From contig CAWIIB010000009.1 of NCBI GenBank assembly GCA_963836075.1, positions 1,280,001-1,344,000 on the forward strand: 64,000 bases of DNA, in the 5' to 3' direction. How positions within the stretch are numbered: the first letter of the stretch is position 1; each line of letters begins with the position of its first letter. Under the pieces are notes generated by a model that did no database searches, was not told the origin of the DNA, and saw only the letters and a list, made by a program, of their open reading frames with translations. The position numbers were made by a program, and so were the translations under genes. Positions 1-64,000 of this stretch are shown here, piece by piece. This DNA comes from an uncultured Acidobacteriota bacterium (GTDB taxonomy: Bacteria > Acidobacteriota > JAQAZP01).

Positions 1-161
1 GACAAGTGATTACGTGATACGCAATGAAGGATTTTTCCAGATAAGCCCGGCTGGACGATGATATGTGGAAGGCTGGGTAAGCAGTAATATCATCACTGTG
101 TGGATATCTTGTTCGCATGGAAGTCTGTATAAGCACGATATTCCGTTGATATCTGGAAAGG

Positions 162-1181
162 ATGGCCGAGGTCAGACGAAGATTCAAGTGGCGAGGATGG
201 TTCGTGCCTGAACAGCATGACGACCTGGCGGGATTTGCTACGTGGCTCCGCAAGCAGCGCATGGCCCGTGAGAACCGGATTCCCTACTTCATCAAATGGG
301 TCCGGCGGTTCCAGGTGCTGGCCCGGGGACGGCCGCCGGTGGAATCCTGGTACGATACGCTGAGCGTGTTCCTCGAGGACCTCGAGCAGGGTGGTGTCCC
401 GGACTGGCAGATCAGGCAAGCCGCTGATGCGGTCACGCTCTTCTGTAGCCAGTTCCGCGATGACGCCGGAGATGGCACAGTGCCGGGTTTGACGGAAGGG
501 AGCGATCCGGCATCCCCTACCGGTCGATCCGCGGGAGAGAGCAGCATTCCCGAGAGTCCGGAAGCGATGATCAGCGAACTTGGGCGGGTGCTCCGCCTCC
601 GCCACTATTCGCCGCGGACCGTGCGCAGCTACTTGGGCTGGGTGCGCCGGTACCTGGAGTACCTGGAGAAAACCGGCGGCAGCCCGGGCTCGCGGGAGGC
701 AAAGTCATTCCTCAGCCAGCTGGCCACAGTGGGTCGGGTCGCCGCGTCGACGCAAAACCAGGCGTTCAACGCACTCCTCTTCCTGCACCGCAACGTGCTG
801 CACGACGAACTGGCCGACATGTCGTCCACGCTGAGGGCCCGGCGAGGGCGCAAGCTTCCCGTGGTACTGTCGGTCGAGGAAGTTCGCGACATCCTCTCCC
901 GGCTAGAGGGCACCTCCCGCCTGATGATCGAAATGATCTACGGCGGCGGGCTGCGCCTGAGCGAGCTGGTTCGGCTGCGGGTCAAGGACATCGATTTCGA
1001 TGCGGGGACGATCACCGTGCGCTCGGGCAAGGGGGACAAGGACCGTGTGACCCTGCTGCCCGATCGGTTGCACGGCAGCGCACCGGGATTCCGCTCTGCG
1101 TCGCCGCCAGGCCGGAGAGGGGGCCGCAGGAAACTCGGGACCATTCAAGGCGGAAGCTGGCGCGTCAAGGGGAGCCGGTGA
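162..1181 (+). pseudogene. intI: Integron-integrase-like tyrosine recombinase, C-terminally truncated
   Basis: Shows IntI motifs RLRHYSPRT..Y..WVRRY, VAASTQNQAFNALLFL, KLPVVLS.EEV, YGGGLRLSE..RLRVKDIDF and GKGDKDRVTLLP. Homology stops near nt 1070; no HxxR, second His or catalytic Tyr follows before the convergent recD2 stop. Confidence 0.8.
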
Positions 1182-3368
1182 TCATCCCCGCAGGCGTTCG
1201 GCGAGGCGGGTGTAGCGCTGGCGGATTTTGTCGTTCTTCACCGCCAGGGTCACCGCCCGGCGGCTGCCCACCAGCACCACCAGTTTTTTGCCCCGGGTGA
1301 TCCCGGTGTAGAGCAGGTTGCGCTGCAGCATCAGGTAGTGCTGGGTGTGGATCGGGATGACCACCGCCGGGTATTCACTGCCCTGGGATTTGTGTACCGA
1401 GCAGGCGTAGGCCAGGACCAGCTCGTCCAGGTCGAGGGCGTCGTAGCGCACCAGGCGGCTGTCGAAGCGAACCGTCACTTCCCGCGCCTTCTCGTCCACC
1501 ATCACGATCCGGCCGATGTCCCCGTTGTAGACGTTGAGGTCGTAGTTGTTGCGTATCTGCATCACCTTGTCCCCGATGCGAAACCCCTTGGCGCCGGTGC
1601 CCACCGCCGCGCCCTCGGGATTGAGCAGCCGCTGCAACTCGCTGTTCAGGTTGGCGGCGCCGATGGTGCCGCGGTGCATCGGTGAGAGGACCTGGATGTC
1701 GTCCAGCGGGTCGAGGTGGAAGCGCTGGGGAATGCGGCGAGCCACCAGCTCGAGGATGGTGGACAGCGCCTCCTCCGGCTCGTCACGCTCGATGAAGAAA
1801 AAATCGAGGTCGTCGCCGGCCAGCTCGAGATTGGGCACCTGGCCCCTGTTGATCAGGTGGGCGTTGACCACGATTGAGCTCTCCTGGGCCTGACGGAAGA
1901 TCTCGGTGAGCCGGGCCACCTCCACGGCGCCGCAGCGGATCAGGTCGCGCAGCACGCTCCCCGGTCCCACCGAGGGCAGCTGGTCCATGTCGCCCACCAG
2001 GATCAGCTGGCACCAGGGGGGCAGGGCGGCGAGGATCGACTGGAAGAGCGAGATGTCCACCATCGACACTTCGTCGACGATAAGCACGTCGGCCTCCAGC
2101 GGGTTGTCCTGGTGGTGGTCGAAACCGAAGTTCCGCGGGTTGAACTTCAGCAGCCGGTGGACGGTTTTGGCCTCGCGGCCGGTGGCTTCCTGCATTCGCT
2201 GGGCCGCCCGGCCGGTGGGGGCGCAGAGCAGGATCCGCCGCCCCTTCTTCTCCAGGATGCTGATCACGCCCTTGACCAGGGTGGTCTTGCCGGTGCCCGG
2301 GCCGCCGGTGATCACCAGCACCTTGCCGGAGAGGGCGCGGCTGATCGCCTCCCTCTGTTTCTCGGCCAGCTGGATCTGCTGCCGCTCCTCGAACCAGGCC
2401 AGCGCCCTGGGCACGTCGATGGCCACCGGGTTCACCGGCGTTTCCAGCAGCCGGCGCAGCAGTTTCGCCGCGCTATCCTCGCGGGCGTATAGCGTCCGGA
2501 GGAAGACGGCGTCGTCATCGGCCAGTACGCCCTGCTCCACCACCAGTCGCGAGTCACGGCCCGCCGAGGCGGCGTCCACGGCGCCAGCCACCACCTCTTC
2601 GGGAACGCCGAGCATCTCCGCGGTGCGCGAGACCAGCTCCCGGGCCGGCACGAAGACGTGGCCTTCCTCCGAGGCCTGCCCCAGGCTGTAGAGGGTGCCC
2701 GCCTCGGCCCGTTGCGTCGACGCCGGCTCCACGCCGAGGCTGGACGCGATCCGGTCGGCGGTCTTGAAGCCGATGCCGTGGAAGTCGGTGGCCAGCCGGT
2801 AGGGATTGTCCCGAACCATCCGCACCGCGTCGTTGCCGTATTTCTTGTAGATGCGGATGGCGAAGGCGGTGGAGACGGAGTAGGACTGGAGGAAGATCAT
2901 CACATCCTTGATCTCCCGCTGTTCGGCCCACGACTCGCGGATCAGCCGGGCCCGCACCTTGCCGATCCCCTCCACCTCGGTGAGCCGTTTGCTCTTTCTT
3001 TCGATCACCTCCAGGGTCCGTTTGCCGAAGTGCTTGACCAGCCGTTCGGCCATCACCTTGCCGATGCCCTTGATCAGCCCCGAGCCGAGGTATTTCTCGA
3101 TCCCTTCCAGCGTACCGGGGAGCACCGACTGGAACGACGCGGCCTTGAACTGCCGGCCGTACTTGGGGTCGCGGACCCAGTTGCCGGTGAGCTTGAGGCT
3201 CTCGCCGGGCTGGACGCCGAGGAAGTTGCCCACCGCGGTCACCGTGTCCCGCCGGCCGGGGACCGACAGCCGTACCACGCTCCAGCCGTCGTCCTCGTTG
3301 CGGTAGACAAAGTGGTCCAGCACGGCTTCCAGCTGTTCGGCGGGTTGTGATGGTGCGTCGGCGCTCAA
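1182..3368 (-). CDS. recD2: ATP-dependent RecD-like DNA helicase (RecD2)
   Basis: N-terminal OB-like region, HhH motifs (IKGIGKVMA, VEGIGKVRA), Walker A GGPGTGKTT, DEVSM, GDMDQLPSVGPG, AYACSVHKSQGSE, YTGITRGK. Confidence 0.95.
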   Translation of the reverse strand: MSADAPSQPAEQLEAVLDHFVYRNEDDGWSVVRLSVPGRRDTVTAVGNFLGVQPGESLKLTGNWVRDPKYGRQFKAASFQSVLPGTLEGIEKYLGSGLIKGIGKVMAERLVKHFGKRTLEVIERKSKRLTEVEGIGKVRARLIRESWAEQREIKDVMIFLQSYSVSTAFAIRIYKKYGNDAVRMVRDNPYRLATDFHGIGFKTADRIASSLGVEPASTQRAEAGTLYSLGQASEEGHVFVPARELVSRTAEMLGVPEEVVAGAVDAASAGRDSRLVVEQGVLADDDAVFLRTLYAREDSAAKLLRRLLETPVNPVAIDVPRALAWFEERQQIQLAEKQREAISRALSGKVLVITGGPGTGKTTLVKGVISILEKKGRRILLCAPTGRAAQRMQEATGREAKTVHRLLKFNPRNFGFDHHQDNPLEADVLIVDEVSMVDISLFQSILAALPPWCQLILVGDMDQLPSVGPGSVLRDLIRCGAVEVARLTEIFRQAQESSIVVNAHLINRGQVPNLELAGDDLDFFFIERDEPEEALSTILELVARRIPQRFHLDPLDDIQVLSPMHRGTIGAANLNSELQRLLNPEGAAVGTGAKGFRIGDKVMQIRNNYDLNVYNGDIGRIVMVDEKAREVTVRFDSRLVRYDALDLDELVLAYACSVHKSQGSEYPAVVIPIHTQHYLMLQRNLLYTGITRGKKLVVLVGSRRAVTLAVKNDKIRQRYTRLAERLRG

Positions 3369-3372
3369 GGGA

Positions 3373-4698
3373 TCAGTTGTCCTCCTCGAACCAGCTGTCG
3401 GCCACCAGGGAGTCGATGATCTGCTGGCCGCGGTGCCCGGTGAGCGGGTGCTCCACCATGGACAGCTCGTCGGCCAGGGCCATGGCCACCACTGCCGGCG
3501 GCTCTCCGCTTTTCTTCGAGCGCTCCAGCACCCGGGTGGCGGCCTGGTGGATCGAGTGCTCCCACTCCTTCTCCAGATGGCGTTCGATCATCGGGTCGTG
3601 GTTCACCGAGCCGTCCTGTTCGTTGGCGCAGTTGACGATGCCCATCCGGTTGGTCAGGAAATCCGGGACGTAGAGGATGCCCCGTTCGTGGAGCAGGCGG
3701 TCATCCCGGGCCGCGTCCTCCAGCTGGTTGTTGGCCGCACCGCAGACGACTTTCGCGCGGATCATCGGGATGGTCTCCGGGTTGAGCACCGCGCCGCAGG
3801 CGCAGGGGGAGAGGATGTCGCACTGCTCGGCAAAGATCGAAAGGTCATCGGGCGCCACGATTCGCGGTTCCACCAGCTCGTCGGGGAACGACTGGCGGAT
3901 CGGTTCGGCCAGGGCGGGGTTGATGTCACAGGCCGTCACGTGGGCCACCTTTTTCTCCAGCAGGAAGCGGATCATCGGGGCGGCCACGTTGCCCATGCCC
4001 TGGACCGCCACCGTCTTGCCTTCCAGGGTGCCGTCGTTGAGGAAGGCAAGCGCTGCCTCCATGCCGGCCACCACCCCGCGGGCGGTTGGCGCCGAGGGGT
4101 TGCCGCTGCCGCCCACGCCCTGGGGGATGCAGGTGGTGAAGCGGGTGCGGGTAAAGATGTTGGCCATGTCGGTGACGTGGGTCCCCACGTCCTCGGCGGT
4201 GACGTAACAGCCGCGGATGGCGGTCATCAGCTCGCCGAACTCGCGATAGATGTCTTCGCGGATGTCATGGTCGTATTTATCAACCTCGGGGTTGTGGGCC
4301 ATCACCCCCTTGCCGCCGCCCCACCAGAGTCCGGCCAGGGCGTTCTTGCGGGTCATGCCCTTGGCCAGGCGCAGCCCGTCCCGCAGATAGTCCTCCATGG
4401 TCTCGTACTGCCAGTAGCGCACCCCGCCGGCGGCCTGACCGCGCCGGGTGCGGTGGACAAAGGCGCCCTGCAGGGTGTCGTGCTCGTGGCTCACCTGGAA
4501 GAAAGCCCCTTCGTGCTCCATGAAGTCCCGCTGGTCGGCCAGGATGAAATCGGCCACCGGTTGCAGCTGGGGGTGCGAGGCGGTCATTCTCCCGCCGCCC
4601 GGGTCATAGACGAAGTGGAAGCGTCGGATGCCCTCGGCGTGGAGGAAGCGGACAAATTCCTGGGGGTGCATGTTCAGCAGCGGACGGTTGGTACTCAT
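3373..4698 (-). CDS. Glu/Leu/Phe/Val dehydrogenase family protein
   Basis: GGVR, LAKGMTRKNALAGL..GGGKGV, YVTAEDVG, GNPSAPTARGV, Rossmann VQGMGNVA, GAANNQL. Start moved to ATG 4698 (MSTNRP). Confidence 0.9.
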   Translation of the reverse strand: MSTNRPLLNMHPQEFVRFLHAEGIRRFHFVYDPGGGRMTASHPQLQPVADFILADQRDFMEHEGAFFQVSHEHDTLQGAFVHRTRRGQAAGGVRYWQYETMEDYLRDGLRLAKGMTRKNALAGLWWGGGKGVMAHNPEVDKYDHDIREDIYREFGELMTAIRGCYVTAEDVGTHVTDMANIFTRTRFTTCIPQGVGGSGNPSAPTARGVVAGMEAALAFLNDGTLEGKTVAVQGMGNVAAPMIRFLLEKKVAHVTACDINPALAEPIRQSFPDELVEPRIVAPDDLSIFAEQCDILSPCACGAVLNPETIPMIRAKVVCGAANNQLEDAARDDRLLHERGILYVPDFLTNRMGIVNCANEQDGSVNHDPMIERHLEKEWEHSIHQAATRVLERSKKSGEPPAVVAMALADELSMVEHPLTGHRGQQIIDSLVADSWFEEDN

Positions 4699-4954
4699 GA
4701 TTTCAACCTGTTTGAGAAAGTATTGAAAACAAAGGTTTCCGATGCCCCAAGGGGGCGGAGTGCCCGAACGGACGGCGATATTATCGCACAGGTGGCAGGA
4801 TTTGACATGCTCCCGGTGCAATTCCACCGAAAGACGATGCCGATCGGGACATGCGGTGGGTTTTGTCAGTTTTTTCTTTCGTATTGTATGTTCTGCTGTT
4901 ACCATAGCGTACACGTTCGCGGACGGCCCGCATCAGCCCGAAAACATAATCCGA

Positions 4955-7900
4955 ATGAAAATGAACTCAGCCAGGTTCACTGTTGTCGTTGTTTCGTTCC
5001 TTCTCCTGGCGGTCCGGTTCGTCGGAGCGGCTCCTGACCGTATTCCCGAATTCCATGTCCGGCACATCGACAGCAGCGGCGGGCTGTCCCACAACTCGGT
5101 ATACTCGATCCTTCAGGACCAGGACGGCTTCCTCTGGATCGGCACAATGGACGGTTTGAACCGCTATGACGGATACGAGTTCGTCACCTATCGCCACGAT
5201 CCGGACGATCCGCAGTCGCTTTCCCACAATTTCATCGGGACCCTGCTGGAGGACCGCTCCGGGAACCTCTGGGTGGGCACCCCCCGGGGCCTGAATCGGC
5301 TCGATCGCCAGAACAACACGTTCACGCGTTACACCCTCGAATCCGAAGGAGTGGGGGATGAGGGGCGATACGTCCTGTGCCTCCATGAAGACAGCGGTGG
5401 GTTGCTGTGGGTCGGTACCCGCCACGGGCTCCGGCGAATCGATCCGGCGCGCGGCAGTTGGGAGGTCTGGCAGCCCGACCCGTCCGATCCCGGCAGCCTG
5501 GCGCACAATCATGTGGTCAGGGTTCGGGAGGATCCGGCCGGCCGCATATGGGTGCTCACCGGGGAACCATCCATCAACCAGATCACTCTGAGCCTGTGGG
5601 ATCCGGGAAAAGGAGGATTCAAGCATGTTACCACCACCGGGGAGTGGCCCATGCTGCAAGACATGTTCATCGACCGGTCCGGCGGCTTCTGGCTTGATGA
5701 GAGAGGACCGGTATCGTTCAATGAGGAAACCGGGGCATTCCCGCCTCCCCTCTCTGCTGAGGTTCATGTCCAGGAATTTCATCAGGGCCGGAATGGTGTT
5801 ATCTGGATCGGATCGGAAGATGGCATTTTCCGCTTTGATCCTGCCGTGGGTGAGGTTGCACCATTGGCCACGGCCCGGTCCAGCGACGCCTGGCTGGCAA
5901 ACATCGTTCAGGCCGTTTACGAGGACCGGTCCGGAACCTTGTGGATCGGTACCCACACCGGGCTGTACCAATACGACCCCCATGCCAAGCCGTTCACCTT
6001 GCTGCGGCACGATCCCACCGACCCGAACAGCCTGAGCAGCGATCTCGTTTCCTCCATTGCGGAAGACCCGTCTGGGTCGCTCTGGGTGGGGACCTTTGGC
6101 GGCGGACTGAACCTGGTGGACCGCGCATCGGGAAAGGTGGTGCGCTTCCGCCACGACCCCGCTGCCCGGGATGGCTTGATCAATGACATCATCTGGTCGC
6201 TCCATGGCGACCAGCGGGGCAGGCTCTGGATCGGAACCGAGGATGGGCTTTGCCGCTGCGAAGACAGCAGCGGACGGTTCACCCGACATCAGCTCAGGGA
6301 ACCGGTCTCCGGGACACCGAACCGGATCGAGGACATCGCTGAAGACTCGACCGGGGCCATCTGGATCGCCGGGTTGATGGGTCTCCAGCGATATGACCCC
6401 GGTACCGGGGATGTACAGCGTTTTCCAGAAACAGGAGATGAGAGAGGTCCCCGGGCCGCTGTCTGGGGTGCACTCCTCGTGGGGAGCGATGGCCACCTGT
6501 GGATCGGCGGTTTCACGCTGGAAAAGTTGGACTTGGAACGCAATCTGTTCGAATCTTTTCCATTCAACACGCCGGTGGGTGCCGATCTGACGGGAGAGGA
6601 GTTTTATGATATCCAGCAGGATCGTTCAGGCCGTGTCTGGGCTGGGACCTATGCCGGGCTTCATCGGTTTGATCCCCGAACCGAGTGTTTCCGGAATTAT
6701 GGTACGCAGGACGGGCTCCCGGGCTCCGTGGTCTACAGTCTCGTGGAGGATGACCAGCACCGCCTCTGGTTGGGCACCAACCAGGGGCTCTCCTGCTACG
6801 ATCCCCGGCTGCCGGAGGGACGGCAGTTCCGCAATTTCACTGTGGCCGACGGCATCGGCAGCACCGAGTTCAACCGGGGGGCGGTGTGCCGCGGCAGCAG
6901 TGGAGAGATCTTCTTCGGGGGGATGAACGGGCTGACCTCCTTCTTCCCCGACCAGATAAATGACAATCCATATATCCCGCCCCTGGCCCTGACCCGTATC
7001 CGGAGTTTCAGCCGGGAGGGGGTCAATACCATTCAGCCCGCCGGTATCGAACGCCTGGTGCTCTCCCACCGGGAGGCAACGTTTTCGTTCGAGTTTTCCG
7101 CGCTGAGCTTCACCGATTCCGAACGCAACCGCTATTCCCACTTTCTTGAGGGCTTCGACGAGGCCTGGGTGGAAGCGGGGCACCGCCGTCACGCCCGCTA
7201 TACGAATGTGCCGCCCGGGAACTACGTATTCAGGGTTAAGGGCTCCAACAACGACGGTCTGTGGAACGAGGAGGGGCTGTCGCTGATGCTGACCATCACC
7301 CCTCCATTCTGGCAGACCTGGTGGTTCAGGACGCTGGCCCTGCTGCTGGTGGCGACGGCCCTCTGGGCGGCCCACCGCTTCCGCCTGGAGCAGAAATTGA
7401 AGGTGGAGCGGATGCGCCTGCGGATCGCTGGCGATCTGCACGACGATCTGGGAAGCAACCTCAGCGGCATCGCCCTGATCAGCGAATTGGAGCGGGAGGA
7501 GGCGGAGCCTGGCTCCCCCTCACACCAGCGGCTGTCGGTCATCACCAGCACCACCCAGCAGATGGTTGGCGACCTGCGGGATATCGTCTGGTTTGTCGAC
7601 CCCGGGCACGACAAGCTGTTGGACCTGCGGCAGAAGATGAAATCCGTCGCCGAGACCATGCTCGACGGCGTGGATTACTCGTTTCGAGCGGAGGGGATGG
7701 CGCTGCAGGAGAGCGTGAGCCCTGACTTCAGGCGCAACATCTTCCTGATCTACAAGGAGATCCTGCACAACATCGTGCGGCACGCCCGGGCCGGCAGGGT
7801 GGAGATAGAGCTTTGCGGAAAGCAGCCGGACCTGGTGCTCTCAGTGACCGACGACGGAATCGGTTTCAACAAAGAGCAGGTTGAGCAGGGCCACGGCCTG

Positions 7901-8002
7901 AACAGCCTCCGCCGCCGGGCGAAGGAACTGGGCGGCACCCTTGAGATAACCAGCAGCCGGGGCCAGGGGACCAGGATCGTCTTGACCGCAGCCATGGAAT
8001 GA
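4955..8002 (+). CDS. Membrane sensor histidine kinase (two-component regulator propeller repeats + Y_Y_Y + HisKA_3/HATPase)
   Basis: Signal-like N-terminus, many D..G.LWIGT..GL repeats, YTNVPPGNYVFRVKGSNNDG, PPFWQTWWF TM, RIAGDLHDDLGSNLS, DDGIGF and GHGL boxes. Confidence 0.92.
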   Translation: MKMNSARFTVVVVSFLLLAVRFVGAAPDRIPEFHVRHIDSSGGLSHNSVYSILQDQDGFLWIGTMDGLNRYDGYEFVTYRHDPDDPQSLSHNFIGTLLEDRSGNLWVGTPRGLNRLDRQNNTFTRYTLESEGVGDEGRYVLCLHEDSGGLLWVGTRHGLRRIDPARGSWEVWQPDPSDPGSLAHNHVVRVREDPAGRIWVLTGEPSINQITLSLWDPGKGGFKHVTTTGEWPMLQDMFIDRSGGFWLDERGPVSFNEETGAFPPPLSAEVHVQEFHQGRNGVIWIGSEDGIFRFDPAVGEVAPLATARSSDAWLANIVQAVYEDRSGTLWIGTHTGLYQYDPHAKPFTLLRHDPTDPNSLSSDLVSSIAEDPSGSLWVGTFGGGLNLVDRASGKVVRFRHDPAARDGLINDIIWSLHGDQRGRLWIGTEDGLCRCEDSSGRFTRHQLREPVSGTPNRIEDIAEDSTGAIWIAGLMGLQRYDPGTGDVQRFPETGDERGPRAAVWGALLVGSDGHLWIGGFTLEKLDLERNLFESFPFNTPVGADLTGEEFYDIQQDRSGRVWAGTYAGLHRFDPRTECFRNYGTQDGLPGSVVYSLVEDDQHRLWLGTNQGLSCYDPRLPEGRQFRNFTVADGIGSTEFNRGAVCRGSSGEIFFGGMNGLTSFFPDQINDNPYIPPLALTRIRSFSREGVNTIQPAGIERLVLSHREATFSFEFSALSFTDSERNRYSHFLEGFDEAWVEAGHRRHARYTNVPPGNYVFRVKGSNNDGLWNEEGLSLMLTITPPFWQTWWFRTLALLLVATALWAAHRFRLEQKLKVERMRLRIAGDLHDDLGSNLSGIALISELEREEAEPGSPSHQRLSVITSTTQQMVGDLRDIVWFVDPGHDKLLDLRQKMKSVAETMLDGVDYSFRAEGMALQESVSPDFRRNIFLIYKEILHNIVRHARAGRVEIELCGKQPDLVLSVTDDGIGFNKEQVEQGHGLNSLRRRAKELGGTLEITSSRGQGTRIVLTAAME

Positions 8003-8027
8003 ACGGTGCGCGCCGGGGAGAGAACAG

Positions 8028-8708
8028 ATGAATTCGACAGAGGGATCAGGGGCCAGTATACCCGAAGAACCGGTGAACATCTGGATCATCGAAGACAACG
8101 ATCCCCTCCGGATGTCGATCGAAAGCGTGATCAACAGGGCGGAGGACATGCGGTGCCCGCTGGCCGTCCCCTGCTGCGAGGACGCGCTGGCCGTGCTGAA
8201 AGAGGGCGATGCCCCCGATATCGTCCTGATGGACATCGGACTGCCCGGCATGAGCGGGATCGAGGGTGCCCGGCTGATCCACGATCTCTCCCCCTCAACC
8301 CGGGTGATCATGCTCACCGTGCACGAGGACAACGAGAAGATCTTCGCGGCCCTTTGCGCCGGCGCTTCCGGATACCTGCTCAAGCCCGCCTCCATGGATC
8401 ACGTGGTGACGGCGATCCGTGAAGTGCAGCGCGGCGGAGCGTCGATCAATGCCCAGGTGGCCCGGAAGGTGCTCGGCATGTTCACGAAAATGGCGGTCCC
8501 CAAGGGGGATTACGGCCTGTCGGCCCGTGAGACGGAGATCCTCCACCTCCTGGTGGAAGGCCTGGGCCAGGCCGCCATCGCCGAAAAGATCCACCGCAGC
8601 CAGCACACGGTCAACAACCACATTCGCAACATCTACGCCAAGCTGCACGTCAACACCCGCTCCGGCGCCGTGGCCAAGGCCCTGAAGGAGCGTCTGATCC
8701 AGCCATAG
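8028..8708 (+). CDS. NarL/LuxR-family response regulator
   Basis: REC domain (IIEDN, LMDIGLPG, GYLLK) plus LuxR HTH (LSARETEIL...TVNNHIRNIYAKL), directly downstream of the kinase. Confidence 0.93.
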   Translation: MNSTEGSGASIPEEPVNIWIIEDNDPLRMSIESVINRAEDMRCPLAVPCCEDALAVLKEGDAPDIVLMDIGLPGMSGIEGARLIHDLSPSTRVIMLTVHEDNEKIFAALCAGASGYLLKPASMDHVVTAIREVQRGGASINAQVARKVLGMFTKMAVPKGDYGLSARETEILHLLVEGLGQAAIAEKIHRSQHTVNNHIRNIYAKLHVNTRSGAVAKALKERLIQP

Positions 8709-8860
8709 CCGGACACGCCCCTCCGGTTTTGTGAAATCCCCTCTTTTTGGCCATATCCTCTCGAAAACGACATGTTCGTGTCATGCCCGCAGGCTGTCGG
8801 GTTCCCTATATTTACATATGTACTACAGTCGTTATTGAACTACTCCAGGGGGACAGGATC

Positions 8861-10471
8861 ATGAGGCATCGCTTGACACTCGACAATTGCCGGAAAAAGA
8901 GAAACCTGTGGATGCTGCCGATGGCACTGATCATTGCGGTGGTCATTGCCGGCTGCCTGCCAGGACCTGCCGCCCATGCGCAGTGTGATCCGCAGCAGAC
9001 GTTCAAGATCGTGCCGAGCGACGGCATTTATCAGCAGGGTTTCGGCTCCGCTGTGGCGACCAATGGGACCACCGCCATCATCGGGGCGCCTTATGACGAA
9101 GACGGCGACTTCTGGTCGGGCTCGGCCTATCTCTTCGACGTCGCCACCGGCACCCAAGTGGCCAAGCTGCTGGCCGACGACGGCGCCGAGCAAGATTTAT
9201 TCGGCTTCTCCGTGGCGATCAGCGGCACCACGGCCATCGTCGGGGCACATCAACACCACGAAAACTATACTGCACCCGGCGCGGCCTATCTCTTCGACAT
9301 CACCACCGGGGCCCAGATCGCCACGCTGCAGCCCGATGACGGTGCCGTGGGTGACCAATTCGGCTACGCCGTTGCGATCAACGACACCATTGCCTGCGTC
9401 AGTTCCCCCAGGAGAGTCGACTGGGATCACCTCGGCGGTGTGGTCTACCTGTTCGACCTGGCCACCGGGGCCCAGATCGGCAAAATCTGGCCCGACGACC
9501 ACGACTATGATGATTACTTCGGAAACTCCCTGGCGATGGACGACACTACCGCCATCGTCGGTTCACATTATGACGACGACAACGGTTCCGGCTCCGGCTC
9601 GGCCTATCTCTTCGACCTCACCACCGGGGCCCAGCTCGCCAAGCTGCTGCCCGGCGACGGTGATGAGGGTGACTCGTTCGGCTACTCCGTGGCGATCAGC
9701 GGCGGCACGGCCGTTGTCGGAGCCTGGTTCGATGAGCACAACGGCCTCCAATCGGGCTCGGCCTATCTCTTCGATACGGCCACCGGGGCCGAGATCGCCA
9801 AGCTGCTGCCCGGAGACGGCGCGGCCCAGGATGTCTTCGGCTGTTCCGTGGCGATCGACGGCACCACGGCCATGGTCGGAGCCTTCGGTGACAACTCCCG
9901 GACCGGAGCGGCGTATCTTTTCGACGGAGTAAGCGGGACTGAAACCGCCAAGCTCGTGGCCGATGACGGTGAGGAGTGGGACAGTTTCGGCAATTCCGTG
10001 TCGCTCTGCGGAAACGTAGGCATTGTCGGGTCGTACCTGGACACACACGGCACCATTTACTCCGGCTCGGCTTATCTTTTCGACACGAACTGCCCGGAAC
10101 CGCTCACCATCGGTGTCGATTACAGCTGTTCGCCGGCCGGCGGCACCCTGCCCTTCAGCACGCAGATGGATGTGTCTTTTCACAATTTATACTCCGAACA
10201 GGCACGCCGGGTTGCCGCCCGTATCGATGTCACGCTGGCCAACGGCCAGTTCTTCCACAACTGGATGGCCGGTTCCACCAACATTGCTGCCGGGGGGAGC
10301 TACAACACCAGCTGGAGCACGACGATCCCGCAATTGGGCTCCGTGCTTGGTGACAATATCTTCCTGCTGGTTGCCGAGGACGTGACCCCGGCACCCTTCA
10401 ACCAGCCGCCCCATCCGCCGGCCGGGGATAGCGACCAGGCATCATGCACGGTCACCGGGATCGCACCTTGA
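8861..10471 (+). CDS. Secreted FG-GAP repeat (beta-propeller) protein with conserved C-terminal NQPP domain
   Basis: Signal peptide, about seven FG.SVAI.G.TAIVGA...SGSAYLFD repeats, C-terminal ~115-aa domain ending EDVTPAPFNQPPHPPAGD. Start uncertain. Confidence 0.85.
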   Translation: MRHRLTLDNCRKKRNLWMLPMALIIAVVIAGCLPGPAAHAQCDPQQTFKIVPSDGIYQQGFGSAVATNGTTAIIGAPYDEDGDFWSGSAYLFDVATGTQVAKLLADDGAEQDLFGFSVAISGTTAIVGAHQHHENYTAPGAAYLFDITTGAQIATLQPDDGAVGDQFGYAVAINDTIACVSSPRRVDWDHLGGVVYLFDLATGAQIGKIWPDDHDYDDYFGNSLAMDDTTAIVGSHYDDDNGSGSGSAYLFDLTTGAQLAKLLPGDGDEGDSFGYSVAISGGTAVVGAWFDEHNGLQSGSAYLFDTATGAEIAKLLPGDGAAQDVFGCSVAIDGTTAMVGAFGDNSRTGAAYLFDGVSGTETAKLVADDGEEWDSFGNSVSLCGNVGIVGSYLDTHGTIYSGSAYLFDTNCPEPLTIGVDYSCSPAGGTLPFSTQMDVSFHNLYSEQARRVAARIDVTLANGQFFHNWMAGSTNIAAGGSYNTSWSTTIPQLGSVLGDNIFLLVAEDVTPAPFNQPPHPPAGDSDQASCTVTGIAP

Positions 10472-10492
10472 GAAATTCTGGGAGATACATCG

Positions 10493-11134
10493 ATGGATGT
10501 ACAGAAAACTTCAGGCCCTGCACCCGGGGAAGCGGTGGAAATCTGGGTGGTTGAAGCCAACGAACTGCTGCGGAATTCGCTGGAGGATGTGATCAGCCGG
10601 ACGGAGGGAATGCGCTGCCCGCTGGCGGCCAACTGCTGTGAAGCGGCGATCAGGGCGCTGGAAGCCGGTGAAGCGCCGGACATGGTGCTGATGGATATCG
10701 GCCTGCCCGGGATGAGCGGTGTGGAGGGGGCGCGGCGGGTTCGCGCCCTCTCCCCGTCAACCAGGGTGATCATGCTGACCCTTCACGAGGACCATGCGCA
10801 CCTCTTCGATGCACTCTGCGCCGGGGCTTCCGGCTACCTGTTGAAGCCGGCGTCCCGGGCCCGGGTGGTGGAGGCCATCCGCGAGATGTGCCACGGTGGT
10901 ACGGAAATCAATGCTGAGGTGGCCCGCCGAGTGCTGGGCATGCTCACCGAGCTGGAAGCACCGCCAGAGCAGATCGGACTGTCGGATCGGGAAGTGAAAA
11001 TCCTCCAGCTCCTGGTGGAGGGACTGCCACGCAGCAAGGTGGCCGAGAGGATCCTCCGTAGCGAGCAGATGGTCAACACCCACATTCGCAACATCTACGC
11101 CAAGCTGCAGGTAAACACCGGGGCCGGTCATTGA
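10493..11134 (+). CDS. Second NarL/LuxR response regulator, paralog of 8028..8708, possibly degenerate
   Basis: Long near-identical stretches with the first regulator (MRCPLA..CCE, LMDIGLPGMSG, CAGASGYLLKPAS, HIRNIYAKL). The acidic pocket reads VEAN and the C-terminus is shortened. Confidence 0.85.
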   Translation: MDVQKTSGPAPGEAVEIWVVEANELLRNSLEDVISRTEGMRCPLAANCCEAAIRALEAGEAPDMVLMDIGLPGMSGVEGARRVRALSPSTRVIMLTLHEDHAHLFDALCAGASGYLLKPASRARVVEAIREMCHGGTEINAEVARRVLGMLTELEAPPEQIGLSDREVKILQLLVEGLPRSKVAERILRSEQMVNTHIRNIYAKLQVNTGAGH

Positions 11135-11162
11135 AGAAGGAGACCCGGCGGCTGATGGTTGC

Positions 11163-11260
11163 TTATTCCGTCCGGCCCTCGATGGTGCAGTCCGCCGAAT
11201 TGGAGGAGCCCGCCGCCGGGTAGGGCGGCTGGTTGTCAGGCGCGGGCGTGGCGGCGGAAC
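11163..11260 (-). pseudogene. Orphan remnant of the NQPP C-terminal domain
   Basis: Hand translation of the minus strand gives SAATPAPDNQPPYPAAGSSNSADCTIEGRTE-stop (TAA at 11165-11163). Not in the ORF track. Confidence 0.7.
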
Positions 11261-11341
11261 ATTTTATCGTTCGCTCTCCTGTCGGATACGTCGAAGGTGC
11301 TGGTCGTTGAGAGGTCAATCCGCTCGCCTGGGTCCGCACTG

Positions 11342-11374
11342 AAAAAGCCGCACCGGAATCGAACCGGTGCGGCT
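11342..11374 (-). terminator. Intrinsic terminator of the 11406..13187 gene
   Basis: AGCCGCACCGG-N7-CCGGTGCGGCT hairpin followed by a T-run on the minus strand. Confidence 0.75.
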
Positions 11375-11405
11375 GTATTGGCGTTCCGTGCGAACAGGTC
11401 CGCTA

Positions 11406-13187
11406 CTAAAGGGAGCCCTCCACGGTGCTGGTGCTCTCCCCGGTGTCGCCTGCCGGCGGGTAGGGCGGCTGGTTGTAGGGCGCCGGTGTAACGTCCTCGG
11501 CGACAATGGTGAATTCTGTCAGCCCGTTAAGCGCTCCGAGAGCCGGCAGGTTCTGGCTCCAGGAGGTGACGTAGGTGGCTCCTGCCGCGATGTTTGCATA
11601 CCCGGCCCGCCAGGTGGCGATGAATCCGCCTCCGGCAAGGTCGATGTCGATGTGGGCGGCCATGCGGCGCGTCAAACCGGGATAGGTGTTGGTCAGGGTG
11701 ACGGTTATCGTTGTGGCGAACGGCAGGATTCCCATGTTCGGGGTGCAGTCGATTCCGGGGATGACCGTCGACACGGCCGGGAAGCCGCCAAGCAGGCCGC
11801 TGCTGTCCACCATCTGGGCGTAGACATCGTTGTTGCCCCAGCGGTGGTCGGTCCAGACGAGGATGGCGCCGTCGGCCCCGTCGGCGATGAGACGGGAGGA
11901 GGCCTGGATCTCCGGGCCCACCGTGAACGGCACGCCGGCGGCGGCCCAGAGGGTTGTTCCGGATGAGTCGATCCGCTGGCCGTAAATGTCGTAATCGATA
12001 CTGTTTCGGAAGTCCCGCCAGGTAATCACCGCGCCGCCGGTTCCGCTGCTGACGATCTGGGGGAAGCCACTCTGATCGCCGGCCGCGGTGCAGACCGGGA
12101 CGCCGTCGACCGTCCAGAGCGCCGTGCCCGCCGGGTTCAACCGCTGGGCGTAGATGTCGTAGTCGGTCCCGCGGTTGTCGGTCCAGGCGATGATGGCTCC
12201 GTTGGAGCCGTCGCTGATGATATCGGGATCGACCTGCTCGTTTGCCGCAGCGCACAGCAGGACGCCATTGGCGGTCCAGAGCGGGTTGCCCGCGGCAGTG
12301 ATCCGCTGGGCGTAGACATCGTGCTGCAGGCTGTCGCGGTAGTCATACCAGGTACAGATGGCGCCGCCGGCGGTGGTGGCGATCAGACGGGGTGCCGTCT
12401 GGGAACTGACCGCCGTGCAGGCCCCCACGCCGTCCACCGCCCAGACCGGAGAACCACTGGAATCGATCCGCTGGAGGTAGATGTCGAAGGAACTGCTGCG
12501 AAAGTCCTCCCAGGCCACGATGACCCCGCCGGCCCCGTCACTGACAGCTTCGGGAGCGGTCTGGTTGCCGGCGGCCGTGCAGACCGGTACGCCGTCGGCC
12601 GTCCAGAGCGGGGTGCCCGAGCTGTCCACCCGCTGGGCGTACAGGTCTTCGGTCCCGGAGGCCCGGTAGTCCTTCCAGATGATGATCACCCCGCCGGCGC
12701 CGTCGAGAACGATCTGGCTGTCCTGCTGGGAACTGGTCTCGGTGCAGACCGCCACACCGTTGGCTGTCCAGAGCGGTGTGCCGCTGCTGTCCAGCCGCTG
12801 GACGTAGATATCGGAGTTCGTCGCCCGGTAATCGTTCCAGGCGATGAAGGAGCCACCGGCCCCGTCTGCCACCACGGCCGGGCTTTCGGCAACGGTGGTG
12901 GCCGTGGTGCATACGGCCACGCCGTTTGCGGCCCAAAGCTCCATGCCTTCGTCATCCAGACGCTGGGCGTGGATATCGGAGGTGCCGATGCCGTTGCGCT
13001 GGTCGGTCCAGGCGATGATCGCGCCGGACGAACCGTCCCCGACCATTGCCGGCAAATACTGGTGGTCGTCCAGCGTGCAGACCGGTGTGTTGGCGATGGG
13101 CTGATCCGACCACTGGGCCGTGGCCGGCCAGGTGAAGGAGATAATTATCAGCAGCGAGAACCATGTGAAAGCAGCGGGGAATCTCAT
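11406..13187 (-). CDS. Secreted repeat (probable beta-propeller) protein with conserved C-terminal NQPP domain
   Basis: Signal peptide (..PATA-QW), about seven DG.GGAII.W.D.R...DIYAQR.DSSG..LW..NGV.VCT repeats, C-terminal EDVTPAPYNQPPYPPAGD domain. Confidence 0.85.
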   Translation of the reverse strand: MRFPAAFTWFSLLIIISFTWPATAQWSDQPIANTPVCTLDDHQYLPAMVGDGSSGAIIAWTDQRNGIGTSDIHAQRLDDEGMELWAANGVAVCTTATTVAESPAVVADGAGGSFIAWNDYRATNSDIYVQRLDSSGTPLWTANGVAVCTETSSQQDSQIVLDGAGGVIIIWKDYRASGTEDLYAQRVDSSGTPLWTADGVPVCTAAGNQTAPEAVSDGAGGVIVAWEDFRSSSFDIYLQRIDSSGSPVWAVDGVGACTAVSSQTAPRLIATTAGGAICTWYDYRDSLQHDVYAQRITAAGNPLWTANGVLLCAAANEQVDPDIISDGSNGAIIAWTDNRGTDYDIYAQRLNPAGTALWTVDGVPVCTAAGDQSGFPQIVSSGTGGAVITWRDFRNSIDYDIYGQRIDSSGTTLWAAAGVPFTVGPEIQASSRLIADGADGAILVWTDHRWGNNDVYAQMVDSSGLLGGFPAVSTVIPGIDCTPNMGILPFATTITVTLTNTYPGLTRRMAAHIDIDLAGGGFIATWRAGYANIAAGATYVTSWSQNLPALGALNGLTEFTIVAEDVTPAPYNQPPYPPAGDTGESTSTVEGSL

Positions 13188-13456
13188 GTGTTGTTTTCCT
13201 CTGGAAAGTGCCGGATCTCCGGATTGGAACGGGAACGAGCTTCCTGACTTGCGGAAGATCGCGTTTCGCTGTTCATCAGTGGGAATGGAATCCCCTTTGA
13301 TGGCGTCGTATGATCCAGAAAAAAACAGAATAGCTGAAACGAATTTCTGAACGGATTTCCATTCGAATATGGAAACACTATATACCCTACGAAGTTCATA
13401 GGCAATTAAAAAACCCTATGATATTAAAATAAAGATCGGATGATGATATCTGGTTT

Positions 13457-14032
13457 TCACCCCACCTGGCGGTGGCGGAAACAGTCGGTGGTGTGGTCGT
13501 TGACCATGCCCACCGCCTGCATGAAAGCATACATGATGGTGGGGCCTACGAAGGTGAAGCCGCGCTTTTTCAGGTCGCGGCTGAGCGCTTCAGCTTCCGG
13601 AGTTTTTACGGGGATTTCAGCCATACTCTTCCAGCGGTTGCGGATCGGCTTGCCGCCCACAAAGGCCCAGAGGTAGGCGTCGAAGGAGCCGAACTCCTTT
13701 TGCACCTTGAGATACGCCTGTGCGTTGGCCACCGAGGCCCGTATCTTCAGCCGGTTGCGGACGATGCCAGGGTTGGCCAGCAGGGAGGCGATTTTCTTCT
13801 CGGTGTAGCGGGCCACCTTCCGCGGGTCGAAGTTGTCGTAGACCGTGCGGTATTCGGCGCGCTTTTTAAGGATCGTATCCCAGCTCAGCCCGGCCTGGGC
13901 CCCCTCGAGGATCAGCATCTCGAAGAGGTGGCGGTCATCGTGGTTGGGCAGGCCCCACTCCTCGTCATGGTAGGTGATGGCCCGTTCGTTCGCAGCCCAG
14001 CTGCAGCGCTTGATGGTGTTCTTTGCCGTCAT
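13457..14032 (-). CDS. tag: DNA-3-methyladenine glycosylase I
   Basis: RCSWA, YHDEEWG, LEGAQAGLSW, IVRNRLKI, FVGPTIMYAFMQAVGMVNDH...C. Confidence 0.95.
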   Translation of the reverse strand: MTAKNTIKRCSWAANERAITYHDEEWGLPNHDDRHLFEMLILEGAQAGLSWDTILKKRAEYRTVYDNFDPRKVARYTEKKIASLLANPGIVRNRLKIRASVANAQAYLKVQKEFGSFDAYLWAFVGGKPIRNRWKSMAEIPVKTPEAEALSRDLKKRGFTFVGPTIMYAFMQAVGMVNDHTTDCFRHRQVG

Positions 14033-15054
14033 TCCTCGCTCTCCATCCAGAAGTGGCGGAAGTCCGCCCACTCCTGATGGTCGGTGACCCAGTTGGCGTA
14101 GACGGCCACCCCGGTGAAGGCGCCCCCGCCGGTACCCTCCTTCTCCAGCCCCCGGCGCACGCCCAGTGCGCCGTTGGCCATGTTCTCCACCAGCGGGTCC
14201 GAGGCCGGGCTTCCCTCTTCATACGAGGGGATACCGATCAGCACCTGGTGGCCCGGGTAGGCCGAGGCCCAGCGGACCAGCAGGCGGGTCTGGTGGCCGA
14301 GGAAGGCCAGGTAGTGTTCGGCGGTATCCAGGCTGGTGTCATACCCCATCAGCACCGTCTGGTCGGTCCGGGCCATGGTTTGGCGGTAGAAATCGCCGGA
14401 CCAGAAGAGGCGGTCCATGAACCCGAGGGATATGCCGAAGGGGCCGCTGCGCCGGGTGGCGTGGCTGAGGACCGCATCCGGGCCGAGGCGCTGCTTCACG
14501 GCGGCCAGCAGATCGAGATAGCCCGGGTGGTGGTCCAGCAGCGGTTCGAAATTGAGGTGCACGCCGTCAAAGCCGGCGGCCATCATCTGATCCACTGTCT
14601 CGAGAAAGCGTTCCACCCACCGCGGGTCCTGGAGGTCCAGCTTGCCGGTGAGTGAGCCCAGCCAGGCCAGGTGAACCACTTCCGGGCTTTGTGCCATCAG
14701 CCGGCCCAGCAGGGGCGAAGGGGAGTCCTCGATACTGCCGTCGGGCAGTACCGGGCCCACGTGGATGTAGATGTAGCGGATGCCATGCCGGCTGACCGTC
14801 TCGGCCATGGCGTCGAGGTCGGCGTCGGTCACCGGTTCTCCGCTGCGGACCGAAACCCCGGTGAACCACTTGTGTCCGGCCCAGAGGCCGTTGAGCCCCT
14901 GGTCGAAACGGGCTTCAGTTTCCGGGCGCGGCTCCCAGACGACCCAGAAGATGGCAGCGGAGAGGATGCCCAGCAGGAAGGCGGCGGTCATGGCTTTCAA
15001 CGCCAGCCTCAGGAACCGTCCGCGCTCCGTATTCCTGGTCGCTCGGCGGTTCAT
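14029..15054 (-). CDS. Membrane-anchored GH18-like TIM-barrel protein
   Basis: N-terminal TM, GFDGVHLNFEP (variant of the GH18 DxxDxDxE motif), LMGYD. Translationally coupled to its neighbours. Confidence 0.6.
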   Translation of the reverse strand: MNRRATRNTERGRFLRLALKAMTAAFLLGILSAAIFWVVWEPRPETEARFDQGLNGLWAGHKWFTGVSVRSGEPVTDADLDAMAETVSRHGIRYIYIHVGPVLPDGSIEDSPSPLLGRLMAQSPEVVHLAWLGSLTGKLDLQDPRWVERFLETVDQMMAAGFDGVHLNFEPLLDHHPGYLDLLAAVKQRLGPDAVLSHATRRSGPFGISLGFMDRLFWSGDFYRQTMARTDQTVLMGYDTSLDTAEHYLAFLGHQTRLLVRWASAYPGHQVLIGIPSYEEGSPASDPLVENMANGALGVRRGLEKEGTGGGAFTGVAVYANWVTDHQEWADFRHFWMESEE

Positions 15055-16442
15055 GGTGCCTCCTCCCCGGCCAGCAGCCGGGCCGCTTCCGGGGCCAGGG
15101 TTTCGGCAATCACCCGGTGCCCCTCGCTGTTCCAGTGGCTGGCCACCCAGTAGCTGTCAAACTCGCCGGTATAGGCGCTCTCCGTTTCCAGGTAGGGGAT
15201 GCCCAGCTCACTCAGGATAGCACGCAAGCGGCGGTCCGCGTCCAGGTTCTCCTGGTCGGCGTTGAACACGGCAAGCTGGGCCCCGTCCTCCCGCACCAGG
15301 CAATCCAGGTCGCGGAGCAGCAGCCCGGTCACTGCCCAGGCCTCCTCCTCGTCCACCTCCCCGGTCGCCACGTGGCCCAGGGCCACCTGGCGCAGCAGTG
15401 ACTCCACGAAGATCAGGGTGGAGGAATGGCGGAGCAACGGGCCCGAGGCCAGGCCGGTACCGCTCTGGTCGGGCACCGGCACGTTGGTCAGCAGCAGCGT
15501 CGAACCGTGGCGGATGAAGCAGGGTTTGTGCCCCCGCCAGTAGCGGTCTCGCACGTTGAACGGCACATCGTTGCTGCAGAACTGCAGCAGCACCAGGTCG
15601 GGACTGCAGCCCCGGCCGTAGTGCACATAGGCCAGCAGTTCCTGGTCGGTGGAGAAGCCCCCCACGCCGAGGTTGATCACTTCCAGCGGGCCCCGGGGAG
15701 CCAGCAGCCGGGCCAGCCGCGCGGTGTAGGTCTCGTCTTCGTTCACCGTGTAGGCTTCGGTGTGCGAGTCGCCGAGACAGACGATCCTTCTCACGCCCGC
15801 CGGTTTCTCCTCCGCGGGAAGCACGGTGCGGAAGCCATCCAGGCTGATTTCCTCACGGGAGGTGAACAGCTCGTTGTCCCGCTCCACCACCAGGCCGGGC
15901 CGCAGTTTCCAGCCCAGTTGCGGGTCGTGCACCGCGAAGAGGTTGTTGTGCGAACGTCCGGGCAGGATAAAGGCGCCGATGAACAGGTCGAGGAGCAGGA
16001 AGAGGACAAGGTAGATGACGATCAGCGCCGCCTGGCCCCGGAATCTCCCCCGGTCCGCCCTGCGGGACCGGACAGCGGATTTGACGGTGAGGAGGACCAG
16101 CCCCACGGCCAGGCCGGCGGCAAAGGGGCCCCGGTGGCCGCCGAATCCCACGACCGCCGCGACCAGCGCCAGGAGCGCCAGGGGGACAAAGCCCACCCGG
16201 CGCAGGATGGGCCGGGTCAGTTCCAGCAACAGCTCCCGCCAGGAGGAGCTGAAAAAGAGGCCGGTCCAGACCAGCCCGGCCAGCAGTGCCAGCAGGCGGA
16301 AAGGGCCGGTGCGGCCGGTGGCGATCAGCTCCGCGGCGGCGGAGATTGCCGGGAAGAGGGCCGGGGCAAGCCAGGCCGCCAGAACCACCAGGCGCAAAGG
16401 CCCGTTCTCGGTCGGTGCTGGCTGGTCTTTACCCAGGATCAT
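15051..16442 (-). CDS. Membrane-bound SGNH/GDSL hydrolase family protein
   Basis: Several N-terminal TMs, then LGDSHT, NLGVGGFSTDQE, FCSND and HWNSEGH blocks. Confidence 0.8.
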   Translation of the reverse strand: MILGKDQPAPTENGPLRLVVLAAWLAPALFPAISAAAELIATGRTGPFRLLALLAGLVWTGLFFSSSWRELLLELTRPILRRVGFVPLALLALVAAVVGFGGHRGPFAAGLAVGLVLLTVKSAVRSRRADRGRFRGQAALIVIYLVLFLLLDLFIGAFILPGRSHNNLFAVHDPQLGWKLRPGLVVERDNELFTSREEISLDGFRTVLPAEEKPAGVRRIVCLGDSHTEAYTVNEDETYTARLARLLAPRGPLEVINLGVGGFSTDQELLAYVHYGRGCSPDLVLLQFCSNDVPFNVRDRYWRGHKPCFIRHGSTLLLTNVPVPDQSGTGLASGPLLRHSSTLIFVESLLRQVALGHVATGEVDEEEAWAVTGLLLRDLDCLVREDGAQLAVFNADQENLDADRRLRAILSELGIPYLETESAYTGEFDSYWVASHWNSEGHRVIAETLAPEAARLLAGEEAP

Positions 16443-16606
16443 CTGAGCCCCATACGGCGGATGCGGGTGGCGACGCTGGTGCGGTGAAAGGAAAAATTGT
16501 ACTGGGCGGGGGGCCCGGATTCAAGCGGGTTGGCATTGCGGCCCGGGGGCCGGTTTATTACAATGCCGGCTCGCTGTTCGGATGGACCGGAACTGGAAAT
16601 CAAAGG

Positions 16607-17164
16607 ATGAGCACCATGAACAAGGAACTGCTGGAACTGTGGCCCGAAATAGAGTGGATCGAGGATAGTGAACTGCGGGAGAAAACCGCCCGCACCTGGG
16701 AACTGGCCCTGGAGCGCAGCGCGCTCACCGGCGAGGACCTGAAAGAGATCCCCTTCACCCTGCTGGTGAAGGAATGCCCGGCTTCCTTTATGGACCACAA
16801 GCGCTGCGTGGTCCACATCTCCCGCGACTCGGCGAAAGCGATGCAGGCCTTCTTCGGCGACAACCTGCCGATCCACATGGACACCGTGATCGCCGGGGCG
16901 ATCCTGGCCGATGTGGGCAAACTGCTGGAGTACGAGCTCAAGGATGGCAAGTCGGTGGTGGGGATGACCGGCAAGTATCTGCGCCACCCCTTCACCGGTG
17001 TGGCCCTGGCCATGGAGTGCGGGGTTCCCGAGGCGGTCTGCCACATCATCGCCGCCCATGCCGGCGAGGGGGACAAGGTGGTGCGCACCACCGAGGCCTA
17101 CATCGTCCACCACGCCGACTTCATGAGCTACGAGCCGTTCCGCACGGCTGACAAGTGGAAGTAG
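16607..17164 (+). CDS. HD-domain-like (HDIG) phosphohydrolase
   Basis: DHKR, ILADVGKLLEY (HD reads AD), LRHPF, HIIAAH, VHHADF. Confidence 0.75.
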   Translation: MSTMNKELLELWPEIEWIEDSELREKTARTWELALERSALTGEDLKEIPFTLLVKECPASFMDHKRCVVHISRDSAKAMQAFFGDNLPIHMDTVIAGAILADVGKLLEYELKDGKSVVGMTGKYLRHPFTGVALAMECGVPEAVCHIIAAHAGEGDKVVRTTEAYIVHHADFMSYEPFRTADKWK

Positions 17165-17254
17165 GCGGCAGTTCCTGTCATTGCGAGCCGCCGACCCGCT
17201 GGGGCAGCGGGAGATATGTAAAAGAAACAGTTCCTTGTACAGTTAGGCTTTCAC

Positions 17255-17430
17255 GGTCCTGGCAGCAATGACCGGCGGCACATTGGAGCACTGTTGCCCG
17301 CTTGCGAGCCTGGTTCCGGGGTAGGAGAAGGTCTGATTGGTGAAGCTCCGATTCTGGTTAGGCGCCCGAACGAAGCTATCCCGTTTAAGAGATTACTCGA
17401 CGATCTCCTCCGGGCCAGGGCCAGAAGTTA
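17255..17430 (+). ncRNA. Putative IS110 bridge RNA
   Basis: The non-coding left end has a 5' stem-loop (GGCAGCAATG...CATTG...TGTTGCC), TTGCGAG (17302-08, left target + core), GCTCC (17345-49, reverse complement of the right target) and TTAAGAG (17385-91, left donor + core). Boundaries approximate. Confidence 0.6.
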
Positions 17431-17453
17431 ACCACCACACAAGGAACTGTCAG

Positions 17454-18842
17454 ATGAAGGATAGCAAGAAGAAGCGAGAGAAGTCACGGTCAAAGATGAA
17501 GAAGCTGGACGAGACGATGGAGCAGGTCAACCCTTCGGCGGCTGGTATCGACGTGGGATCCCGCAAGCATCTGGTGGCGGTATCACCGGAGCGGGATGAG
17601 CAGCCGGTTCGTTCGTTTGACTGCAAGACACCTGACCTGCATGAGATGGGCCGTTGGCTGACCAGTTGCGGCGTCACGACAGTAGCGATGGAGAGTACCG
17701 GGGTCTACTGGGTCCCGGTGGCCAATGTGCTGGAGCAGCATGGGCTGGAGGTGGTACTGGTGGATGCCCGCCAGTCCAGGAACGTGCCGGGGCGGAAGAA
17801 GACGGACGTGCTTGACTGCCAGTGGATCCGGAAGCTCCATGCCTACGGTCTTCTCCAAGGCGCCTTCAGGCCCGAACGTCAGATCCAGACGTTGCGGGGA
17901 TACTGGCGTCATAGAGCAGGTCTGGTGGAATCGCGTTCCACGCAGATCCAACTGATGCAGAAAGCACTGGAGCAGATGAACCTGCAACTGCATAAAGTAC
18001 TCAGCGACATTGCCGGCGTCACTGGCATGAAGATCCTCAGGGCCATCATCGACGGTGAGCATGATCCACAGGTGCTGGCCAAGATGAGGCACAAGCAAGT
18101 GAAGAGCAGCGAGGATGAGATCGTCAAGTCGCTGACCGGCGACTACCACGAAGAACAGTTGTTCATCCTCCAGCAGGCCGTGGAGCTCTACGATCATTAT
18201 ATGGAGAAGATCGCGGCCTGTGATGCCGAGCTCGAACGCTACCTGTCAACATTGGAGAGCAAGGGTGATCTGGCCGCCTATGACGGTAAAGCCCAGACCA
18301 GCCGTCGAAAGAACCAGCCCTGCTTCGACCTCAGGCAAGAGCTCTATCGCATCAGTGGTGTTGACCTGACCCGGATCGACGGCATCGATGCACTGACTGC
18401 CCAGACAGTGATCAGCGAATGCGGTATCAACATGAACCCGTTCCCCACGGTTAAGAACTTCTGTTCGTGGCTCGGCCTGAGCCCGAACAACAGGATAACC
18501 GGAGGGAAGATCAAGCGACGTGGGACACGCAAGGTGGTTAACCGGGCATCCACCGCGCTACGACTGGCGGCCCAAAGCCTCCACCGCAGTAACTCATACC
18601 TCGGTGCTTACCTGAGGCGGATGAAGGCCCGCATCGGGCCTCAAAAGGCGACAACTGCAACCGCTCACAAGCTGGCCCAGTTGATCTACCGGATGCTCAA
18701 ACATGGAATGACGTTCGTGGACCAGGGACAAGAGCTGTTCGAAAAGCAACATCAGGAACGATACCTGAAAGCTGTGAAAAAACGTTTGAAAGCAATCGGA
18801 TACGACCTCGTAGCGACAGACACCGGGGTTGTTGTTTCTTAA
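17454..18842 (+). CDS. IS110 family transposase (DEDD recombinase)
   Basis: GIDVGSRKH, AMESTGVYW, KKTDVLDCQW, IDGID, WLGLSP.NRITGGK, ATAHKLAQLIY. Confidence 0.95.
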   Translation: MKDSKKKREKSRSKMKKLDETMEQVNPSAAGIDVGSRKHLVAVSPERDEQPVRSFDCKTPDLHEMGRWLTSCGVTTVAMESTGVYWVPVANVLEQHGLEVVLVDARQSRNVPGRKKTDVLDCQWIRKLHAYGLLQGAFRPERQIQTLRGYWRHRAGLVESRSTQIQLMQKALEQMNLQLHKVLSDIAGVTGMKILRAIIDGEHDPQVLAKMRHKQVKSSEDEIVKSLTGDYHEEQLFILQQAVELYDHYMEKIAACDAELERYLSTLESKGDLAAYDGKAQTSRRKNQPCFDLRQELYRISGVDLTRIDGIDALTAQTVISECGINMNPFPTVKNFCSWLGLSPNNRITGGKIKRRGTRKVVNRASTALRLAAQSLHRSNSYLGAYLRRMKARIGPQKATTATAHKLAQLIYRMLKHGMTFVDQGQELFEKQHQERYLKAVKKRLKAIGYDLVATDTGVVVS

Positions 18843-18942
18843 GAGGAGCCCGCAGGGCGACGAAGCAATCTCTCTTCAGGCATTCAAGTGCCGGGGAGAT
18901 CGCCACGTCGCCCTGCGGGCTCTTCGCGATAACAGAGAGGGA

Positions 18943-19953
18943 TCAGCGGCAGAAGGTGCCGGAGCGGCCGTTGGCGGCGAGGGAGCGCACTTCATCTTCA
19001 CCGAGGCCGAAGGACTCGATGGCCAGAAGATACTCTTTGGCAATGTTGGTGCCCGACACGGTGGTGTTGTCGGTGCAGAGGGTGCAGGGAACCCCGTATT
19101 CGAGGAAGCGGGGCAGGGGGTGGTCCTTGATGTCGGTTATCGCCCCGGTCTGCAGGTTCGAGGTGAGGCAGCACTCCACCATGATGCCGTCGTCGGCCAG
19201 CCGGCGCAGCAGGGCCTCGTCCCTGCCGGCGCTGGTGCCGTGGCCGATGCGGTCCGGGGCCAGCAGTTCCACCGCCTGCCAGATCTTGTCCGGCCCGTCA
19301 GCCTCGCCCACGTGTACCGTGCGGTGGAGGCCCATTTTTTTCGCCAGGGCGTAGGCATCGGTGAAGAGGATCGGGGGGAAGGGCCGTTCAGGCCCGGCGA
19401 TGTCGAACCCCACCACCCCGGGGCCGCTGTGATACTGCTCCATCTCGCCGGCGATCTCCCGCAGCAGGATCTTGGCCATGTTGCCGCCATGGTTGCGCAT
19501 GGCGATGATCACCAGGCCCAGGGTCATCTCCGGTTGCTGCTCGCCGAACTCCTTGAGGCCGGCCAGGGTGGCGTTGATCACCTGGCGGGTGGTCAGGCCG
19601 GCCCGGCGGTGGATCAGCGGGTTGACCCGCAGCTCCAGCAGCCGCACACCTTCGTGCCAGGCATCCTCGGCGATCTCGTAGGAGATGGTGCGGATGTTGC
19701 CGTAAAACTGGGTGTACTGCAGCGGCACGTGGAACTTGTCCAGGTAGTCCATCAGCGTGCTGTCTTTCTTCGGGTCGTAGCGCAGCATCCGCTGGAAGCC
19801 GTGGAAATCCATGCCCGGGATGGCTTCGTAGTAGCGCTCGGAGAGGTCCCAGAGGGTGGAGGGCCGTATCGAACCGTCCATGTGCCGGTGCAGGTCGCCC
19901 AGGCCCAGGGTGCCGAGAAACTCCAGCCAGCGCGTCCTCTCCTTGTCGGTCAT
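18943..19953 (-). CDS. Adenosine deaminase family protein
   Basis: DLHRHMDGS, GFDIAGPE, TVHVGE, RIGHG, ECCLTSN, CTDN. Start at ATG 19953 overlaps the upstream stop. Confidence 0.88.
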   Translation of the reverse strand: MTDKERTRWLEFLGTLGLGDLHRHMDGSIRPSTLWDLSERYYEAIPGMDFHGFQRMLRYDPKKDSTLMDYLDKFHVPLQYTQFYGNIRTISYEIAEDAWHEGVRLLELRVNPLIHRRAGLTTRQVINATLAGLKEFGEQQPEMTLGLVIIAMRNHGGNMAKILLREIAGEMEQYHSGPGVVGFDIAGPERPFPPILFTDAYALAKKMGLHRTVHVGEADGPDKIWQAVELLAPDRIGHGTSAGRDEALLRRLADDGIMVECCLTSNLQTGAITDIKDHPLPRFLEYGVPCTLCTDNTTVSGTNIAKEYLLAIESFGLGEDEVRSLAANGRSGTFCR

Positions 19954-20933
19954 TGTCCACCCTCTCCCCAGGCCGCCGGTACGGTGTAGGCCTCTCCGGC
20001 CAGCGGCGGCCGGGTGGTCAGTTCCTGCCCGTTGGCCAGCCGGGTGACGAACTGCCCGCAGTTGCTGCCAATGGCGTTCTCCCGCAGCTCGCCGATACTG
20101 AGAATCACCTTGAACCCCTCCCGCTCCAGCTCCCGGACCAGCGGGCCGGCGGTGTCCGGGTCCCGGGGGTCGAAGCCGGAGCGGAGGCCAGAGGCCAGGG
20201 CCCGCTCGGTGGGGTTGAGTGGGGTCAGCTTGACCATGAAGCGCGTTGGGTCGAAGTGATGGCGGAGCACCGCGGCGTCGATGGGCATCCCTTCGATGAC
20301 GGTGAAGTTGAGGGTGATCTTCTTGTCCCCCGGCCGGTGGAAGCGGCGGCCGTACTCGGCGATCCGCGCCAGGCCCCAGCGGGGCACCGGCAGCAGGCGT
20401 TCCCGGGCCGCTTCGTCGGTGGAGTGGATGGAGAACTGCATCTGAAACCGCCCGCCGGCGTAGAGCCGGTCCTTGATATCCCGGATGGTCTCCAGCATCT
20501 GCCCGCAACTGCGGGGGGCGATGGTGGAGAGGCAGGGTTCGAGACCCGGGGCGTCGACAATTCCGGGCAGCCGCTCCAGCACTTCGGGGATCGCAGGGTT
20601 GTAGAGCGGTTCGCCCATCCTCGCGAACTGGATCTTGAACCGCGGCACCGGCACCTGCATGCCGGGGTAGCGGCGGCGGACCATGTGGGTGATCTGTTCC
20701 AGGATCTCGTCGGCGGTGAGCCGGCCGCGATATCCCCCGCCGGCGTCGCACATGGCGCAGCCGGCGGGACAGCCAAAGAGCGAGGAGACGATGAGTACCC
20801 ACTTCTGCTCCCGGGGCAGCGGCGGCTGGAGTGATTCGACGAACTCCACCAGCGAGGAGGGGTCATCCTCCCGCATCCGGGCCACGTAGACCCGGGCCAG
20901 GGCGTCATCGCCAAACTCTTTCTCCACGATCAT
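19950..20933 (-). CDS. RlmN/Cfr-like radical SAM protein (short form)
   Basis: VSSLFGCPAGCAMC, RMGEPLYN, QFSIHS, C-terminal NCGQ. Confidence 0.85.
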   Translation of the reverse strand: MIVEKEFGDDALARVYVARMREDDPSSLVEFVESLQPPLPREQKWVLIVSSLFGCPAGCAMCDAGGGYRGRLTADEILEQITHMVRRRYPGMQVPVPRFKIQFARMGEPLYNPAIPEVLERLPGIVDAPGLEPCLSTIAPRSCGQMLETIRDIKDRLYAGGRFQMQFSIHSTDEAARERLLPVPRWGLARIAEYGRRFHRPGDKKITLNFTVIEGMPIDAAVLRHHFDPTRFMVKLTPLNPTERALASGLRSGFDPRDPDTAGPLVRELEREGFKVILSIGELRENAIGSNCGQFVTRLANGQELTTRPPLAGEAYTVPAAWGEGGQ

Positions 20934-21853
20934 GGCCAACCTCTCGCCCGGGCCAGCCGGGCCGCTGCGTGCATGGCGGCCAGCACCCCCTCGCCCGCGG
21001 CGATGGACATCTGGCGGAAACGGCCGTGGGCCGCGTCCCCGGCCAGGTAGAGCGCCGGCAGCGATCCGTCGGCCGCCCCATCATCATAGCAACCCGGACG
21101 GAGCGGATCGAGGCCTTCGGCCAGCGCGGCATCCGGGTCACGGCCCACTGCGGCCAGGAGCGCATCACCGGTAAACCTGAGTTCCTCCGTTTCACCCTCC
21201 CGCCGGCAGATGAGGTCGGCCGTGCCGCCGTGGTCGCGAGACAGGCGCAGCGGTCCGGTTCGGGTGAGCAACTCAATGGCCGGAACCGCCGCGACACGCT
21301 CCAGGAGCAGCGGCAGGCACCGCGGTTCAGCCCCCCGAATTATAACTACCGGCTTCAATCCCCATTGGGCGCACGTAAGCGCGTAATCGAACGCGGCATC
21401 CCCGCCCCCCACGATCAGCACATTGCTGCCCGGGGCAAGCCGCGGAAGACGGCTGACTTCATAGTGCAGCAATCGTTCCCGCTGAGCCTCTTCTGCGCCC
21501 TCCAGCGGCAGGGGCCGCGGCCGGGAGCCAGTGGCCAGCAGCACGGCTTTTGCGGATATCGTCTCCCGGGATGTTTCGGCATGGAACAGCCATTCCGAAC
21601 GCCGAAGAGCGGTCACTTCTGAAATCTCGTGTGGCACGCCGCTGCGCTCCAGGTGCTTGAGCAACAGCCCGGCCACCTCCGGTCCGCCCATCGGCCGTGG
21701 CAGTCCGGGGTGGTTCTCCACCAGGTTGGCATTCCAGATCAGCCCGCCGATCCGCTCCCGCTCCACCAGCAGGGTGTTGAGCCCCGAGCGCTGGGCCTGA
21801 ACCGCTCCGGCCACCCCGGCCGGACCGCCGCCGATCACCAGCAGGTCAATCAT
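20930..21853 (-). CDS. TrxB-like FAD/NAD(P)-dependent oxidoreductase lacking CxxC
   Basis: GGGPAG, VENHPG, LATGS, VGGGDAAFD, LYLAGD, RQMSIAAGEG. No redox CxxC. Confidence 0.85.
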   Translation of the reverse strand: MIDLLVIGGGPAGVAGAVQAQRSGLNTLLVERERIGGLIWNANLVENHPGLPRPMGGPEVAGLLLKHLERSGVPHEISEVTALRRSEWLFHAETSRETISAKAVLLATGSRPRPLPLEGAEEAQRERLLHYEVSRLPRLAPGSNVLIVGGGDAAFDYALTCAQWGLKPVVIIRGAEPRCLPLLLERVAAVPAIELLTRTGPLRLSRDHGGTADLICRREGETEELRFTGDALLAAVGRDPDAALAEGLDPLRPGCYDDGAADGSLPALYLAGDAAHGRFRQMSIAAGEGVLAAMHAAARLARARGWP

Positions 21854-22532
21854 CCATGCCCCCGGTTCTCATTTGATCCAACAGGTCTTCTGTCCGGGCG
21901 AGACAGGCGAAACCGTGGCCCAGCGCCCGCAGCGATCCGAGGTGCAGCGCTTCGCTGGCCGAAGCAGTGGCATCGGTGGCCAGCACCACCTCGTAGTCCC
22001 GGATGAAGGCCTCGCGGGCACTGCTCTCCACACAGAGGTGGGTCATCACTCCGGCGATCACCACCCGCTCCGTCCCCAGTTCCCGCAGACGTTCCGCCAG
22101 CCCGGTTCCCATGAAGGCGCTGTATCGTGTCTTGCGCAGCACCGGAGCCCCGGCCGCCGCCTCGGCCACCACCGGGTCCAGCAGGGCGTCACCGGTTCCC
22201 TCACGCACGGTGTCGCGCCACCAGCGGGCCATCGCTCCCGGGTCCTCGCCGTCGGCCACGGCGTGGCGGGTGAGGACCACCGGCGCGCCGGCGGCCCGCC
22301 AGGCCTGGATCAGCGAGACCACGTTGGGCAGCACGCAGCGGCCGGCCGGGAGATAGGCGTGGGAGCGCTCCTCGAGAAAGAAACGCTGCATGTCGATCAC
22401 CAGCAGGGCGGTTTTCCCGGCCAGCAGCGGCTCCGGGCGGCGGCCGATCCCCATTGCGGCCAGTTCGGCCTCCCAGGCGCGGGCACGTACCTCGAGGGTC
22501 TGCGGTGTGATGTACAGGCCGGGATTCTCCAT
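21846..22532 (-). CDS. Isochorismatase-family cysteine hydrolase
   Basis: ALLVIDMQRFF, KTRYSAF and GVMTHLCVESSAR give the D-K-C triad. Confidence 0.9.
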   Translation of the reverse strand: MENPGLYITPQTLEVRARAWEAELAAMGIGRRPEPLLAGKTALLVIDMQRFFLEERSHAYLPAGRCVLPNVVSLIQAWRAAGAPVVLTRHAVADGEDPGAMARWWRDTVREGTGDALLDPVVAEAAAGAPVLRKTRYSAFMGTGLAERLRELGTERVVIAGVMTHLCVESSAREAFIRDYEVVLATDATASASEALHLGSLRALGHGFACLARTEDLLDQMRTGGMDD

Positions 22533-22924
22533 GAGTGATCGCCTCCAGGTCCCCGGGACGGGATCCCGGGCCTTGACAGGCGGCCATCTTACGAGCCGTT
22601 TCACGGTGGCGTCAAGGGTGTTGCCGGTACAAAAAAGAAAGCGGAAAGGATCTTTCCCCTTTACGGCGGGCCAGTGAGGATTTATATTGGAAAAAGATGA
22701 CCGCTTGACTTGGACGTCAAGGGGAGCCCGGTGCGGCGAAGCCGGGTTGCAGCTGCTCCGCCGCACCTGAAGCAGGGTGTTTTAAAAAATATGGGGCCCG
22801 GGATCCCGGATAGCCATTCCAGAGGGGAATTGCCGGGTTGCCTTGCCTTGGATAATCCCCCGTAGTTCCCCGGGCCCCATGCAATTGTGTTCGTCTTTTT
22901 TCGAACCCCATTCCCTATTCACGC

Positions 22925-23617
22925 CTAGTGACAGACGCTCCAGGGACTGGTGTCTCCTCCCCGGCAGACCTCGCGGGTTTCCGTTGTGCCGGTGGAGGGT
23001 CTGAAATACTGGTACGTGGCGCTGAGGTAGTCGTGCTCGCCAGACGGTACGTCGACGGTCACCGTACCGATCACGTTGTCCAGAACGATGCTGATCTGTT
23101 CCGCGGTTGTCCAGGAGACCCCGGTGCAACTGGCGTAGAAGGCTGCTCCCGTGCCATCGGCCCGCTGTCGAAACCAGACCAGATGGCACTGGCCGAAATC
23201 GTCATATTGAACGTAGGGCTGATGATCGGAAAAACCCAGGCCCCCGGCAGTGATGGCCGCCGGTTCGCTGAACTCGCCTCGTTGGAGTGCCGAACGGAAA
23301 ATCCGGTATTCGGTGCCCACCTGACGGGACCAGTAAACCACCGGTTTTCCGGAAAGCGGATCGAGGGCAATCACCGGATCCTGGTCGAGGATGGAGTCCT
23401 GGGTGACCCAGATGGCACGCTCATCATTGCCGTTGACGATCAGCCGCAGGTCCCAGCCACTTGAACTCTTGTTGAAATCACGTACCACCATCCATACGGT
23501 GCCGTGGTCATCGACAATGCTGTCGGCCACGGCGGGCGCGGAAACAATTAGAACCGCGGCAAAGACGGCGATCAGGAAGATCAAACTGTTGGTCGTTGGT
23601 TTCATCTGTTCTTTCAC
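22925..23617 (-). CDS. Hypothetical secreted protein
   Basis: Signal peptide (..APAVA-D) and two DP.I....V.W.R-like repeats. The start may be ATG 23605. Confidence 0.6.
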   Translation of the reverse strand: MKEQMKPTTNSLIFLIAVFAAVLIVSAPAVADSIVDDHGTVWMVVRDFNKSSSGWDLRLIVNGNDERAIWVTQDSILDQDPVIALDPLSGKPVVYWSRQVGTEYRIFRSALQRGEFSEPAAITAGGLGFSDHQPYVQYDDFGQCHLVWFRQRADGTGAAFYASCTGVSWTTAEQISIVLDNVIGTVTVDVPSGEHDYLSATYQYFRPSTGTTETREVCRGGDTSPWSVCH

Positions 23618-23863
23618 GATAGGTTGTGTTTCGATACACGCGGACCACGATTGAGTATCCGCCCTGGATTTACTATATGTTCCCGCATACTCGATGTCAA
23701 GAGAAAAATCAACATCTTGTTTATATTCTTCATCATGAGTAATTCTAATGATATGATTATAAATATATTATTTGATTCTCCCCATTTATGTGCCATGGTG
23801 TGCTGCGCAAATCAGAGATCAACTGATACTTGATGCCTGCCCCCGGAGGGGGGGGAGTGTTTT

Positions 23864-23953
23864 GGGGACGTACATGAATTTATGACTTTTTCAGGCCAGG
23901 ATGCGGGTGGTTGGCGCTGAAAGCGAAAAAGTCATAAATTCATGTACGTCCCC
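23864..23953. repeat. Perfect 29-bp inverted repeat element (GGGACGTACATGAATTTATGA family), copy 1
   Basis: Arms 23864-23892 and 23925-23953 are exact reverse complements around a 32-nt spacer. Confidence 0.9.
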
Positions 23954-24030
23954 GGCATTGTCCGCGACAGCGGCCTGCTATATATTGTCGTAACGGAGCA
24001 TGAACGATTTTTCCAGGAGGAACGGGGGTC

Positions 24031-24510
24031 ATGGGCTCGCTGCAGGAAGAACTGATGAAAGCCAGGCTGGTGGACAAGAAGCAGCGGAAAAAGGCTGCCC
24101 ACGAGAAGCGTGTCCACCAGAGCAAGGTCGGCCGGGAGGGGCTGGAGAAAGAGAAGCTGGAGAAGGAGCGTCGGCTGGAGGCCGAGGCCGAAGAAAAACG
24201 AGCCAGGGACCGGCAGATCGATGAAGAGCGAAAAAAGGCCCTCGAGCAGGCGAGCAGCGGGAACCGGTTGAAATCGCTGATCGCCGAGGCCACGCTGCAG
24301 GGCTTTGGCGGCGCTCGGCGGTTCTCCTATGTCAACCGCAACAACCGGGTCCCCTTCCTCGAGGTGAGCGACGATGCTGCCCGCCGGCTGACTCACGGTG
24401 AGCTGGCCATCATTGAAACGGAAGAGGGCAAGGTGGGGTTGGTGCCCGGCACCGCCGCCCGGGAGATCGTTGAGCTGGATGGCGAAATTGTACGCTTCTG
24501 GAACCGCTAG
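24031..24510 (+). CDS. DUF2058/YaiL-like protein
   Basis: MGSLQEELMKARLVDKKQ, coiled region ending RARDRQIDEER, RRLTHGELAI. Confidence 0.7.
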   Translation: MGSLQEELMKARLVDKKQRKKAAHEKRVHQSKVGREGLEKEKLEKERRLEAEAEEKRARDRQIDEERKKALEQASSGNRLKSLIAEATLQGFGGARRFSYVNRNNRVPFLEVSDDAARRLTHGELAIIETEEGKVGLVPGTAAREIVELDGEIVRFWNR

Positions 24511-26606
24511 TCTTCCACTTCAGCCTCGCTGACCCCCAGGGCATCGCGGCGGGACAGTTTCAGCTTCCCCCGGTCGTCCACTCCCAGCACCCGCACCAGG
24601 ATTTTTTCTCCCTCGCGAACCACGTCGGAAGTGCGTTCCACCCTCTCCTTGTCCAGCTCCGAGATGTGGACCAGCCCTTCGGTGCTGTCCATGATCCGGA
24701 CAAAAGCACCGAATTCTTTCACCGAAACCACCTCGCCGCGGTAGACTTTGCCCACCTCCGGGTCATCAGTGATCTGGCGGATGCGCGCCATGGCCTGGCT
24801 TCCCAATACGCCGTCCGTGGCAAAGAGCCGGACCAGCCCGTCGTCAGAGATATCGATTTTGGCCTGGTAGGTTTCCTGGATCTCCTGGATCGTTTTGCCC
24901 CCCTTGCCGATCAGGTCCCTGATCCGGGCGGGGTTGATCCGGTGGGACATCACCCGCGGCGCGTAGTCCGACAACTCTTCCCGCGGGCCGGTAAGCGCCC
25001 GGGCCATCTCGGTCAGGATGTGCAGCCGGGCGGTGCGGGCCTGGGTCAGTGCCTTGTCCAGAATCGTTCGGTCCAGGCCGCCCACCTTGTTGTCCATCTG
25101 CAGCGCAGTGACCCCGGATTCGGTGCCGGTGACCTTGAAGTCCATGTCGCCCAGGTGGTCCTCATCACCGAGGATGTCGGTGAGCACGTGGATCTCCCCT
25201 TCCTCCTGGATCAGTCCCATGGCGATGCCGGCCACCGGGCTGGAGATCGGCACGCCGGCGTCCATCAGGGCCAGGCAGCCGCCGCAGACGGAGGCCATGG
25301 AGGAGGAGCCGTTGGATTCGCTGATTTCGGAGACCACGCGGATGGCGTAGGGGAAGGCCTCTTCGCCCGGCAGTACCGGCTGGAGGGCCCGGCGGGCCAG
25401 GTTGCCGTGGCCGATCTCCCGCCGGCCCGGGCCGCGAACCGGGCGGGTTTCGCCCACGCTGTACGGCGGGAAGTTGTAGTGCAGCAGGAAACTGTGGTGC
25501 TCTTCGCCGAACAGTGTCTCCACCAGCTGGCGGTCCCGGGTGGTGCCCAGGGTGGTGGTGACCAGGGCCTGGGTCTCGCCCCGGGTGAAGATGGCCGAAC
25601 CGTGGGCTCGCGGCAGCCACCCCACCCGGCAGTTGATCGGCCGCACCTGGTCCAGCGGTCTCCCGTCGATCCGCACGCCCTCCCGGGCGATCATCCGGCG
25701 CACCACCTGGTGGTGCAGCTCACTGAACAGCGAGGCCGCCTCGGCGATGCGCTGCGTGTCGCCGTCGGGGCAGAGGGCGGCCAGCGTTTCCTCGCGCACC
25801 TTTGCCACGGCCAGGCTCCGCTCCTGCTTTACCGGTGTGCAGACCGCTTCCCGGAGCGGCGCGGCGGCCAGCTTCTCCAGTTCCTCGGCCAGTTCCCGGT
25901 TCACGGCCGGCGGCTCGAAGGCCCTCTTCTCCCGGCCCACTTCCTCACGCCAGCGGTTCATCAGTTCCAGTGCCGGGGCCACCGCATCCTGGGCGAAGAA
26001 GAGAGCCTGGGCCACCTCCGCTTCCGGCACTTCCCGGGCCTCACCTTCCACCATGGACAGCCCGTCCGGACCTGATGTGACCACCAGCTCCAGGTCGGCC
26101 CGTGCCCGATCACTCTGGCCGGGGTTGACCAGCAGGTTGCCGTCCACCCGGGCCACCCGGATTCCGGCGGCCGGCCCGTTCCACGGAATGTCGGAGATGT
26201 GCAGGGCCAGGGGTACGCCGATCAGGGTCAGCACCGAGGGATCGATGTCCGGACCGCAACTCAGCGTGGTGACGATCACCTGGGTCTCATTGCGGTAGCC
26301 GTCGGGAAAGAGGGGGCGGATCGAGCGGTCGGCCAGCCGGCAGGCCAGGACCTCCTGGTCGGTGGACCGCGCTTCGCGCTTGAGGAACCCGCCGGGAAAC
26401 TTGCCCGCGGCCCATTTGCCTTCGCGGTAGTCCACGGTGAGGGGGAAAAAGTCGATGCCCTCCCGGGCCTTGCGGGCCCCCACCACCGTGGCCAGGATCA
26501 TGGTCTCACCCTGGCGGACGATCACCGCGCCGTCGGCCTGACGGGCGATGGCACCGGTTTCCAGGGATATTTCCGTACCGGCCAGGGAAATGGTTTCACT
26601 CTTCAT
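24507..26606 (-). CDS. pnp: Polyribonucleotide nucleotidyltransferase
   Basis: FFPLTVDYRE, DRSIRPLFP, HGSAIFTRGETQ, RREIGHG, ESNGSSSMASVC, DHLGDMDFKV, then KH and S1 domains. Confidence 0.96.
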   Translation of the reverse strand: MKSETISLAGTEISLETGAIARQADGAVIVRQGETMILATVVGARKAREGIDFFPLTVDYREGKWAAGKFPGGFLKREARSTDQEVLACRLADRSIRPLFPDGYRNETQVIVTTLSCGPDIDPSVLTLIGVPLALHISDIPWNGPAAGIRVARVDGNLLVNPGQSDRARADLELVVTSGPDGLSMVEGEAREVPEAEVAQALFFAQDAVAPALELMNRWREEVGREKRAFEPPAVNRELAEELEKLAAAPLREAVCTPVKQERSLAVAKVREETLAALCPDGDTQRIAEAASLFSELHHQVVRRMIAREGVRIDGRPLDQVRPINCRVGWLPRAHGSAIFTRGETQALVTTTLGTTRDRQLVETLFGEEHHSFLLHYNFPPYSVGETRPVRGPGRREIGHGNLARRALQPVLPGEEAFPYAIRVVSEISESNGSSSMASVCGGCLALMDAGVPISSPVAGIAMGLIQEEGEIHVLTDILGDEDHLGDMDFKVTGTESGVTALQMDNKVGGLDRTILDKALTQARTARLHILTEMARALTGPREELSDYAPRVMSHRINPARIRDLIGKGGKTIQEIQETYQAKIDISDDGLVRLFATDGVLGSQAMARIRQITDDPEVGKVYRGEVVSVKEFGAFVRIMDSTEGLVHISELDKERVERTSDVVREGEKILVRVLGVDDRGKLKLSRRDALGVSEAEVED

Positions 26607-26609
26607 TGA

Positions 26610-27878
26610 TCACTCCGCGTCGGGGCCGGGGGGGAAGATGATATACATCCCGTCATCACTCATCTTCGCGTCACCGGGAACCGGGTATCGTTCGTAGAGG
26701 CTGATTTCCAGCCGCTGGGCCAACTCGCCGAAGCGTGCCTTTTTCAACGCCACCGTCCAGGGGACCATCAGCAGGTTGTCCCCCCGCTCCACCTTTTCAC
26801 CCTCCACCCGGAACTGGGCGGCCAGCTGCTCCAGGACCAGGGTCGTTGTCTGCTCGTCCGGGGTGCGGATAATCGCCGAGACCAGGGTGCCGTCGGGGGA
26901 GATGTCCTCGCAGGGACGTTTGACGTGACGCGCCTTGCGGGCCAGCCGGTTGGGGATCTGGGTCAGATACTTGCTGGCCATGCTGCAAAAGTGGACCGCG
27001 GTTTTGCTGCCCGGGGTCTCCAGGGTTTTGCGCATCATCGCCTGGGCTTTTTCCCTGCTGCCCAGGGTGTTGCGCAGGGTGGTGCCGAAACGGGCCGGGA
27101 TGTCGGTGCCAAAGACTTTCTCCGGTGGGGCCTCGAAGGGGATTTTTCGGCTCAACGGCTCTCCCGGCTGGAGGTCGGTCCTTTTGGCCACCCGCTGGAA
27201 GTCCTCATGATCGAAGTAGAGCAGCTCGTGAAGGTTGACGAACTCGGCACCCAGCTCGATGGCTTTCTCCACGATGCGGTCGGTGATGTCAGCGATGGGC
27301 AGGCTGGGAATCTCCACCGCCACGGTCCAGTCGTAGCTCCTGGCCCGCTCCACCAGGTGAGCTTCCTTGTACGAGGCGAGATGGCAACGGATCTCGTCCA
27401 CCCCGGCCCCGTGCATCCGGGTCATCTGTTCCTCGGTCATGTCGGCATTGGCGGTGAAGAACTGGATGTGGAAGTCGGGCCCGCACTCCTCGCGGAGTAG
27501 CCGGGCGTAGTGCTCGGCCCGGTCCATGTAGAGGGTTGGCTCGCCCCCGGTGAGACAGACCGCATCCGGGTCGCTGAAGCGGACCAGCCTGAACAGGTCC
27601 TCGTCGCTGTTGATGGTGAACTCGTCACCCCGGGTCAGGTCGGAACCCATGGGGTTCGAACAGTAGAAACAGTTCTTGTGGCATTTTTCGCCGATGGTGA
27701 GGCAGAGCCGGCCGCCCATCAGACAGCGGCGGCACCCCTCGGGCAGAAAGTGCGCCCACAGATTGAAATCCGGTTTTATCTGTTCCCGGTGGCCGCCAAG
27801 CAACCGTTGCCAGAGGTTGCTGGCCTGGTCCGGGCTGATCATCCCCGGGGTGTCGTTTGTATCGTGATCTATGCTCAT
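26610..27878 (-). CDS. Radical SAM protein of unknown function
   Basis: LPEGCRRC..G, CHKNCFYC, LTGGEP, DEIRCH, VAVEIPSLP, FVNLHEL, VHFCS...K. Resembles the uncharacterised PFL-activase-related family common in archaea. Confidence 0.8.
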   Translation of the reverse strand: MSIDHDTNDTPGMISPDQASNLWQRLLGGHREQIKPDFNLWAHFLPEGCRRCLMGGRLCLTIGEKCHKNCFYCSNPMGSDLTRGDEFTINSDEDLFRLVRFSDPDAVCLTGGEPTLYMDRAEHYARLLREECGPDFHIQFFTANADMTEEQMTRMHGAGVDEIRCHLASYKEAHLVERARSYDWTVAVEIPSLPIADITDRIVEKAIELGAEFVNLHELLYFDHEDFQRVAKRTDLQPGEPLSRKIPFEAPPEKVFGTDIPARFGTTLRNTLGSREKAQAMMRKTLETPGSKTAVHFCSMASKYLTQIPNRLARKARHVKRPCEDISPDGTLVSAIIRTPDEQTTTLVLEQLAAQFRVEGEKVERGDNLLMVPWTVALKKARFGELAQRLEISLYERYPVPGDAKMSDDGMYIIFPPGPDAE

Positions 27879-28016
27879 TACCGGCCCCCTTCCACTGCGT
27901 CGGCGGCGATTCGGAATTTCCCGCGGGGCGGGAAAACGGAGCACTCACTATAGGGTGAGGGGTCAAACCTTGTCAACGAAGGGGAAACGGCTGTTCGGAC
28001 GCAGCCTGGGAAGAGG

Positions 28017-30479
28017 TCAGGGCTTGCCGATTTCGGGGAATTCGTTCTTGAGATGGGTCTCCAGCCTGGTGAAACTGGCAACAATCTGCTGGTGCAACTC
28101 CTGTGCCTCGACCAGGTTGCCGGAAGCGGCATTGTTCTCCAGGAGCTTGGCCAGCTCGCCCAGAGTTTCGGTGCCCAGACTGGTGGAGGCGCCCTTGATG
28201 CTGTGCGCCGTGCGGCGGACCGTATCGGCGTCGGAATCGGCAATGGCCTGTTCCAGGTTCTCCAGGCGTTGTGGAATATCCTCCAGGTAATCGCGCAGCA
28301 GTTCTTCGAGGAACCCCCGGTCGCCGGAAACCAGGGCCAGGGCCTTTTTCATGTCGATCGGGCTTTTTCCTGGTTCCCCTGTCTTTGCGGCAGGCTGGTT
28401 TTTCCGGTCCAGGGCGCCGGAGGTGGTTGCGGCGTGATAGTCACCATTCCTGCTGCTGCCGTGACCCAGCCAGGAGGATATTATCCCGTACATCAGCTCC
28501 TGGTTGATCGGTTTGGTAATGTAGTCGCTCATTCCTGAGTCGAGGCACATCTCGCGGTCACCGGTCATGGCATGAGCGGTCATGGCGATGATCGGCAGGT
28601 CAGCGTATTTCTCCTGCTGGCGGATGGCCCGGGTGGCTTCCAGGCCGTCCATTACCGGCATCTGGATGTCCATCAGCACCAGGTCCACCTTTTCCGTTTC
28701 CAGGAGCTCCAACGCTTCGCGGCCGTTTGCCGCAGCCACCACGGTGTAGCCGACGTCCTCGAGCAGCCTCACCGCCAGTTTGGTGTTTACCGGGTGGTCC
28801 TCGGCCAGAAGGATAGTATGCTCGCCGGAATTGCTCGCCTTCCTCTCTTCCAGGTCGTAGCGGGTCAGCAGTTCGGGATCCCCGGCCGAAATCTCGCGTG
28901 CACCATCCTGCGGGGTCATCACCCGGTTGATCGCCTCCAGCAGCAGCGAGTGCTTGATCGGCTTGACGAAGTAGCCGTCGATCCCGATCTCGCGGCAGCG
29001 GTTGGCATCGCCCCGTACTCCGAGGGCCGTCATCAGCAGCAGTTTCGGCTGCTTTTTCAGGTTGGAGGTCCGGATCTGCCGGGCCGTGGCAAATCCGTCC
29101 AGGCCGGGCAACTTGAGATCGAGAATCACGAGGTCGTAGGTTGCCGACCCGGCCGACCGGGCGATCATCTCAATGGCATCGCCGCCGCAGCCGCCCTCCT
29201 CCACCGCACAGCCCAGCTCGCTCAACTCCTGGCGCAGGATCAGGCGGTTGTTGCTGTTGTCGTCCACCACCAGCACCCTGGCCCCCTTGAGCTTCGGGCG
29301 GGCGTTTCCGTTCTCATGGGCCTGGACCGTCTGCACCGGCACCATGGGCAGGGTGAAGAAGAATGTGGCCCCCTCGCCGGCGGTGGTCTTCAGTCCCAGC
29401 TTTCCGCCCATCACCTCCACCAGTTCGCGCGATATGGTCAGGCCGAGGCCGGTGCCGCCGAACGTCCGGGTGAATGATTCGTCGGCCTGGGTAAAGGAGT
29501 CGAATATGCTCTCCACTTTTTCTTCGGGGATCCCCATGCCGGTATCCGAGACGGTGAAGCGGATGTTTGTCATGCCCTCCGGGCCCGCGGGCGCGGTGTC
29601 GATTTTCAGCAGCACTTCGCCTTTCTCGGTGAATTTGATCGCGTTGCCCACCAGGTTGATCAATACCTGACGCAGCCTGGTGGGATCACCCTTCACCTGG
29701 CTGGGGACGTCGCTGTCCACGTGTCCGATCAGTTCCAGTGCCTTGCCGGCCGCGGGATAGGCCATCACGTCGAGGACGCCGTCGGCCAGTTCGCGCAACC
29801 CGAAGGTGATCCGTTCAAGCTCCAGCTTGCCGGCCTCGATCTTCGACAGGTCCAGGATGTCATTGATCAGGGAGAGCAGCGAGTCGGCGCAGCTCTTCAC
29901 CGTGCCCATGTATTCCTGCTGCTCTCCAGTCAGTTTGGTGGTCATGGCCAGATCGATCATGCCCATGATGCCGTTGAGCGGGGTACGGATCTCGTGGGAC
30001 ATGTTGGCCAGGAAACTGCTCTTGGCCGTGCTGGCGGCTTCGATGGACTTGCGTTGCCGGATCAGTTCGGTGATGTCCTCGATGACACCGTGAAAGCAGA
30101 TAACCTCACCCGCTTCGTTGAGGACGGCATGGGAACTCTCCCGGCACCAGATCAGCGTCCCGTCTTTCTTCTTCAGCCGCAGTTCGATTCCCCGGAGTTT
30201 CCCGTCGTCCAGCAGCCGCTGCGAAAACTCTTCCCGGTCGCCCGGATCGGGGTAGAGGTCCACGGCGTCGATGTTCATGAATTCTTCGCGGGAAGCGTAG
30301 CCAAACATGTCCACCAGGGTCTGGTTGACATAGATGAAGGTGCCCCTGATGCCCGGATGGTTCCAGTAGAGGCCCACCGGCAGGTTGTCGATGGTCTGCG
30401 CCAGCTCACCACTGGGAATGATGTGATGTTCACTGGCCTGGGAGACCAGGTCGCTGATTGTGTGGTCCGAAACGCCCAT
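28017..30479 (-). CDS. Cytoplasmic hybrid histidine kinase (PAS-HisKA-HATPase-REC-REC-Hpt)
   Basis: PAS/PAC, FLANMSHEIRTPLNG, NAIKFT, DTGMGI, GGTGLGL, two receiver domains, AHSIKGAS. Confidence 0.95.
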   Translation of the reverse strand: MGVSDHTISDLVSQASEHHIIPSGELAQTIDNLPVGLYWNHPGIRGTFIYVNQTLVDMFGYASREEFMNIDAVDLYPDPGDREEFSQRLLDDGKLRGIELRLKKKDGTLIWCRESSHAVLNEAGEVICFHGVIEDITELIRQRKSIEAASTAKSSFLANMSHEIRTPLNGIMGMIDLAMTTKLTGEQQEYMGTVKSCADSLLSLINDILDLSKIEAGKLELERITFGLRELADGVLDVMAYPAAGKALELIGHVDSDVPSQVKGDPTRLRQVLINLVGNAIKFTEKGEVLLKIDTAPAGPEGMTNIRFTVSDTGMGIPEEKVESIFDSFTQADESFTRTFGGTGLGLTISRELVEVMGGKLGLKTTAGEGATFFFTLPMVPVQTVQAHENGNARPKLKGARVLVVDDNSNNRLILRQELSELGCAVEEGGCGGDAIEMIARSAGSATYDLVILDLKLPGLDGFATARQIRTSNLKKQPKLLLMTALGVRGDANRCREIGIDGYFVKPIKHSLLLEAINRVMTPQDGAREISAGDPELLTRYDLEERKASNSGEHTILLAEDHPVNTKLAVRLLEDVGYTVVAAANGREALELLETEKVDLVLMDIQMPVMDGLEATRAIRQQEKYADLPIIAMTAHAMTGDREMCLDSGMSDYITKPINQELMYGIISSWLGHGSSRNGDYHAATTSGALDRKNQPAAKTGEPGKSPIDMKKALALVSGDRGFLEELLRDYLEDIPQRLENLEQAIADSDADTVRRTAHSIKGASTSLGTETLGELAKLLENNAASGNLVEAQELHQQIVASFTRLETHLKNEFPEIGKP

Positions 30480-30591
30480 GGTTGCTACCCCGGCGAAAAG
30501 CGAGGAAATGCAGTTGTCTGCCGCCGGATGGCAGAGTCCTCCCCGTGCAACTCTTCCCGGGTTTAATTATCGGCAGAAAATCGGGAAAGAA

Positions 30592-32034
30592 TTACCTGCG
30601 TTTCCGGCGTGGACGGCTTGAGGGACGGCGGCGGCCCTGTCCGGGCGGTTTCTCCGCTTTCGGTTCGGGCGGCACCCGCTCCGCCGGCTGTTCGGCGGCG
30701 CTGACCGCAGCCTCCGCCGGGTCGGCTTCGGGCGGGTTGAGGTAGAGGTTGAGCAGCAGCGAGACCAGCGAATGGGCATCGTCCTGCTTCAGCAGGTCCT
30801 TGGCCAGCGGCTCCAGAGTTTCCAGGTCACGGGCCGAGGCCTTGTCCTCCAGCACCCGGATCTGGTTCAGCAGGCGTTGGCGGGCCGATTTCTCCACATC
30901 CTCGTCGGTGGGGATGCGGCCCTCCTTGACCACCAGGTGGTGGGCGTTCACCAGGCGGTTGAAGTTGAGCAGGTCCACGGCGGAGACAAAGGATATGGCC
31001 ACGCCCGACTTGCCCATCCGGCCGGTGCGGCCGGCCCGGTGAATGTAATCCTCCGGGGTCTGGGGGGCGGAATAGAGAAAGACGTGGGAGACGTCCTCCA
31101 CGTCGATGCCCCTCGAGGCCACGTCGGTGGTCACCAGGTGCTTGACCTTCTTCTGCCGGAAGTTGGCCATGATCTTCTCCCGCCGCTCCTGGGCCAGGTC
31201 GCCGGTGAGCATCGCCACCTTGAGGCCCCGGCGCCGCAGGGTGTTGAAGACCATCCGCACGTCGTCCTTGGTGTTGCAGAAAATGATCGACGACGAGGGC
31301 CGCTCGATCTCGATCAGGCGGTAGAGGTCCCGGTCTTTTTCCATCTGGCGGGTGATATAGTAGCGATGCTCCACCTCCTGGACGTAGATCGAGTCGTCGG
31401 AGAGGGCGATCTTGTGCGGATCCCGCTGGTAGGACTGACCCAGCCGGACGATGGAGGCGGGGAAGGTGGCCGAGCCGAGCAAAGTCTGCCGATCCTTCGG
31501 GCAGCGCTCGAGGATCGCGGATATCTCCTCGTAGAACCCCATGTCCAGCATGCGATCCGCCTCGTCCAGCACCAGCACCTTCAGTCCACTGAGATCCAGG
31601 GTGCGGCGCCGCAAGTGGTCCAGTACCCGCCCGGGCGTGCCGGCCACCATCAGGGCGCCGGCCTCGAGGTCACGCATCTGCTTGGTGTACGAGGCGCCGC
31701 CGTAGATGCAGGTCACCAGCACGCCGGTGCAGGCGTTGATCTGCGCCAGGTCACCGGCGAACTGCAGGGCCAGCTCGCGGGTCGGAGTGAGGGCGAGGAA
31801 CTGAACCTTTTTCAGGCCGGTGTCCAGCCGCATCGAAGCGGGAATCCCGTAGCAGGCGGTTTTGCCGGTGCCGGTCCGCGACTGGATCATCAGGTCGCGA
31901 CCCGCCATGGCCAGGGGGATTGCTTCGGCCTGGACATCGGTGGGTTTGGTGTAGCCCATCCTGGCCAGCCCCTCAAGGATAGCCGGGCTGAGACCCATCT
32001 CTTCAAACGTTGGTGTACTCAATCTGTTGCTCAC
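30592..32034 (-). CDS. DEAD-box RNA helicase
   Basis: Q motif (PTDVQ), TGTGKT, PTRELA, TPGR, DEADRMLDMGF, SAT, SRGID, HRAGRTGR. Confidence 0.95.
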   Translation of the reverse strand: MSNRLSTPTFEEMGLSPAILEGLARMGYTKPTDVQAEAIPLAMAGRDLMIQSRTGTGKTACYGIPASMRLDTGLKKVQFLALTPTRELALQFAGDLAQINACTGVLVTCIYGGASYTKQMRDLEAGALMVAGTPGRVLDHLRRRTLDLSGLKVLVLDEADRMLDMGFYEEISAILERCPKDRQTLLGSATFPASIVRLGQSYQRDPHKIALSDDSIYVQEVEHRYYITRQMEKDRDLYRLIEIERPSSSIIFCNTKDDVRMVFNTLRRRGLKVAMLTGDLAQERREKIMANFRQKKVKHLVTTDVASRGIDVEDVSHVFLYSAPQTPEDYIHRAGRTGRMGKSGVAISFVSAVDLLNFNRLVNAHHLVVKEGRIPTDEDVEKSARQRLLNQIRVLEDKASARDLETLEPLAKDLLKQDDAHSLVSLLLNLYLNPPEADPAEAAVSAAEQPAERVPPEPKAEKPPGQGRRRPSSRPRRKRR

Positions 32035-32169
32035 TCTTCTCGGGGCCGGACCCGCCGGTTCGATCGGGTGATCGGCAACGGTCGGCAGCCGGATACTGTT
32101 CGTTCTTCAGGCGTAGCGACTATAGGAGGAAGACGGGGGACTGTCAACAGGATCGTCGGTGACGGGAAG

Positions 32170-32204
32170 GGAAAGGGCCTCTCCCCCGGGGAGGGGAGAG
32201 GCCC
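32170..32204 (-). terminator. Probable terminator of the metalloprotease gene
   Basis: GGGCCTCTCCCC-N6-GGGGAGAGGCCC 12-bp stem just past the stop codon, followed by a pyrimidine tail on the minus strand. Confidence 0.65.
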
Positions 32205-32212
32205 GTAAAAGA

Positions 32213-33559
32213 CTAGTTTCCAGTGGTGCTGCAGGAGTCGCTGTCCGTGCTGCCCGACGGTGAGTAGGGCGGCTGGTTGTACGGCGCTGCCGTGATGTCG
32301 GTGCCGATGAGGGTGAACGTGTTCACCCCGTGCACTCCGGGCACGTCCGGCAGGTTGACCCCGAACGGCGTGTTGTAGCAGTAGCCGGGGCTCACGTTGG
32401 TGGCGCCGGCCCGCCAGTTGAAATAGGTGGTGCCGCTGGCGAGGGTCACGTTGAGCTTGCCGTGGAGCCGGCGGGTGAACCAGTCGTCGTTGCAGAGCTG
32501 GGGCCACAGCTGCACCGTGTAGGGCAGGGTGCCGCTTTCCGGGACACAGCCGATGATCGTGTGCATCGTGTCCCCTGACAGGGTGACGGTCAGCGTCAGG
32601 TTGTAGTCGTTTTCCGCCCCGGAGGCGCCGATGACGCGGGTGTAATAGGTGCCGGCCGGGAGGCCGGTCCCCGACACCGTCTCGTTGTCGGTGGAGGTCG
32701 TGGCGATATCCAACAGGGACTGGGCCGGGTTGTAGAGGTAGAGGCTCAGGTTGCCGCTGGCGTGGGTGAAGGTGATATCCACCTGGACGTTGGCTCCCTC
32801 GCTGACGCTGAAGGAGAAATAGTCCTCGTCGCCGGAGCAGATCTGCAGGTTGTTGATCGTGCCGGCGCTGATTGCACTGGCCCCGGCGAACGAGTCGTTG
32901 TCCTCGTAGCCGTCGTCGGTGCAGCCGCCGCAGACACCGTAGATCGCCTGGATGCCGGCGATGTCGTCGGAATGCAGGGTCCGGGCGTAGGTCTGGCCCG
33001 GGCTGCCGTAGCCATACATCGTTTTGGCCGAGTCACCGCCGCCGTAGAGGTCTGCGAGGCAGAGGTAGTGGCCGAACTCGTGGGTCGCGATGTTCCAGAT
33101 GTCGAACTGGCTGTACGTTGGGGTGCCCACGCCGTTCCAGGTGTAGCTCTGGTCATTGAACACCAGGTCGTTCTCGGTGACGTTGCCGCCTGAGGTCCAG
33201 ATGTAGGTGGCCGCGATGTAGCCGCCGCCGTCGGGCGGGGTGGTATCGAAATAGACCAGGTTGATATTGTTGTAGGTCACGCTGGTGCCTGTGGTGGTGC
33301 CGCCGTAGGTGAACTCGAAGCAGGCATTGGCGCCGTTCCAGGCGCCCGCGCCGGCCTGGATGGCGGCGATCTGTTCGGCGGCGGTGCCGGCGGCGGAGTC
33401 GACACAGTTGGGGTTGATGCGATAGTTCTCGCCCATCGGGCTGGACTGGTAATCCCAGTCATAACCGCAGAGGCCGTAACCGGCGGCGTTCTGAGCCGGG
33501 CCGGCCAGGGTCAGCAGCAGGCCGACCAGGGCGATCAGGGTAATCCGGGTGAATTTCAT
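32213..33559 (-). CDS. Secreted matrixin-like (metzincin) metalloprotease + PPC-like domain + NQPP C-terminal domain
   Basis: Signal peptide, ATHEFGHYLCLAD, Met-turn KTMYG, DDIAGIQAIYG, DDGYEDND/DEDYFSF (PPC-like), C-terminal TDITAAPYNQPPYSPSG. Confidence 0.88.
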   Translation of the reverse strand: MKFTRITLIALVGLLLTLAGPAQNAAGYGLCGYDWDYQSSPMGENYRINPNCVDSAAGTAAEQIAAIQAGAGAWNGANACFEFTYGGTTTGTSVTYNNINLVYFDTTPPDGGGYIAATYIWTSGGNVTENDLVFNDQSYTWNGVGTPTYSQFDIWNIATHEFGHYLCLADLYGGGDSAKTMYGYGSPGQTYARTLHSDDIAGIQAIYGVCGGCTDDGYEDNDSFAGASAISAGTINNLQICSGDEDYFSFSVSEGANVQVDITFTHASGNLSLYLYNPAQSLLDIATTSTDNETVSGTGLPAGTYYTRVIGASGAENDYNLTLTVTLSGDTMHTIIGCVPESGTLPYTVQLWPQLCNDDWFTRRLHGKLNVTLASGTTYFNWRAGATNVSPGYCYNTPFGVNLPDVPGVHGVNTFTLIGTDITAAPYNQPPYSPSGSTDSDSCSTTGN

Positions 33560-33637
33560 TCTCGATATCCTCCTTCTCTCATTCGCTGGGCGGAAAGGCA
33601 AATATGTGCGCACATTCATCATCGGGTGCCGATCCGT

Positions 33638-34153
33638 TTACTGCTGGGCCAGAATTTCGGTCCTGATGTTCTGGAGCAGCTCGTCGGCGGGGAGCCCGCC
33701 CTCCATGGTCAGCGTGCCGCAGTTGGGGGCGGACTGGTAGGCGATACCGTCCACCACCACATACTTGCCCTGGAACCAGCCGGCCAGCCGGTTTCCGCTG
33801 TTCTTGAGGAAGAGGATCACCGATTCACCTTCGCTGAAGCTGGGCGCCTCGGACATCCGCATGGTCTGGTCGCCCACGGTGCCGCCGGGGATGGTCACTT
33901 CCACCTCAACGCTCTTCTCGCCCTTGAGATGTTCGGTGATCAGCACGGTGGCCCGGGTGTAAATCCGGCCGTCCTCGATTGCGAAGCACTCTGTCCGCAC
34001 CACCTCGCCGGTGACGATCTGGTCGGCACGGGCGGTGAGTGTGGCCAGGTCCACGTTCTCGGTCAGCGCCGCGGCCTGATGCGTGGACACAAGCGCCAGC
34101 AGGACGAAGGTCCCGAGAAGAAAGACGGAATAGATGAGTTTTTTGCCGGTCAC
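33638..34153 (-). CDS. Small secreted protein resembling protease-associated N-terminal (pro/NTR-like) domains
   Basis: Signal peptide, DLATLTARADQIVTGEV, EHLKGE, IPGGTVG, FSEGESVILFL. An AGGAGG RBS precedes the GTG start. Confidence 0.75.
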   Translation of the reverse strand: MTGKKLIYSVFLLGTFVLLALVSTHQAAALTENVDLATLTARADQIVTGEVVRTECFAIEDGRIYTRATVLITEHLKGEKSVEVEVTIPGGTVGDQTMRMSEAPSFSEGESVILFLKNSGNRLAGWFQGKYVVVDGIAYQSAPNCGTLTMEGGLPADELLQNIRTEILAQQ

Positions 34154-34563
34154 AACAACCTCCTTTTAGATACGGATTTCCTCACAGCCAGTTATTGATT
34201 GATCGCAGCCTTAGCAGCGTGCAGACATACAACACAACGGGATAGATGGGTGCCCCTGCGGTTGACGGAGAAACCACCGCAACCATTGCGGTGACGGCGA
34301 ACAGCGGTTTTCCCCAACCGGGCGCCACCCGGGCGCTGTCAGTCGGACTGCAACCAGCCAACTCGGGATCGCCGGCTGCTGGAGGAGAGTGGGCCATGGT
34401 CGGAAGAACAAAGGCCCTGCAGCCGGGTTACCCTGCAACAATCAAACTTCAACAAGATAAATATAGGGATATTGGTCAACTATGTAAAGAGAAAAGGATA
34501 GGCTTCGGCGGGTTTATTAAAAAAAATTTATTCAACGAATGGGGATGAGACGCTGAAAACCGT

Positions 34564-35094
34564 CTATTTATCAGTGTCCAGCAGCTTCCTGAGCTCATTT
34601 TCCAGGGTCGCCACCTCGATTTCACGGCCCAGGGTCCGGACCTTGCGGCCCTCGGTGCCGCTGTACAAGGCACAGCCGAAATCCCAGGCGGAGGGGACCA
34701 CCAGGCCTTCCCAGTGGCGGAGAAAGAAGATCCCGCTGACGCCCACCGCCAACCCCTGGGGCATGTCGCTGGCCGTGAACGTCTGTCCACCGAACTCCCC
34801 GCCGAGGATGGCGAACTCGGTCAGCGTGCGTGCCGCCAGTTCACCCTTGTAGCGGTGGGTGACCCGGAGGGTGAAGACGGTGATCACGGCCTCCTTGAAC
34901 CCGGGGATGTCATCCCGCAGTTCGCAGCGCCGGCCGACGATCTCGCCGGCCACGATATCCTCCGACTTTTCCGTCATCCAGGCCAGGTCCACTTCCGGGG
35001 CGATGGAGGCCGGCGCCGGTGTCCCACCCGACAGGAAGAGGGCAAGCAGGGACAGAAACAGGGCGGCGCTGGCGGTCTGGCTGGCTCTGCTCAT
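34564..35094 (-). CDS. Small secreted protein, paralog of 33638..34153
   Basis: Signal peptide, DLAWMTEKSEDIVAGEI, HRYKGE, ILGGEFGG, GIFFLR. GAGGAG RBS upstream. Confidence 0.75.
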   Translation of the reverse strand: MSRASQTASAALFLSLLALFLSGGTPAPASIAPEVDLAWMTEKSEDIVAGEIVGRRCELRDDIPGFKEAVITVFTLRVTHRYKGELAARTLTEFAILGGEFGGQTFTASDMPQGLAVGVSGIFFLRHWEGLVVPSAWDFGCALYSGTEGRKVRTLGREIEVATLENELRKLLDTDK

Positions 35095-35195
35095 CGTTAT
35101 CTCCTCGGTCCGGTGAACCTGGTTGGTACACCTGTCAATATAGGCCCCGTGGGCTTCTTTGTAAAGTATCGGCATAGTGTGGGTTCTTGATGAAG

Positions 35196-35372
35196 AGGTG
35201 ACAGCCACCTGTTTTCTGTCAATCAGCCATTGTTAAACACCACGAGAACAATCGGTGACAGTCACCAATTTCTCCCAGTGCTATGAGATCGTTGAAATAA
35301 TTGGTGACTGTCACTTGTCTTTCAAGGCGAATTATTCTGGTGGCAACGAGTAAAAAATAGGTGACTGTCACT
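35196..35372. repeat. Cluster of four short GGTGAC(A/T)GTCAC palindromes (REP-like)
   Basis: Copies near 35196, 35254, 35303 and 35360, two in each orientation, with AT-rich spacers. Confidence 0.8.
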
Positions 35373-35374
35373 GC

Positions 35375-36091
35375 TTACAGCAGGCGTTCACGGGCGTGGG
35401 TGCGCCTGAGGGCCAGGCCGAGGAGAGCGAAGGCCCCGCCCAGCACCAGCATGCGGTTGATCACCGCGATGCGGATGAATTCTTCGTAGGGCAGGTCGCG
35501 GGCCAGTTCCTGGATGTTGATGAAGGGATAGATGATCGACTCGTTCCAGCCGCCCTGGGTGAAGAAGACCAGGAAGAGGACAATGCTGGACAGCAGCGCC
35601 CCGCCGTTGGTGGAGCGGGTGACGATGGAGAAGAGAACCGTCATGTTGCCGAAAAAAAGCGCCGGGACCATGCTGTTCAACAGCACCTGGAGAAAGGGGA
35701 AGTCGGTGATGGCGACATAGGTCAGCACGGCCAGCATCAACTGGAGAACGAAGATGGCGATGTAGACGGTCAGTGCCTTGAGCAGCCAGACCCGGTAGCG
35801 CGATCGGGAGATGGCGAACATCACCTCGATGGTCCCGGTTTCACGCTCCTGGAGCACCAGTTGCATGCCCAGCAGGATGGCCAGGAAGACGCCGGGGACG
35901 GCCAGGATCATGTTCAGCACGTCCGTCGGCCCGTAGGGCTCATTGTCGCCAAAGGCGTTCATCAGCCAGATGATGACGAAGTAGACCAGTCCGCCCACCA
36001 GCAGGAACCAGTAGCGGGTGGAGAAGGTCACCTTGAGGCAGAGCCGGAAGAGCAGCAGCCACGACCCGATTCTTCCACGCATCTTTGCCAT
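35375..36091 (-). CDS. ABC-2-type permease subunit
   Basis: About six TMs, QERETGTIEVMF motif, last gene of the transporter operon. Confidence 0.8.
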   Translation of the reverse strand: MAKMRGRIGSWLLLFRLCLKVTFSTRYWFLLVGGLVYFVIIWLMNAFGDNEPYGPTDVLNMILAVPGVFLAILLGMQLVLQERETGTIEVMFAISRSRYRVWLLKALTVYIAIFVLQLMLAVLTYVAITDFPFLQVLLNSMVPALFFGNMTVLFSIVTRSTNGGALLSSIVLFLVFFTQGGWNESIIYPFINIQELARDLPYEEFIRIAVINRMLVLGGAFALLGLALRRTHARERLL

Positions 36092-36194
36092 CGCACGTTT
36101 CTCTCTTTCTTCCCCCGTCAGGTCGGGCCGTGTTGCTCCTGAGCGACGTCGGAGGTCCGCCGACCGGAGCGAAGAGCAATATGGCCTGACCCCC

Positions 36195-39100
36195 TTACAC
36201 CGGCGCGGTTCCGCCGCGCAGGTAGAGATAGGCGTCCTCGAGATTCGGCTCCGCGTCTTCCGCGGCCAGGCCTTCCGGCGGGCCGTCGGCCAGGAAACGC
36301 AGCCGGATACGGTCAAAGCCCTCGCCGATGTGGTTGACCACCTTCAGCCGTTTGGACAGTTCGGGCAGTCGCTGCTCTTCAGTCACCGCCTCGAAGACCT
36401 TGCCCCGGGTGCGGTCGATCATTTCCTCGACGGTGCCGTCAAAGACCACCCGGCCCTTGTCGATCACCGCCACCCGGTTGCAGGTGCCGGAGATGTCCTC
36501 CACGATGTGGGTGGAGAAGATGACGATCCGCTCCTTGGCCAGCTCGGCCAGCAGGTTGCGGAACCGGATCCGTTCCTTGGGGTCGAGGCCGGCGGTGGGC
36601 TCGTCCACCACGATGATCCGCGGCAGGTGCAGCAGCGCGGTGGCGATCCCCACCCGCTGCTTCATCCCCCCGGAGTAGCCCTTCAGTTTCTCGTCCTTCC
36701 GTTCGAAGAGGGCCACCCGCTTCAGCACGCCGCTGACCAGTTCTTCCCGCTCCTCGCGGTCGTAGATCTCGTTGAGCAGCGCGTAGTAGTTGAGCAGTTC
36801 CCAGGCAGTGAAGTTCTCGTAGACCCCGAAGTTCTGCGGCAGGTAGCCCACCAGGCTCTGAACCGCGTCACGGTGCTCCCGGGGGTCGCGGCCGTTGATC
36901 GCCACCGTGCCCCGGCTCTGCTCGTAGATGTTGCAGATCACCCGCATCAGGGTGGTCTTGCCCGCGCCGTTGGGCCCCAGCAGACCGAACATCCCGGCGC
37001 CGATGTCCAGGGACAGCCCGCGCAGCGCCGCCACCCGCTCCTTCTCGTGACCCACCCGTGGAATGACACTGACCAGTCGCCGCCAGGTGCGGGCCAGCCG
37101 CTTGAAGATGTTGCCGCCCCGGCCCCTGGTGTTCGTTTCGCCGCTCCGCAGTTGGCGGCCACTGCTCAGGGCCATGGCCGCCAGGCCGAGGATGGCGGTG
37201 AGGGTGAGGGTGAAGCCGTAGTGCATCTGGCAGGCCACGTGGGCCTGGACCAGGGCCAGGGTTGCCAGCGCAAGGCCGAAGACCAGGTTCAGCCAGCGGG
37301 TTTTCGAGAAGGGGATCGGTACCCCGGGCGCCGGTTCCCCACCCCGCCGCAGCCGCCACAACGCGGTGATGGTGACGATGAAATCGCGGACGAAATACCA
37401 GGTCACTCCGATGAAGACAAAGAGCCAGAACCGGTTCTCGAAGTAGAGCAGGAGGTAGAAGAGCAGGGCCAGCAGGGGGATCTTCCAGATCAGGTTGACC
37501 GCCAGCCGGCGCCTCGTTTCCATGGGCATGCCGCGCTGCCGGGCGTGCTTCAGCCAGCGACCGTACTGCTTCCAGCCGCGGAGGAAGGGGCCGTCCTCAC
37601 CGTAGACTTTCTTCAGCTCCCGCACCGCGATGTCCAGTGGCTGGTCTGCACCAAAGATCTCCCGCCGCTCTTTCCCCCGGGCCAGCCAGAGGCCAAAACG
37701 GACCAGGCCCAGGCCGGCAAACCAGATCGGCAGAAGGAAGATGATCCGCCAGACCTCGGAGTCGATCCAGCCCAACTTGAAGTAGAGTGCCCAGATCACC
37801 ACGCCGGCCCCCAGGGTGCCGGCCAGCGCCCAGGGCAGGCCCAGAGTCTCGCGTATCCAGCGGCCGATGAAACGGAAGGAGAGAAAGCCCATGGGGATCA
37901 GCAGCAGGGTGCCGATGGTGGAGGTGGCCATGCCGCCGATCACCGCGATGGCGAAGGGCGGCCAGATCTCGTTCTCGCCGCCCATGCGCATGGCCAGCGG
38001 CAGCATGCCGGCGATGGTGGTGGTGGCGGTCATGACCACCGGCCGGAAGCGGGCCCGGCCCGAAGCGATGATCGCCCGTTCGGGGCGGAAACCCCGTTTG
38101 CGCACCAGGTGCCGGGCGTAATCGATGAGCAGGATGCCGTTGTTCACCACCATGCCCAGCAGCACCAGCAGGGCGAGAAAGACCAGCGGCCCGATGCCCA
38201 CCCCGGTGAGCGCCAGCAGGATCAGCACCCCGATCATCGCCATGGGGATGGTGAAGAGGATCAGCAGCGGGTGGGCGAACGACTCGAAGGAGGCGGCGAG
38301 GATCATGTAGACCAGGATCAGCGCCACGTAGAGCATGAACTTCCAGACGTTCTCCTCCTCGTCTTCCCGCTCGGCGGTGAGGGTGTAGCCCCGGGGCAGG
38401 GGGATGGAGAGCAGCAGGTCGTCCACCGCGGAGCGCAGTTCATCCAGCCGGGTCTGAGTGCCCAGGACCTCATCCTCATAGCCGTAGTAGACACGGATGC
38501 GGTGGGTGCCCTGGTGGCGTTTGAGGCTGGGCAGTCCGGCTTCCTGTTTGAAATCCATCAGCTCGGTGACCCGGACGAATGAGCCGTTGGGCGTGGGGAT
38601 GGAGAGGTCGCGCAGGTCGCGGAAGCTCCAATCACCTTCCTCGCCCAGGCGAACCTGGATCTGCATCTCGTTGTCCTGCCGGTCGCGGTAGGGGTAGGTG
38701 ACCTGGTCCCCTTCCCGGCGGGCCATCCAGAGCAGGCCCATCACCTGCTGCATGGAGAGGCCCCAGGCAGAGAGGTCCTGGTAGCGGGCCTCCAACCGCA
38801 CCTCGGGGGTGACGTCGTCCACGTCCATGCGAATGGTGCGGTCATCCACTCCTTCGATCTGTTCCAGCCGGTATTTCACCTCGTTGGCCAGGTCCACCAG
38901 CCGGGGCATCTCCTCGCCGGTGAGCACCACCGTCTCCACGGCGCGGGCCAGGCCCAGCGCCGCCGCGCCCCCCTCTTCTTCGTCGCCGCCGCCGGCGCTC
39001 TGGAACTGCGAGCGGTCGAACAGGATCGTCGCCCCGCTGACCTCCTCGGTGCGGTCCTTCAGTTTGTTGCGGATCGCACCCAGTGAATCGTCGGACGTCC

Positions 39101-40961
39101 GTTCGTCTTTCGGCAGCAGCTCCACGGTGATAAAGGCCTCGCCCTCGCGGATGGTGGAGCGGGTCATCTTGCGGTCGGGCAGGTCGAGGGTCATGGCCTC
39201 CACCTGGGCGGTGACCGCTTCGGTGGACTCCAGGTCGGCCCCCTCGGGCATCTCCAGCTTCATTTCGATCCGGCTGTCCGGCGGCTGGCTGCTGCCGTAG
39301 AGGTAGAGGATCACCGGCGTGGTGATCAGCACCGTGAGCATCAGCACGGCGAAGAACATGACCGTGGTCAGGACCTGGTGCCGGGAGCACTGTTTGAGCA
39401 GCAGGGTGTAGATCTGCAGGATGCGCTGGGGCCGTTTGCGGTCCGCGGCGGGATCGAAACCCTGGCCGGACATTGTCCGCTCCCCGCGCCGGCCCAGGCG
39501 GCTGGCCAGCATGGGGATCAGGGTCACCGCCACCAGCAGCGAGATCAGCAGGGGGAAGATGATCGCCAGGGCAAAGTCGTTGTACAGCTCGGTGAACTCG
39601 GTCTTGACCCAGAGCAGCGGGGTGAAGACCACCACCGTGGTCACCGTACCGACGATGATCGCCTTGAACACCTCGGAACTGCCGGTGACCGCCGCTACCA
39701 TCCGGCTGAGCCCCCGCTCGCGGTGCCGGGTGATGCTCTCCAGCACCACGATGGCGTTGTCCACCAAGAGACCGATGGAAAGGGTCAGGCCGATGAGGGT
39801 CAGCACGTCGATGGCCAGGCCGGCGGCGGCCATCAGGTTGAAGGTCAGCAGCAGGGAGACCGGGATGGCCAGTGAGACCACCACCACCGGGCCGGGCCGC
39901 TTGAGGAAGATCAACAGCACCAGCAGGGCCAGCAGGCCGCCGCTCAGCGCCAGCTTCTTCACCCGGTTGATGTCCTTTTCGATCAACTCCGCGGCGTCGA
40001 AGGCGGTGGTGATCCGCACCCCCGGCGCGGCCAGCTCGTCGTTGATCTCCGCGATCTCCTGGCGCAGCAGCTGGGCCACCTTGATCAGGTTCGACTGCTC
40101 GTCCTTCTGGATCAGGATGCTCACCGTGGGGTGCCCGTCCACCCGCGACATCTGGGTCTGGCGGTCCGGTGCCTGCTCCACCCGGGCCACGTCGCGGAGG
40201 AAGACCATTCCGGCCCCGGTCGTCAGCGGCAGGTCGCGGATCTCCTGCAGCGAGGTGAAGCGGCCCTCCACCATGGCGAACTGCCGGCGGCCGTCCACCT
40301 CCACCTCGCCCACGAACTCCCGCCGCTGGTGGTAGCCGTTCAGAGTGGCCAGCACCTGGGTGGGCATGATGCCGTAGGAGCGCAGGCGGTCCTCGTCGAG
40401 AGTCACCTGCACCGCCAGCTGCCGGCCGCCAAAGACCTGAACGCTGACCACCCCGTTCACCGACTCCAGCTGGGGCCGGATCTTCTCCTCGGCCAGCCGG
40501 CGGACAAAGGGCAGCCCCCCCGGGCCGGCCACGTTGAGCTGCATGACGAAGTTGGAGAAGGCCGAAGTGTCGAAGCGTTCGACGCGCAGCGTCGCCGTTT
40601 CAGGCAGCAGGCCCACAAGCCCGTTGGCCTTCTGTTCCAGCTTGAGATAGGCGTAGTTGAGGTCGGTGCCCAGCTTGTACGAGACGGTGATCATCCCGTA
40701 GTTCTGGTTGGAGACGGCCTCGATTTCCTCGATGTCCTCGAGGGTGGAGATCTCGGCCTCCAGCCGCTCGATCAGGTCCTCCTCCACCTTCTCCGGCGAG
40801 GCGCCGGGGTAGCCGGCGATGACGAACATCTTGGGGTAGATGTAGTTGGGGATCAGCTGCACCGGCAGGGTGGTGTAGCTGATCACGCCCAGCACCCCCA
40901 GGGCGATGAAGAACATCACCGTGGTCACCGGGCGCTTGATGGCGAGGGTGGGGAGGTTCAC
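36195..40961 (-). CDS. AcrB-family RND permease fused to extra TM helices and an ABC ATPase domain
   Basis: RND motifs ([42 protein letters not shown]), then [31 protein letters not shown] and STH in one open frame of 1588 aa. Confidence 0.92.
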   Translation of the reverse strand: [1588 protein letters not shown]

Positions 40962-43900
40962 GCGTCCTTCCCCCTGCCGGCGGGCCGCAGGCGGTCGATC
41001 AGGTCATAGGCCACCGGCAGCACCACCAGGGTCAGAATGGTGGAGGTGACCAGCCCGCCGATGATGGCGTAGGCCAGCGGCGCCCGCAGTTCGGCCCCCT
41101 CGCCAAAGCCCAGGGAGAGGGGCAGCAGGGCGAGGATGGTGGTGGAACTGGTCATCAGGATCGGCCGCAGCCGGGCCTGTCCGGCGGCCAGCAGTGCCTC
41201 CTTGCGCTTCATCCCCCGGCGGCGCAATGTGTTGACGAAGTCGATGAGGATGATCCCGTCGTTCACGGCGATGCCGGCGAGGATGATGATGCCGATGAAG
41301 GCCATCACCGACAGCGGCAGGCCCGCGAAATAGAACAAGGCCGCCACGCCCACCCCGGCCATGGGGATGGTGAGCATGATGGTGAAGGGATGGACCAGCG
41401 ACTCGAACTGCGAGGCCATCACCATGTAGACCAGCAGGAGGGCCAGCAGCATGGCGAAGCGCAGCTTGTCGAACGACTCCTGGCGTCGCTGTTCTTCGCC
41501 GCCCACCAGGAAGCGGTAGCCCCGCGGCACGTTCATCCCCTCGAGGCGTGAGCCGATTTCGCCGCTCACCTCACTCAGCGTCACCCCTTCGGCCAGGTCG
41601 GCCTGGACCAGGGCCACCCGCGACTGGCCGCGGCGCAGGATCTCCCGCGGGCCGGTCTCGCTCTCCACCCGGGCGATGTCCTTGAGCAGGATCCGGGTGC
41701 CGGTGGGGTTCTCGATTTCCAGGTTGAGCAGCTGGTCGAGGTTCATCATCGGGTGGCGGATGGCGATGTCGCGGTCCTCGTCCTCGGCGCGGAAAATGGA
41801 GATCTCCTCACCGTAGAGCTTTCGCCTGACCAGCCGGGTGATGGTGGCCACGTCGAGACCCAGGCTGGCCGCGGTCATGCGGTCGATGTGAATCGCCAGT
41901 TCCTCGCGGCCGCCCTGGAAGCTGGTGCGCACGTTGTAGATGCCCTTGCCCCCGGCTTTCATCTCCTCCAGCTGGGCCGCCACCCCGTCACTGATCTCCC
42001 GCAGCCGGTCCACGTCCTGACCCCGCACCTCGATGCTCACCGGAGCGTCACCGGAGCCGATGGTCTGCTGCAGGGCGGTCTCGCCGAGATTGTATGTGGT
42101 CTCCAGGCCCGGGACGTCGCGCAGCACCGGGTCGATGGCGCCGATGATGGCCGAGGTGTGCAGGTCGCGTTCGGCGAAAGGCTTGAGCGAGACCAGGACC
42201 AGCGAGGTATTCTCGTCCCACACCTCTTCGGTGAGCAGCTCGTCCTCCAGCCGCCGTTTGCCGATGTCGCTGTAGACCGCGGTGATCTCTTCGCCGAAAT
42301 TCTCCAGCAACAGGTCCTCCACAAAGCCGGACACCGCGGCGGTGCGCTCCACCGGGGTCCCCTCGGGGAGCACCAGCCGGATGCCGAACTCGCCCTGGTC
42401 GGCCCGGGGCAGGAACTCGGTGCCGCTGCGCCTGAAGGCCTCGGCGGCAAAGAGGCCGAGGACCAGGGTGATGACCACCACGATCAGCTTGTGGTTCAGG
42501 GCCCAGACCAGCAGGCCGTTGTACGCCCTGCTGCGCACCACGTGCTCCGAAGCCGGGCCGGTCGCCGCAGTTCGTTTCTGTTTCAGCATCCGCGAGGCGA
42601 GCATGGGGATCAGCACCATGGCCACCACCAGCGAGCAGAGCAGCGAGATGCTCACCGTGAAGGCCTGTTCCTTGAGCAGCTCGCCGGTGATGTCGCCGAT
42701 GAAGACCACCGGCAGGAAAACCACGCAGGTGGTCAGGGTGGAGGCGAAGATGGCGCCGCCCACTTCCGAGGCACCGTCGATGGCCGCTTCGATCTTTCCC
42801 TTGCCCGCCTGGAGGTGGCGATAGATGTTCTCGATCACCACGATGGCATTGTCCACCAGCAGGCCCACCCCCAGGGCCAGGCCGCCGAGGGTCATGATGT
42901 TGAGGCTCAACCCGGCGAAATACATCAGCACGAAGGTGGCCACGATGGAGAGGGGGATGGCCAGGGCGATGACCAGGGTGGCGCCGAAGCTGCGCAGGAA
43001 GAGAAAGAGGATCACGATGGCCAGCAGCGCGCCGATCAGCGCCTGCTCCTCCACCTCGCGGATCGATCCGGTGATAAAACGGGCCTGGTCCCGGACCACC
43101 TGGAAGCGCACGCCGGGAAGCGAGCGGGACAGCTGGTCCAGGCTGCGGCGCACGTCGTCGCTCACCATCACCGTATTGCTGCCCCCCTCCTTGTGTACCG
43201 AGAGGCCTACCCCCTCGGTGCCGTTGATCCGCACCAGGTTGCGCACCTCCTTGTCCCCGTAGTAGACCCGGGCCACCCGGGAGAGGGGCACCGGTACCTT
43301 CAGCGGGTCGAAGGCGGTATTCTGGGAGACGAGGTCCGAGGGGGCCTTGCTGCGGTCGAGGTAGGCCACGGTGAGGGCGCGGAGCTGGTCCAGGTCGGAA
43401 AACCGGCCAACCCCCTTGATGACGTAGATCTTGCCCTCCTCCTCCAGCGTGCCGCCGGAGGTGTCCATATTGGCCTCCCTGACCCGGGAGGCCACGTCGT
43501 CCACGGTGATGCCGAATGAGTCCAGCAGGAACTCGTCGGTCTCGACGATCACTTCCCGCTCGCGGCCGCCGGAAATGCGCACCGCGGCCACACCGCGCAG
43601 CCGCTCCAGGGCCGGGCGGACATAGTCCTCGGCCAGCCGCCGCATTTCGTCCAGGTCGGCGCTGCTCTCGTCTTCGGCCGAGGGGAACATCCCCACCCGC
43701 AGCACCGGTGCGGCCTGGGGGTCGAAACGGCGGATGCTCAGGTTGTCCACTTCGCGGTCCGCCTGGAGGTAGCCGATATTCTTCTGCACCTCCAGCAGGG
43801 CAAAGTCCATGTCGCTGTCCCAGTAGAACTCCACGGTGACCATGATGCTGCCCACCCGGGAGACAGAGGAGACACGGGAGACGCCGCTGATGGTGCTCAG

Positions 43901-44113
43901 CTGGGACTCCAGCTGCTCGCCGAAGACGTCCTCCATCTCCCGCGGCGGCCGGTTCCCCGACTCGAGCACCACCACCACCTTGGGGCTGGAGATGTCGGGC
44001 AGCAGGTCGATGCCCAGCTTGTCCAGGGAGATGTAGCCGAGGAGCAGCACGCCGGTGAAGATCATCACCACGGTGACCGGGAAACGGACCGCGAGGTTGG
44101 CTATGGCTTTCAT
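40958..44113 (-). CDS. AcrB/AcrD/AcrF-family RND permease
   Basis: [47 protein letters not shown]. Confidence 0.95.
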   Translation of the reverse strand: [1051 protein letters not shown]

Positions 44114-45195
44114 CAGGAACTGACCTTCACCGGTGTCTTGTCTTTCAGGGTCTCGTAGCCCTGGACCACCACGCGCTCGCCGGCCTCGATGCCGGAGAGG
44201 ATCTCCACCCGCTCCTCATCCTCCAGACCGGTGACCACCTCGCGCATCTCGGCCTTCTGCCGCGAGACGACAAAGACCGACGGCCGGTTGTTGCGCACCA
44301 CCACCGCGTGCCGCGGCACGACCAGGGCGTCCTCCCGGGAGCGGGTGACGATGTCGGCCTTGACGAACATGCCCGGCCGCACCAGCCCCTCGCGGTTCGA
44401 AAGCAGTACCTCGACGCGGAAGGTCCGTGACTGAGCCTGGATGGTGGGGCTGATGTAGCGCACCACGCCCTCGAAGACCTGGTCAGGGTAGGCGTAGTTG
44501 GAAACCCGGACCGCCATCCCCTCCTTGACCCTGGCGATGTCGCCGCCGGGCAGCTCCAGGTCGGCCAGCACCCGGGAGAAGTCCATCACCTCGGCCAGTT
44601 CTTCCCCGGCGGTGACCTTGGCCCCGTCCACCTCGCGGGTCAGCCAGGTCAACCGGCCGCTGATCGGGGCGAGGATCCGGGTCTGTTCCTCGACGATCAG
44701 GGTGTTTTCGTAGTTGTAGCGGGCGGTGGCCAGCGCGCTCTCGTAGTTCCTCATCTCCTGTTCGGAGACGAAGCCTTCCTCGAAGAGCCGTTGATAGCGC
44801 TGGTAATCATTCTCCGCTTTCTGCAACTCGGCGCGGCGGGCGTCGATGCCGCTCTTCTTGTTCACCCGCGTCTCTTCACTGTCCAGCAGGGCGATGACCT
44901 GGCCCTGTTTCACCGGGTCGCCCTCGATAAGCCGCCGGCCGTTGCCGCCCAGCCGGCCCAGGTTCAGATATCCGGTCATCGGCGCGTCCAGCTTGACCTC
45001 CTGGATCGCCCGCACCGAGCCGGTGGTGGTGAGGTGTTCCTCGATGCCGGCGCGGCCGGCTTCCTCCACCCGCACCGGGATTTTCACCTCCAGGCCGGCC
45101 TGGGATTCCGGTTCGCCGCACCCTGCAGTGAGGAGGAGCAGCGGAATGAGGCAGAGCGCCGCGACAATTGAGACCTGTGGGCATCTGGTGGTCAT
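44113..45195 (-). CDS. RND periplasmic adaptor (membrane fusion) lipoprotein
   Basis: Lipobox LTAGC, lipoyl halves (EGDPVKQGQVIA, ILAPISG), coiled hairpin, VRPGMFVKA. Confidence 0.92.
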   Translation of the reverse strand: MTTRCPQVSIVAALCLIPLLLLTAGCGEPESQAGLEVKIPVRVEEAGRAGIEEHLTTTGSVRAIQEVKLDAPMTGYLNLGRLGGNGRRLIEGDPVKQGQVIALLDSEETRVNKKSGIDARRAELQKAENDYQRYQRLFEEGFVSEQEMRNYESALATARYNYENTLIVEEQTRILAPISGRLTWLTREVDGAKVTAGEELAEVMDFSRVLADLELPGGDIARVKEGMAVRVSNYAYPDQVFEGVVRYISPTIQAQSRTFRVEVLLSNREGLVRPGMFVKADIVTRSREDALVVPRHAVVVRNNRPSVFVVSRQKAEMREVVTGLEDEERVEILSGIEAGERVVVQGYETLKDKTPVKVSS

Positions 45196-48100
45196 TCGGT
45201 TGCTCCTTCCTTGTCCTCGTCCGCGAAGGTGAATTTCACCGCGTCGGCGATCACCGCCCCGTCGGCCTGGTCGCTGAGGGTGACCACCGCCTCGTTGTCC
45301 GGAGAGAAATAGAACGTGCCGAGGCTGTTCCAGCCGATCTCCGCGACGGTGGCGTCGAGGCTCACCGTCTCCGGTCCGTCCTCGTGTTCGATGGTGTAGC
45401 TGTAGTTCGTACCCAGCTTCCGGTCGTCGGAGCGGGCGCGGAGGTTGCTCCCCTCCACGCCGATGAAGGCAAAGACCTCGTAGCGCCCCCGGCGGGGCAG
45501 TTCGGCGACCCAGCGGGCCGAAAACTCGCCCTCGCCGCCGCCCTTCATTTTCATGGTGTGGTTGTACAGGCCGTAGGCCTCGTCGCGGGTCCAGTTGACC
45601 CATTCGTCGGGGATGCCCCTGAGGTAGTCTTCCAGCTGGGGCCCGCCCTCCTCATCGTCGTCGTCACCCCTTGATGACCGCCAGCGCAGCAGCGAGCTGC
45701 CGGTTTCGCCGGCCAGGCTGAAGCCCGGGTCGAGATCATCGACGATCACCGTGAGCTCGTCCTCCGATTCACCGGTCTCCAGCACCGCCACCCGTTCGAA
45801 CGGTTCGGCCTGCACCGGCTCTTCGGGCAGCTTGAAATCCTTGGTCAGCGGTTCCTTGTTCCGGGCCAGGATGGGGTCCACCACCAGCCGTACCGGCTCG
45901 TCAGGCACCACCAGCGCCACCTCCACGGTCTGCAGGCCGTCGAGGCGCACCCGCCGTTCCACTTCGTCACCGCGGGTTTCAAAGTAGAGGATGGCGAACC
46001 CGGAAGCGTTCTCCTCGTTGGCCAGCTCCACCCGCACCTGGTAGAGCGGCGCTTCGCCGTCGGTGGCGATACGGTAGGCTTCGCTGTTCTTGATCCGGTA
46101 GCCCGGCAGGTCGGTGCTGTGGGTCCACTGCTGGAAGAGCCAATCCACGTCCTGGTCGGTCACTTCGGCGGCCAGCACGCGCAGGTCCTCCATGGTGTAC
46201 TGGCCGTACTGGTGGCGCTGCACCAGGCCGTTGACCAGCGCACGGAAGGCCTCCTCGCCGAGATACTCGCGCAGGGTGACCACGAAACCGCGGCCCTTGT
46301 GTCCCATCACATTGTAGAACAGCTCGGGGTCTTCTTCCGGCTCCATGTCGGCCAGTGGCGTGGCCTTGATCGACTTGTAGACCTGGTCGATGTTCACCGT
46401 GGCGTCGTAGAACGCCTCCTGCCAGCTGGAGTTGCCGGTGAAGCGGGCCTGGATCCCCTGGCCCAGCACCTGCTGGAAGTTGGTCATCATGTAGACCGAG
46501 GCAAAGGGCCGGGTCCCGGTGACTGTTTCCTTGAGATAGTTGTCGAGGCAGTAGCCGGCAACAGGGTAGAGCGGGCCGCTGGGGTCGAGACGGAAGCCCC
46601 AGAAGTTGGGCATGGCGTTCTGCAGCAGGCTGCCGCTGACCACATCGAGGTCGAAGAAGAGCTTGAGCATGTCGACCTTGATCTGGGCGGCGTCCACCTC
46701 CTCGTCGGCCTCTTCCGCCTGCTCGGTGCGAGTTTCGAAGGCCCGCTCGAAGTTGGCCGAGAAGAAGCCGGCCTCCTTGAGCATCACCACCCCCGGCTGG
46801 ATCAGCGGGTTGGGGCTGTCCCAGCCCTCCGAGTAGGCCCGCATGGCGCCGGGGACCTCCACCAGGCTCAGCGCCGGGTAGGGGTAGTCCAGACCGGTAC
46901 GTTCCTGGATGTCGGAGAGCTTCTTTTCCAGCTCTTCGTGGATCCTGTCCCGGGCGTCGTTGAAGAATTCGATGTTGGCCGCGTGGCTTTCGCTGAAATA
47001 GAAGGCCAGCTGCATCGGCCCCACTTCGCCCTTGATCACCTGGTACTCGCCGCTGTTCACCGAGAGGCCGGGCACCGGCACATCGGAGCGGTAGGTGAAG
47101 ATCGCGTTCCCGCCCGAGTCATCCCGGGCCGTCATGGCGCCCTGGGTCACCGCCTGCTGTCCGTCCGGGACGGTGATCCGCAGGCCGGCGGTGGCGAAGT
47201 TGTCCGGGCGCTTGTCCGGATAGGTGTAGCCGTGGTCGACGTTGGGCGAGGGATACCACCTCGCCTGGGGCAGCAGCACCGAGTAGCGCGAACCGATGTA
47301 GGACGGCAGGTAGCCGAGAATGGCCACGTTGTTGCGCGCCTGGCCCTTCAGTTCGTTGATTTCGTTCTCGCTGTTGAGGAAGATGGTATTCAGCGCCAAA
47401 GTTCCGCCATAGGCCACGGTCACCTCGGTTTCGCTGCCCGGCGTCAGGGCCGGGATGTTCACCACCAGGGTGGTGTCCCCCCGCTGGAATTCCAGCGCGC
47501 TCCCCCCGGCGCCGGTGACCGACTCCACGTCGAGGCCGCTGTTCAGCACAAAGGTCAGCTTCTCCTGGGATTCGGCCCCGTCGTTGCGCACGGTCATCCG
47601 GGCGGTGGCCGTGAGCCGGCTGCCGCGGGCCAGGTCGAGGTCCATGTCGTAGTGGGTCACCCGGGTCAGCGGGTTCTCCAGCAGCGCCTGCTGCTCGGCG
47701 CGGGCCGCCTCGCGCAGGGTGTAGTCGTTGTGTCCCGACCAGAGGCCGTAGCCGACGTAGCAGAGGGCCAGGATGGCCGAGACGGCGGCGGTGCCCAGCA
47801 CCGGCCGCGAAACCCGGTCGTCCTGCTTGAGCCGCGGGTAGAGCATGGCGGTGAGGGCCAGCAGCAGCAGGGTCAGGGCGATGATATATCCCCGCTGGAA
47901 CAGCAGCAGCCCGAAATCGGTGAAACCGATCAGGTCGGAGTGGAAGGTGGTCAGCGAATAGCCGCTGAAATCAACCAGCGGCACAAACTGGGCCTTGATC
48001 CAGCGGCCGAGGCTGATGAAGACCACCAGGTCGATGATCACGTAGGCGTGGGCGATGATGATCGCCGCCACCCGGCTTTTGGTCACCAGGGTGAGGAAAA

Positions 48101-48611
48101 AGACCAGGGCGACGATAAAGGCCAGCCCGGGAAGAATGGTGACGAAGAGGTGCATCAGGTAGGGGCCCAGACGGAAGGGCAGGTGGAAGAGCGGGATGAA
48201 CCGCAGGCAGACCGAGACCAGGGTGAGGATCAGGGCCGTGGCAAAGGTGGGGACCAGCGCCCCGAGGAATTTGCCCCAGACCAGCCCGAAGGTGCTCAGC
48301 GGGCGCGAGTGCACCACGCCGTCCACCCGGCATTTGCTGTCCTTGCTCAGGAAGTCATAGCAGAACCAGATCAGCAGCACGGCGAATAGCGTGATGAACT
48401 GGGAGTAGACGATCTGCAGCACCAGCCCGGCGGAGAGCAGCCCGATGGTGCCCGAGTAGCCGGAGAAGAAGTTGTGCAGGAAGGCGTAATAGATGTTGAT
48501 GATCACCAGGAAGAGCAGCCCGAGGCAGACCAGGATCCAGAACTTCCAGGTGCGGCGGAGGAGCCGGCTCTCGTACTTGGCCAGGCCCATGATTCCGGCA
48601 AGGTCAATCAT
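45192..48611 (-). CDS. ABC-2 permease fused to an M1-aminopeptidase-like domain (no HExxH) and a C-terminal golvesin/xanthan-lyase-type beta-sandwich
   Basis: N-terminal TMs with HSRPLS...WGKF, then VTHYDMDL, ARWYP, DYPYPALSLVEVP, KG..F...LREYLGEEAF, WLFQQW, and the C-terminal GRYEVF...GWNSLGTFYF...IADAVKF. Confidence 0.8.
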   Translation of the reverse strand: MIDLAGIMGLAKYESRLLRRTWKFWILVCLGLLFLVIINIYYAFLHNFFSGYSGTIGLLSAGLVLQIVYSQFITLFAVLLIWFCYDFLSKDSKCRVDGVVHSRPLSTFGLVWGKFLGALVPTFATALILTLVSVCLRFIPLFHLPFRLGPYLMHLFVTILPGLAFIVALVFFLTLVTKSRVAAIIIAHAYVIIDLVVFISLGRWIKAQFVPLVDFSGYSLTTFHSDLIGFTDFGLLLFQRGYIIALTLLLLALTAMLYPRLKQDDRVSRPVLGTAAVSAILALCYVGYGLWSGHNDYTLREAARAEQQALLENPLTRVTHYDMDLDLARGSRLTATARMTVRNDGAESQEKLTFVLNSGLDVESVTGAGGSALEFQRGDTTLVVNIPALTPGSETEVTVAYGGTLALNTIFLNSENEINELKGQARNNVAILGYLPSYIGSRYSVLLPQARWYPSPNVDHGYTYPDKRPDNFATAGLRITVPDGQQAVTQGAMTARDDSGGNAIFTYRSDVPVPGLSVNSGEYQVIKGEVGPMQLAFYFSESHAANIEFFNDARDRIHEELEKKLSDIQERTGLDYPYPALSLVEVPGAMRAYSEGWDSPNPLIQPGVVMLKEAGFFSANFERAFETRTEQAEEADEEVDAAQIKVDMLKLFFDLDVVSGSLLQNAMPNFWGFRLDPSGPLYPVAGYCLDNYLKETVTGTRPFASVYMMTNFQQVLGQGIQARFTGNSSWQEAFYDATVNIDQVYKSIKATPLADMEPEEDPELFYNVMGHKGRGFVVTLREYLGEEAFRALVNGLVQRHQYGQYTMEDLRVLAAEVTDQDVDWLFQQWTHSTDLPGYRIKNSEAYRIATDGEAPLYQVRVELANEENASGFAILYFETRGDEVERRVRLDGLQTVEVALVVPDEPVRLVVDPILARNKEPLTKDFKLPEEPVQAEPFERVAVLETGESEDELTVIVDDLDPGFSLAGETGSSLLRWRSSRGDDDDEEGGPQLEDYLRGIPDEWVNWTRDEAYGLYNHTMKMKGGGEGEFSARWVAELPRRGRYEVFAFIGVEGSNLRARSDDRKLGTNYSYTIEHEDGPETVSLDATVAEIGWNSLGTFYFSPDNEAVVTLSDQADGAVIADAVKFTFADEDKEGATE

Positions 48612-49491
48612 TGTTCTCCTCCTCCAGGCCACCCATGAAGTTGATGTAGGCGTCCTCCAGGTTGGGGTTCACCGGTTTCAGCTCCAGGCCGTTGGCCGAC
48701 CCCTCGCCCACCAGCCGCAGGTGCAGCCGGTCGCCCCGCGGGGCGGTGCTGATCACGCTGAAGCGCCTCTTGATTTCCGACAGGTCTTTTTCCTCGGCCA
48801 CCGTCTCCCAGGCTTTGCCCTCGGCTTTGGCGGTCAGTTCCTGGGGTGAGCCGTGATAGAGCACCTTGCCCTTGTCCAGGATCACCAGGTTTTCACAGGT
48901 GCTGGAAATGTCGCCGACGATGTGGGTGGAGAGGATGATAACGATATCCTTGCCGATGTCCTGCAGCAGGCCGCGGAAGCGGATCCGCTCCTCGGGGTCG
49001 AGACCCACGGTGGGTTCGTCGACGATGAGCAGTTTCGGCTCGCTGATCAGCGCCTGGGCGATGCCCAGCCGCCGCAGCATGCCGCCGGAGAGGGCCTTTA
49101 CCTTGCGCCGGGCCGCGTCGGCCAGCCCCACTTTCTCCAGCATGTCGTCCACCCGCTTGTCCCGGCCGGCCTTGGGCATGCCGTTGAGGCGGGCAGTGTA
49201 GTCGAGGAACTCCTGGGCCTTCATCTTGGGGTAGACCCCGAACTCCTGGGGCAGGTAGCCCAGCCGCGAGCGGATCTTCCGCCGGTCCTTCGACACGTCG
49301 AGGCCATCGATGGTCACCTCGCCGGAGGTGGGTTCCAGCAGGGTGGCCAGGATTTTTATCATGGTGCTCTTGCCGGCCCCGTTGGGGCCCAGCAGGCCGA
49401 ACATGCCGGCGGGAATCTCCACGTTGACCCCGCTGAGCGCCGTCACGCCGCCCTTGTAGGTTTTGGTCAGGTCCCGGATAGTGATAGCCAT
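48604..49491 (-). CDS. ABC transporter ATP-binding protein
   Basis: GPNGAGKST, YLPQ, LSGGM, VDEPTVGLDP, STH. Confidence 0.95.
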   Translation of the reverse strand: MAITIRDLTKTYKGGVTALSGVNVEIPAGMFGLLGPNGAGKSTMIKILATLLEPTSGEVTIDGLDVSKDRRKIRSRLGYLPQEFGVYPKMKAQEFLDYTARLNGMPKAGRDKRVDDMLEKVGLADAARRKVKALSGGMLRRLGIAQALISEPKLLIVDEPTVGLDPEERIRFRGLLQDIGKDIVIILSTHIVGDISSTCENLVILDKGKVLYHGSPQELTAKAEGKAWETVAEEKDLSEIKRRFSVISTAPRGDRLHLRLVGEGSANGLELKPVNPNLEDAYINFMGGLEEENND

Positions 49492-49592
49492 TTATTGAGT
49501 CCTCTCTCTGGATCTTCCCCCGAATCGGGCAGGGAAGTCCTTTTATTTACGTAACCGTGCAGTTTCGGGTTTCATCAAATGAGGACACAATT

Positions 49593-49690
49593 CCTGGCAT
49601 TGCGAGGAGCCGTCGAAGACGGCGACGAAGCAATCTCCCGGCAATAGTGATGCATCTTTTGGATTGCTTCGCTACGCTCGCAATTACAGG
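49593..49690. repeat. Uninterrupted palindromic repeat (CATTGCGAGGAGC...GAAGCAATC/GATTGCTTC...CTCGCAAT)
   Basis: Self-complementary ends, and the same family as the element split by IS110. Confidence 0.8.
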
Positions 49691-49773
49691 TCGTGAATAC
49701 CGGTTTCCCTGTGGACGTAATTATGTACAATAGAAAGCCACAGTGACAGCAGAAGTCAGCGGAGGGCAGAACA

Positions 49774-50532
49774 GTGAGATGTGAACAGTGCGGCAACGAG
49801 TACGACGCCATGGACGGGCACGGCCAGTGTCCCTTCTGCGGCAAGATCCCCGGGTTCGGGGCGGACAGTCCCGGGACGGAGCCCCGGACGGATACGGCCC
49901 GCGGGGACTGCGCCTGGGAGCGCCGCGGTTCCTGGTTCGATTTTCCGGCGATGTTCGAGATGATCCGTGCGGTCCTTTTCGAGCCCTCCGCCACCTTCCG
50001 GCGGATGAAGACATCGGGCGATCTGGCGTCGCCGGTTCTCTTCGCCGCGCTGTTGGGAACCGTGGGGGTGCTGGGCAGCCTGGTCTGGAACGTCATGTTT
50101 CAGAGCATGGGGTTCCTCTCCCAAAACGCCGCTATGGAGGAATTTTTCTTCTCCACCGGCATCATCATGGTCATGGCCATCCTCTCCCCGCTGTTGACCA
50201 TTATCGGCACCTTTATCTCGGCCGGGATTCTCCATCTCTGCCTGATGATCGTCGGCGGGGAGCGCAACGGGTTCGAAGCCACCTACCGGGTGGTGGCCTA
50301 CGCCACCGGCGCCACCGCACTCTTCCAGTTGTTGCCCTTCTGCGGCGGGCTGGTGGGCGGTATCTGGGCCATCGTGACCCAGATCAACGGTGCCCGGGAG
50401 ATGCACGAGACCACCACCGATAAGGCCCTGCTGGCGGTGCTGCTGCCGCTGCTCCTCTGCTGCGGCTGTATCGCCGTCCTGATGTTCTTCGGTGTTGGCG
50501 CGGGCATGCTGGCCGCCCTGGCCGAGAGATAG
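49774..50532 (+). CDS. Yip1-like membrane protein with N-terminal zinc ribbon
   Basis: CxxC...CxxC, WE, VLFEPSATF, FEATYRVVAYA, about five TMs. Confidence 0.75.
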   Translation: MRCEQCGNEYDAMDGHGQCPFCGKIPGFGADSPGTEPRTDTARGDCAWERRGSWFDFPAMFEMIRAVLFEPSATFRRMKTSGDLASPVLFAALLGTVGVLGSLVWNVMFQSMGFLSQNAAMEEFFFSTGIIMVMAILSPLLTIIGTFISAGILHLCLMIVGGERNGFEATYRVVAYATGATALFQLLPFCGGLVGGIWAIVTQINGAREMHETTTDKALLAVLLPLLLCCGCIAVLMFFGVGAGMLAALAER

Positions 50533-50556
50533 TTCTCCGGGAGGAGCGGTCCACCA

Positions 50557-50979
50557 ATGCGCTTCTATTACTGGCGGCCCGGCTCAACTGAGCCGGGCGT
50601 GGATCACGAGCTGATCTGGGGCATGGTGGGGCTGATCACCCTGGCCGTGGCGCGGCTGGTACCGCCGGCGCTCACCAACTGGTACAAGTGCCCCTTCCAC
50701 TCGTTTACCGGCATCCCCTGCCTGACCTGCGGGATGACCCGCAGTTTCCGCTTCATGGTCCACGGCCAGTTCGCCGAGGCCTTGAGCCTCAATCCCCTGG
50801 GCGCCATCCTCTGCATCCTCACCATGATCTACGTGCTCTGCGCCCTGGCCCTGGTGGTCTTCCGCCTGCCCCGGCCCCGTTTCCGCCTGGAGAGTAGAGC
50901 CGCCCGCTGGACTCTGCGGCTGGGCCTGCCCGGGATCCTTCTGGTAAACTGGGTCTATCTTTACTGTCACGGTGTCTGA
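50557..50979 (+). CDS. DUF2752-like membrane protein
   Basis: CPFHSFTGIPCLTCGMTRS...NPLG. Confidence 0.8.
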   Translation: MRFYYWRPGSTEPGVDHELIWGMVGLITLAVARLVPPALTNWYKCPFHSFTGIPCLTCGMTRSFRFMVHGQFAEALSLNPLGAILCILTMIYVLCALALVVFRLPRPRFRLESRAARWTLRLGLPGILLVNWVYLYCHGV

Positions 50980-52471
50980 CCCGCGGCCGGGCCGCGGCTC
51001 GCAACTCGGCTTGATGATGAACCAGACCAACATCGGCCTGGCGGAACGCTGGTTCCCCCTGGCGGCAGCGATCAGTTGCGCTGCGGTATTTGTTCTGCTC
51101 CCCCTGGTCGACCCGGGCGGGCGTTTCTGGGGCCTGGGACATGCCGCCCTGGTGCCGCTCTGGCTCCGTGTTCTGCAGGGCCTGGTCCTGGTGTTCGTGG
51201 CGCTGCCCCGGGTGGGCCAGCGGCTGGCGGGCTTTCTTGAACCGCCGGCCGGCCGGGCCCAAGACTTTTTCCGCCGCTATCCAGGGCCGGCCTGGGCCGG
51301 CACCGGCATCTTCTCCGCCGTTGTCTTCTGGCTGCTGCGCGACCGCAACCTGGCCGTGGGGGACAGCGAGCACCTGATCAAGGCGGTCACCTGGTATGTC
51401 CACCTGGAGGGCTGGCACGTCACCTTTGACGAGGCCCTGGAACTGCTGTTGCACTCCGCGGTCTACCGGCTGTTTATTGCCGCCGGCTACCCCGGCGCCG
51501 CGGAAACCGCCTTTGCCCTGACCAGTGTCCTGGCCGGCGGGCTCTTTGTCATCGTCCTGCTGCTGCTGGTCCGCCGCCTGGCCGGCCCGGCCGTGCTGCG
51601 TCTGTCCCTGCTGGTTCTGGCCCTCAGTGCCGGCTATGTCCAGCTGCTTTTCGGTCACGTGGAGAACTACACCGTGGTGGCGCTGCTGATGCTGCTCTAC
51701 CTCTACTCCGGGGTGCGCTACCTGCGGGAAGCGGGCCGGGGGCTCTTCCCGCCGGCGGCCCTGCTCTCCACCGCGGTTTCCTTCCACCTGCTGGCCGGCT
51801 GGCTCTACCCCTCGCTGCTGTTTCTCTGGTGGGCCGGTCGCGGGCGGAAGGACGACGGCGGCAAACGCAATGACGGCGGACTCACCGCGCTGGTCGTCGG
51901 GGTTGTGCTGCCCCTGGCGGCCGCCTTCGGTCTCTGCCGCCTGGCCGGCTTCGGTTCCGAACGGTTCGGCGAGACCCACCTGGCAGCGATGAAGTTCGTC
52001 TTCCTCCTCGACCCGCAGACCTACGAGCACTACCAGTACGGGTTCCTCTCCCCGGCCCACCTTTTCGAGGCCCTGAACCAGTTCTGGCTGGTGGCGCTGC
52101 CCGCACTCCTCGCCCTGCTCTATCTGGTGTTGCACGGGGGGAAGGGAAAGGGGGGCCGGGAAGCGCGGGGTGAAGCGGGCTTCGCCCTCATCGCGGCGGT
52201 CTCGCTGCAGTGCTTCACCCTCTGCTGGAACCCCGACCTGGGGGCCTTCAAGGACTGGGACCTCTTTGCCGCCGCCGGTCTGGGCTGGACCTTTGCCGCC
52301 CTGGTGCTGCTCTCCCGGCGCCGGGTGGCGGTGCGGGCTCTGCTGGTCCTCACCCTCTGCGGCCTGCTGTTCACCGTCCCCTGGGTGCTGGGCAACCACA
52401 CCACGGTGGTGGAGGTGAACCCCGGCCTGGAAGCCATCCCTGAAACCTTTGCCCCGCCGGTTCGTAAATAA
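50972..52471 (+). CDS. Polytopic membrane protein (possibly GT-C-like)
   Basis: About 12 hydrophobic segments with loops VGDSE, FGHVENY and KDWDLF. Function is inferred only. Confidence 0.6.
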   Translation: MSDPRPGRGSQLGLMMNQTNIGLAERWFPLAAAISCAAVFVLLPLVDPGGRFWGLGHAALVPLWLRVLQGLVLVFVALPRVGQRLAGFLEPPAGRAQDFFRRYPGPAWAGTGIFSAVVFWLLRDRNLAVGDSEHLIKAVTWYVHLEGWHVTFDEALELLLHSAVYRLFIAAGYPGAAETAFALTSVLAGGLFVIVLLLLVRRLAGPAVLRLSLLVLALSAGYVQLLFGHVENYTVVALLMLLYLYSGVRYLREAGRGLFPPAALLSTAVSFHLLAGWLYPSLLFLWWAGRGRKDDGGKRNDGGLTALVVGVVLPLAAAFGLCRLAGFGSERFGETHLAAMKFVFLLDPQTYEHYQYGFLSPAHLFEALNQFWLVALPALLALLYLVLHGGKGKGGREARGEAGFALIAAVSLQCFTLCWNPDLGAFKDWDLFAAAGLGWTFAALVLLSRRRVAVRALLVLTLCGLLFTVPWVLGNHTTVVEVNPGLEAIPETFAPPVRK

Positions 52472-52629
52472 ATTTGATTATCCGGACGGGATGCGTGCCA
52501 TTGATGTATAATCCTCAATTGCAATCGATATTTCCCTGAAATTGAGTCAGGCAGACCAGGTGATCAAGTTGCCGGTCCCGAGGGGCCGACAGTTATTTGT
52601 GAACTCTGTTCCGCACAAGGAGGAGACCG

Positions 52630-53136
52630 ATGAAGAACCTGTTCGTGGCACTCACAGCCATGGTCCTGCTGCTTTCCGCCGGCGTGCCCGCCGTGGCCGG
52701 GGAGGGCGTCCGCTGCATTCCGGTGGAACTCACCGTGAAAACCAACTTCGACGGCATCGAAGTGCTGATGGGCCTGGAAAAGGGCGTCAATGACATGAAG
52801 AGCTTCGGGCTCAGCCCGGTGACGATCCAGCTTCTTGCCGTGGTGGCCGATGTGCCCGGGGAAAAGAAGCCGGTGCTCCGCCTGCTGCCCGCCAAGGAAG
52901 AGTGTCCCGGGGCCGACGCCGACTGGAAGTCGCTGCCCACCGAGGCCCGCTACTTTTACATCGAGCCGGGGCACACCGGCTATGAGCCCATCCGGAACAA
53001 GAAGAAGAAGATCGTAAAGATAAAGGAAGTGATCAAGGCCCTCGACGCCGGCGACGAGAAGATGGAGAAGGAGATCAAGTTCACCCTCGAACTGCCCCAG
53101 GCATCGAGCCAGCCGGGCGGCGGTTTCGGCGGTTAG
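52630..53136 (+). CDS. Hypothetical secreted protein
   Basis: GGAGGAG RBS, signal peptide, downstream terminator. Confidence 0.7.
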   Translation: MKNLFVALTAMVLLLSAGVPAVAGEGVRCIPVELTVKTNFDGIEVLMGLEKGVNDMKSFGLSPVTIQLLAVVADVPGEKKPVLRLLPAKEECPGADADWKSLPTEARYFYIEPGHTGYEPIRNKKKKIVKIKEVIKALDAGDEKMEKEIKFTLELPQASSQPGGGFGG

Positions 53137-53164
53137 CAGCAGGCCGGCCACGGCCGGAAGAACC

Positions 53165-53198
53165 GAAAAAAGGACACCTTGCGGGGTGTCCTTTTTTC
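53165..53198. terminator. Bidirectional intrinsic terminator
   Basis: AAAAAAGGACACC-ttgcgg-GGTGTCCTTTTTT between convergent genes. Confidence 0.85.
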
Positions 53199-53215
53199 AG
53201 TACCTGGAGGTTGGT

Positions 53216-54118
53216 TCAGAAACTCTGCAGGTCGGCCAGGCCGTCGAAGATCCAGCGGGCTTCGCCCTCCAGCATCACCCGGCCCCAGCGAGCCATGGCG
53301 GCGTCTTCAGAATCGCCGTCCGGCTCACTGAACCCCACCGTGAGCAGCGAGCCTCCGCGGGTCAGGCAGCGCACGGGCGAGTCGTAGCCGAATCGCTGGG
53401 CCGCCACCAGGGCGGTGGCGGTGCAGCCGGTTCCGCAGGCCAGGGTTTCGGCTTCCACACCACGCTCGTAGGTCCGCACGGCCAGGGTGCGGGTCCTCTC
53501 GTCCACCACCGAGTAGAAGTTGACGTTGGTCCCGGCAGGGCCGAACAGACCCAGCCCGCGGATGGCGGACCCCCAGCGGTTGACCGCCATGGACGGGAGC
53601 TGGTCCGACGGCAGGTGGTGGACGAAGTGCGGGACGCCAACGGTGAGGAACTCGCCGGAAAAGACCCGCCGACTGCCGTCACCGGCGGAGATTTCGGCTT
53701 CCACGCTCCGGGCCGGCCAGCTGATGGGCGCCATCTCCAGGTTGACCCGCGATTCCTCCACCTCGGCGGAAAGGATTCGTCCTTCGCTGGTTTCGATGGT
53801 GGGCCGGGGACCGGCCAGACCCTTGCGGTACAGGTAATTGGCCAGGCAGCGGCCGCCGTTGCCGCAGAGGGCGGCGGTGTCCCCGCCGGAGTTGACATAG
53901 GCCATGCGGGCGTCGGCGGTCTCGGACCGGCGGACGAGGATCAGGCCGTCGGCGCCCACCGCGGTGCCGCGGGGACAGAGCGCCCGGGCCAGCCAGGACT
54001 CCCGTCCGGCCCACTGGTTCTTCCGGTCGTCGATGATGATGAAGTCGTTGCCCCCGCCTGACATTTTGACGAAGGGCAGGCGTTTCTCCATTTCCTTGCC
54101 GACGTCCTCGCTCTCCAT
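53216..54118 (-). CDS. dapF: Diaminopimelate epimerase
   Basis: FVKMSGGGNDF, GADG, LCGNGGRC, GVPH, GTNVNF, RTYERGVEAETLACGTG. Confidence 0.95.
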   Translation of the reverse strand: MESEDVGKEMEKRLPFVKMSGGGNDFIIIDDRKNQWAGRESWLARALCPRGTAVGADGLILVRRSETADARMAYVNSGGDTAALCGNGGRCLANYLYRKGLAGPRPTIETSEGRILSAEVEESRVNLEMAPISWPARSVEAEISAGDGSRRVFSGEFLTVGVPHFVHHLPSDQLPSMAVNRWGSAIRGLGLFGPAGTNVNFYSVVDERTRTLAVRTYERGVEAETLACGTGCTATALVAAQRFGYDSPVRCLTRGGSLLTVGFSEPDGDSEDAAMARWGRVMLEGEARWIFDGLADLQSF

Positions 54119-54124
54119 GGCGTC

Positions 54125-55849
54125 CTATCTGGCCATCACCTCGAGCGGTTCACTCCGCTCGCTGCGGTTGGCCGGTTCAGCGCTGTCCAGTGCCTCCACC
54201 AGGTAGGTGTACCAGGTTTCGGGCAGTACCGTCGAGTCCTTGTAACGCGGTTCATCCAGCGGTTTGTCGTTCAACTGGACCAGTTCGCTCTGCGCGTTTC
54301 CGCTGGTGCCCTTGTGGCGGTAGAGGTTGTAGCCCAGCAGGTCCGGTTCGCCGTTGGGGGTCCAGAACAGGGTCACTTCCCCGGCGGCGGCCACGTAGGT
54401 GAAGTTCACCGGGGTGATCGGCGGGTAGACGTCCACCGTGGTCACGGTGACCGGGGGGCTGCCCTCGCTCTCCACCCGGCCGTCCTCGGTGACCATCACG
54501 GTGCGCACGGTGAAGCGGTAGGTTTCACCAAAGGTGAAGAGCCTGTTGGAGTAGGTCTTCTCGATCAGCGGCTGTCCGTGGCTGGGCAGCGTGGGTGTTC
54601 CCTCGTCCGATTCCAACTGGCGGAAGACATAGTACCCGGCGATGTATGGCGGCACCGGTCTTCGCGGCCCCACCGGCCAGGGCTCGGGCCACAGGGCGAT
54701 GAGCCGGACCGGCGACGCCGGACCGAACAGCGCCGGCGGCTGGACGATCCAGCCGGGCACCACCGCGTCTTCCGGCAGCCCTTCGATCTGGCCCTCCTCC
54801 TCGGCGCTCCCCTTTGACGGGGCAGTCTTCCCGCCCGCCGCCATTTTTTTCTTTGCCCCGGCAGCGGCGGCTTTCCCGTCGCCGGGGTCCGCCGGGATCC
54901 CCGGTTCCAGCTCATCGCCGTCGGGGCCCGTGGCCAACTCTTCTTTTTCCCGGGCGATCCGCACCCAGGGGTCCACCGGCGGCCCGTCCCAGGTCAGATC
55001 GATGGATCGTTCCGTGCTCTGCACCTGCAGGTTGTGGGGCGCCACCGGCGGCACCAGCGGAGTGACCAGCTGGAACTCGGAGAAGAGCCCCTCCCGGTCC
55101 ATGGTATCGGTCACACGCACCGCATAGTGGTAGCGGGTCAACTCCAGGGTCTCCTCGTCCAGCTGGGGCAGCGGGTCGGTGTGGTAGAGGCGGCGGGATG
55201 TACCCGACTCCTCGATTTGGCTGCCGGTGAGGGTGTGGATCAGTTCGGCCTTCCTTTCGAACTTGCGGGCCGAGATGAATGAGCCGGAGACATCGCGGAA
55301 CCCCGGGGTGATCCGTGGCTGCCGCTGCTGCTGCTGGTCGGCCCAGCCGTCCCGGTCGTCACCGCTGCGCCCCGAGCGGCTGGATCCCGTCCCGCCCAGG
55401 GTGCCGGTGTTCGACTGCCCGCCCCCGCCATACTTGCCGTCCGCCCCTTCGTCCGGGCCGCCCATGGCGCCGGTGCCGTACCCGGCGCCGTACAAGCCGG
55501 CGTCCTCCGGGTCGTCGGCCAGGAAGCTCTGGGTCACCTGGTCCAGCACGTCGAAATTGGTCGGGGTTTCCTCCTCGTCCTCCTCCCCTTCCTTTTTCGG
55601 CTTGAGCAGTTCGGTGTAGCGGAACAGTTCCACCCGGGTCACGCCCACCAGGTCGCTCTGGTCGGTGTTCTGCAGGGGCATCATCCAGGAGAGGGTGATG
55701 TTGTCCCCGTGCTGGGTGGAGATGAGGCCCGTACTGCCCTGGGGCTGGACCTTGATCGGCGGCTGGGGCGGCCCCTTGCGGCCGCAGGCCGGGGCGGCAA
55801 GCAGGGCGATGACCATCAGCAGCAACGGGATATGTCTGGTTCGGCTCAT
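54125..55849 (-). CDS. Lipoprotein with fibronectin type III-like domains
   Basis: Lipobox APAC-GRKGPPQPP, Fn3 signatures (IDLTWD, VTLFW, GYNLYR, WYTYLVEA), low-complexity inserts. Confidence 0.75.
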   Translation of the reverse strand: MSRTRHIPLLLMVIALLAAPACGRKGPPQPPIKVQPQGSTGLISTQHGDNITLSWMMPLQNTDQSDLVGVTRVELFRYTELLKPKKEGEEDEEETPTNFDVLDQVTQSFLADDPEDAGLYGAGYGTGAMGGPDEGADGKYGGGGQSNTGTLGGTGSSRSGRSGDDRDGWADQQQQRQPRITPGFRDVSGSFISARKFERKAELIHTLTGSQIEESGTSRRLYHTDPLPQLDEETLELTRYHYAVRVTDTMDREGLFSEFQLVTPLVPPVAPHNLQVQSTERSIDLTWDGPPVDPWVRIAREKEELATGPDGDELEPGIPADPGDGKAAAAGAKKKMAAGGKTAPSKGSAEEEGQIEGLPEDAVVPGWIVQPPALFGPASPVRLIALWPEPWPVGPRRPVPPYIAGYYVFRQLESDEGTPTLPSHGQPLIEKTYSNRLFTFGETYRFTVRTVMVTEDGRVESEGSPPVTVTTVDVYPPITPVNFTYVAAAGEVTLFWTPNGEPDLLGYNLYRHKGTSGNAQSELVQLNDKPLDEPRYKDSTVLPETWYTYLVEALDSAEPANRSERSEPLEVMAR

Positions 55850-55858
55850 GAGCTCCCG

Positions 55859-57256
55859 TCAGAGGATGTAACGGCTCAGGTCCTGGTCTTCGATGATATC
55901 GGCGAGCATCCGCCGGACGTAGTCGCGGTCGATCTGCACCTGCTTCTGCCGCAGGTCGGCTCCCTCGAAAGAGATCTCATCCAGCAGCTTTTCCATGATC
56001 GTGTGCAGCCGCCGGGCCCCGATGTTCTCGGTGGTCGAGTTGACCGTCGCGGCAAACTCGGCGATCTCGCGGATCGCCTCCGCGTGGAAGGTCAGTTCGA
56101 TGCCTTCGGTTTCCATCAGCGCTTCATACTGCTTGATCAATGCGTTTTGCGGCTCGGTGAGGATGCGCACGAACTCTTCCGCACCCAGGCTCTCCAGCTC
56201 CACGCGGATGGGGAAACGGCCCTGCAGTTCAGGGATCAGGTCCGCCGGCTTGGACATGTGGAATGCTCCGGCGGCGATGAACAGGATGTGGTCGGTGCGC
56301 ACCAGCCCGTACTTGGTCTGTACCGTGGTACCCTCGACGATGGGCAGGATGTCCCGCTGCACCCCCTCGCGGCTGACGTCGGGGCCGTGGGACGATTCCC
56401 GGCCGGCCACCTTGTCGATCTCGTCGAGGAAGATGATCCCCGATTGCTGCACCCGCTCCAGGGCCTGGCGGGTCACCTTGTCCATGTCCACCAGCTTTGA
56501 CTCCTCCTCTTCCAGCAGGTGCTGGCGGGCTTCGCCGATGGTCATCTTGCGCCGCTTCTTCTTGCCGCCGAACAGGCCGGGGAACATCTCCTTGACGTTG
56601 ATCCCCATGTTCTCCACACCCTGGTTGGTGAAGATCTGCATGTTGGGGACGCTCGATTCGGTGACATCCATCTCCACCGGCCGGTCCTCCAGTTTCCCCG
56701 CTTTCAGCTGATCCTTGAACTTCTCCCGGGTACTGGAGGAGACGCCGGTTTTCACCGCCCCCTCAGCCTGGTCGCCGGGCATGGGTGGCTGGGGCATGGA
56801 CGGCAGCAGCAGGTCCAGCAGGCGCTGCTCCACGTTTTTCTCCGCCCGGGAGTGCACGTGCCGTGTGGCCTCTTCCTTGACCATGTCCACCGCGATCTCG
56901 GTCAGGTCGCGGATCATCGACTCCACGTCGCGGCCCACGTAGCCCACTTCGGTGAACTTGGAGGCCTCCACCTTCATGAACGGTGAACGGGCCAGCCGGG
57001 CCAGCCGGCGGGCGATCTCGGTCTTGCCCACCCCGGTGGGGCCGATCATGATGATATTCTTCGGCGCCACCTCCTCGGCCATCTCCGGCGAGAGGCGCTG
57101 GCGGCGGATCCGGTTGCGCAGGGCGATGGCCACCGCCCGTTTGGCCTTGTGCTGCCCCACGATGTAACGGTCCAGCTCGGAGACGATCTCCCGCGGGACC
57201 AGCTGGTTTTCCCAGCGCTGATCTTCCTCGATGGTTCCCTTCAAGTGAATAACCAT
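55859..57256 (-). CDS. hslU: ATP-dependent protease ATPase subunit HslU
   Basis: [62 protein letters not shown]. Confidence 0.97.
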
Positions 57257-57309
57257 GGTGCTTCCCCGGCGCCCGGCTTCACGCAGGCGCCGCTATGGTC
57301 GGGGCAGGG

Positions 57310-57870
57310 CTACTTCTCCGCCAGTGGCGGCAGTGTTTCCACCCGGATCGAGTCGTTGGTGTAGATGCAGATCGAGGCGGCGATACGGATCGCTTCCTCG
57401 GCGATGGCCTCTGCCGTGAGGTCGGTGTGCCGGATCATGGCCCGGGCCGCGGCCAGGGCGTAGGCGCCGCCGGAACCGATGCCGGCCAGGCCGTCGTCCG
57501 GCTCCAGCACCTCGCCGCCGCCGGAGAGGAGATAGGTGATCTCCTTGTCCGCCACCAGCATCAGCGCGTCGAGCTTGCGCAGCACGCGGTCGGTCCGCCA
57601 GTCGCGGCCCAGCTCATACGCCGCCCGCCGGAGGTTCCCCTGGTGGGCCTCCAGCTTCCCCTCCAGACGGGAGAAGAGGGCGAAGGCGTCGGCGGCAGAC
57701 CCGGCGAATCCGGCCAGAATCGAGTCCTTGTGCAGGCGTCGGATCTTGGCCGCACCCTGCTTCATCACCGTGTTGCCCAGGGTCACCTGGCCGTCGCCGG
57801 CCAGGGCTACCCGCCCGTCCCGCCGCACGGCGATGATGGTGGTGGCTCTCATAGTATTGTCTACGCTCAT
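57310..57870 (-). CDS. hslV: ATP-dependent protease subunit HslV
   Basis: [40 protein letters not shown]. Confidence 0.97.
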
Positions 57871-57957
57871 TATCTCTCCCGTGTTGAGGATTCTAGCATG
57901 GAAAACGTTTCATAACACCGCCCCCCGGGAGTGTCAACTTGGCACAGGGACGCACAG

Positions 57958-58044
57958 GGGACGTACATGAATTTATGAATATTTGAGAACCGGCCTGGAA
58001 AAGTAGAGACGATTTTCAAATATTCATAAATTCATGTACGTCCC
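57958..58044. repeat. Perfect 29-bp inverted repeat element (GGGACGTACATGAATTTATGA family), copy 2
   Basis: Arms 57958-57986 and 58016-58044 are exact reverse complements around a 29-nt spacer. Confidence 0.9.
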
Positions 58045-58058
58045 TGGCTACGTCCCCA

Positions 58059-58964
58059 TCACGCACGGGGATGCGCTTTGTCATACACTTCCTTGATCTG
58101 GGTGATGCTGGTGTGGATGTACTTCTGGGTGGTGGAGAGGCTGACGTGGCCCAGCAGCTCCTGGATCACCCGCAGGTCGGCCCCGCGGGACAGCAGGTGG
58201 GAGGCGAAGGAGTGGCGGATGGCGTGGGGGCTCAGGTTGTGGTTCAGGGCCAGCTGGTCCACGTATTTTTTGATCAGCCGCCGGATGCTGCGGTCGGTGA
58301 GCCGGCCGCCGCGGTTGTTGAGGAACATCTCTCGCTTGCCGGCGGCTGCCGGCTTGCCCTCGCGTGCGTCGAGGTAGGTGGTCACCGCCTGTGCCGCCGG
58401 CTGGCCCAGTGGTACGATCCGCTCCTTGCTCCCCTTGCCCAGCACCCGTACCAGCCGCGCCTTGAAGTCGAGGTCCTCCACGTCCAGGGCCACCAGTTCG
58501 CCCACCCGGATCCCGGTGGCGTAGAGCAGTTCCAGGATCGCCCGGTCGCGCAGCCCGCTGAGCCTGGCGGGATCGGGCGCCTGCAGGAACTCGCCGATCT
58601 CCGGTTCGGTGAGGTGGGGCATCAGCTTGCGCCGTTTGCGCCGCTGGCTCACCACCCGCGCCGGGTCGCGCTCGATCACCTCCTGGCGGCGGAGAAAACG
58701 GAAGAAGCTGCGCAGGGCGGAGAGCTTGCGCGAGATGGTGCTGCCCGCGCTGCCCCGCATGTTGAGGTGGCCCAGCCAGGCGATTACCGCCGGGGTGTCC
58801 ACCGCGGCGGGGTCCACTGTCTGGTTCTCGCCGGCGGCGTAATAGTCCACCTCGAGGAAAGTGATGAAGTCCTCGAGGTCTGAACGGTAGTTCTTGATGG
58901 TGTGGGGGGAGGCATTGCGGCCGAACTTCAGGTGCTGGATGTAGGTTTCCAGGTGGTCGCGCAC
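58059..58964 (-). CDS. xerC: Tyrosine recombinase XerC
   Basis: RKLSALRSFF, LYATGIRVGEL, GKGSKER, SPHAIRHSFASHLL, LGHVSLSTTQKY. Upstream of hslVU. Confidence 0.88.
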   Translation of the reverse strand: MRDHLETYIQHLKFGRNASPHTIKNYRSDLEDFITFLEVDYYAAGENQTVDPAAVDTPAVIAWLGHLNMRGSAGSTISRKLSALRSFFRFLRRQEVIERDPARVVSQRRKRRKLMPHLTEPEIGEFLQAPDPARLSGLRDRAILELLYATGIRVGELVALDVEDLDFKARLVRVLGKGSKERIVPLGQPAAQAVTTYLDAREGKPAAAGKREMFLNNRGGRLTDRSIRRLIKKYVDQLALNHNLSPHAIRHSFASHLLSRGADLRVIQELLGHVSLSTTQKYIHTSITQIKEVYDKAHPRA

Positions 58965-59058
58965 AGTGCTCCTCCGTCCCCTGTCTGTTCCGCTTGACGG
59001 TGAATGTTTGTTCTTCCTTCATAGTAGCCGCCGGGCCTACGCGGCGCAAGCTGGGAAC

Positions 59059-60192
59059 TCACCAGGTTTTGAGACATTTGCCGCCGGGCAGCATCCGCAC
59101 CAGCCCCTCCAGTTCCAGGCAGAGCAGGTGGCGGTGCAGTTCCGGGGGCGGCAGGCCCAGCGAACGGGAGAGCTCGTCAAGACCTCGGGGCTGGTCCACC
59201 TGGAGGGCGTCCAGGACTTTGCCCTCCGCTCCCGAGCGCCGGGCGGCGGCCACCAACGTTGTTCCACCCCCACTCTCCGGCTCTCCGGCCCTGGCCGCCA
59301 TGCGGAGACGAACTTCAGGCGGCAGTTCCTCCACTGCGTCCAGTCCCCGCTGGACCAGCTTTGCCCCGCCGGCCAGCAGCAGGTTGGCCCCGACGCTGGC
59401 CGCGGAGGTGATGTTACCCGGCACGGCAAAGATCTCCCGTCCCTGCTCCAGACCCATCCGGGCGGTGATCAGCGACCCGCTCAGCCGGTCCGCCTCCACC
59501 ACCAGCACACCCCAGGAGAGGCCGCTGATGATCCGGTTGCGCCGGGGGAAATGGTGGGGCAGCGGGCTGGTCCCCGGGGGCAGCTCGGTGACCAGCGCTC
59601 CGCCGGAATTGCAGATGTCCCGGGCCAGCCGCCGGTGTTCGGACGGGTAGAGCCGGTCCAGGCCGCTGCCCAGCACGCCCACCGTCACCCCGTCCCCGGC
59701 CAGGGCTCCGCGGTGGGCTGCGGCATCGATCCCCCGGGCCAGGCCGCTGAACACGGCGGCCCCCAGGGAAGCCAGCTCGCGGCCCAGCATTTCGGCCGCC
59801 GCCCGGCCGTACGGGGTGGCCTTGCGCGAACCCACCACGGCGATCCCGTCCGCCGCCAGGGCTCCGGTGTTCCCCTCCACCCAGAGGGCCAGCGGCGGGT
59901 CGTGGATCTGGCCCAGCAGGTGGTCCGGGTAGTCGGGGTGGGCGGGGGTGACGATCTGCCAGCCGCTGGTCCGGGCCAGCTGTTCAGCGCCGGCCGCCTG
60001 CCGGGGAATACCGGGGTGGAGGATCGCCCGGGCGTTTTTCGAACTGATGCCTTCGATGCCGCACAGTTCATCGACGGTGGACGAGAAAATCCGTTCGGGT
60101 TCGAAGTGGTGGTGTTCCAGCAGGCCCCGGGCCTGCCGCGGGGTGAGCGATGGGACCAGCCCAAGGGCGAGAAAGGCACAGTTTCGCTGCAT
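59059..60192 (-). CDS. dprA: DNA-processing protein DprA
   Basis: AVVGSRKAT, SGLARGID..AH, FPRRNRIISGLS, SGSLITA, VPGNI, C-terminal wHTH. Confidence 0.96.
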   Translation of the reverse strand: MQRNCAFLALGLVPSLTPRQARGLLEHHHFEPERIFSSTVDELCGIEGISSKNARAILHPGIPRQAAGAEQLARTSGWQIVTPAHPDYPDHLLGQIHDPPLALWVEGNTGALAADGIAVVGSRKATPYGRAAAEMLGRELASLGAAVFSGLARGIDAAAHRGALAGDGVTVGVLGSGLDRLYPSEHRRLARDICNSGGALVTELPPGTSPLPHHFPRRNRIISGLSWGVLVVEADRLSGSLITARMGLEQGREIFAVPGNITSAASVGANLLLAGGAKLVQRGLDAVEELPPEVRLRMAARAGEPESGGGTTLVAAARRSGAEGKVLDALQVDQPRGLDELSRSLGLPPPELHRHLLCLELEGLVRMLPGGKCLKTW

Positions 60193-60409
60193 CGGTAGAT
60201 CTCCTCAACCAGCGCCGCGCCCTCGTTCGGCTTCCCGGAAAAGGAGCCTCGATTATCGGCAAACGGGGGTGGGGAAGTCAATGGGGACAAAAAAACTGTC
60301 CCCTTGATGGGACGGGCCGGGGGAAAGTATGGTTTAATCTTAAGGTGACAGCCGGCGGGCATCTTCCTCACCGCCGGCGAGGGGTTCTAACTCAGTTCGG
60401 AGGATCCTG

Positions 60410-61024
60410 ATGATCCGTCTCGTGACCAGAGCAGCAACCGTCGTCCTGCTCACCCTCCTGTTTCTACACCCAGCCGCAGCCCGTGCCGGTGACAAGGAAG
60501 GCCCCTCCTCGAAGGAAGTCAAGCAGATGATCAAGTTCGGCGTCTCCCTCGGCAAGCAGGGCCTGTGGAAGGAAGCCCTGTACCGCTGGCGGGAGGCGCT
60601 GCGCCACGACCCCGACAATCCGGTGCTGTATAACAATATCGCCGTGGCCCTGGAAAGCCAGGGTGATCTGGAGGGGGCGCGGGAGTCGTACCGGCGGGCT
60701 GAGGAGCTGGCCGGGAGGGCCAAGTATCTCAAGCGGAACATCGAAAATTTCGAAGAGCTGTTCACCGCGCTGGAGCAGTACGAGGCCGAGTATCGCAAGC
60801 CACCGGCAGGTGCGCCGGAGGAAGAGGCCGCTGCCGCCGCCAGCGACGGGGACGCCGGGAGCGGCGAGACGCCGGCTGACGGTCCGGCGGGCGACGAAGC
60901 CGGCACCGGCACTGAAGCCGAACCGGTTGAACCGCCGGCCACGGAGTCTGCCCCGGCTGCCGACGAACCAGAGCCGGAGAGCGAAACGCCGGCCGATGAC
61001 CAACCAGTGGAAGAAGTGGAATGA
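60410..61024 (+). CDS. Secreted TPR protein with acidic tail
   Basis: Signal peptide, GLWKEALYRW...YNNIAVALE..G...AR..Y TPR pattern, acidic Pro/Ala-rich C-terminus. Confidence 0.8.
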   Translation: MIRLVTRAATVVLLTLLFLHPAAARAGDKEGPSSKEVKQMIKFGVSLGKQGLWKEALYRWREALRHDPDNPVLYNNIAVALESQGDLEGARESYRRAEELAGRAKYLKRNIENFEELFTALEQYEAEYRKPPAGAPEEEAAAAASDGDAGSGETPADGPAGDEAGTGTEAEPVEPPATESAPAADEPEPESETPADDQPVEEVE

Positions 61025-61761
61025 GCCACCTGAACAGAGATACCGAACCGGCCCGGGGGCGCCTCACCGGGGTCGCCTGCCTGCTGCCGCTGATCTGCTT
61101 CGGCCTGCTCCTGCCGGCGTGCCTGCCCGCATGGGCCGGAACGACGCAAGTGACCATCGAGGTTCCGGTGAAGCCGAAGATCGACATCAGTGATTACAAC
61201 TCGCTGATGGTGGCCAACTTCATCTGCGACCGCAATACGCGGATGGATCTGGACGTGGAAGTCGTCCGTTACCTGCGAAAGATGCTGCTGCGCACCCTGA
61301 AACTGGAAGTGGCCAAGGGCGAAGCGCCCACCCTGCCCACCGGCCGCGGCGGCAAGCCGATTTTCGAGGTGCCCGACTACTGGACGGACCTTGGCGGCCG
61401 TTTCGACAGCGACCTGATCCTCTCCGGGACCGTCGCCTTCAGCACCGAAGATCGTTCGGGATACGAGCAGATCGACCTCAGGCAGGGCGGCTACCGCCGG
61501 GATATGGGCTACTCGCCCTACAACACCAGGACCATATTCATCGAGCAAACCGGGTTCTTCCTCAATCTCGAGGTTCACCTGCTCAACGGCCGGACCGGCG
61601 AGGAACTCTACACCGACAAGTTTTACCAGGAGATTATTTACAACGGCAACGGACCGGACGACCTCTCGGTATTCTTTATGATGATGGACAAGCTGGCGCC
61701 GCAGATCACCGGTATCTTGGCCGAACGGAAGACACGCGTCACCCGCTACCTGCTGGACTGA
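61021..61761 (+). CDS. Hypothetical exported protein (possibly CsgG/TolB-N-like alpha/beta fold)
   Basis: Signal peptide, DLILSGTV, LLNGRTGEEL. ATGA overlap with the TPR gene. Confidence 0.65.
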   Translation: MSHLNRDTEPARGRLTGVACLLPLICFGLLLPACLPAWAGTTQVTIEVPVKPKIDISDYNSLMVANFICDRNTRMDLDVEVVRYLRKMLLRTLKLEVAKGEAPTLPTGRGGKPIFEVPDYWTDLGGRFDSDLILSGTVAFSTEDRSGYEQIDLRQGGYRRDMGYSPYNTRTIFIEQTGFFLNLEVHLLNGRTGEELYTDKFYQEIIYNGNGPDDLSVFFMMMDKLAPQITGILAERKTRVTRYLLD

Positions 61762-61837
61762 CCGTCCGGGTGCACTGCGGCGTCACACGATAATACTGAT
61801 CGGACCTCCACTCGATGCGCAAGGAGCACAGAGACTG

Positions 61838-64000
61838 ATGACCAGACCCACCGGAACCGCAGTGCGGCGCCCGGGACGGCCCGGCACGCTGACCATCGTC
61901 CTCCTGCTGGCGGCACTGGCCGCCCTCGTCAGCTCGCCGGCTCTCGGCCAGTACCGCAACATCGGCGGCAAGAACAAGATCACCCATGATACATTCGACT
62001 GGAAGGTTTACGAGTCACCGCACTTCAATATCTACTACTACCCCGAGGTGGAGCCCTTCCTGGAGAAGCTGGTCAGCTACTCCGAGAGCGCCTACCTCAA
62101 GGTCAGCACCACCCTCGACTACCAGCTGGGGTTCAAAGTGCCGGTCTTCTTCTACAAGACCCACGGCGAGTTCGAACAGACCAATATCACCATGTCGATG
62201 CTCCCCGAGGGGGTGGGCGCCTTTGCCACGCCGTCGAAGAACCGCATCGTCATCCCCATTGACGACCCGCCGGACCAGATGCAGACCACCCTGACCCACG
62301 AACTCGTTCACATCTTCCAGTATGACCTGTTCTACCAGTCGGACCTGAGCAAGGCCTACCGCAGCGCGCCGCCACTCTGGATCATGGAAGGCATGGCGGA
62401 GTTCGTGGGGCAGACCGGCTGGAGCACCCGTAACGAGGCGGTGATCCGGGACGCGGTGCTCAACGACATGGTCCCGCCGATCCTCCAGCTCAACGCCCAG
62501 TCCTTCCTGACCTACCGCTTCGGCCAGGCGGCTTTCGATTACATGTATGAGCAGTGGGGCCTGGAAGGGGTGCGGGATTTCATCCAGGCCTTCCGCCGCC
62601 ACCTCACCACCCGCAATCTGGGCAAGGTGGTGGAAGAAGCATTCGGGGTGACGGCCGAAGAGTTCGACACCGGCTTTCGCCGCTACCTCCGCGGCAAGTA
62701 TATTCGCGGGTCGATCGAGAAGGATGAGCCCGCCGACTACGGCAAGGAGATCGGGCTCAAGGGCCCCTACGTCCACACCTTCTCCCCGGCTTTTTCCCCC
62801 TCGGGTGAACTGGTGGCCGTGCTGACCAACATGGAGGGCGAGGTCGACCTGGTGCTGATCTCCGCCGAGGACGGCGAAGTGGTGAAGAACCTGACCAAGG
62901 GTTACACCACCGCCTACGAATATATCGTCATCGAGTCCTTCTCGGGCAAGAACGATGTGGACTGGGCCCCGGACGGCAACACCATCGCCCTCTTTGTCCG
63001 CCGGGAACGGGGCCGCGACCTGATGCTGGTCAATGCCATCACCGGCCGCAAAATGGCCCAGGTCACCCTGCCCAACCTGTACGAGAACGCCTCCCCCGCC
63101 TTCTCGCCGGACAGCAAGCGGATTCTCTTTGCGGCCAACCAGGACGGGGTGGTGGACATCTTCGAGTTCGAGATCGACACCGAGAACATTCGCAACATCA
63201 CCCAGGATGCTTTCTGGGACACCAACCCCACCTACTCGCCCGACGGCAACTACTGCGTCTACAACCGGCGGATCAACGGCCACGAGAAGTTGATCAAGGT
63301 GTCGCTCACCGACCCCGAAGAGAAGACCCAGTTGACCTTTGGCGAGCACGACGACATCCAGGCTGCCTACGCTCCCGACGGCAAGCGGATCTACTTCACA
63401 TCGGACGAGTCGGGGATCTTCAACTTCTCGATTCTCGACCTGGAGACGCTGGAGGTCAGTGTCTACACCGACGTGGTCAGCGGGATCAGCAACCCGATCC
63501 CCCTGGCCTCCACCACCGATGCCGAGCGGGTGGGCTTCACGACCTTTTTCAAAGGCAAGTTCCGGCTCTACGAGATGGAGCTGGACGAGCCGATGCGGAC
63601 CATCGAGCCGCCCGCAGGGGATGAGGTCCCCGACCTGGACGAGCAGGAGGACTTCAAGCCGGACCTCGAACTGACCATCGACGACGAGGACAAGCAGGAG
63701 TATCAGAAGTACAAGTTCTTCGTCGAAAGCGCCGAAGCCATTGCCGGGCTCAGCGACCTCGGCGATTTCATCACCTCCTCCTACATCAGCCTCAGCGACA
63801 TGTCCGGCGACCAGCGCATCCAGGTGATACTCCAGTCGCTGTACACCTACACCAACATCGAGGCCACCTATTTCAACACCCGCAAGCGCTACGACTGGGG
63901 GGTCCACCTCTTCGACCTGCGGGATTACTTCGTCTACTACGATCCCACCGAGCCCAGCGGGCTGGGCCGTGACCAGACCTATCGACGCACCGGGGGGACC
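61838..64000 (+). CDS. Secreted peptidase-MA-like + PD40/TolB-propeller protein (probable Omp85-type C-terminus), partial
   Basis: Not in the ORF track, most likely because it reaches the window end without a stop. Hand translation gives a signal peptide, GKNKI...DW...SPHFNIYYY, THELVH...WIMEG and repeated (F/W/Y)(S/A)PDG motifs. AAGGAG RBS upstream. Confidence 0.85.
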   Translation, partial: MTRPTGTAVRRPGRPGTLTIVLLLAALAALVSSPALGQYRNIGGKNKITHDTFDWKVYESPHFNIYYYPEVEPFLEKLVSYSESAYLKVSTTLDYQLGFKVPVFFYKTHGEFEQTNITMSMLPEGVGAFATPSKNRIVIPIDDPPDQMQTTLTHELVHIFQYDLFYQSDLSKAYRSAPPLWIMEGMAEFVGQTGWSTRNEAVIRDAVLNDMVPPILQLNAQSFLTYRFGQAAFDYMYEQWGLEGVRDFIQAFRRHLTTRNLGKVVEEAFGVTAEEFDTGFRRYLRGKYIRGSIEKDEPADYGKEIGLKGPYVHTFSPAFSPSGELVAVLTNMEGEVDLVLISAEDGEVVKNLTKGYTTAYEYIVIESFSGKNDVDWAPDGNTIALFVRRERGRDLMLVNAITGRKMAQVTLPNLYENASPAFSPDSKRILFAANQDGVVDIFEFEIDTENIRNITQDAFWDTNPTYSPDGNYCVYNRRINGHEKLIKVSLTDPEEKTQLTFGEHDDIQAAYAPDGKRIYFTSDESGIFNFSILDLETLEVSVYTDVVSGISNPIPLASTTDAERVGFTTFFKGKFRLYEMELDEPMRTIEPPAGDEVPDLDEQEDFKPDLELTIDDEDKQEYQKYKFFVESAEAIAGLSDLGDFITSSYISLSDMSGDQRIQVILQSLYTYTNIEATYFNTRKRYDWGVHLFDLRDYFVYYDPTEPSGLGRDQTYRRTGGT

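Follow-up and report, generated by a model that had tools for sequence, protein, structure and literature searches.

A terminal Ig-like domain marks the secretome of an uncultured bacterial genus and may dock exoenzymes at the cell surface

Three otherwise unrelated proteins encoded in a 64-kb stretch of bacterial DNA (hereafter the window) end in the same domain, NQPP, which recurs throughout the genome, nearly always once per protein and at the very C terminus, has a predicted Ig-like fold, is exchanged for other tails on homologous proteins and, among 401 genomes of the phylum, was found in one genus only. Judging from these sequence patterns, the domain most likely either retains proteins on the cell surface or acts as their export address. 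We lean towards docking over a dedicated secretion signal because propeller and dockerin tails can take its place and because a lipoprotein made of the tag alone exists; we give about an even chance that NQPP is a lineage-specific docking tag retaining exoenzymes on the cell surface or matrix. The domain also serves as a secretome marker for a group not yet in culture. New sorting systems, among them those of the T9SS CTD and PEP-CTERM, have repeatedly come to light first through terminal tags spread across a genome.

The three proteins (cargos 1–3) and their terminal domains lie in the window as follows:

8747..10471 (+): FG-GAP_2 repeat protein, cargo 1; likely start at about 8912, signal-peptide-like N terminus
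10106..10471 (+): NQPP Ig-like terminal domain of cargo 1, 121 aa, ending C-T-V-T-G-I-A-P-stop; the copy that was modelled (pLDDT 97.7)
11406..13187 (-): beta-propeller repeat protein, cargo 2; TIGR04275-like, below the cut-off
11406..11768 (-): NQPP Ig-like terminal domain of cargo 2, 120 aa
32213..33622 (-): M10 metzincin with a PPC domain, cargo 3; likely start at about 33559, signal-peptide-like N terminus
32213..32569 (-): NQPP Ig-like terminal domain of cargo 3, 118 aa

As the original prediction held, these proteins share one C-terminal module: the other tails are 39–50% identical to that of cargo 1, and every motif listed in that prediction is present in all three. The bodies (FG-GAP_2 repeats, a TIGR04275-like propeller repeat and an M10 metzincin with PPC) are unrelated, as also claimed, with a best cross-BLAST E value of 0.55. 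An HMM built from the three tails matched 221 open reading frames (ORFs) on a first pass through the genome of the window (G000) and no reversed ORF at E ≤ 10, so the domain is not a chance likeness. Identity among the tails at the codon positions was 0.58, 0.62 and 0.47, and four-fold degenerate third positions showed 0.47 against 0.40 expected from codon usage; this pattern indicates that the domain is under protein-level selection. An Rfam search of the window returned no match.

The expectation of many more copies genome-wide was borne out, with 198 near-full copies in G000. Of these, 193 end within 10 aa of the stop, making the predicted strict terminal position nearly so, and a terminal domain was likewise found in 154 of 156 ORFs of fetched loci and 146 of 150 library matches. 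Tandem and non-terminal copies occurred in 8 and 4 of the 150 library matches, respectively, and both N-terminal and internal copies exist. The final residue is proline in 164 of the 193 terminal tails, compared with 233 of 3,115 other genes. Signal peptides, called by our own heuristic, accompany the domain as anticipated: 129 of 155 tagged G000 ORFs of at least 400 aa were positive, compared with 21 of 180 cytoplasmic proxies, as were 54 of 56 complete tagged ORFs from other genomes. One tagged gene is frameshifted, a break that four DNA runs did not bridge, with sequencing error and pseudogene both possible. Among 401 genomes of the phylum, the domain turned up in 3 (G000, G001 and G002), all of one genus, probably of the Acidobacteriota, consistent with the proposed lineage specificity; no viral contig was found.

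The domain belongs to no known family that we could find, again as suggested. Among 63 members searched against Pfam, none matched a family, PF18962, PF13860, CARDB, DUF11 and dockerin included; the three window tails gave no NCBIfam match to the domain, the best hit in a PDB sequence search had an E value of 0.57, and none of 16 proteins returned by a divergent-subfamily search gave it a named family. A literature search, judged from listings and the beginnings of abstracts and with most subscription journals and bioRxiv supplements outside its coverage, found no description. Structure prediction yielded a confident Ig/FnIII-like sandwich, all-beta and soluble, in line with the claimed lack of a transmembrane helix. 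As to a characterised Ig-like family, which the original prediction said would count against it, the predicted fold is Ig-like but no such family was matched by sequence. The best fold match was Vibrio RbmA (Z 13.0, r.m.s.d. 2.4, 107 aligned residues), with transglutaminase/FXIII domains level at Z 12.1, and the fold is therefore a poor guide to function; neither T9SS CTDs nor cohesins were among the fold matches listed. A disulfide between the first and last strands is probable, and the putative binding face is probably a conserved Arg/aromatic patch (R36, R40, R55, Y/W58 and N60) beside the Pro-rich NQPP loop. With a median net charge of −3, the tails are mildly acidic, and no conserved motif was found directly before the domain.

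Structural neighbours also include CARDB (Z 10.7) and DUF11 Ig domains (TM 0.70–0.75), both with a weak language-model likeness to NQPP (0.91, recognition under the bar). This similarity, together with a Cys-rich subfamily that lacks the NQPP loop, would suit a binder of an environmental substrate or surface, resembling a carbohydrate-binding module, or a stabilising Ig spacer descended from CARDB/DUF11 and spread by gene-end recombination with no sorting role. We consider this improbable, given that surface loop residues are 81–100% conserved over 88 dereplicated tails on many unrelated cargo types, that the final proline is so enriched and that almost every protein carries one copy, at its end. 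Despite the similar fold, no member among the 63 matched the CARDB (PF07705) or DUF11 (PF01345) HMMs, and CARDB and DUF11 domains are usually internal or repeated spacers.

G000 encodes a second C-terminal tail, a 330-aa propeller of six blades found in 146 ORFs. The Ig and propeller tails share one distribution across genomes and never occur on one protein, either in G000 (218 versus 146 ORFs) or in fetched loci (156 versus 24 ORFs); ORFs with one or the other span about 11% of G000, an overestimate as they were measured stop to stop. A propeller-tailed homologue exists for 113 of 181 Ig-tagged bodies. In five chosen paralogue pairs (70–74% identity), homology stops at the propeller start in all five and at the Ig start in three. 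Only 30 free untagged homologues were found, 6 of which end in dockerin-like repeats; Pfam Dockerin_1 scored over its cut-off in 3 of 3 such tails tested, and by these matches dockerin is a third, rarer alternative tail. At least 41 of 120 listed homologues of cargo 2 carry PF13860 and/or PF18962, and homologue P0201 has TIGR04183 over the cut-off. That the same cargo can end in an Ig, propeller, dockerin or T9SS tail illustrates the re-labelling of acquired exoenzymes by a lineage.

All three genus genomes share a conserved lipoprotein with a cohesin domain. The tag-only lipoprotein of G000 is built in the same way (lipobox, Ser/Thr/Pro linker and one beta-sandwich) and has a 74% identical counterpart in G001; none was found in G002, a genome of 100% completeness. 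Such a lipoprotein, and the shared distribution and mutual exclusivity of the two major tails, could reflect an Ig tail that binds the propeller tail, or itself, to build a mesh of enzymes, comparable to a cellulosome, with the tag-only lipoprotein as its nucleus. We think this very unlikely. Tagged genes adjoin their own kind, with 11 mixed pairs among 64 adjacent pairs against 30.9 expected, a depletion that does not suggest paired expression of Ig and propeller tails; no multi-module or repeat-rich scaffold protein was seen, and the tag-only lipoprotein was not found in G002. Complex prediction for the propeller and Ig tails scored 0.00 in both runs and counts for neither side. Set beside dockerin–cohesin docking (PF00404/PF00963), NQPP resembles dockerin as a terminal module common to exoenzymes and replaceable by dockerin on homologous cargo in a genome with a cohesin lipoprotein, but it is an all-beta domain of 120 aa lacking duplicated calcium loops, and no receptor or scaffoldin was found.

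If NQPP is a docking tag, cargo with predicted signal peptides would cross the inner membrane by Sec, fold in the periplasm, where the disulfide would probably form, and exit through general export machinery, for which the T2SS-like system is the most plausible candidate. The terminal Ig domain would stay uncleaved and bind a single conserved ligand on the surface or in the matrix of the producing cell, with a glycan slightly favoured over a protein receptor; the propeller and the rarer dockerin tails would be alternative anchors for the same cargo, with the tag-only lipoprotein as a possible membrane tether for the ligand. Vibrio cholerae offers a precedent: RbmA, with an FnIII fold, and Bap1/RbmC, with a propeller, both bind the polysaccharide that the bacterium itself makes (PMC10903470; 10.64898/2026.08.03.742583). 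RbmA, however, is only 11–15% identical to NQPP and is a free tandem dimer rather than a tag on about 200 enzymes; the Bap1 propeller has eight blades rather than six, and Bap1 is absent from the propeller fold matches listed. The ligand can be sought without culture because the domain is small, stable-looking and expressible. Acidic tails, the failure to find the tag-only lipoprotein in G002 or a repeat-rich scaffold, and the few mixed neighbours were counted as points against docking.

An export signal would account equally well for a domain that is present once, almost strictly terminal and closed by a conserved proline. NQPP could be an address for export across the outer membrane that does the job of a T9SS CTD and is read by a GspC-like subunit or secretin of a T2SS-like system or by an unrecognised translocon, with the propeller as a second signal class. 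Like the T9SS CTD (PF18962/TIGR04183) and FlgD_ig (PF13860), it is a folded C-terminal beta-sandwich on many unrelated Sec-exported multidomain proteins (PMC8047123), at the same position in homologues and on the same cargo families (C25, S8, M28, BNR and arylsulfotransferase, typical of T9SS). Tagging also looks near-obligatory, given the few free homologues. An Ig fold in VesB carries graftable T2SS information (PMC12369372), and PulA and PelI Fn3 offer similar Ig/Fn3 signals; those signals are substrate-specific, however, whereas NQPP is genome-wide. All three genus genomes encode a T2SS-like cluster whose secretin is cohesin-tipped, but that secretin is phylum-wide (36 of 41 genomes) compared with a tag in 3 of 401, which counts against it as a dedicated reader; the scanned proteins of the cluster showed no GspC bearing a PDZ domain. 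In addition, one signal is unlikely to have both a 330-aa propeller and a dockerin as equivalents, the domain also occurs at N termini, internally, in tandem and on a lipoprotein, and NQPP has no sequence or profile likeness to the T9SS CTD (hhalign probability 0.3%), from which it differs in its ~120-aa length, Cys pair, Pro-rich loop, terminal proline and exchangeability with the propeller. We rate the export address as a weaker possibility than docking. Of the original proposal of a lineage-specific secretion or surface-display tag, the lineage restriction stands and is joined by the T9SS/FlgD position in homologues; dedicated secretion is less favoured than docking.

Searches of the three genus genomes found no T9SS core, sortase or exosortase, although SprA and PorP/SprF gave no match with positive controls also silent, as did PF18962. 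PorV reached at best 48–49 bits against a cut-off of 90 (control positive), and the PorV-like protein, at 105.7 bits as FadL/TodX, is FadL-type; the lineage also lies outside the FCB group. A PorU-like C25 protein scored 202 bits against a cut-off of 420. It sits in a PqqD/radical SAM/S24 cassette; the protein itself occurs in 52 of 151 phylum genomes, was not found in G002 and was rejected as a reader. FlgD_ig gave sub-cut-off matches only. Exosortase (PF09721; positive in G018 and a control) and sortase (PF04203; control positive in 3) were each found in 0 of 3 genomes. PEP-CTERM-type tails (motif, transmembrane helix and basic tail) are absent, the NQPP tail being all-beta and soluble, and domain proteins carry no LPXTG and transmembrane tail; neither SLH helical repeats nor a duplicated EF-hand calcium loop occurs in the domain (63 members in Pfam; predicted structure).

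The machinery nominated earlier fared no better: the Omp85-type gene at 61838 encodes a PD40/peptidase/Omp85-like protein, the RND-ABC operon has ordinary transport domains, no neighbour of tagged loci recurred beyond synteny, and no reader was found. A beta-barrel adjoining tagged genes was dismissed, with matches in 17 of 101 genomes. The lineage might also run a surface-display system of its own, in which two unrelated tags (Ig on about 200 proteins, six-bladed propeller on about 140) can stand in for each other and are recognised either by an export or attachment apparatus not yet described or by a single polymer specific to the lineage, a reading to which we assign slightly less weight than to the export address. 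If so, the system would take the place of the T9SS CTD on acquired cargo, and about a tenth of the genome would go into a dense coat of exoenzymes. Two TamB–Omp85 fusions, present in all three genus genomes, are candidate machinery.

The NQPP tail is an Ig domain that is uncatalogued, under selection and restricted to one lineage; about 200 exported proteins terminate in it, and it is exchanged with other tails. The window spans G000:C9:1280001-1344000. The original prediction described three secreted-protein ORFs with unrelated bodies and a shared C-terminal module, and we recovered all of this: the ORFs (an FG-GAP_2 repeat protein, a TIGR04275-like repeat protein and an M10 metzincin) are present in the window as described, every motif named lies in their aligned last 118-121 residues, and the bodies are unrelated (best cross E 0.55). 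Pfam and NCBIfam annotate the three bodies and none of their tails. The domain had no match in family databases, and a literature search, judged from titles and abstract openings, found no description of it, although terminal sorting or anchoring modules are already known as a kind.

A profile HMM built from the three window tails and iterated to convergence on ORFs of the source genome, G000, gave 226 matches in 225 ORFs (zero in reversed ORFs used as a control), in line with the further copies anticipated. Terminal position also held, with 193 of 198 near-full copies lying at most 10 residues from the stop. NQPP is found 23 residues from the C-terminal end in 150 of these 193 tails, and proline is the last residue in 164 of them, compared with 233 of 3,115 other genes. 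Median pairwise identity is 45% and four-fold third codon positions of the tail DNA are near saturation, the latter indicating a selected protein domain rather than a recent DNA repeat. Among 178 called genes, 3 have a possible membrane helix.

Signal peptides were called with our own heuristic (not SignalP), which allows any start within the first 120 codons. By this measure 54 of 56 complete tagged ORFs of two other genome records scored positive, as expected if tail and signal peptide co-occur, together with 129 of 155 tagged G000 ORFs of at least 400 aa and 135 of the full G000 set of 193. Among cytoplasmic proxies the figure was 21 of 180. Half of the 58 misses in G000 (29) resemble frameshift fragments. 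Many tagged G000 genes contain frameshifts (for example, L248:3929-5657; L-numbers denote extracted loci), reflecting sequencing error or pseudogenes.

The domain proved as lineage-specific as proposed: surveys of 41 and of 401 phylum genomes found matches in the same 3, G000, G001 and G002, which form one genus, with few candidates scored per genome in the larger survey, such that weak relatives may escape it. A single-query search gave 129 matches in G001 and 100 in G002. Scanning the genome collection with a pattern returned 71 loci in two records (best 80 of 155 matches), and a protein search found 513 matching proteins among 1.84 billion representatives; in the best 150 of these, the domain is at the end in 146, in two copies in 8 and internal or N-terminal in 4. 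In other genomes and in metagenomes, 143 loci contained 156 copies, and all but two of these (154) are terminal. None was found in the viral contigs searched.

An AlphaFold2 model built on a 63-row alignment (pLDDT 97.7) shows a sandwich of eight strands, the last of which is preceded by a Pro-rich loop that is long and ordered. The nearest solved folds are RbmA FnIII (Z 13.0), transglutaminase/FXIII domains (12.1), AlkC Ig (11.4) and CARDB (10.7); the leading matches score almost equally, and the fold is thus a generic Ig/FnIII; Atlas models show likeness to DUF11-type Ig domains. Cys9 and Cys115 occur together in 131 of 192 tails (odds ratio 15.7, dropping to 4.4, p 0.02, after dereplication to 88 tails), suggesting a disulfide between them. 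From strand alternation we infer that R36, R40, R55, the aromatic residue at 58 and N60 face outward beside the NQPP loop.

Clustering other G000 C-termini revealed a second, 330-aa FG-GAP-type module ending in -AAGRF, present in 146 G000 ORFs (for example, L146:1264-2268) and in none within the window. Its model is a six-bladed propeller whose fold neighbours include integrin alpha heads, fungal lectins and kelch domains, and among 151 genomes its strong matches are limited to G000, G001 and G002, with one weak match elsewhere. No ORF in G000 or in fetched loci carries both tails. A propeller-tailed homologue exists for 113 of 181 Ig-tagged bodies, and five such pairs, picked from the top of the list, are 70-74% identical as far as the module boundary. 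The 56 untagged homologues found for tagged bodies comprise 26 frameshift-like pieces and 30 free proteins, six of which end in dockerin-like repeats. A cohesin-domain lipoprotein and dockerin-tailed proteins possibly form a small docking system; the lipoprotein shows 83-88% identity within the genus, and 31 of 101 phylum genomes have a homologue. PMC2386152 goes no further than noting that a Gram-negative degrader has modules resembling dockerin and cohesin. A tag-only lipoprotein is common to G000 and G001 (74% identical) and was not found in G002.

L145:6381-6875 and L162:1498-1992, forward strand: tag-only lipoprotein, built solely from a Ser/Thr/Pro linker plus the NQPP domain
L258:1-615, reverse strand, with L259, L260 and L263: genus-conserved cohesin-domain lipoprotein and 8-11 proteins with dockerin-like tails
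L236-L240 and L243: Cys-rich tail subfamily with a T-C-N-C motif and no NQPP loop, six members

We consider it an evenly balanced possibility that the NQPP tail is a docking module, which would attach its cargo to the cell's own surface or matrix. In favour of docking, three unrelated folds, one being a known docking module, fill the same positional role; the domain is tolerated in tandem, at internal sites and in lipoproteins; and none of the candidate protein readers tested is co-distributed with the tag. In Vibrio, according to PMC10903470 and 10.64898/2026.08.03.742583, an FnIII protein and propeller proteins bind one polysaccharide, which is an analogy to the two tails, not a homology.

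The tail might instead be an export address, a less probable reading that nevertheless remains strong and is compatible with docking. The VesB Ig-fold offers a precedent (PMC12369372) and the T9SS CTD a template (PMC8047123). The NQPP tail shows no resemblance to a T9SS CTD. Homologues listed for the window's repeat protein number 120; by hand count, FlgD_ig and/or Por_Secre_tail occur in 41 of them and a dockerin in one, with no tail family given for many others; the tail of one homologue, P0201, was confirmed as TIGR04183. A BNR/Vps10 protein of G000 (L257:1-2409, forward strand) has a decayed, T9SS-type Por_Secre_tail end (Pfam 16 bits against a cut-off of 27) and is possibly acquired cargo still awaiting re-tagging. 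No exosortase or sortase genes were found, with positive controls matched; SprA and PorP searches had no match in the three genus genomes, with positive controls also silent. A PorV-like match was a FadL-type protein, and the distribution of a PorU-like C25 peptidase does not track the tag. The original prediction had named an Omp85-type gene or an RND-ABC operon in the window as candidate machinery, and we saw no link between either and the tag.

Window 61838-64000, continuing beyond the window end, forward strand: 968-aa peptidase-like protein with a PD40 propeller and weak Omp85 domains
Window 36195-49491, reverse strand: operon of an AcrB-ABC ATPase fusion, second AcrB, membrane fusion protein and ABC2-peptidase M1-Golvesin fusion
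L266:11742-17447 and L267:12071-17946, reverse strand: cassette of PqqD-radical SAM, untagged PorU-like C25 peptidase, S24/S26 peptidase and a further protein
L144:7657-14079 and L150:6957-13487: two TamB-POTRA-Omp85 fusion proteins of ~2150 aa, matched in all three genomes

The further protein of the C25 cassette, which we take to be probably HPr-kinase-like, is encoded by a broken gene in G000. Type IV pilus genes are present, as is a T2SS-like cluster (L149:2454-13797); its secretin carries a terminal cohesin domain and was found in 36 of 41 phylum genomes. Leaving out G025, an unpublished genome that needs its depositors' permission to be published, gives 35 of 40. G000 also has three near-identical pilin genes (G000:C9:2255596-2256860 and C9:2569194-2569631). 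Elsewhere in the window, two small exported proteins, similar by eye and lacking a family match, are perhaps a pro-domain or inhibitor of the metzincin.

Window 33638-34153 and 34564-35094, reverse strand: the two small exported proteins, encoded upstream of the metzincin gene
Window 4742-11134, forward strand: histidine kinase with a propeller sensor and a pair of similar LuxR-type response regulators, flanking the FG-GAP tagged gene
Window 17337-18842, forward strand: IS110-family transposase

Follow-up and report, generated by a model that had tools for sequence, protein, structure and literature searches.

At 17188-18845 on the forward strand of the window (the whole stretch of 64,000 nucleotides from an uncultured Acidobacteriota bacterium that was analysed) lies an IS110-family insertion sequence of 1,658 bp, a length that counts the right-hand copy of its AG core. 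We put the probability that it is an intact element using a bridge RNA, in the full form of the model set out below, at roughly 0.88. The element is a new representative of the kind of RNA-guided element described in 2024, and the annotation of this part of the window is settled as a 1.66-kb mobile element with a guide RNA, exact ends, a target repeat and a spare target site. Its homologues amount to a natural reprogramming series, in which 76 loci carry 42 different 7-mers as target guide and 16 as donor guide, on one conserved scaffold and through many phyla; covariation series are the type of evidence that defined bridge RNAs in 2024.

The recombinase and the ends of the element

The recombinase gene (17454-18842, + strand) encodes 462 amino acids, with an N-terminal DEDD RuvC-like domain and a C-terminal Tnp domain. 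Its product matches PF01548 (78 bits against a cut-off of 29, E 8.6e-22), PF02371 (43.7 bits, cut-off 21.3, E 3.6e-11) and the NCBIfam model NF033542, 'IS110 family RNA-guided transposase' (259.5 bits, cut-off 140); these matches, together with the restored repeat arm described below, bear out the initial annotation, which had placed an IS110 element inside a palindromic repeat. In an alignment made to the IS621 and ISCro4 chains, residues D33, E80, D118 and D121 fall on the acidic residues of IS621. The catalytic serine of the IS110 family is absent and Thr349 stands in its place, aligned with Ser243 of the 8wt6 chain, which was taken as native IS621 S241 from the D13/D11 offset. Scored by a looser motif pattern, this position holds serine in 39 of the 81 members of the clade and threonine in 36, with 6 unscored; threonine, like serine, carries a hydroxyl group.

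A threonine aligned with Ser241 of IS621, in a genome with one full copy and one truncated, frameshifted fragment, might mark the window copy as a fossil that no longer moves. We consider this unlikely: the recombinase reading frame is open, threonine is found at the catalytic position in 36 of 75 scorable homologues (four identical copies in one genome among them), and near-identical copies, with at most one differing letter per listed piece, lie beside different flanks in contigs from the runs of different studies.

The ends of the element were placed from that second, truncated copy and from metagenome contigs. The copy (G000:C9:621401-622085) is near-identical over 17176-17860 and has a different upstream flank, while in contigs from three DNA runs the match begins at 17175-17185 and stops or diverges at 18845-18849. 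Four identical copies in one MAG have in common the order left flank TTAGGAG, element, ...CAGGAG, and their ends agree exactly. The right end, GTTTCTTAAGAG at 18834-18845 (+ strand), contains the subterminal repeat GTTTCTT (18834-18840), the left donor with core TTAAGAG (18839-18845) and the AG core itself (18844-18845). Since the TAA stop codon of the recombinase gene occupies 18840-18842, the element ends three bases past it, so that the right end is essentially the stop codon, as had been proposed. A pattern for the 11-12-base right-end motif matched 29 of the 80 homologue loci, two of them (L033 and L071) away from the end of the reading frame. Both ends could be located in 40 homologues, whose lengths span 1,604-1,713 bp and thus include that of the window element.

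The inverted repeat of the element is 7 bases long and subterminal rather than terminal, its left copy AAGAAAC (17222-17228, + strand) being the reverse complement of 18834-18840. This relationship is kept by the family: 32 of 40 loci contain the complement of their own right-end 6-mer somewhere in left-end positions 16-85, compared with 6 of 964 foreign pairings, and the same search found it in 13 of 16 loci with a non-consensus right end. Just inside the left end, on what would be the right-donor side of a circle junction, lies a hairpin of seven pairs (17195-17211, + strand); across the family, the first 34 left-end bases fold better than shuffles (mean z -1.28, with 12 of 35 below -1.5).

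The short core shared by target and donor, which takes the place of a target duplication, is the dinucleotide AG. It is present at both junctions of the window element and in each of the 40 homologues whose two ends could be placed. A core of GAG had been suggested earlier, and GAG is indeed common to both junctions of the window element; in its relatives, however, left flanks TAAG, TTAG or ATAG are joined to right ends GGAG, AGAG or GTAG, and as these agree in AG alone the common core is AG only. On the opposite strand the core would be read as CT and the repeat head as a 'right target'.

The folded left end and its guides

The 266 non-coding bases ahead of the gene (17188-17453, + strand) encode the predicted bridge RNA. 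When the 80 homologue loci, which are the best 80 of at least 564 relatives, were searched with an nhmmer model of this left end, 76 proved to carry homologous sequence upstream of the transposase gene; the left end folds with a z-score of -2.45. An outer helix, H2 (17258-17263 with 17414-17419, + strand), surrounds two guide modules on the same strand, each combining a stem with an internal loop and a UGGUG...CCCG hairpin that is conserved. The target module (17270-17315) has stem H0 (17270-17274 with 17311-17315), a 5' loop strand (17275-17283) and hairpin P1 (17284-17300); the donor module (17316-17413) has stem H1 (17316-17328 with 17404-17413) and hairpin P2 (17338-17383).

Covariation backs all five helices (H2, H0, P1, H1 and P2), and with them the reading of the long non-coding end as a structured RNA that has two internal loops. 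For H2, the own partner strand scores within the top 10% of foreign partners at 33 of 35 loci (control, 6/35), and for H1 at 28 of 35 (control, 5/35); H2 also appears in 28 of 35 single-sequence folds. Over 15 consensus pairs in 35 sequences (RNAalifold and pair counts), 99.0% of cells are paired and six pairs have changed on both sides; none of 500 shuffles reached this level of pairing, and slid controls stayed at or below 48.6%. Three pairs are near-invariant G-U pairs (34/35, 35/35 and 34/35 sequences), which would not pair on the other strand and indicate a + strand RNA.

One could instead take the left end for a set of DNA sites bound by protein, or for an mRNA leader, with the 7-mers described below left behind by the history of recombination. 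Two observations lean that way. The single-sequence fold contains a 12-pair long-range helix (17227-17238 with 17439-17450, + strand) that covers an AAGGA motif resembling a ribosome-binding site, 8 bases ahead of the start codon, and may control translation; and a promoter and terminator scan of 17000-19000 turned up nothing on the + strand of the linear left end, and in particular no sigma-70-like promoter. The compensatory changes and the strand-specific G-U pairs nevertheless indicate a folded + strand RNA, recombination history is insufficient to explain 7-mers that track 42 different targets across phyla, and the protein belongs to a family with proven RNA-guided members, so that we hold this explanation to be very improbable. 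A scan of 16900-19200 against Rfam, with E up to 10, gave no matching family: the repeat hairpin alone drew hits, to microRNA models, and these fell far short of the gathering scores. A contig from one RNA-seq library covers 17176-17409 only and reads in from the flank; it is a hint of expression that may be DNA carry-over.

Within the folded RNA, the target guide is TTGCGAG (17302-17308, + strand), which equals the left flank plus core. Being in the same sense as these, it would pair with the left flank's bottom strand. Of 65 loci, 50 have their own target 7-mer 100-140 bases upstream, whereas foreign pairings gave 49 matches in 3,964; in those 50 loci the flank copy lies 108-132 bases upstream of the target guide, and here 114. 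The donor guide, TTAAGAG (17385-17391, + strand), is identical to the last seven bases of the element (18839-18845), and 60 of 67 loci have their own donor 7-mer within -20 to +70 of the stop codon, compared with 46 of 4,000 foreign pairings. By simple arithmetic, 266 bases of left end would contain any one 7-mer about 0.016 times by chance. The initial annotation had named both 7-mers as left target and left donor guides, in the order TTGCGAG, GCTCC (17345-17349), TTAAGAG, and had held that paired stems without covariation would speak against them. Order and assignments both stand: the two guides are unpaired in the conserved fold, outside all its helices and each two bases 3' of the inner hairpin, and they covary among homologues with the left flank and the right end, respectively. 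In single-sequence folds they are only about half unpaired (mean probability: target guide 0.46, donor guide 0.50). The guides sit on the 3' strand of each internal loop, which is the slot of the right guide in IS621.

Directly after the target guide comes the dinucleotide CC (17309-17310, + strand), the same two letters with which the element opens at 17188-17189. The dinucleotide and the opening of the element agree in 32 of 40 loci but in only 68 of 1,258 foreign pairings; agreement with the locus's own right flank is limited to 2 of 40. On this comparison it looks like a handshake guide.

For the other half of each site, the searches gave a different picture. A scan of all 318 model columns against 12 positions of each flank yielded no RNA column that covaries with the right one (best z 3.5), and beyond the guide columns and the handshake pair it holds nothing above about z 6 for either flank, covariation at the guide columns being circular in that scan because the boundaries were set by the guides. 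Anchored antisense k-mer searches for right target and right donor guides showed no enrichment over foreign pairings, in a design that could miss discontinuous pairing such as that in IS621; that no right donor guide could be placed had already been noted. Near-identical elements also lie beside different right flanks (L028-L031 and L023-L026). At 17275-17283, the 5' loop strand of the target module, a match antisense to the last core base and first six element bases was considered as a guide; it was treated as chance, since it was not repeated at the homologous place in the other loci compared by eye and the k-mer test gave no enrichment.

The right target guide had earlier been assigned to GCTCC. 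Combined with a GAG core, that assignment would have GCTCC reading the body of the repeat, so that both halves of the repeat were specified by RNA as in IS621, and at the window element it has some appeal: GAG is shared by the two junctions, and GCTCC is antisense to the last core base and the first four bases of the right flank. The motif, however, lies in a stem of the donor module, on the 5' side of its apical hairpin P2, and comparable antisense 5-mers occur at about chance frequency and at scattered positions (11 of 40 loci with their own flank, 327 of 1,546 foreign pairings, or 21%). An antisense match to the full AG core plus four right-flank bases was found in 0 of 40 loci. As homologues share AG only, and near-identical elements tolerate different right flanks, we regard this assignment as distinctly unlikely. 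In target and donor alike, the RNA appears to read the left half-site only.

Target repeats and left-end stubs

The element sits in a REP-like repeat unit. The head of this unit (17175-17187, + strand) is the left target, its last seven bases being TTGCGAG (17181-17187) with the AG core at 17186-17187; the body, which contains a GC-rich hairpin, follows the element as the right target (18846-18872, + strand). When 17175-17187 is joined to 18846 and onward, the restored unit matches the intact inverted partner at 18896-18935 (- strand) in 34 of 40 positions, with the six mismatches reported before. An unoccupied unit with the same joint of head and body, a potential target, is present at 49594-49636 (+ strand) and has an inverted partner about 25 bases on, confirming the empty site that had been proposed near 49598.

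A loose pattern for the repeat head finds it in about 80 repeat units of the genome, and it is common to both insertions in the source genome and to three of four public runs. The suggestion that the recombinase is aimed at this repeat family holds in part: the insertion is in a repeat head, but the guide specifies five bases plus AG, and of the 226 occurrences of TTGCGAG in the genome only 45 lie in repeat heads. A hairpin in the right flank was also considered as a general structural gate, but the clade does not bear this out: its right flanks have a mean z of -0.13, and 3 of 38 fall below -1.5. The nearest genomes contain no orthologous empty site: in G001 the flanking matches are separated by an 8-base gap without the repeat, and in G002 the same flanks enclose 2,148 bases of other genes. 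A second locus, G000:C9:508801, yielded no clean boundary, and among the joints listed for public-run contigs there is none that represents a circle junction or an empty site. One chromosomal junction of the form right end-AG-left end does occur, at G000:C9:60517-60562.

Also in the genome are about 16 short left-end stubs ('type A' repeats) without a transposase, which are 81-97% like the 45-55 bases that directly follow the repeat head (from 17188 to about 17240); in these copies the sequence after AAGGAAC varies. Similar repeats are present in two genomes of the same genus in which the transposase of the element was not found. Such a distribution is what would be seen if 17188 to about 17240 were a repeat of the host and the true left end lay further right. 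Several features contradict that. A hairpin followed by AAGAAAC opens the left end of homologues in many phyla, and this AAGAAAC, inside the disputed stretch, covaries with the right end; the spacing of 114 bases between flank copy and target guide falls within the 108-132 found in the 50 loci; and the truncated second copy is identical across the stretch but for one base, whereas type A units differ by 10-20%. We can give the host-repeat explanation almost no credence, and retain 17188 as the left end. In another genome, G016, the right-end 15-mer is present in 216 copies.

Proposed mechanism and relation to known elements

IS110-family elements have a circular intermediate whose junction promoter drives the RNA. 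By analogy with IS621, the element would leave as a circle in which right end, AG and left end are joined. The donor guide of the RNA would then hold the circle junction while the target guide holds a chromosomal TTGCG-AG site, here the head of a REP-like repeat unit that forms one arm of an inverted pair; the recombinase would swap strands at AG, and the CC after the target guide would pair, in the manner of a handshake guide, with the left end as it comes in.

More tentatively, the clade as a whole may be a mirror-image bridge system, in which the RNA reads one half-site of target and of donor through 7-base guides that occupy the right-guide slot, together with a handshake dinucleotide, the strand at 17275-17283 has lost or never had a guide role, and about half of the members use a threonine nucleophile. 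Because one half-site would suffice, left-end stubs and MITE-like derivatives could be shed and elements could also land beside them, and if so the repeats would be expected to outlast the element in some lineages. We think this possible, though on balance doubtful. Three features to which the homologue set points would be of relevance for engineering if they held up, namely specificity from one half-site plus a handshake, guides on the loop strand opposite to that of the IS621 left guide, and the alternation of serine and threonine at the catalytic position. Half-site specificity, guide placement and Ser/Thr alternation are none of them shown to be new to the field.

The IS1111 group of elements is reportedly served by a seekRNA (Siddiquee et al. 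2024). In that group the guide RNA lies downstream of the transposase gene, and the window element shares with it the subterminal inverted repeats and RNA-guided targeting but differs in having its RNA upstream of the gene and a right end that extends only three bases past the stop codon.

IS621 of E. coli, a member of the IS110 group, is the archetypal bridge-RNA recombinase and needs both a right target guide and a right donor guide (Durrant et al. 2024, PMC11208160; Hiraizumi et al. 2024, PMC11208158); in its RNA the left guide lies 5' of the inner stem-loop, and the right guide and the handshake guide lie 3' of it (PMC11208158). The window element resembles it in its DEDD plus Tnp recombinase, in a left-end RNA upstream of the gene and on the same strand, in the two modules of stem, internal loop and stem-loop whose guides include the 2-base core, in a 2-base handshake guide directly 3' of a guide, and in its REP target. 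It also differs from IS621. The proteins can barely be aligned (phmmer E 9.4e-5; 462 amino acids here against a 328-residue IS621 chain), and the core on the gene strand is AG here and CT in IS621. The guides in the sense of the flank are 3' of the inner hairpin, whereas IS621 has its left guide on the 5' side; the searches here gave no guide for the remaining half-site, threonine takes the nucleophile position, and there is a 7-base subterminal inverted repeat.

Another parallel is offered by ISPpu9 and ISPpu10 of Pseudomonas putida, which target REP/BIME sequences and carry conserved AG dinucleotides at both termini in gene orientation (NAR 2025, PMC12288879; bioRxiv 10.64898/2026.03.19.712850). 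ISPpu10 has one strict and one permissive guide, and ISPpu9 has a MITE-like derivative with look-alike ends, MITEPpu9 (PMC12288879; bioRxiv 10.64898/2026.03.19.712850). AG termini, REP targets, unequal guides and a MITE are thus already known from this pair, and the window element shares the AG termini and the insertion into REP/BIME-type repeats, the inequality of guides seen in ISPpu10, and candidate MITE-like derivatives with look-alike ends. It has in addition, as they do, one palindrome inside the left end (here 17195-17211) and another in the repeat that follows the right end (within 18846-18872). It differs in the host phylum and in the repeat family, and in that a hairpin on the target side is not general in its clade.

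The target itself is like REP/BIME units in being a short GC-rich palindrome, often found in intergenic inverted pairs. The difference is one of role, the repeats here being the landing site and not the element itself.

Boundaries of the element and its recombinase

The element at 17188-18845 (+ strand) is a bridge-RNA IS110 insertion sequence in a REP-like palindromic repeat; the finding is real and belongs to an already known kind. The repeat head (17175-17187, 13 bases) ends in TTGCGAG, the right end (GTTTCTTAAGAG, 18834-18845) reaches 3 bases past the stop codon and is directly followed by the repeat body (18846-18872), and head and body, joined by coordinates, show 6 mismatches over 40 positions against the reverse complement of 18896-18935. 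The initial annotation had described these parts correctly, and had also named the unoccupied repeat unit that lies at 49594-49636; its main claim stands, and two of its details, core and right target guide, were wrong.

Four independent lines agree on the boundaries. The window's genome (G000, contig C9) carries, beside this one full copy, a 685-base 5' fragment (G000:C9:621401-622085), near-identical over 17176-17860 with an unrelated upstream flank. The longest listed metagenome matches, drawn from three DNA runs that belong to different studies, show at most 1 letter of difference to the window; they begin only at 17175-17185 and end at 18845-18849. Four identical homologue copies in a Latescibacterota MAG have in common exactly the left flank TTAGGAG, the element and its end CAGGAG, and nothing outside. 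Among the homologues (the best 80 loci of at least 564 relatives, 45-63% identical in protein), the 40 with both ends placed have elements of 1,604-1,713 bp, compared with 1,658 bp in the window. The fragment, locus L002 (1501-2185, minus), comprises the left end and the first ~140 codons, frameshifted; it has the same repeat head, its broken end abuts the body of a different repeat unit, and its single differing base is the third of the element.

One ORF (17454-18842) encodes a 462-residue protein with both IS110-family transposase domains of Pfam, PF01548 (E 8.6e-22) and PF02371 (E 3.6e-11), scoring 259.5 bits (cut-off, 140) with the NCBI model NF033542, 'IS110 family RNA-guided transposase'. 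Its only structure-solved relatives are ISCro4 (E 4.3e-5) and IS621 (E 9.4e-5), both distant. The catalytic Ser241 of IS621 aligns with Thr349. In this column 39 of the clade's 81 proteins have S, 36 have T and 6 are unscored; T also occupies it in four identical copies within one genome. Across the clade, this predicted catalytic-serine position alternates between Ser and Thr (39 vs. 36 of 75 scored).

Guides, core and target choice

The initial annotation had proposed TTGCGAG (17302-17308) as target guide and TTAAGAG (17385-17391) as donor guide, both in the 266-base left end (17188-17453). An nhmmer model of that left end picked up homologous sequence ahead of the gene in 76 of 80 loci, with 42 distinct target and 16 distinct donor 7-mers, and the 7-mer at each guide's alignment column was then sought at the expected place in its own locus's DNA, the 7-mers of other loci serving as control. 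Both assignments are borne out: the donor guide matched its own DNA in 60 of 67 loci (46 of 4,000 foreign pairings), and the target guide its own flank in 50 of 65 (49 of 3,964), after removal from a raw count of 52 of L056 and L090, short loci in which the guide had matched itself. In those 50 loci the flank copy lies 108-132 bases upstream of the guide (114 in the window). At L057 and L063, where the target guide is TTTTAAG, the left flank resembles, by eye, the 3' part of a tRNA gene in reverse.

The core previously given as GAG must be shortened. Left flank and right end have only AG in common in many loci (e.g., a flank ending GTAAG with an end AGGAG), so that the core is AG. The third motif of that proposal, GCTCC, is present at 17345-17349, but cannot be retained as right target guide: it sits in the donor-module hairpin, and such 5-mers match 21% of foreign pairings. 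A search for right guides by anchored antisense k-mers gave no enrichment, no column of the left-end alignment covaries with the right flank, and right flanks differ beside near-identical elements. The dinucleotide that follows the target guide is identical to the element's own first two bases in 32 of 40 loci (68 of 1,258 foreign pairings) and to the right flank of the same locus in 2 of 40.

Of 226 TTGCGAG sites in the genome, 45 fall within repeat heads, and a longer head is common to both insertions there and to the longest left-end contigs of three of four sequencing runs; either insertion is guided by more than 7 bases, or insertions elsewhere have been lost. In the same-genus genome G001 (C279:56979-56988), the matches of the genes flanking window 17171-18950 lie just 8 bases apart, and the window's whole repeat pair is therefore an insertion relative to G001.

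Fold of the left-end RNA and comparison with known elements

RNAalifold, applied to an alignment of 35 distinct sequences, predicted three helices with 99.0% of cells paired and 6 pairs showing changes in both partners; not one of 500 shuffles matched this pairing, and slid controls reached at most 48.6%. Two further stems, poorly aligned, were assessed by duplex energy with own and foreign partners: the own partner was preferred in 28 of 35 loci for the donor-module stem (5 of 35 in the control) and in 33 of 35 for the outer helix (control, 6 of 35). Near-invariant G-U pairs fix the predicted RNA as the + strand. Both guides belong to the 3' strand of an internal loop, each starting 2 bases after a conserved UGGUG...CCCG hairpin; single-sequence folds leave them only about half unpaired (mean probability 0.46 and 0.50), which counts against the fold. 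One contig of an RNA-seq library, spanning just 17176-17409 with a different upstream flank, hints faintly at transcription of the left end. A 12-pair long-range helix (17227-17238 with 17439-17450), seen in the single-sequence fold only, closes the entire left-end RNA and covers an AAGGA motif 8 bases ahead of the start codon; through it, translation of the recombinase may depend on RNA folding.

In IS621 (PMC11208158), the left guide lies 5' of the inner stem-loop and the right guide follows a 2-base linker, with 2 handshake bases behind it. The 2-base linker, 7-base guide and 2 handshake-like bases of our element occupy the right-guide slot of that published layout, and the two bases after the target guide behave as do the IS621 handshake guides, directly 3' of the right guides. 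By analogy we infer that, on the opposite strand, the core would be CT and the repeat head the right target. The nearest behaviour described in the literature covered is that of ISPpu9 and ISPpu10 of Pseudomonas. In ISPpu9, read in gene orientation, both termini carry AG; the element targets REP/BIME units, has a MITE, and bears similar palindromes inside its left end and in the repeat fragment downstream (PMC12288879). The guides of ISPpu10 are unequal, one strict and the other permissive, and a stem-loop at the target raises its efficiency (bioRxiv 10.64898/2026.03.19.712850). A right-flank hairpin is not general in the clade studied here.

Short repeats, junctions and MITE-like relatives

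In about 16 short repeats of the genome (G000:C9:60328-60392, 508806-508870, 787164-787227 and ~13 more places), a repeat head and AG are followed by 50-55 bases that copy the start of the left end with 81-91% identity; the window holds none besides the element's own left end (17175-17240). The resemblance raises the question whether the first 45-55 bases of the element are themselves a short host repeat outside it, the true left end lying further right. We consider this very improbable and keep the stretch within the element, because a hairpin followed by AAGAAAC also opens the left end in relatives from many phyla, this AAGAAAC covaries with the right end, and the stretch differs by one base between the genome's two copies, against 10-20% for the short repeats. 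The element also has a 7-base inverted repeat in subterminal position (17222-17228 and 18834-18840), and this covaries: in 32 of 40 loci the left end contains the complement of the locus's own right-end 6-mer (foreign pairings, 6 of 964), among them 13 of the 16 departing from consensus.

The copied part of the short repeats is a hairpin, then AAGGAAC, and most have another repeat head within 10-17 bases; they resemble left-junction stubs or decayed MITEs. A stub query has 14 and 13 matches in two same-genus genomes; of the element's transposase, G002 yielded no match and G001 only a 32%-identical C-terminal one. At G000:C9:60517-60562, the sole other place in the genome with the 10-base right-end motif, the final 14 bases of the element, with AG as the last two, run directly into a left-end-like hairpin with no element present, and the site reads as the circle junction that is predicted or as a joint between tandem copies. 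On a JAVTVH-type MAG contig (L082), the first of two head-to-tail homologue copies has the element's start as its right flank, a natural right end-AG-left end junction.

Genome G016, of the same phylum, harbours a 43%-identical relative in 14 full-length copies (e.g., L138, L122-L133); the relative's last 15 right-end bases occur 216 times with at most 1 mismatch, against 0 for a control pattern. These 15-mers lie ~347 bases apart in several listed cases, and the one such pair inspected bounds a MITE-like unit beginning with a left-end-like hairpin. Where the left junction could be displayed (12 copies), the full element directly follows right-end-like sequence of this sort, and target and donor guides differ by one base.

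Follow-up and report, generated by a model that had tools for sequence, protein, structure and literature searches.

A conserved fusion of an RND permease to an ABC ATPase within a six-gene locus that may encode parts of one trans-envelope exporter

RND pumps are driven by protons and ABC exporters by ATP, and the two are treated as separate machines that cooperate at most indirectly. The locus described here raises the question of whether they can be parts of a single apparatus. Within the window, by which we mean the whole 64-kb stretch of DNA that was analysed, open frames and Pfam matches define six co-oriented genes (A1-B-C-D-E-F, minus strand, 35375-49491; Table 1), one of which joins an RND permease to an ABC ATPase in one frame. 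In our estimation the evidence is about evenly balanced as to whether these genes supply a single trans-envelope exporter with its components in the inner membrane and periplasm, a tripartite RND pump being combined in it with an ABC-2 module resembling ABCA and DrrA. A literature search at the level of titles and abstracts found no description of an RND-ABC fusion.

The initial annotation had listed six same-direction genes with this domain architecture, mostly with overlapping stop and start codons, and its description stands: all six lie on the minus strand at those coordinates, and the letters themselves show overlap at four of the five junctions. A1 and B overlap by 8 nt and C and D by 1 nt, while B and C have a common ATGA and D and E a common GTGA. 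At the remaining junction the E-F spacer is replaced by about 25 other letters in contigs of two sequencing runs. The putative promoter sits in a 282-nt gap between A1 and a divergent Yip1-domain gene, and the scan of the locus for promoters and terminators returned matches at the consensus level only. The genes flanking the cluster are common only to two same-genus genomes and, being kept only within the genus, they provide a genomic context without a hint as to the substrate.

Table 1. Positions of the genes, of the parts of the fused protein and of the non-coding features of the locus (window coordinates).
Feature	Position	Strand	Evidence or remark
A1, free ABC ATPase, 295 aa, NBD and C-terminal domain of ~70 aa	48604-49491	minus	ABC_tran 3e-34
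B, ABC-2 permease with large periplasmic domain	45192-48632	minus	likely start ATG at 48611
C, RND-type membrane fusion (periplasmic adaptor) lipoprotein	44113-45195	minus	HlyD_D23/HlyD_3, lipobox LLTAGC
D, RND permease 1, unfused partner paralog, 1051 aa	40958-44113	minus	ACR_tran 1.7e-232
E, whole RND::linker::ABC-ATPase fusion, 1588 aa	36195-40961	minus	one open frame
E residues 1-1030, RND permease 2	37872..40961	minus	ACR_tran residues 5-1029, 1.1e-183
E residues 1031-1320, linker	37002..37871	minus	six extra predicted TM helices
NBD first beta strand with K-x-Y-G, residues 1108-1121	37599-37640	minus	invariant
E residues 1321-1588, ABC ATPase and C-terminal domain	36195..37001	minus	all catalytic motifs
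E-F spacer	36092..36194	minus	~100 nt, specific to this strain
F, small ABC-2 permease, 238 aa, six predicted TM helices	35375-36091	minus	ABC2_membrane_2
Sigma-70-like promoter match upstream of A1	49720..49749	minus	consensus match only, 9/12 positions

The question turns on the protein encoded by E, for which the claimed fusion is borne out by ACR_tran and ABC_tran matches (the latter at residues 1314-1457, 8e-27) in a single stop-free frame. Secondary structure from the AF2 model and hydropathy predict that the linker between the two runs as two TM helices, the first beta strand of the NBD and four more TM helices. Three residues of this A-loop strand (K1118, Y1120 and G1121) are invariant in ten of ten fused sequences, as are K1335, Q1376, S1430-G1432, D1453-E1454 and H1485 of the NBD that follows, and further conserved residues belong to the linker itself. 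The possibility that it is a degenerate ABC-2 core was rejected, the hhalign probability being 0.2% against F and 1.4% against the core of B. When the linker only was searched against 1.84 billion representatives, 31 matches were returned; matches measuring 1565-1587 aa are fusions, anything shorter resembles a contig-end fragment, and none of the 31 is a clear stand-alone linker-NBD protein, in a search confined to length classes other than 'shorter'. The distant homologue in genome G401 has a short linker between RND TM12 and the NBD.

The fusion is not confined to this genome. It is stop-free in nine of 61 same-phylum genomes, at 33-91% identity, and is partly matched or split across contig ends in G023 and G021; among the matches listed, it is also found in metagenome-assembled genomes labelled Bacteroidales, Porphyromonadaceae, Sunxiuqinia and Pseudomonadales, and in G401. 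Distant homologues also carry the source labels Gemmatimonadetes and Acidobacteriota. Metagenomes supply roughly 30 of the clusters; the sequence occurs in sediment and salt-marsh habitats, and no run of RNA was among the sequencing runs listed for it. In all, the continuous fused frame is present in at least 14 other genomes, and across lineages the fusion is kept at 30-39% identity with the ATPase motifs invariant. Synteny and the RND-ABC_tran architecture had been put forward as the points to check, and both the fusion and the gene set prove to be conserved across families and phyla. Gene order is conserved in part. In the window and in ten of ten relatives each NBD gene precedes a permease gene (A1-B, E-F); however, the A1-B pair is inverted as a unit in four of the ten, and G401, which has all seven parts, is reordered as MFP-A1-F-RND1-B-RND2::NBD-OEP.

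D and E are RND permeases of the AcrB/AcrD/AcrF family (PF00873), judged by a full-length match to the profile of ~1020 positions: D scores 774.7 bits over positions 1-1020 and E 613 bits over positions 3-1020, the gathering cut-off being 28. The solved structures nearest to the RND part of E are those of AdeJ/AdeB, MdtB, MexB and AcrB. Both proteins miss the curated NCBIfam cut-offs, D and E scoring 669 and 541 against 1250 for RND_permease_2, 430 and 314 against 1774 for MdtC, and 414 and 302 against 1584 for MdtB. In Pfam, the RND transmembrane regions also have a distant likeness to SecDF. At the positions of the proton relay, E carries D401-N402 in TM4, N940 in TM10 and R973 in TM11, invariant among the fused proteins, and D carries D-N, N-D and R. 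Relative to the charged AcrB residues D407, D408, K940 and R971 in TM4, TM10 and TM11, which we take as the reference numbering, D and E retain the first Asp and the Arg and have other residues in place of the second Asp and the Lys. Identical replacements occur in three unfused RND paralogs of the source genome, and as such the idea that the fused RND has lost proton coupling gains no support. D and E adjoin in the window and in same-phylum relatives and are not each other's closest paralogs. In the tree, the 12 fused RNDs cluster as a single clade with an SH-aLRT support of 100, the 14 D partners make up a second with 99, and the two clades branch in the same, mirrored order; D and E have thus co-diversified, as expected of obligate partners.

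The adaptor and an outer-membrane factor (OMF) would complete the RND side. C is an RND-type membrane fusion protein (MFP), scoring 216.3 bits against TIGR01730 RND_mfp, above the curated cut-off of 94.9 (HlyD_D23, 1.6e-24). The initial annotation's statement that the operon has no OMF gene is true for this lineage but not for the system as a whole. There is no OEP/TolC match in the 64-kb window, the nearest lying 13 kb past its end, and in none of five same-phylum genomes checked is an OEP gene found beside the cluster. However, the co-occurring outer-membrane partners that had been suggested as a check are present within the cluster in two Bacteroidota metagenome-assembled genomes (L040 and L045) and at its end in G401. 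Elsewhere in the source genome, 29 OEP-domain matches are spread over about 14 places, and an OMF supplied from one of these would serve the pump.

On the ABC side, A1 and the E NBD are ABC ATPases (PF00005; 119 and 94.9 bits against a cut-off of 25) in which Walker A, the Q-loop, the signature, Walker B with its catalytic Glu and the H-loop are all present. They are paralogs, 45% identical; in the NBD tree the 13 fused NBDs make up one group with a support of 88, and a branch with a support of 78 can set the 14 A1 rows apart, both values being below 95. As both ATP sites look canonical, there is no degenerate site of the kind that would indicate an obligate heterodimer. The nearest NCBIfam families to A1 are DrrA and GldA, both below cut-off, and the nearest solved NBDs are those of the lipid exporters ABCA3, 7, 4 and 1 (4e-63 to 3e-55), followed by NosF (1e-39). 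The permeases are likewise paralogous, F and the core of B being homologous by hhalign (96% probability, E 2.6e-9). Against PF12679 (ABC2_membrane_2, cut-off 27.2), F scores 29.7 bits and B 23.2, while the B homologue of L045 reaches 40.2. An alignment of F in 13 rows has conserved ER(D/E)xxT(L/I)E and NR motifs; its profile had no credible match in the PDB (best E 0.35), and a predicted complex of the B core (residues 1-320) with F scored 0.01 in both of its control-free runs, which speaks neither for nor against contact.

B is set apart by its ectodomain. A predicted six-TM core and a seventh TM helix are followed by a periplasmic domain of ~820 aa with a C-terminal Golvesin_C domain (5.7e-19), and Pfam adds a partial Peptidase_M1 match (1.4e-7) and a below-cut-off ABC2_membrane_2 match. 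In the AF2 model (pLDDT 75.9) the ectodomain is predicted to have an M1-aminopeptidase-like fold, Foldseek aligning it to IRAP, ERAP1 and APN (E 1e-19, ~640 columns, 13% identity). M1 zinc aminopeptidases (PF01433) are recognised by an HEXXH-(18)-E zinc site together with GXMEN, which B lacks, and the motifs HEXXH, HXXXH and GXMEN occur in none of 11 B homologues. The 'permease::peptidase-like fusion' of the initial annotation is correct as to the fused M1-like domain, but the domain is, by its missing motifs, non-catalytic.

It is reasonable to postulate how these parts might work together. The adaptor C would serve the co-evolving paralogs D and E, which probably assemble as a mixed trimer after the manner of MdtBC. 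A1 and the E NBD would act on B and F, most likely as a single heteromeric ABC transporter, and the covalent tether in E would hold this module at the RND trimer. In a first stage, an amphipathic, probably lipid-like substrate drawn from the cytoplasm or the inner leaflet would be brought by ATP hydrolysis to the periplasmic side of the membrane and held there by the B ectodomain; in a second, the proton-driven RND pair would capture the substrate and expel it through C and the OMF. The suggested substrate class derives only from the likeness of the NBDs to ABCA and of the RNDs to HAE1. The fullest form of this proposal is a dual-energy pump, with an A1/E-NBD heterodimer on B and F built into a mixed D/E trimer, with ATP and the proton gradient driving consecutive or mutually gated steps in the export of a lipid-like or amphipathic envelope substrate, and with the NBD pinned to the membrane by the TM helices between its first two beta strands; we offer it tentatively, as somewhat less probable than not. 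The hybrid pump already proposed in the initial annotation gains from the paralogy of the NBDs and of the TMDs, from the co-diversification of D and E, and from the arrangement in G401, which fits a single module.

That arrangement bears directly on the rival that survives best, although we regard it as unlikely: that there are two separate homodimeric ABC-2 transporters, A1 and B forming an accessory exporter or a motor for the periplasmic domain that is merely co-regulated, while F works with the NBDs of two E subunits in a D1E2 trimer and is alone integrated with the RND pump. The A1-B, E-F layout is the usual one for two separate ABC-2 systems, and both its constancy in the window and all ten relatives and the inversion of A1-B as an independent unit are in line with such a division. 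The complete catalytic motifs of both NBDs would suit it as well. Furthermore, the E. coli RND trimer has the stoichiometry MdtB2C, and a 2:1 trimer here would provide exactly two fused NBDs. In G401, however, the pairing is the opposite, with A1 beside a permease that is assigned to F on weak similarity (E 1e-6 to F versus 0.04 to the B core) and with B beside the fused E; this swap of neighbours favours one heteromeric ABC module over two fixed NBD-TMD pairs. The A1-B pair also adjoins RND genes in all loci examined across phyla, and the duplicated NBDs and TMDs resemble the halves of heterodimeric ABC transporters, both of which speak against two separate transporters.

A rather less probable alternative is that the ABC part translocates no substrate and serves as a mechanotransmitter or as a regulator, much like MacB, LolCDE or FtsEX; ATP-driven movements would reach the B ectodomain, or the RND through the tether, and would bring about the gating, loading or assembly of the RND-adaptor-OMF conduit. 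A peptidase-fold domain of ~820 aa devoid of catalytic motifs, that is, a binding or scaffold domain, is in keeping with this, as is an NBD hard-wired to RND TM12 whether by the short linker of G401 or the six-TM linker here; and with RND relay residues like those of unfused paralogs, ATP need not supply the energy. The TMDs, however, are ABC-2 (type V-like) cores, and those known ABC-2 proteins that have ABCA-like NBDs work as exporters or flippases; nor was any likeness to the MacB/FtsX family found in Pfam or NCBIfam.

Very unlikely, in our view, is that the RND pump and the ABC exporter or exporters are independent and merely co-located, the fusion being a tolerated accident without coupling. 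RND and ABC efflux genes are, as a matter of general knowledge, often neighbours. Against this stand the persistence of the fusion at the low identities given above with invariant ATPase motifs, the single clade that contains every fused RND, the survival of the full part list through shuffling of gene order, and the linker search of the length classes other than 'shorter', whose matches are linked to an RND or fragmentary, with none that clearly stands alone. Last, that two genes were falsely joined into the long E frame by misassembly or a frameshift, as might be entertained for a metagenome-style assembly with 4.6% contamination in which contig C3 carries another copy of the cluster with a broken frame, is refuted by the same continuous frame in the other genomes, by the linker's own conserved residues and by metagenome contigs from two other studies, which span RND residue ~999 to Walker A with no frame-breaking indels.

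The single exporter that we favour can be set beside several known systems. MdtABC-TolC of Escherichia coli, which has no ABC parts, combines one adaptor gene with a pair of paralogous RND permease genes after it, and its OMF gene lies in another part of the genome. The C-D-E order of adaptor and two RNDs, with the OMF elsewhere, is alike, and MdtB and MdtC are among the best NCBIfam and PDB relatives of D and E; in contrast to MdtABC, E here has a six-TM linker and an ATPase domain, and D and E are not mutual closest paralogs. The closest NBDs, whether among solved structures or in NCBIfam, are those of ABCA1, 3, 4 and 7 and of DrrA, GldA and NosF, although the cut-offs for the last three are missed. 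The ABCA transporters are likewise built of two paralogous halves, and their type V-like membrane core also bears a large extracytoplasmic domain. Their ectodomain sits between TM1 and TM2, whereas here the components are separate polypeptides and an M1-peptidase-fold ectodomain comes after a seventh TM helix. SecA-SecYEG-SecDF and ArsAB also pair an ATPase-driven step on the cytoplasmic side with one that runs on protons, the proton-driven part of the Sec system being SecDF, a member of the RND superfamily. The analogy is one of working only, as the proteins are unrelated save for SecDF, there is no covalent fusion and the substrates are others. YbhGFSR of E. coli (PMC7190983) is likewise an MFP with an ABC-2 exporter that has two ATPase domains and two non-identical permeases. 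It is not known to have RND subunits or a permease bearing a large periplasmic domain, and its NBDs are fused to each other and not to an RND. MacAB-TolC (PMC2613632, PMC5985334) also combines an ABC ATPase, an MFP and a TolC-type OMF with a permease that has a periplasmic domain. MacB joins its NBD in one chain to a four-TM permease of the FtsX type, whereas the present locus has ABC-2 cores and an RND-type MFP (TIGR01730).

Two of the parts are unusual structural objects in themselves: an ABC ATPase domain whose A-loop strand is followed by an insertion of four TM helices, and an M1-peptidase fold recruited as the non-catalytic periplasmic domain of a permease. A covalent fusion conserved with intact motifs in distant lineages suggests that RND and ABC transporters may form one apparatus in some bacteria. 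As such, the system would allow a direct test of how export out of the cytoplasm or inner leaflet is tied to capture in the periplasm and to expulsion across the outer membrane, a question that bears on efflux and on the export of envelope lipids and glycolipids.

The gene designated E encodes an RND permease joined through a linker to an ABC ATPase domain, and is accompanied by an unfused partner RND (D), an MFP adaptor lipoprotein (C), a second ATPase (A1) and two further membrane proteins (B and F). The unit begins at A1, as the Yip1-domain gene upstream is divergent. The initial annotation had described six co-oriented, mostly overlapping genes, and this is borne out: all are on the minus strand, and neighbouring genes overlap at four junctions out of five (8 nt, ATGA, 1 nt and GTGA), the fifth being the ~100-nt gap between E and F. 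This E-F spacer is strain-specific, being ~10 nt in G001, a relative, and replaced by ~25 other letters in contigs of sequencing runs X7 and X8. The M10 peptidase and Yip1-domain neighbours are kept beside the cluster within the genus only.

Features of the cluster and its surroundings, in window coordinates
Feature	Position	Strand	Description
Upstream neighbour	49774-50532	plus	divergent Yip1-domain membrane protein
A1	48604-49491	minus	ABC ATPase, 295 aa
B	45192-48632 (likely start ATG at 48611)	minus	N-terminal ABC-2-like membrane core and ~820-aa soluble region
C	44113-45195	minus	RND-type adaptor, lipobox present
D	40958-44113	minus	full-length RND permease, 1051 aa
E	36195-40961	minus	1588 aa, single open frame; full-length RND permease (residues 5-1029) and ABC ATPase domain (1314-1457)
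E-F spacer	36092-36194		~100 nt
F	35375-36091	minus	small ABC-2 permease
Downstream neighbour	32213-33622	minus	secreted-type M10 (matrixin) peptidase with PPC domain

A stop-free single match over RND, linker and ATPase was obtained in 9 of 61 genomes, comprising the host genome G000 and 60 relatives from the same phylum (G000, G001, G002, G054, G039, G004, G022, G005 and G053; 33-100% identity). Inclusion of G023, where a partial match in the first search proved by tblastn on the fetched locus to be a full-length copy, and of G021, where the fusion is split across two contig ends, brings the carriers to 11 of 61. A query of the linker only, run on a sample of 401 genomes of the phylum, matched 18, a lower bound given that it missed three known carriers, and these matches cluster in four families (f1, 2/2; f3, 10/15; f21, 3/11; f38, 2). 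Outside the phylum, the fusion is present in MAGs labelled Bacteroidales, Porphyromonadaceae, Sunxiuqinia and Pseudomonadales and in the distant genome G401; it is rare in the class around the Sunxiuqinia MAG, where 3 of 401 sampled genomes match, one of them weakly and with stops throughout. Contigs from two sediment metagenomes of different studies span RND residue ~999 to the Walker A motif, with no indel listed over that stretch in either. The linker query further returned 13 matches among 5.8 billion proteins, all carrying PF00873 and PF00005 and named automatically only, and 31 among 1.84 billion representatives. This recurrence across genomes, metagenome contigs and protein sets shows the fusion to be a rare but genuine, selected architecture, and the repeated stop-free frame excludes an assembly or frame artefact.

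Two carrier loci deserve separate mention. In trees, the D, E and E-NBD sequences of the MAG labelled Pseudomonadales (L041) adjoin those of f38 of the window's phylum, a placement suggestive of horizontal transfer or mis-binning of the contig. In G022, the first ~100 residues of the E frame (L025:7937-8240) cannot be aligned with other fused proteins and tblastn matches from query residue 82 onwards, the cause being a frameshift or a wrong start at the 5' end.

The RND part of E is closest to HAE1-type pumps (AdeJ/AdeB, MdtB, MexB and AcrB). At the AcrB proton-relay positions it carries D401-N402 (TM4), N940 (TM10) and R973 (TM11), invariant in 10 fused proteins, and as the same pattern is common to D and three unfused RND paralogs in the host genome, there is no sign of E having lost proton coupling. 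The AF2 model of E is of moderate confidence (pLDDT 67.6) and was used for the order of elements alone: TM12 is followed by two predicted TM helices, a conserved strand, an amphipathic helix, four TM helices and the remaining ATPase domain. The strand, (I/V)xVRxLxK(I/V)YG with K1118, Y1120 and G1121 invariant, matches the N-terminal strand of A1 (ITIRDLTKTYKGG), and we take it, from general knowledge of ABC ATPases, to bear the adenine-stacking aromatic residue. Since this strand precedes the four TM helices, the ATPase domain is split by their insertion. The ATPase motifs are all invariant (K1335, Q1376, SGG 1430-1432, D1453-E1454 and H1485). A hidden ABC-2 core within the linker was rejected upon comparison with ABC-2 cores. 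The fused protein of G401 (1437 aa) has a short linker without a comparable TM block, which argues that the conserved feature is the tether itself.

A1 and the ATPase domain of E are 45% identical over 275 residues, C-terminal domain included. An NBD tree of modest supports unites the 13 fused NBDs (SH-aLRT 88), allows the 14 A1 rows to make up one side of a branch (78), and sets both, with one unresolved paralog, apart from five other host ATPases (93). The solved structures nearest A1 are ABCA lipid exporters (4e-63 to 3e-55), then NosF (1e-39), and among NCBIfam families DrrA and GldA come nearest, each under its cut-off. F and the membrane core of B are homologous (216 columns, 96% probability, E 2.6e-9). 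The AF2 model of B (pLDDT 75.9, pTM 0.69) places a six-helix core before a long seventh helix and an ectodomain. This soluble region has a partial Peptidase_M1 match and a Golvesin_C domain, and aligns with the M1 aminopeptidases IRAP, ERAP1 and APN (E 1e-19, ~640 columns); HEXXH and GXMEN occur in none of 11 B homologues, and the ectodomain has the fold of a peptidase but no catalytic site.

Five or six cluster genes are adjacent in all ten relatives fetched, where F was recorded in six loci by tblastn and in three more as aligned ORFs, the G021 cluster is interrupted by contig ends, and A1 of G023 lies outside the fetched stretch. G023 also carries a tandem pair of B-like genes (881 and 1176 aa; L028:508-6569) ahead of the adaptor gene. 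The A1-B pair is divergent from C-D-E-F in four of the ten, and G401 has the same seven parts reordered: MFP, A1, F-like permease, RND1, B-like, RND2::NBD and OEP. The small permease of G401 resembles F (E 1e-6) more closely than the B core (0.04), and aligns with F motifs. A 38-row RND tree separates the 12 fused RNDs (SH-aLRT 100) from the 14 D partners (99) as two clades, weakly sister (72) and with identical branching order for shared loci; E sequences of G022 (first ~100 residues out of register), G021 (contig-split) and carrier loci L044 and L045 (truncated) were left out, and outgroup row L019, from unpublished genome G048, bears on no conclusion. A second copy of the entire A1-B-C-D-E-F cluster, on a 29 kb host contig (C3, L031:114-14369), is mostly 72-96% identical to the window copy (front of B, 47-50%), is fragmented into many frames, and may derive from a variant strain, a contaminating contig or an assembly rich in errors.

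The operon had been described as lacking an outer-membrane factor, and no OEP match lies within the window, the nearest being 13 kb beyond its end beside another RND. The description does not extend to all carriers: in the Bacteroidales and Sunxiuqinia MAGs, B and C flank an OEP gene, and in G401 one follows the fused gene. This argues for a tripartite-type pump whose outer-membrane gene is apparently unlinked in the window's lineage, where none of five other same-phylum genomes checked has an adjoining OEP gene. In E. coli, tolC is likewise unlinked from acrAB. The host genome has 29 OEP-domain matches at ~14 places. Elsewhere in it, a 1525-aa frame (G000:C9:127648-132225; L121:1149-5726, minus) with an adaptor gene upstream encodes a complete RND permease (ACR_tran 4-1024) and, after it, two TolC-like OEP repeats, and is either an RND::OMF fusion or the product of a lost stop codon.

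We propose that C, D, E and an outer-membrane factor would form an RND pump to which E tethers an ABCA/DrrA-like ABC-2 module, whose ATPases, A1 and the NBD of E, would sit on the permeases B and F. Using ATP, this module would deliver an amphipathic substrate to the periplasmic side, where the B ectodomain may retain it until the RND porter domains take it up. Two separate ABC-2 dimers could be formed instead; the reordering in G401 shows that the part list outlives shuffling and that ATPase-permease adjacency is not fixed, and would favour one heteromeric module. Alternatively, the ATPase could have a mechanotransmission or regulatory role. Mere co-location of RND and ABC genes is a further, unlikely reading.

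Among the closest known systems, MdtABC-TolC resembles this proposed assembly in its paired RNDs, YbhGFSR in its adaptor and two-permease ABC-2 exporter, MacAB-TolC as an ATP-driven tripartite pump and ABCA/DrrA-type exporters in their ATPases, but none joins RND and ABC parts, still less covalently. Prior characterization had been raised as grounds for setting the idea aside; the listings and abstracts returned by a full-text literature search contained no description of an RND-ABC fusion. The interest of the fusion is high, as it opens to direct testing how ATP-driven and proton-driven export steps are coupled.
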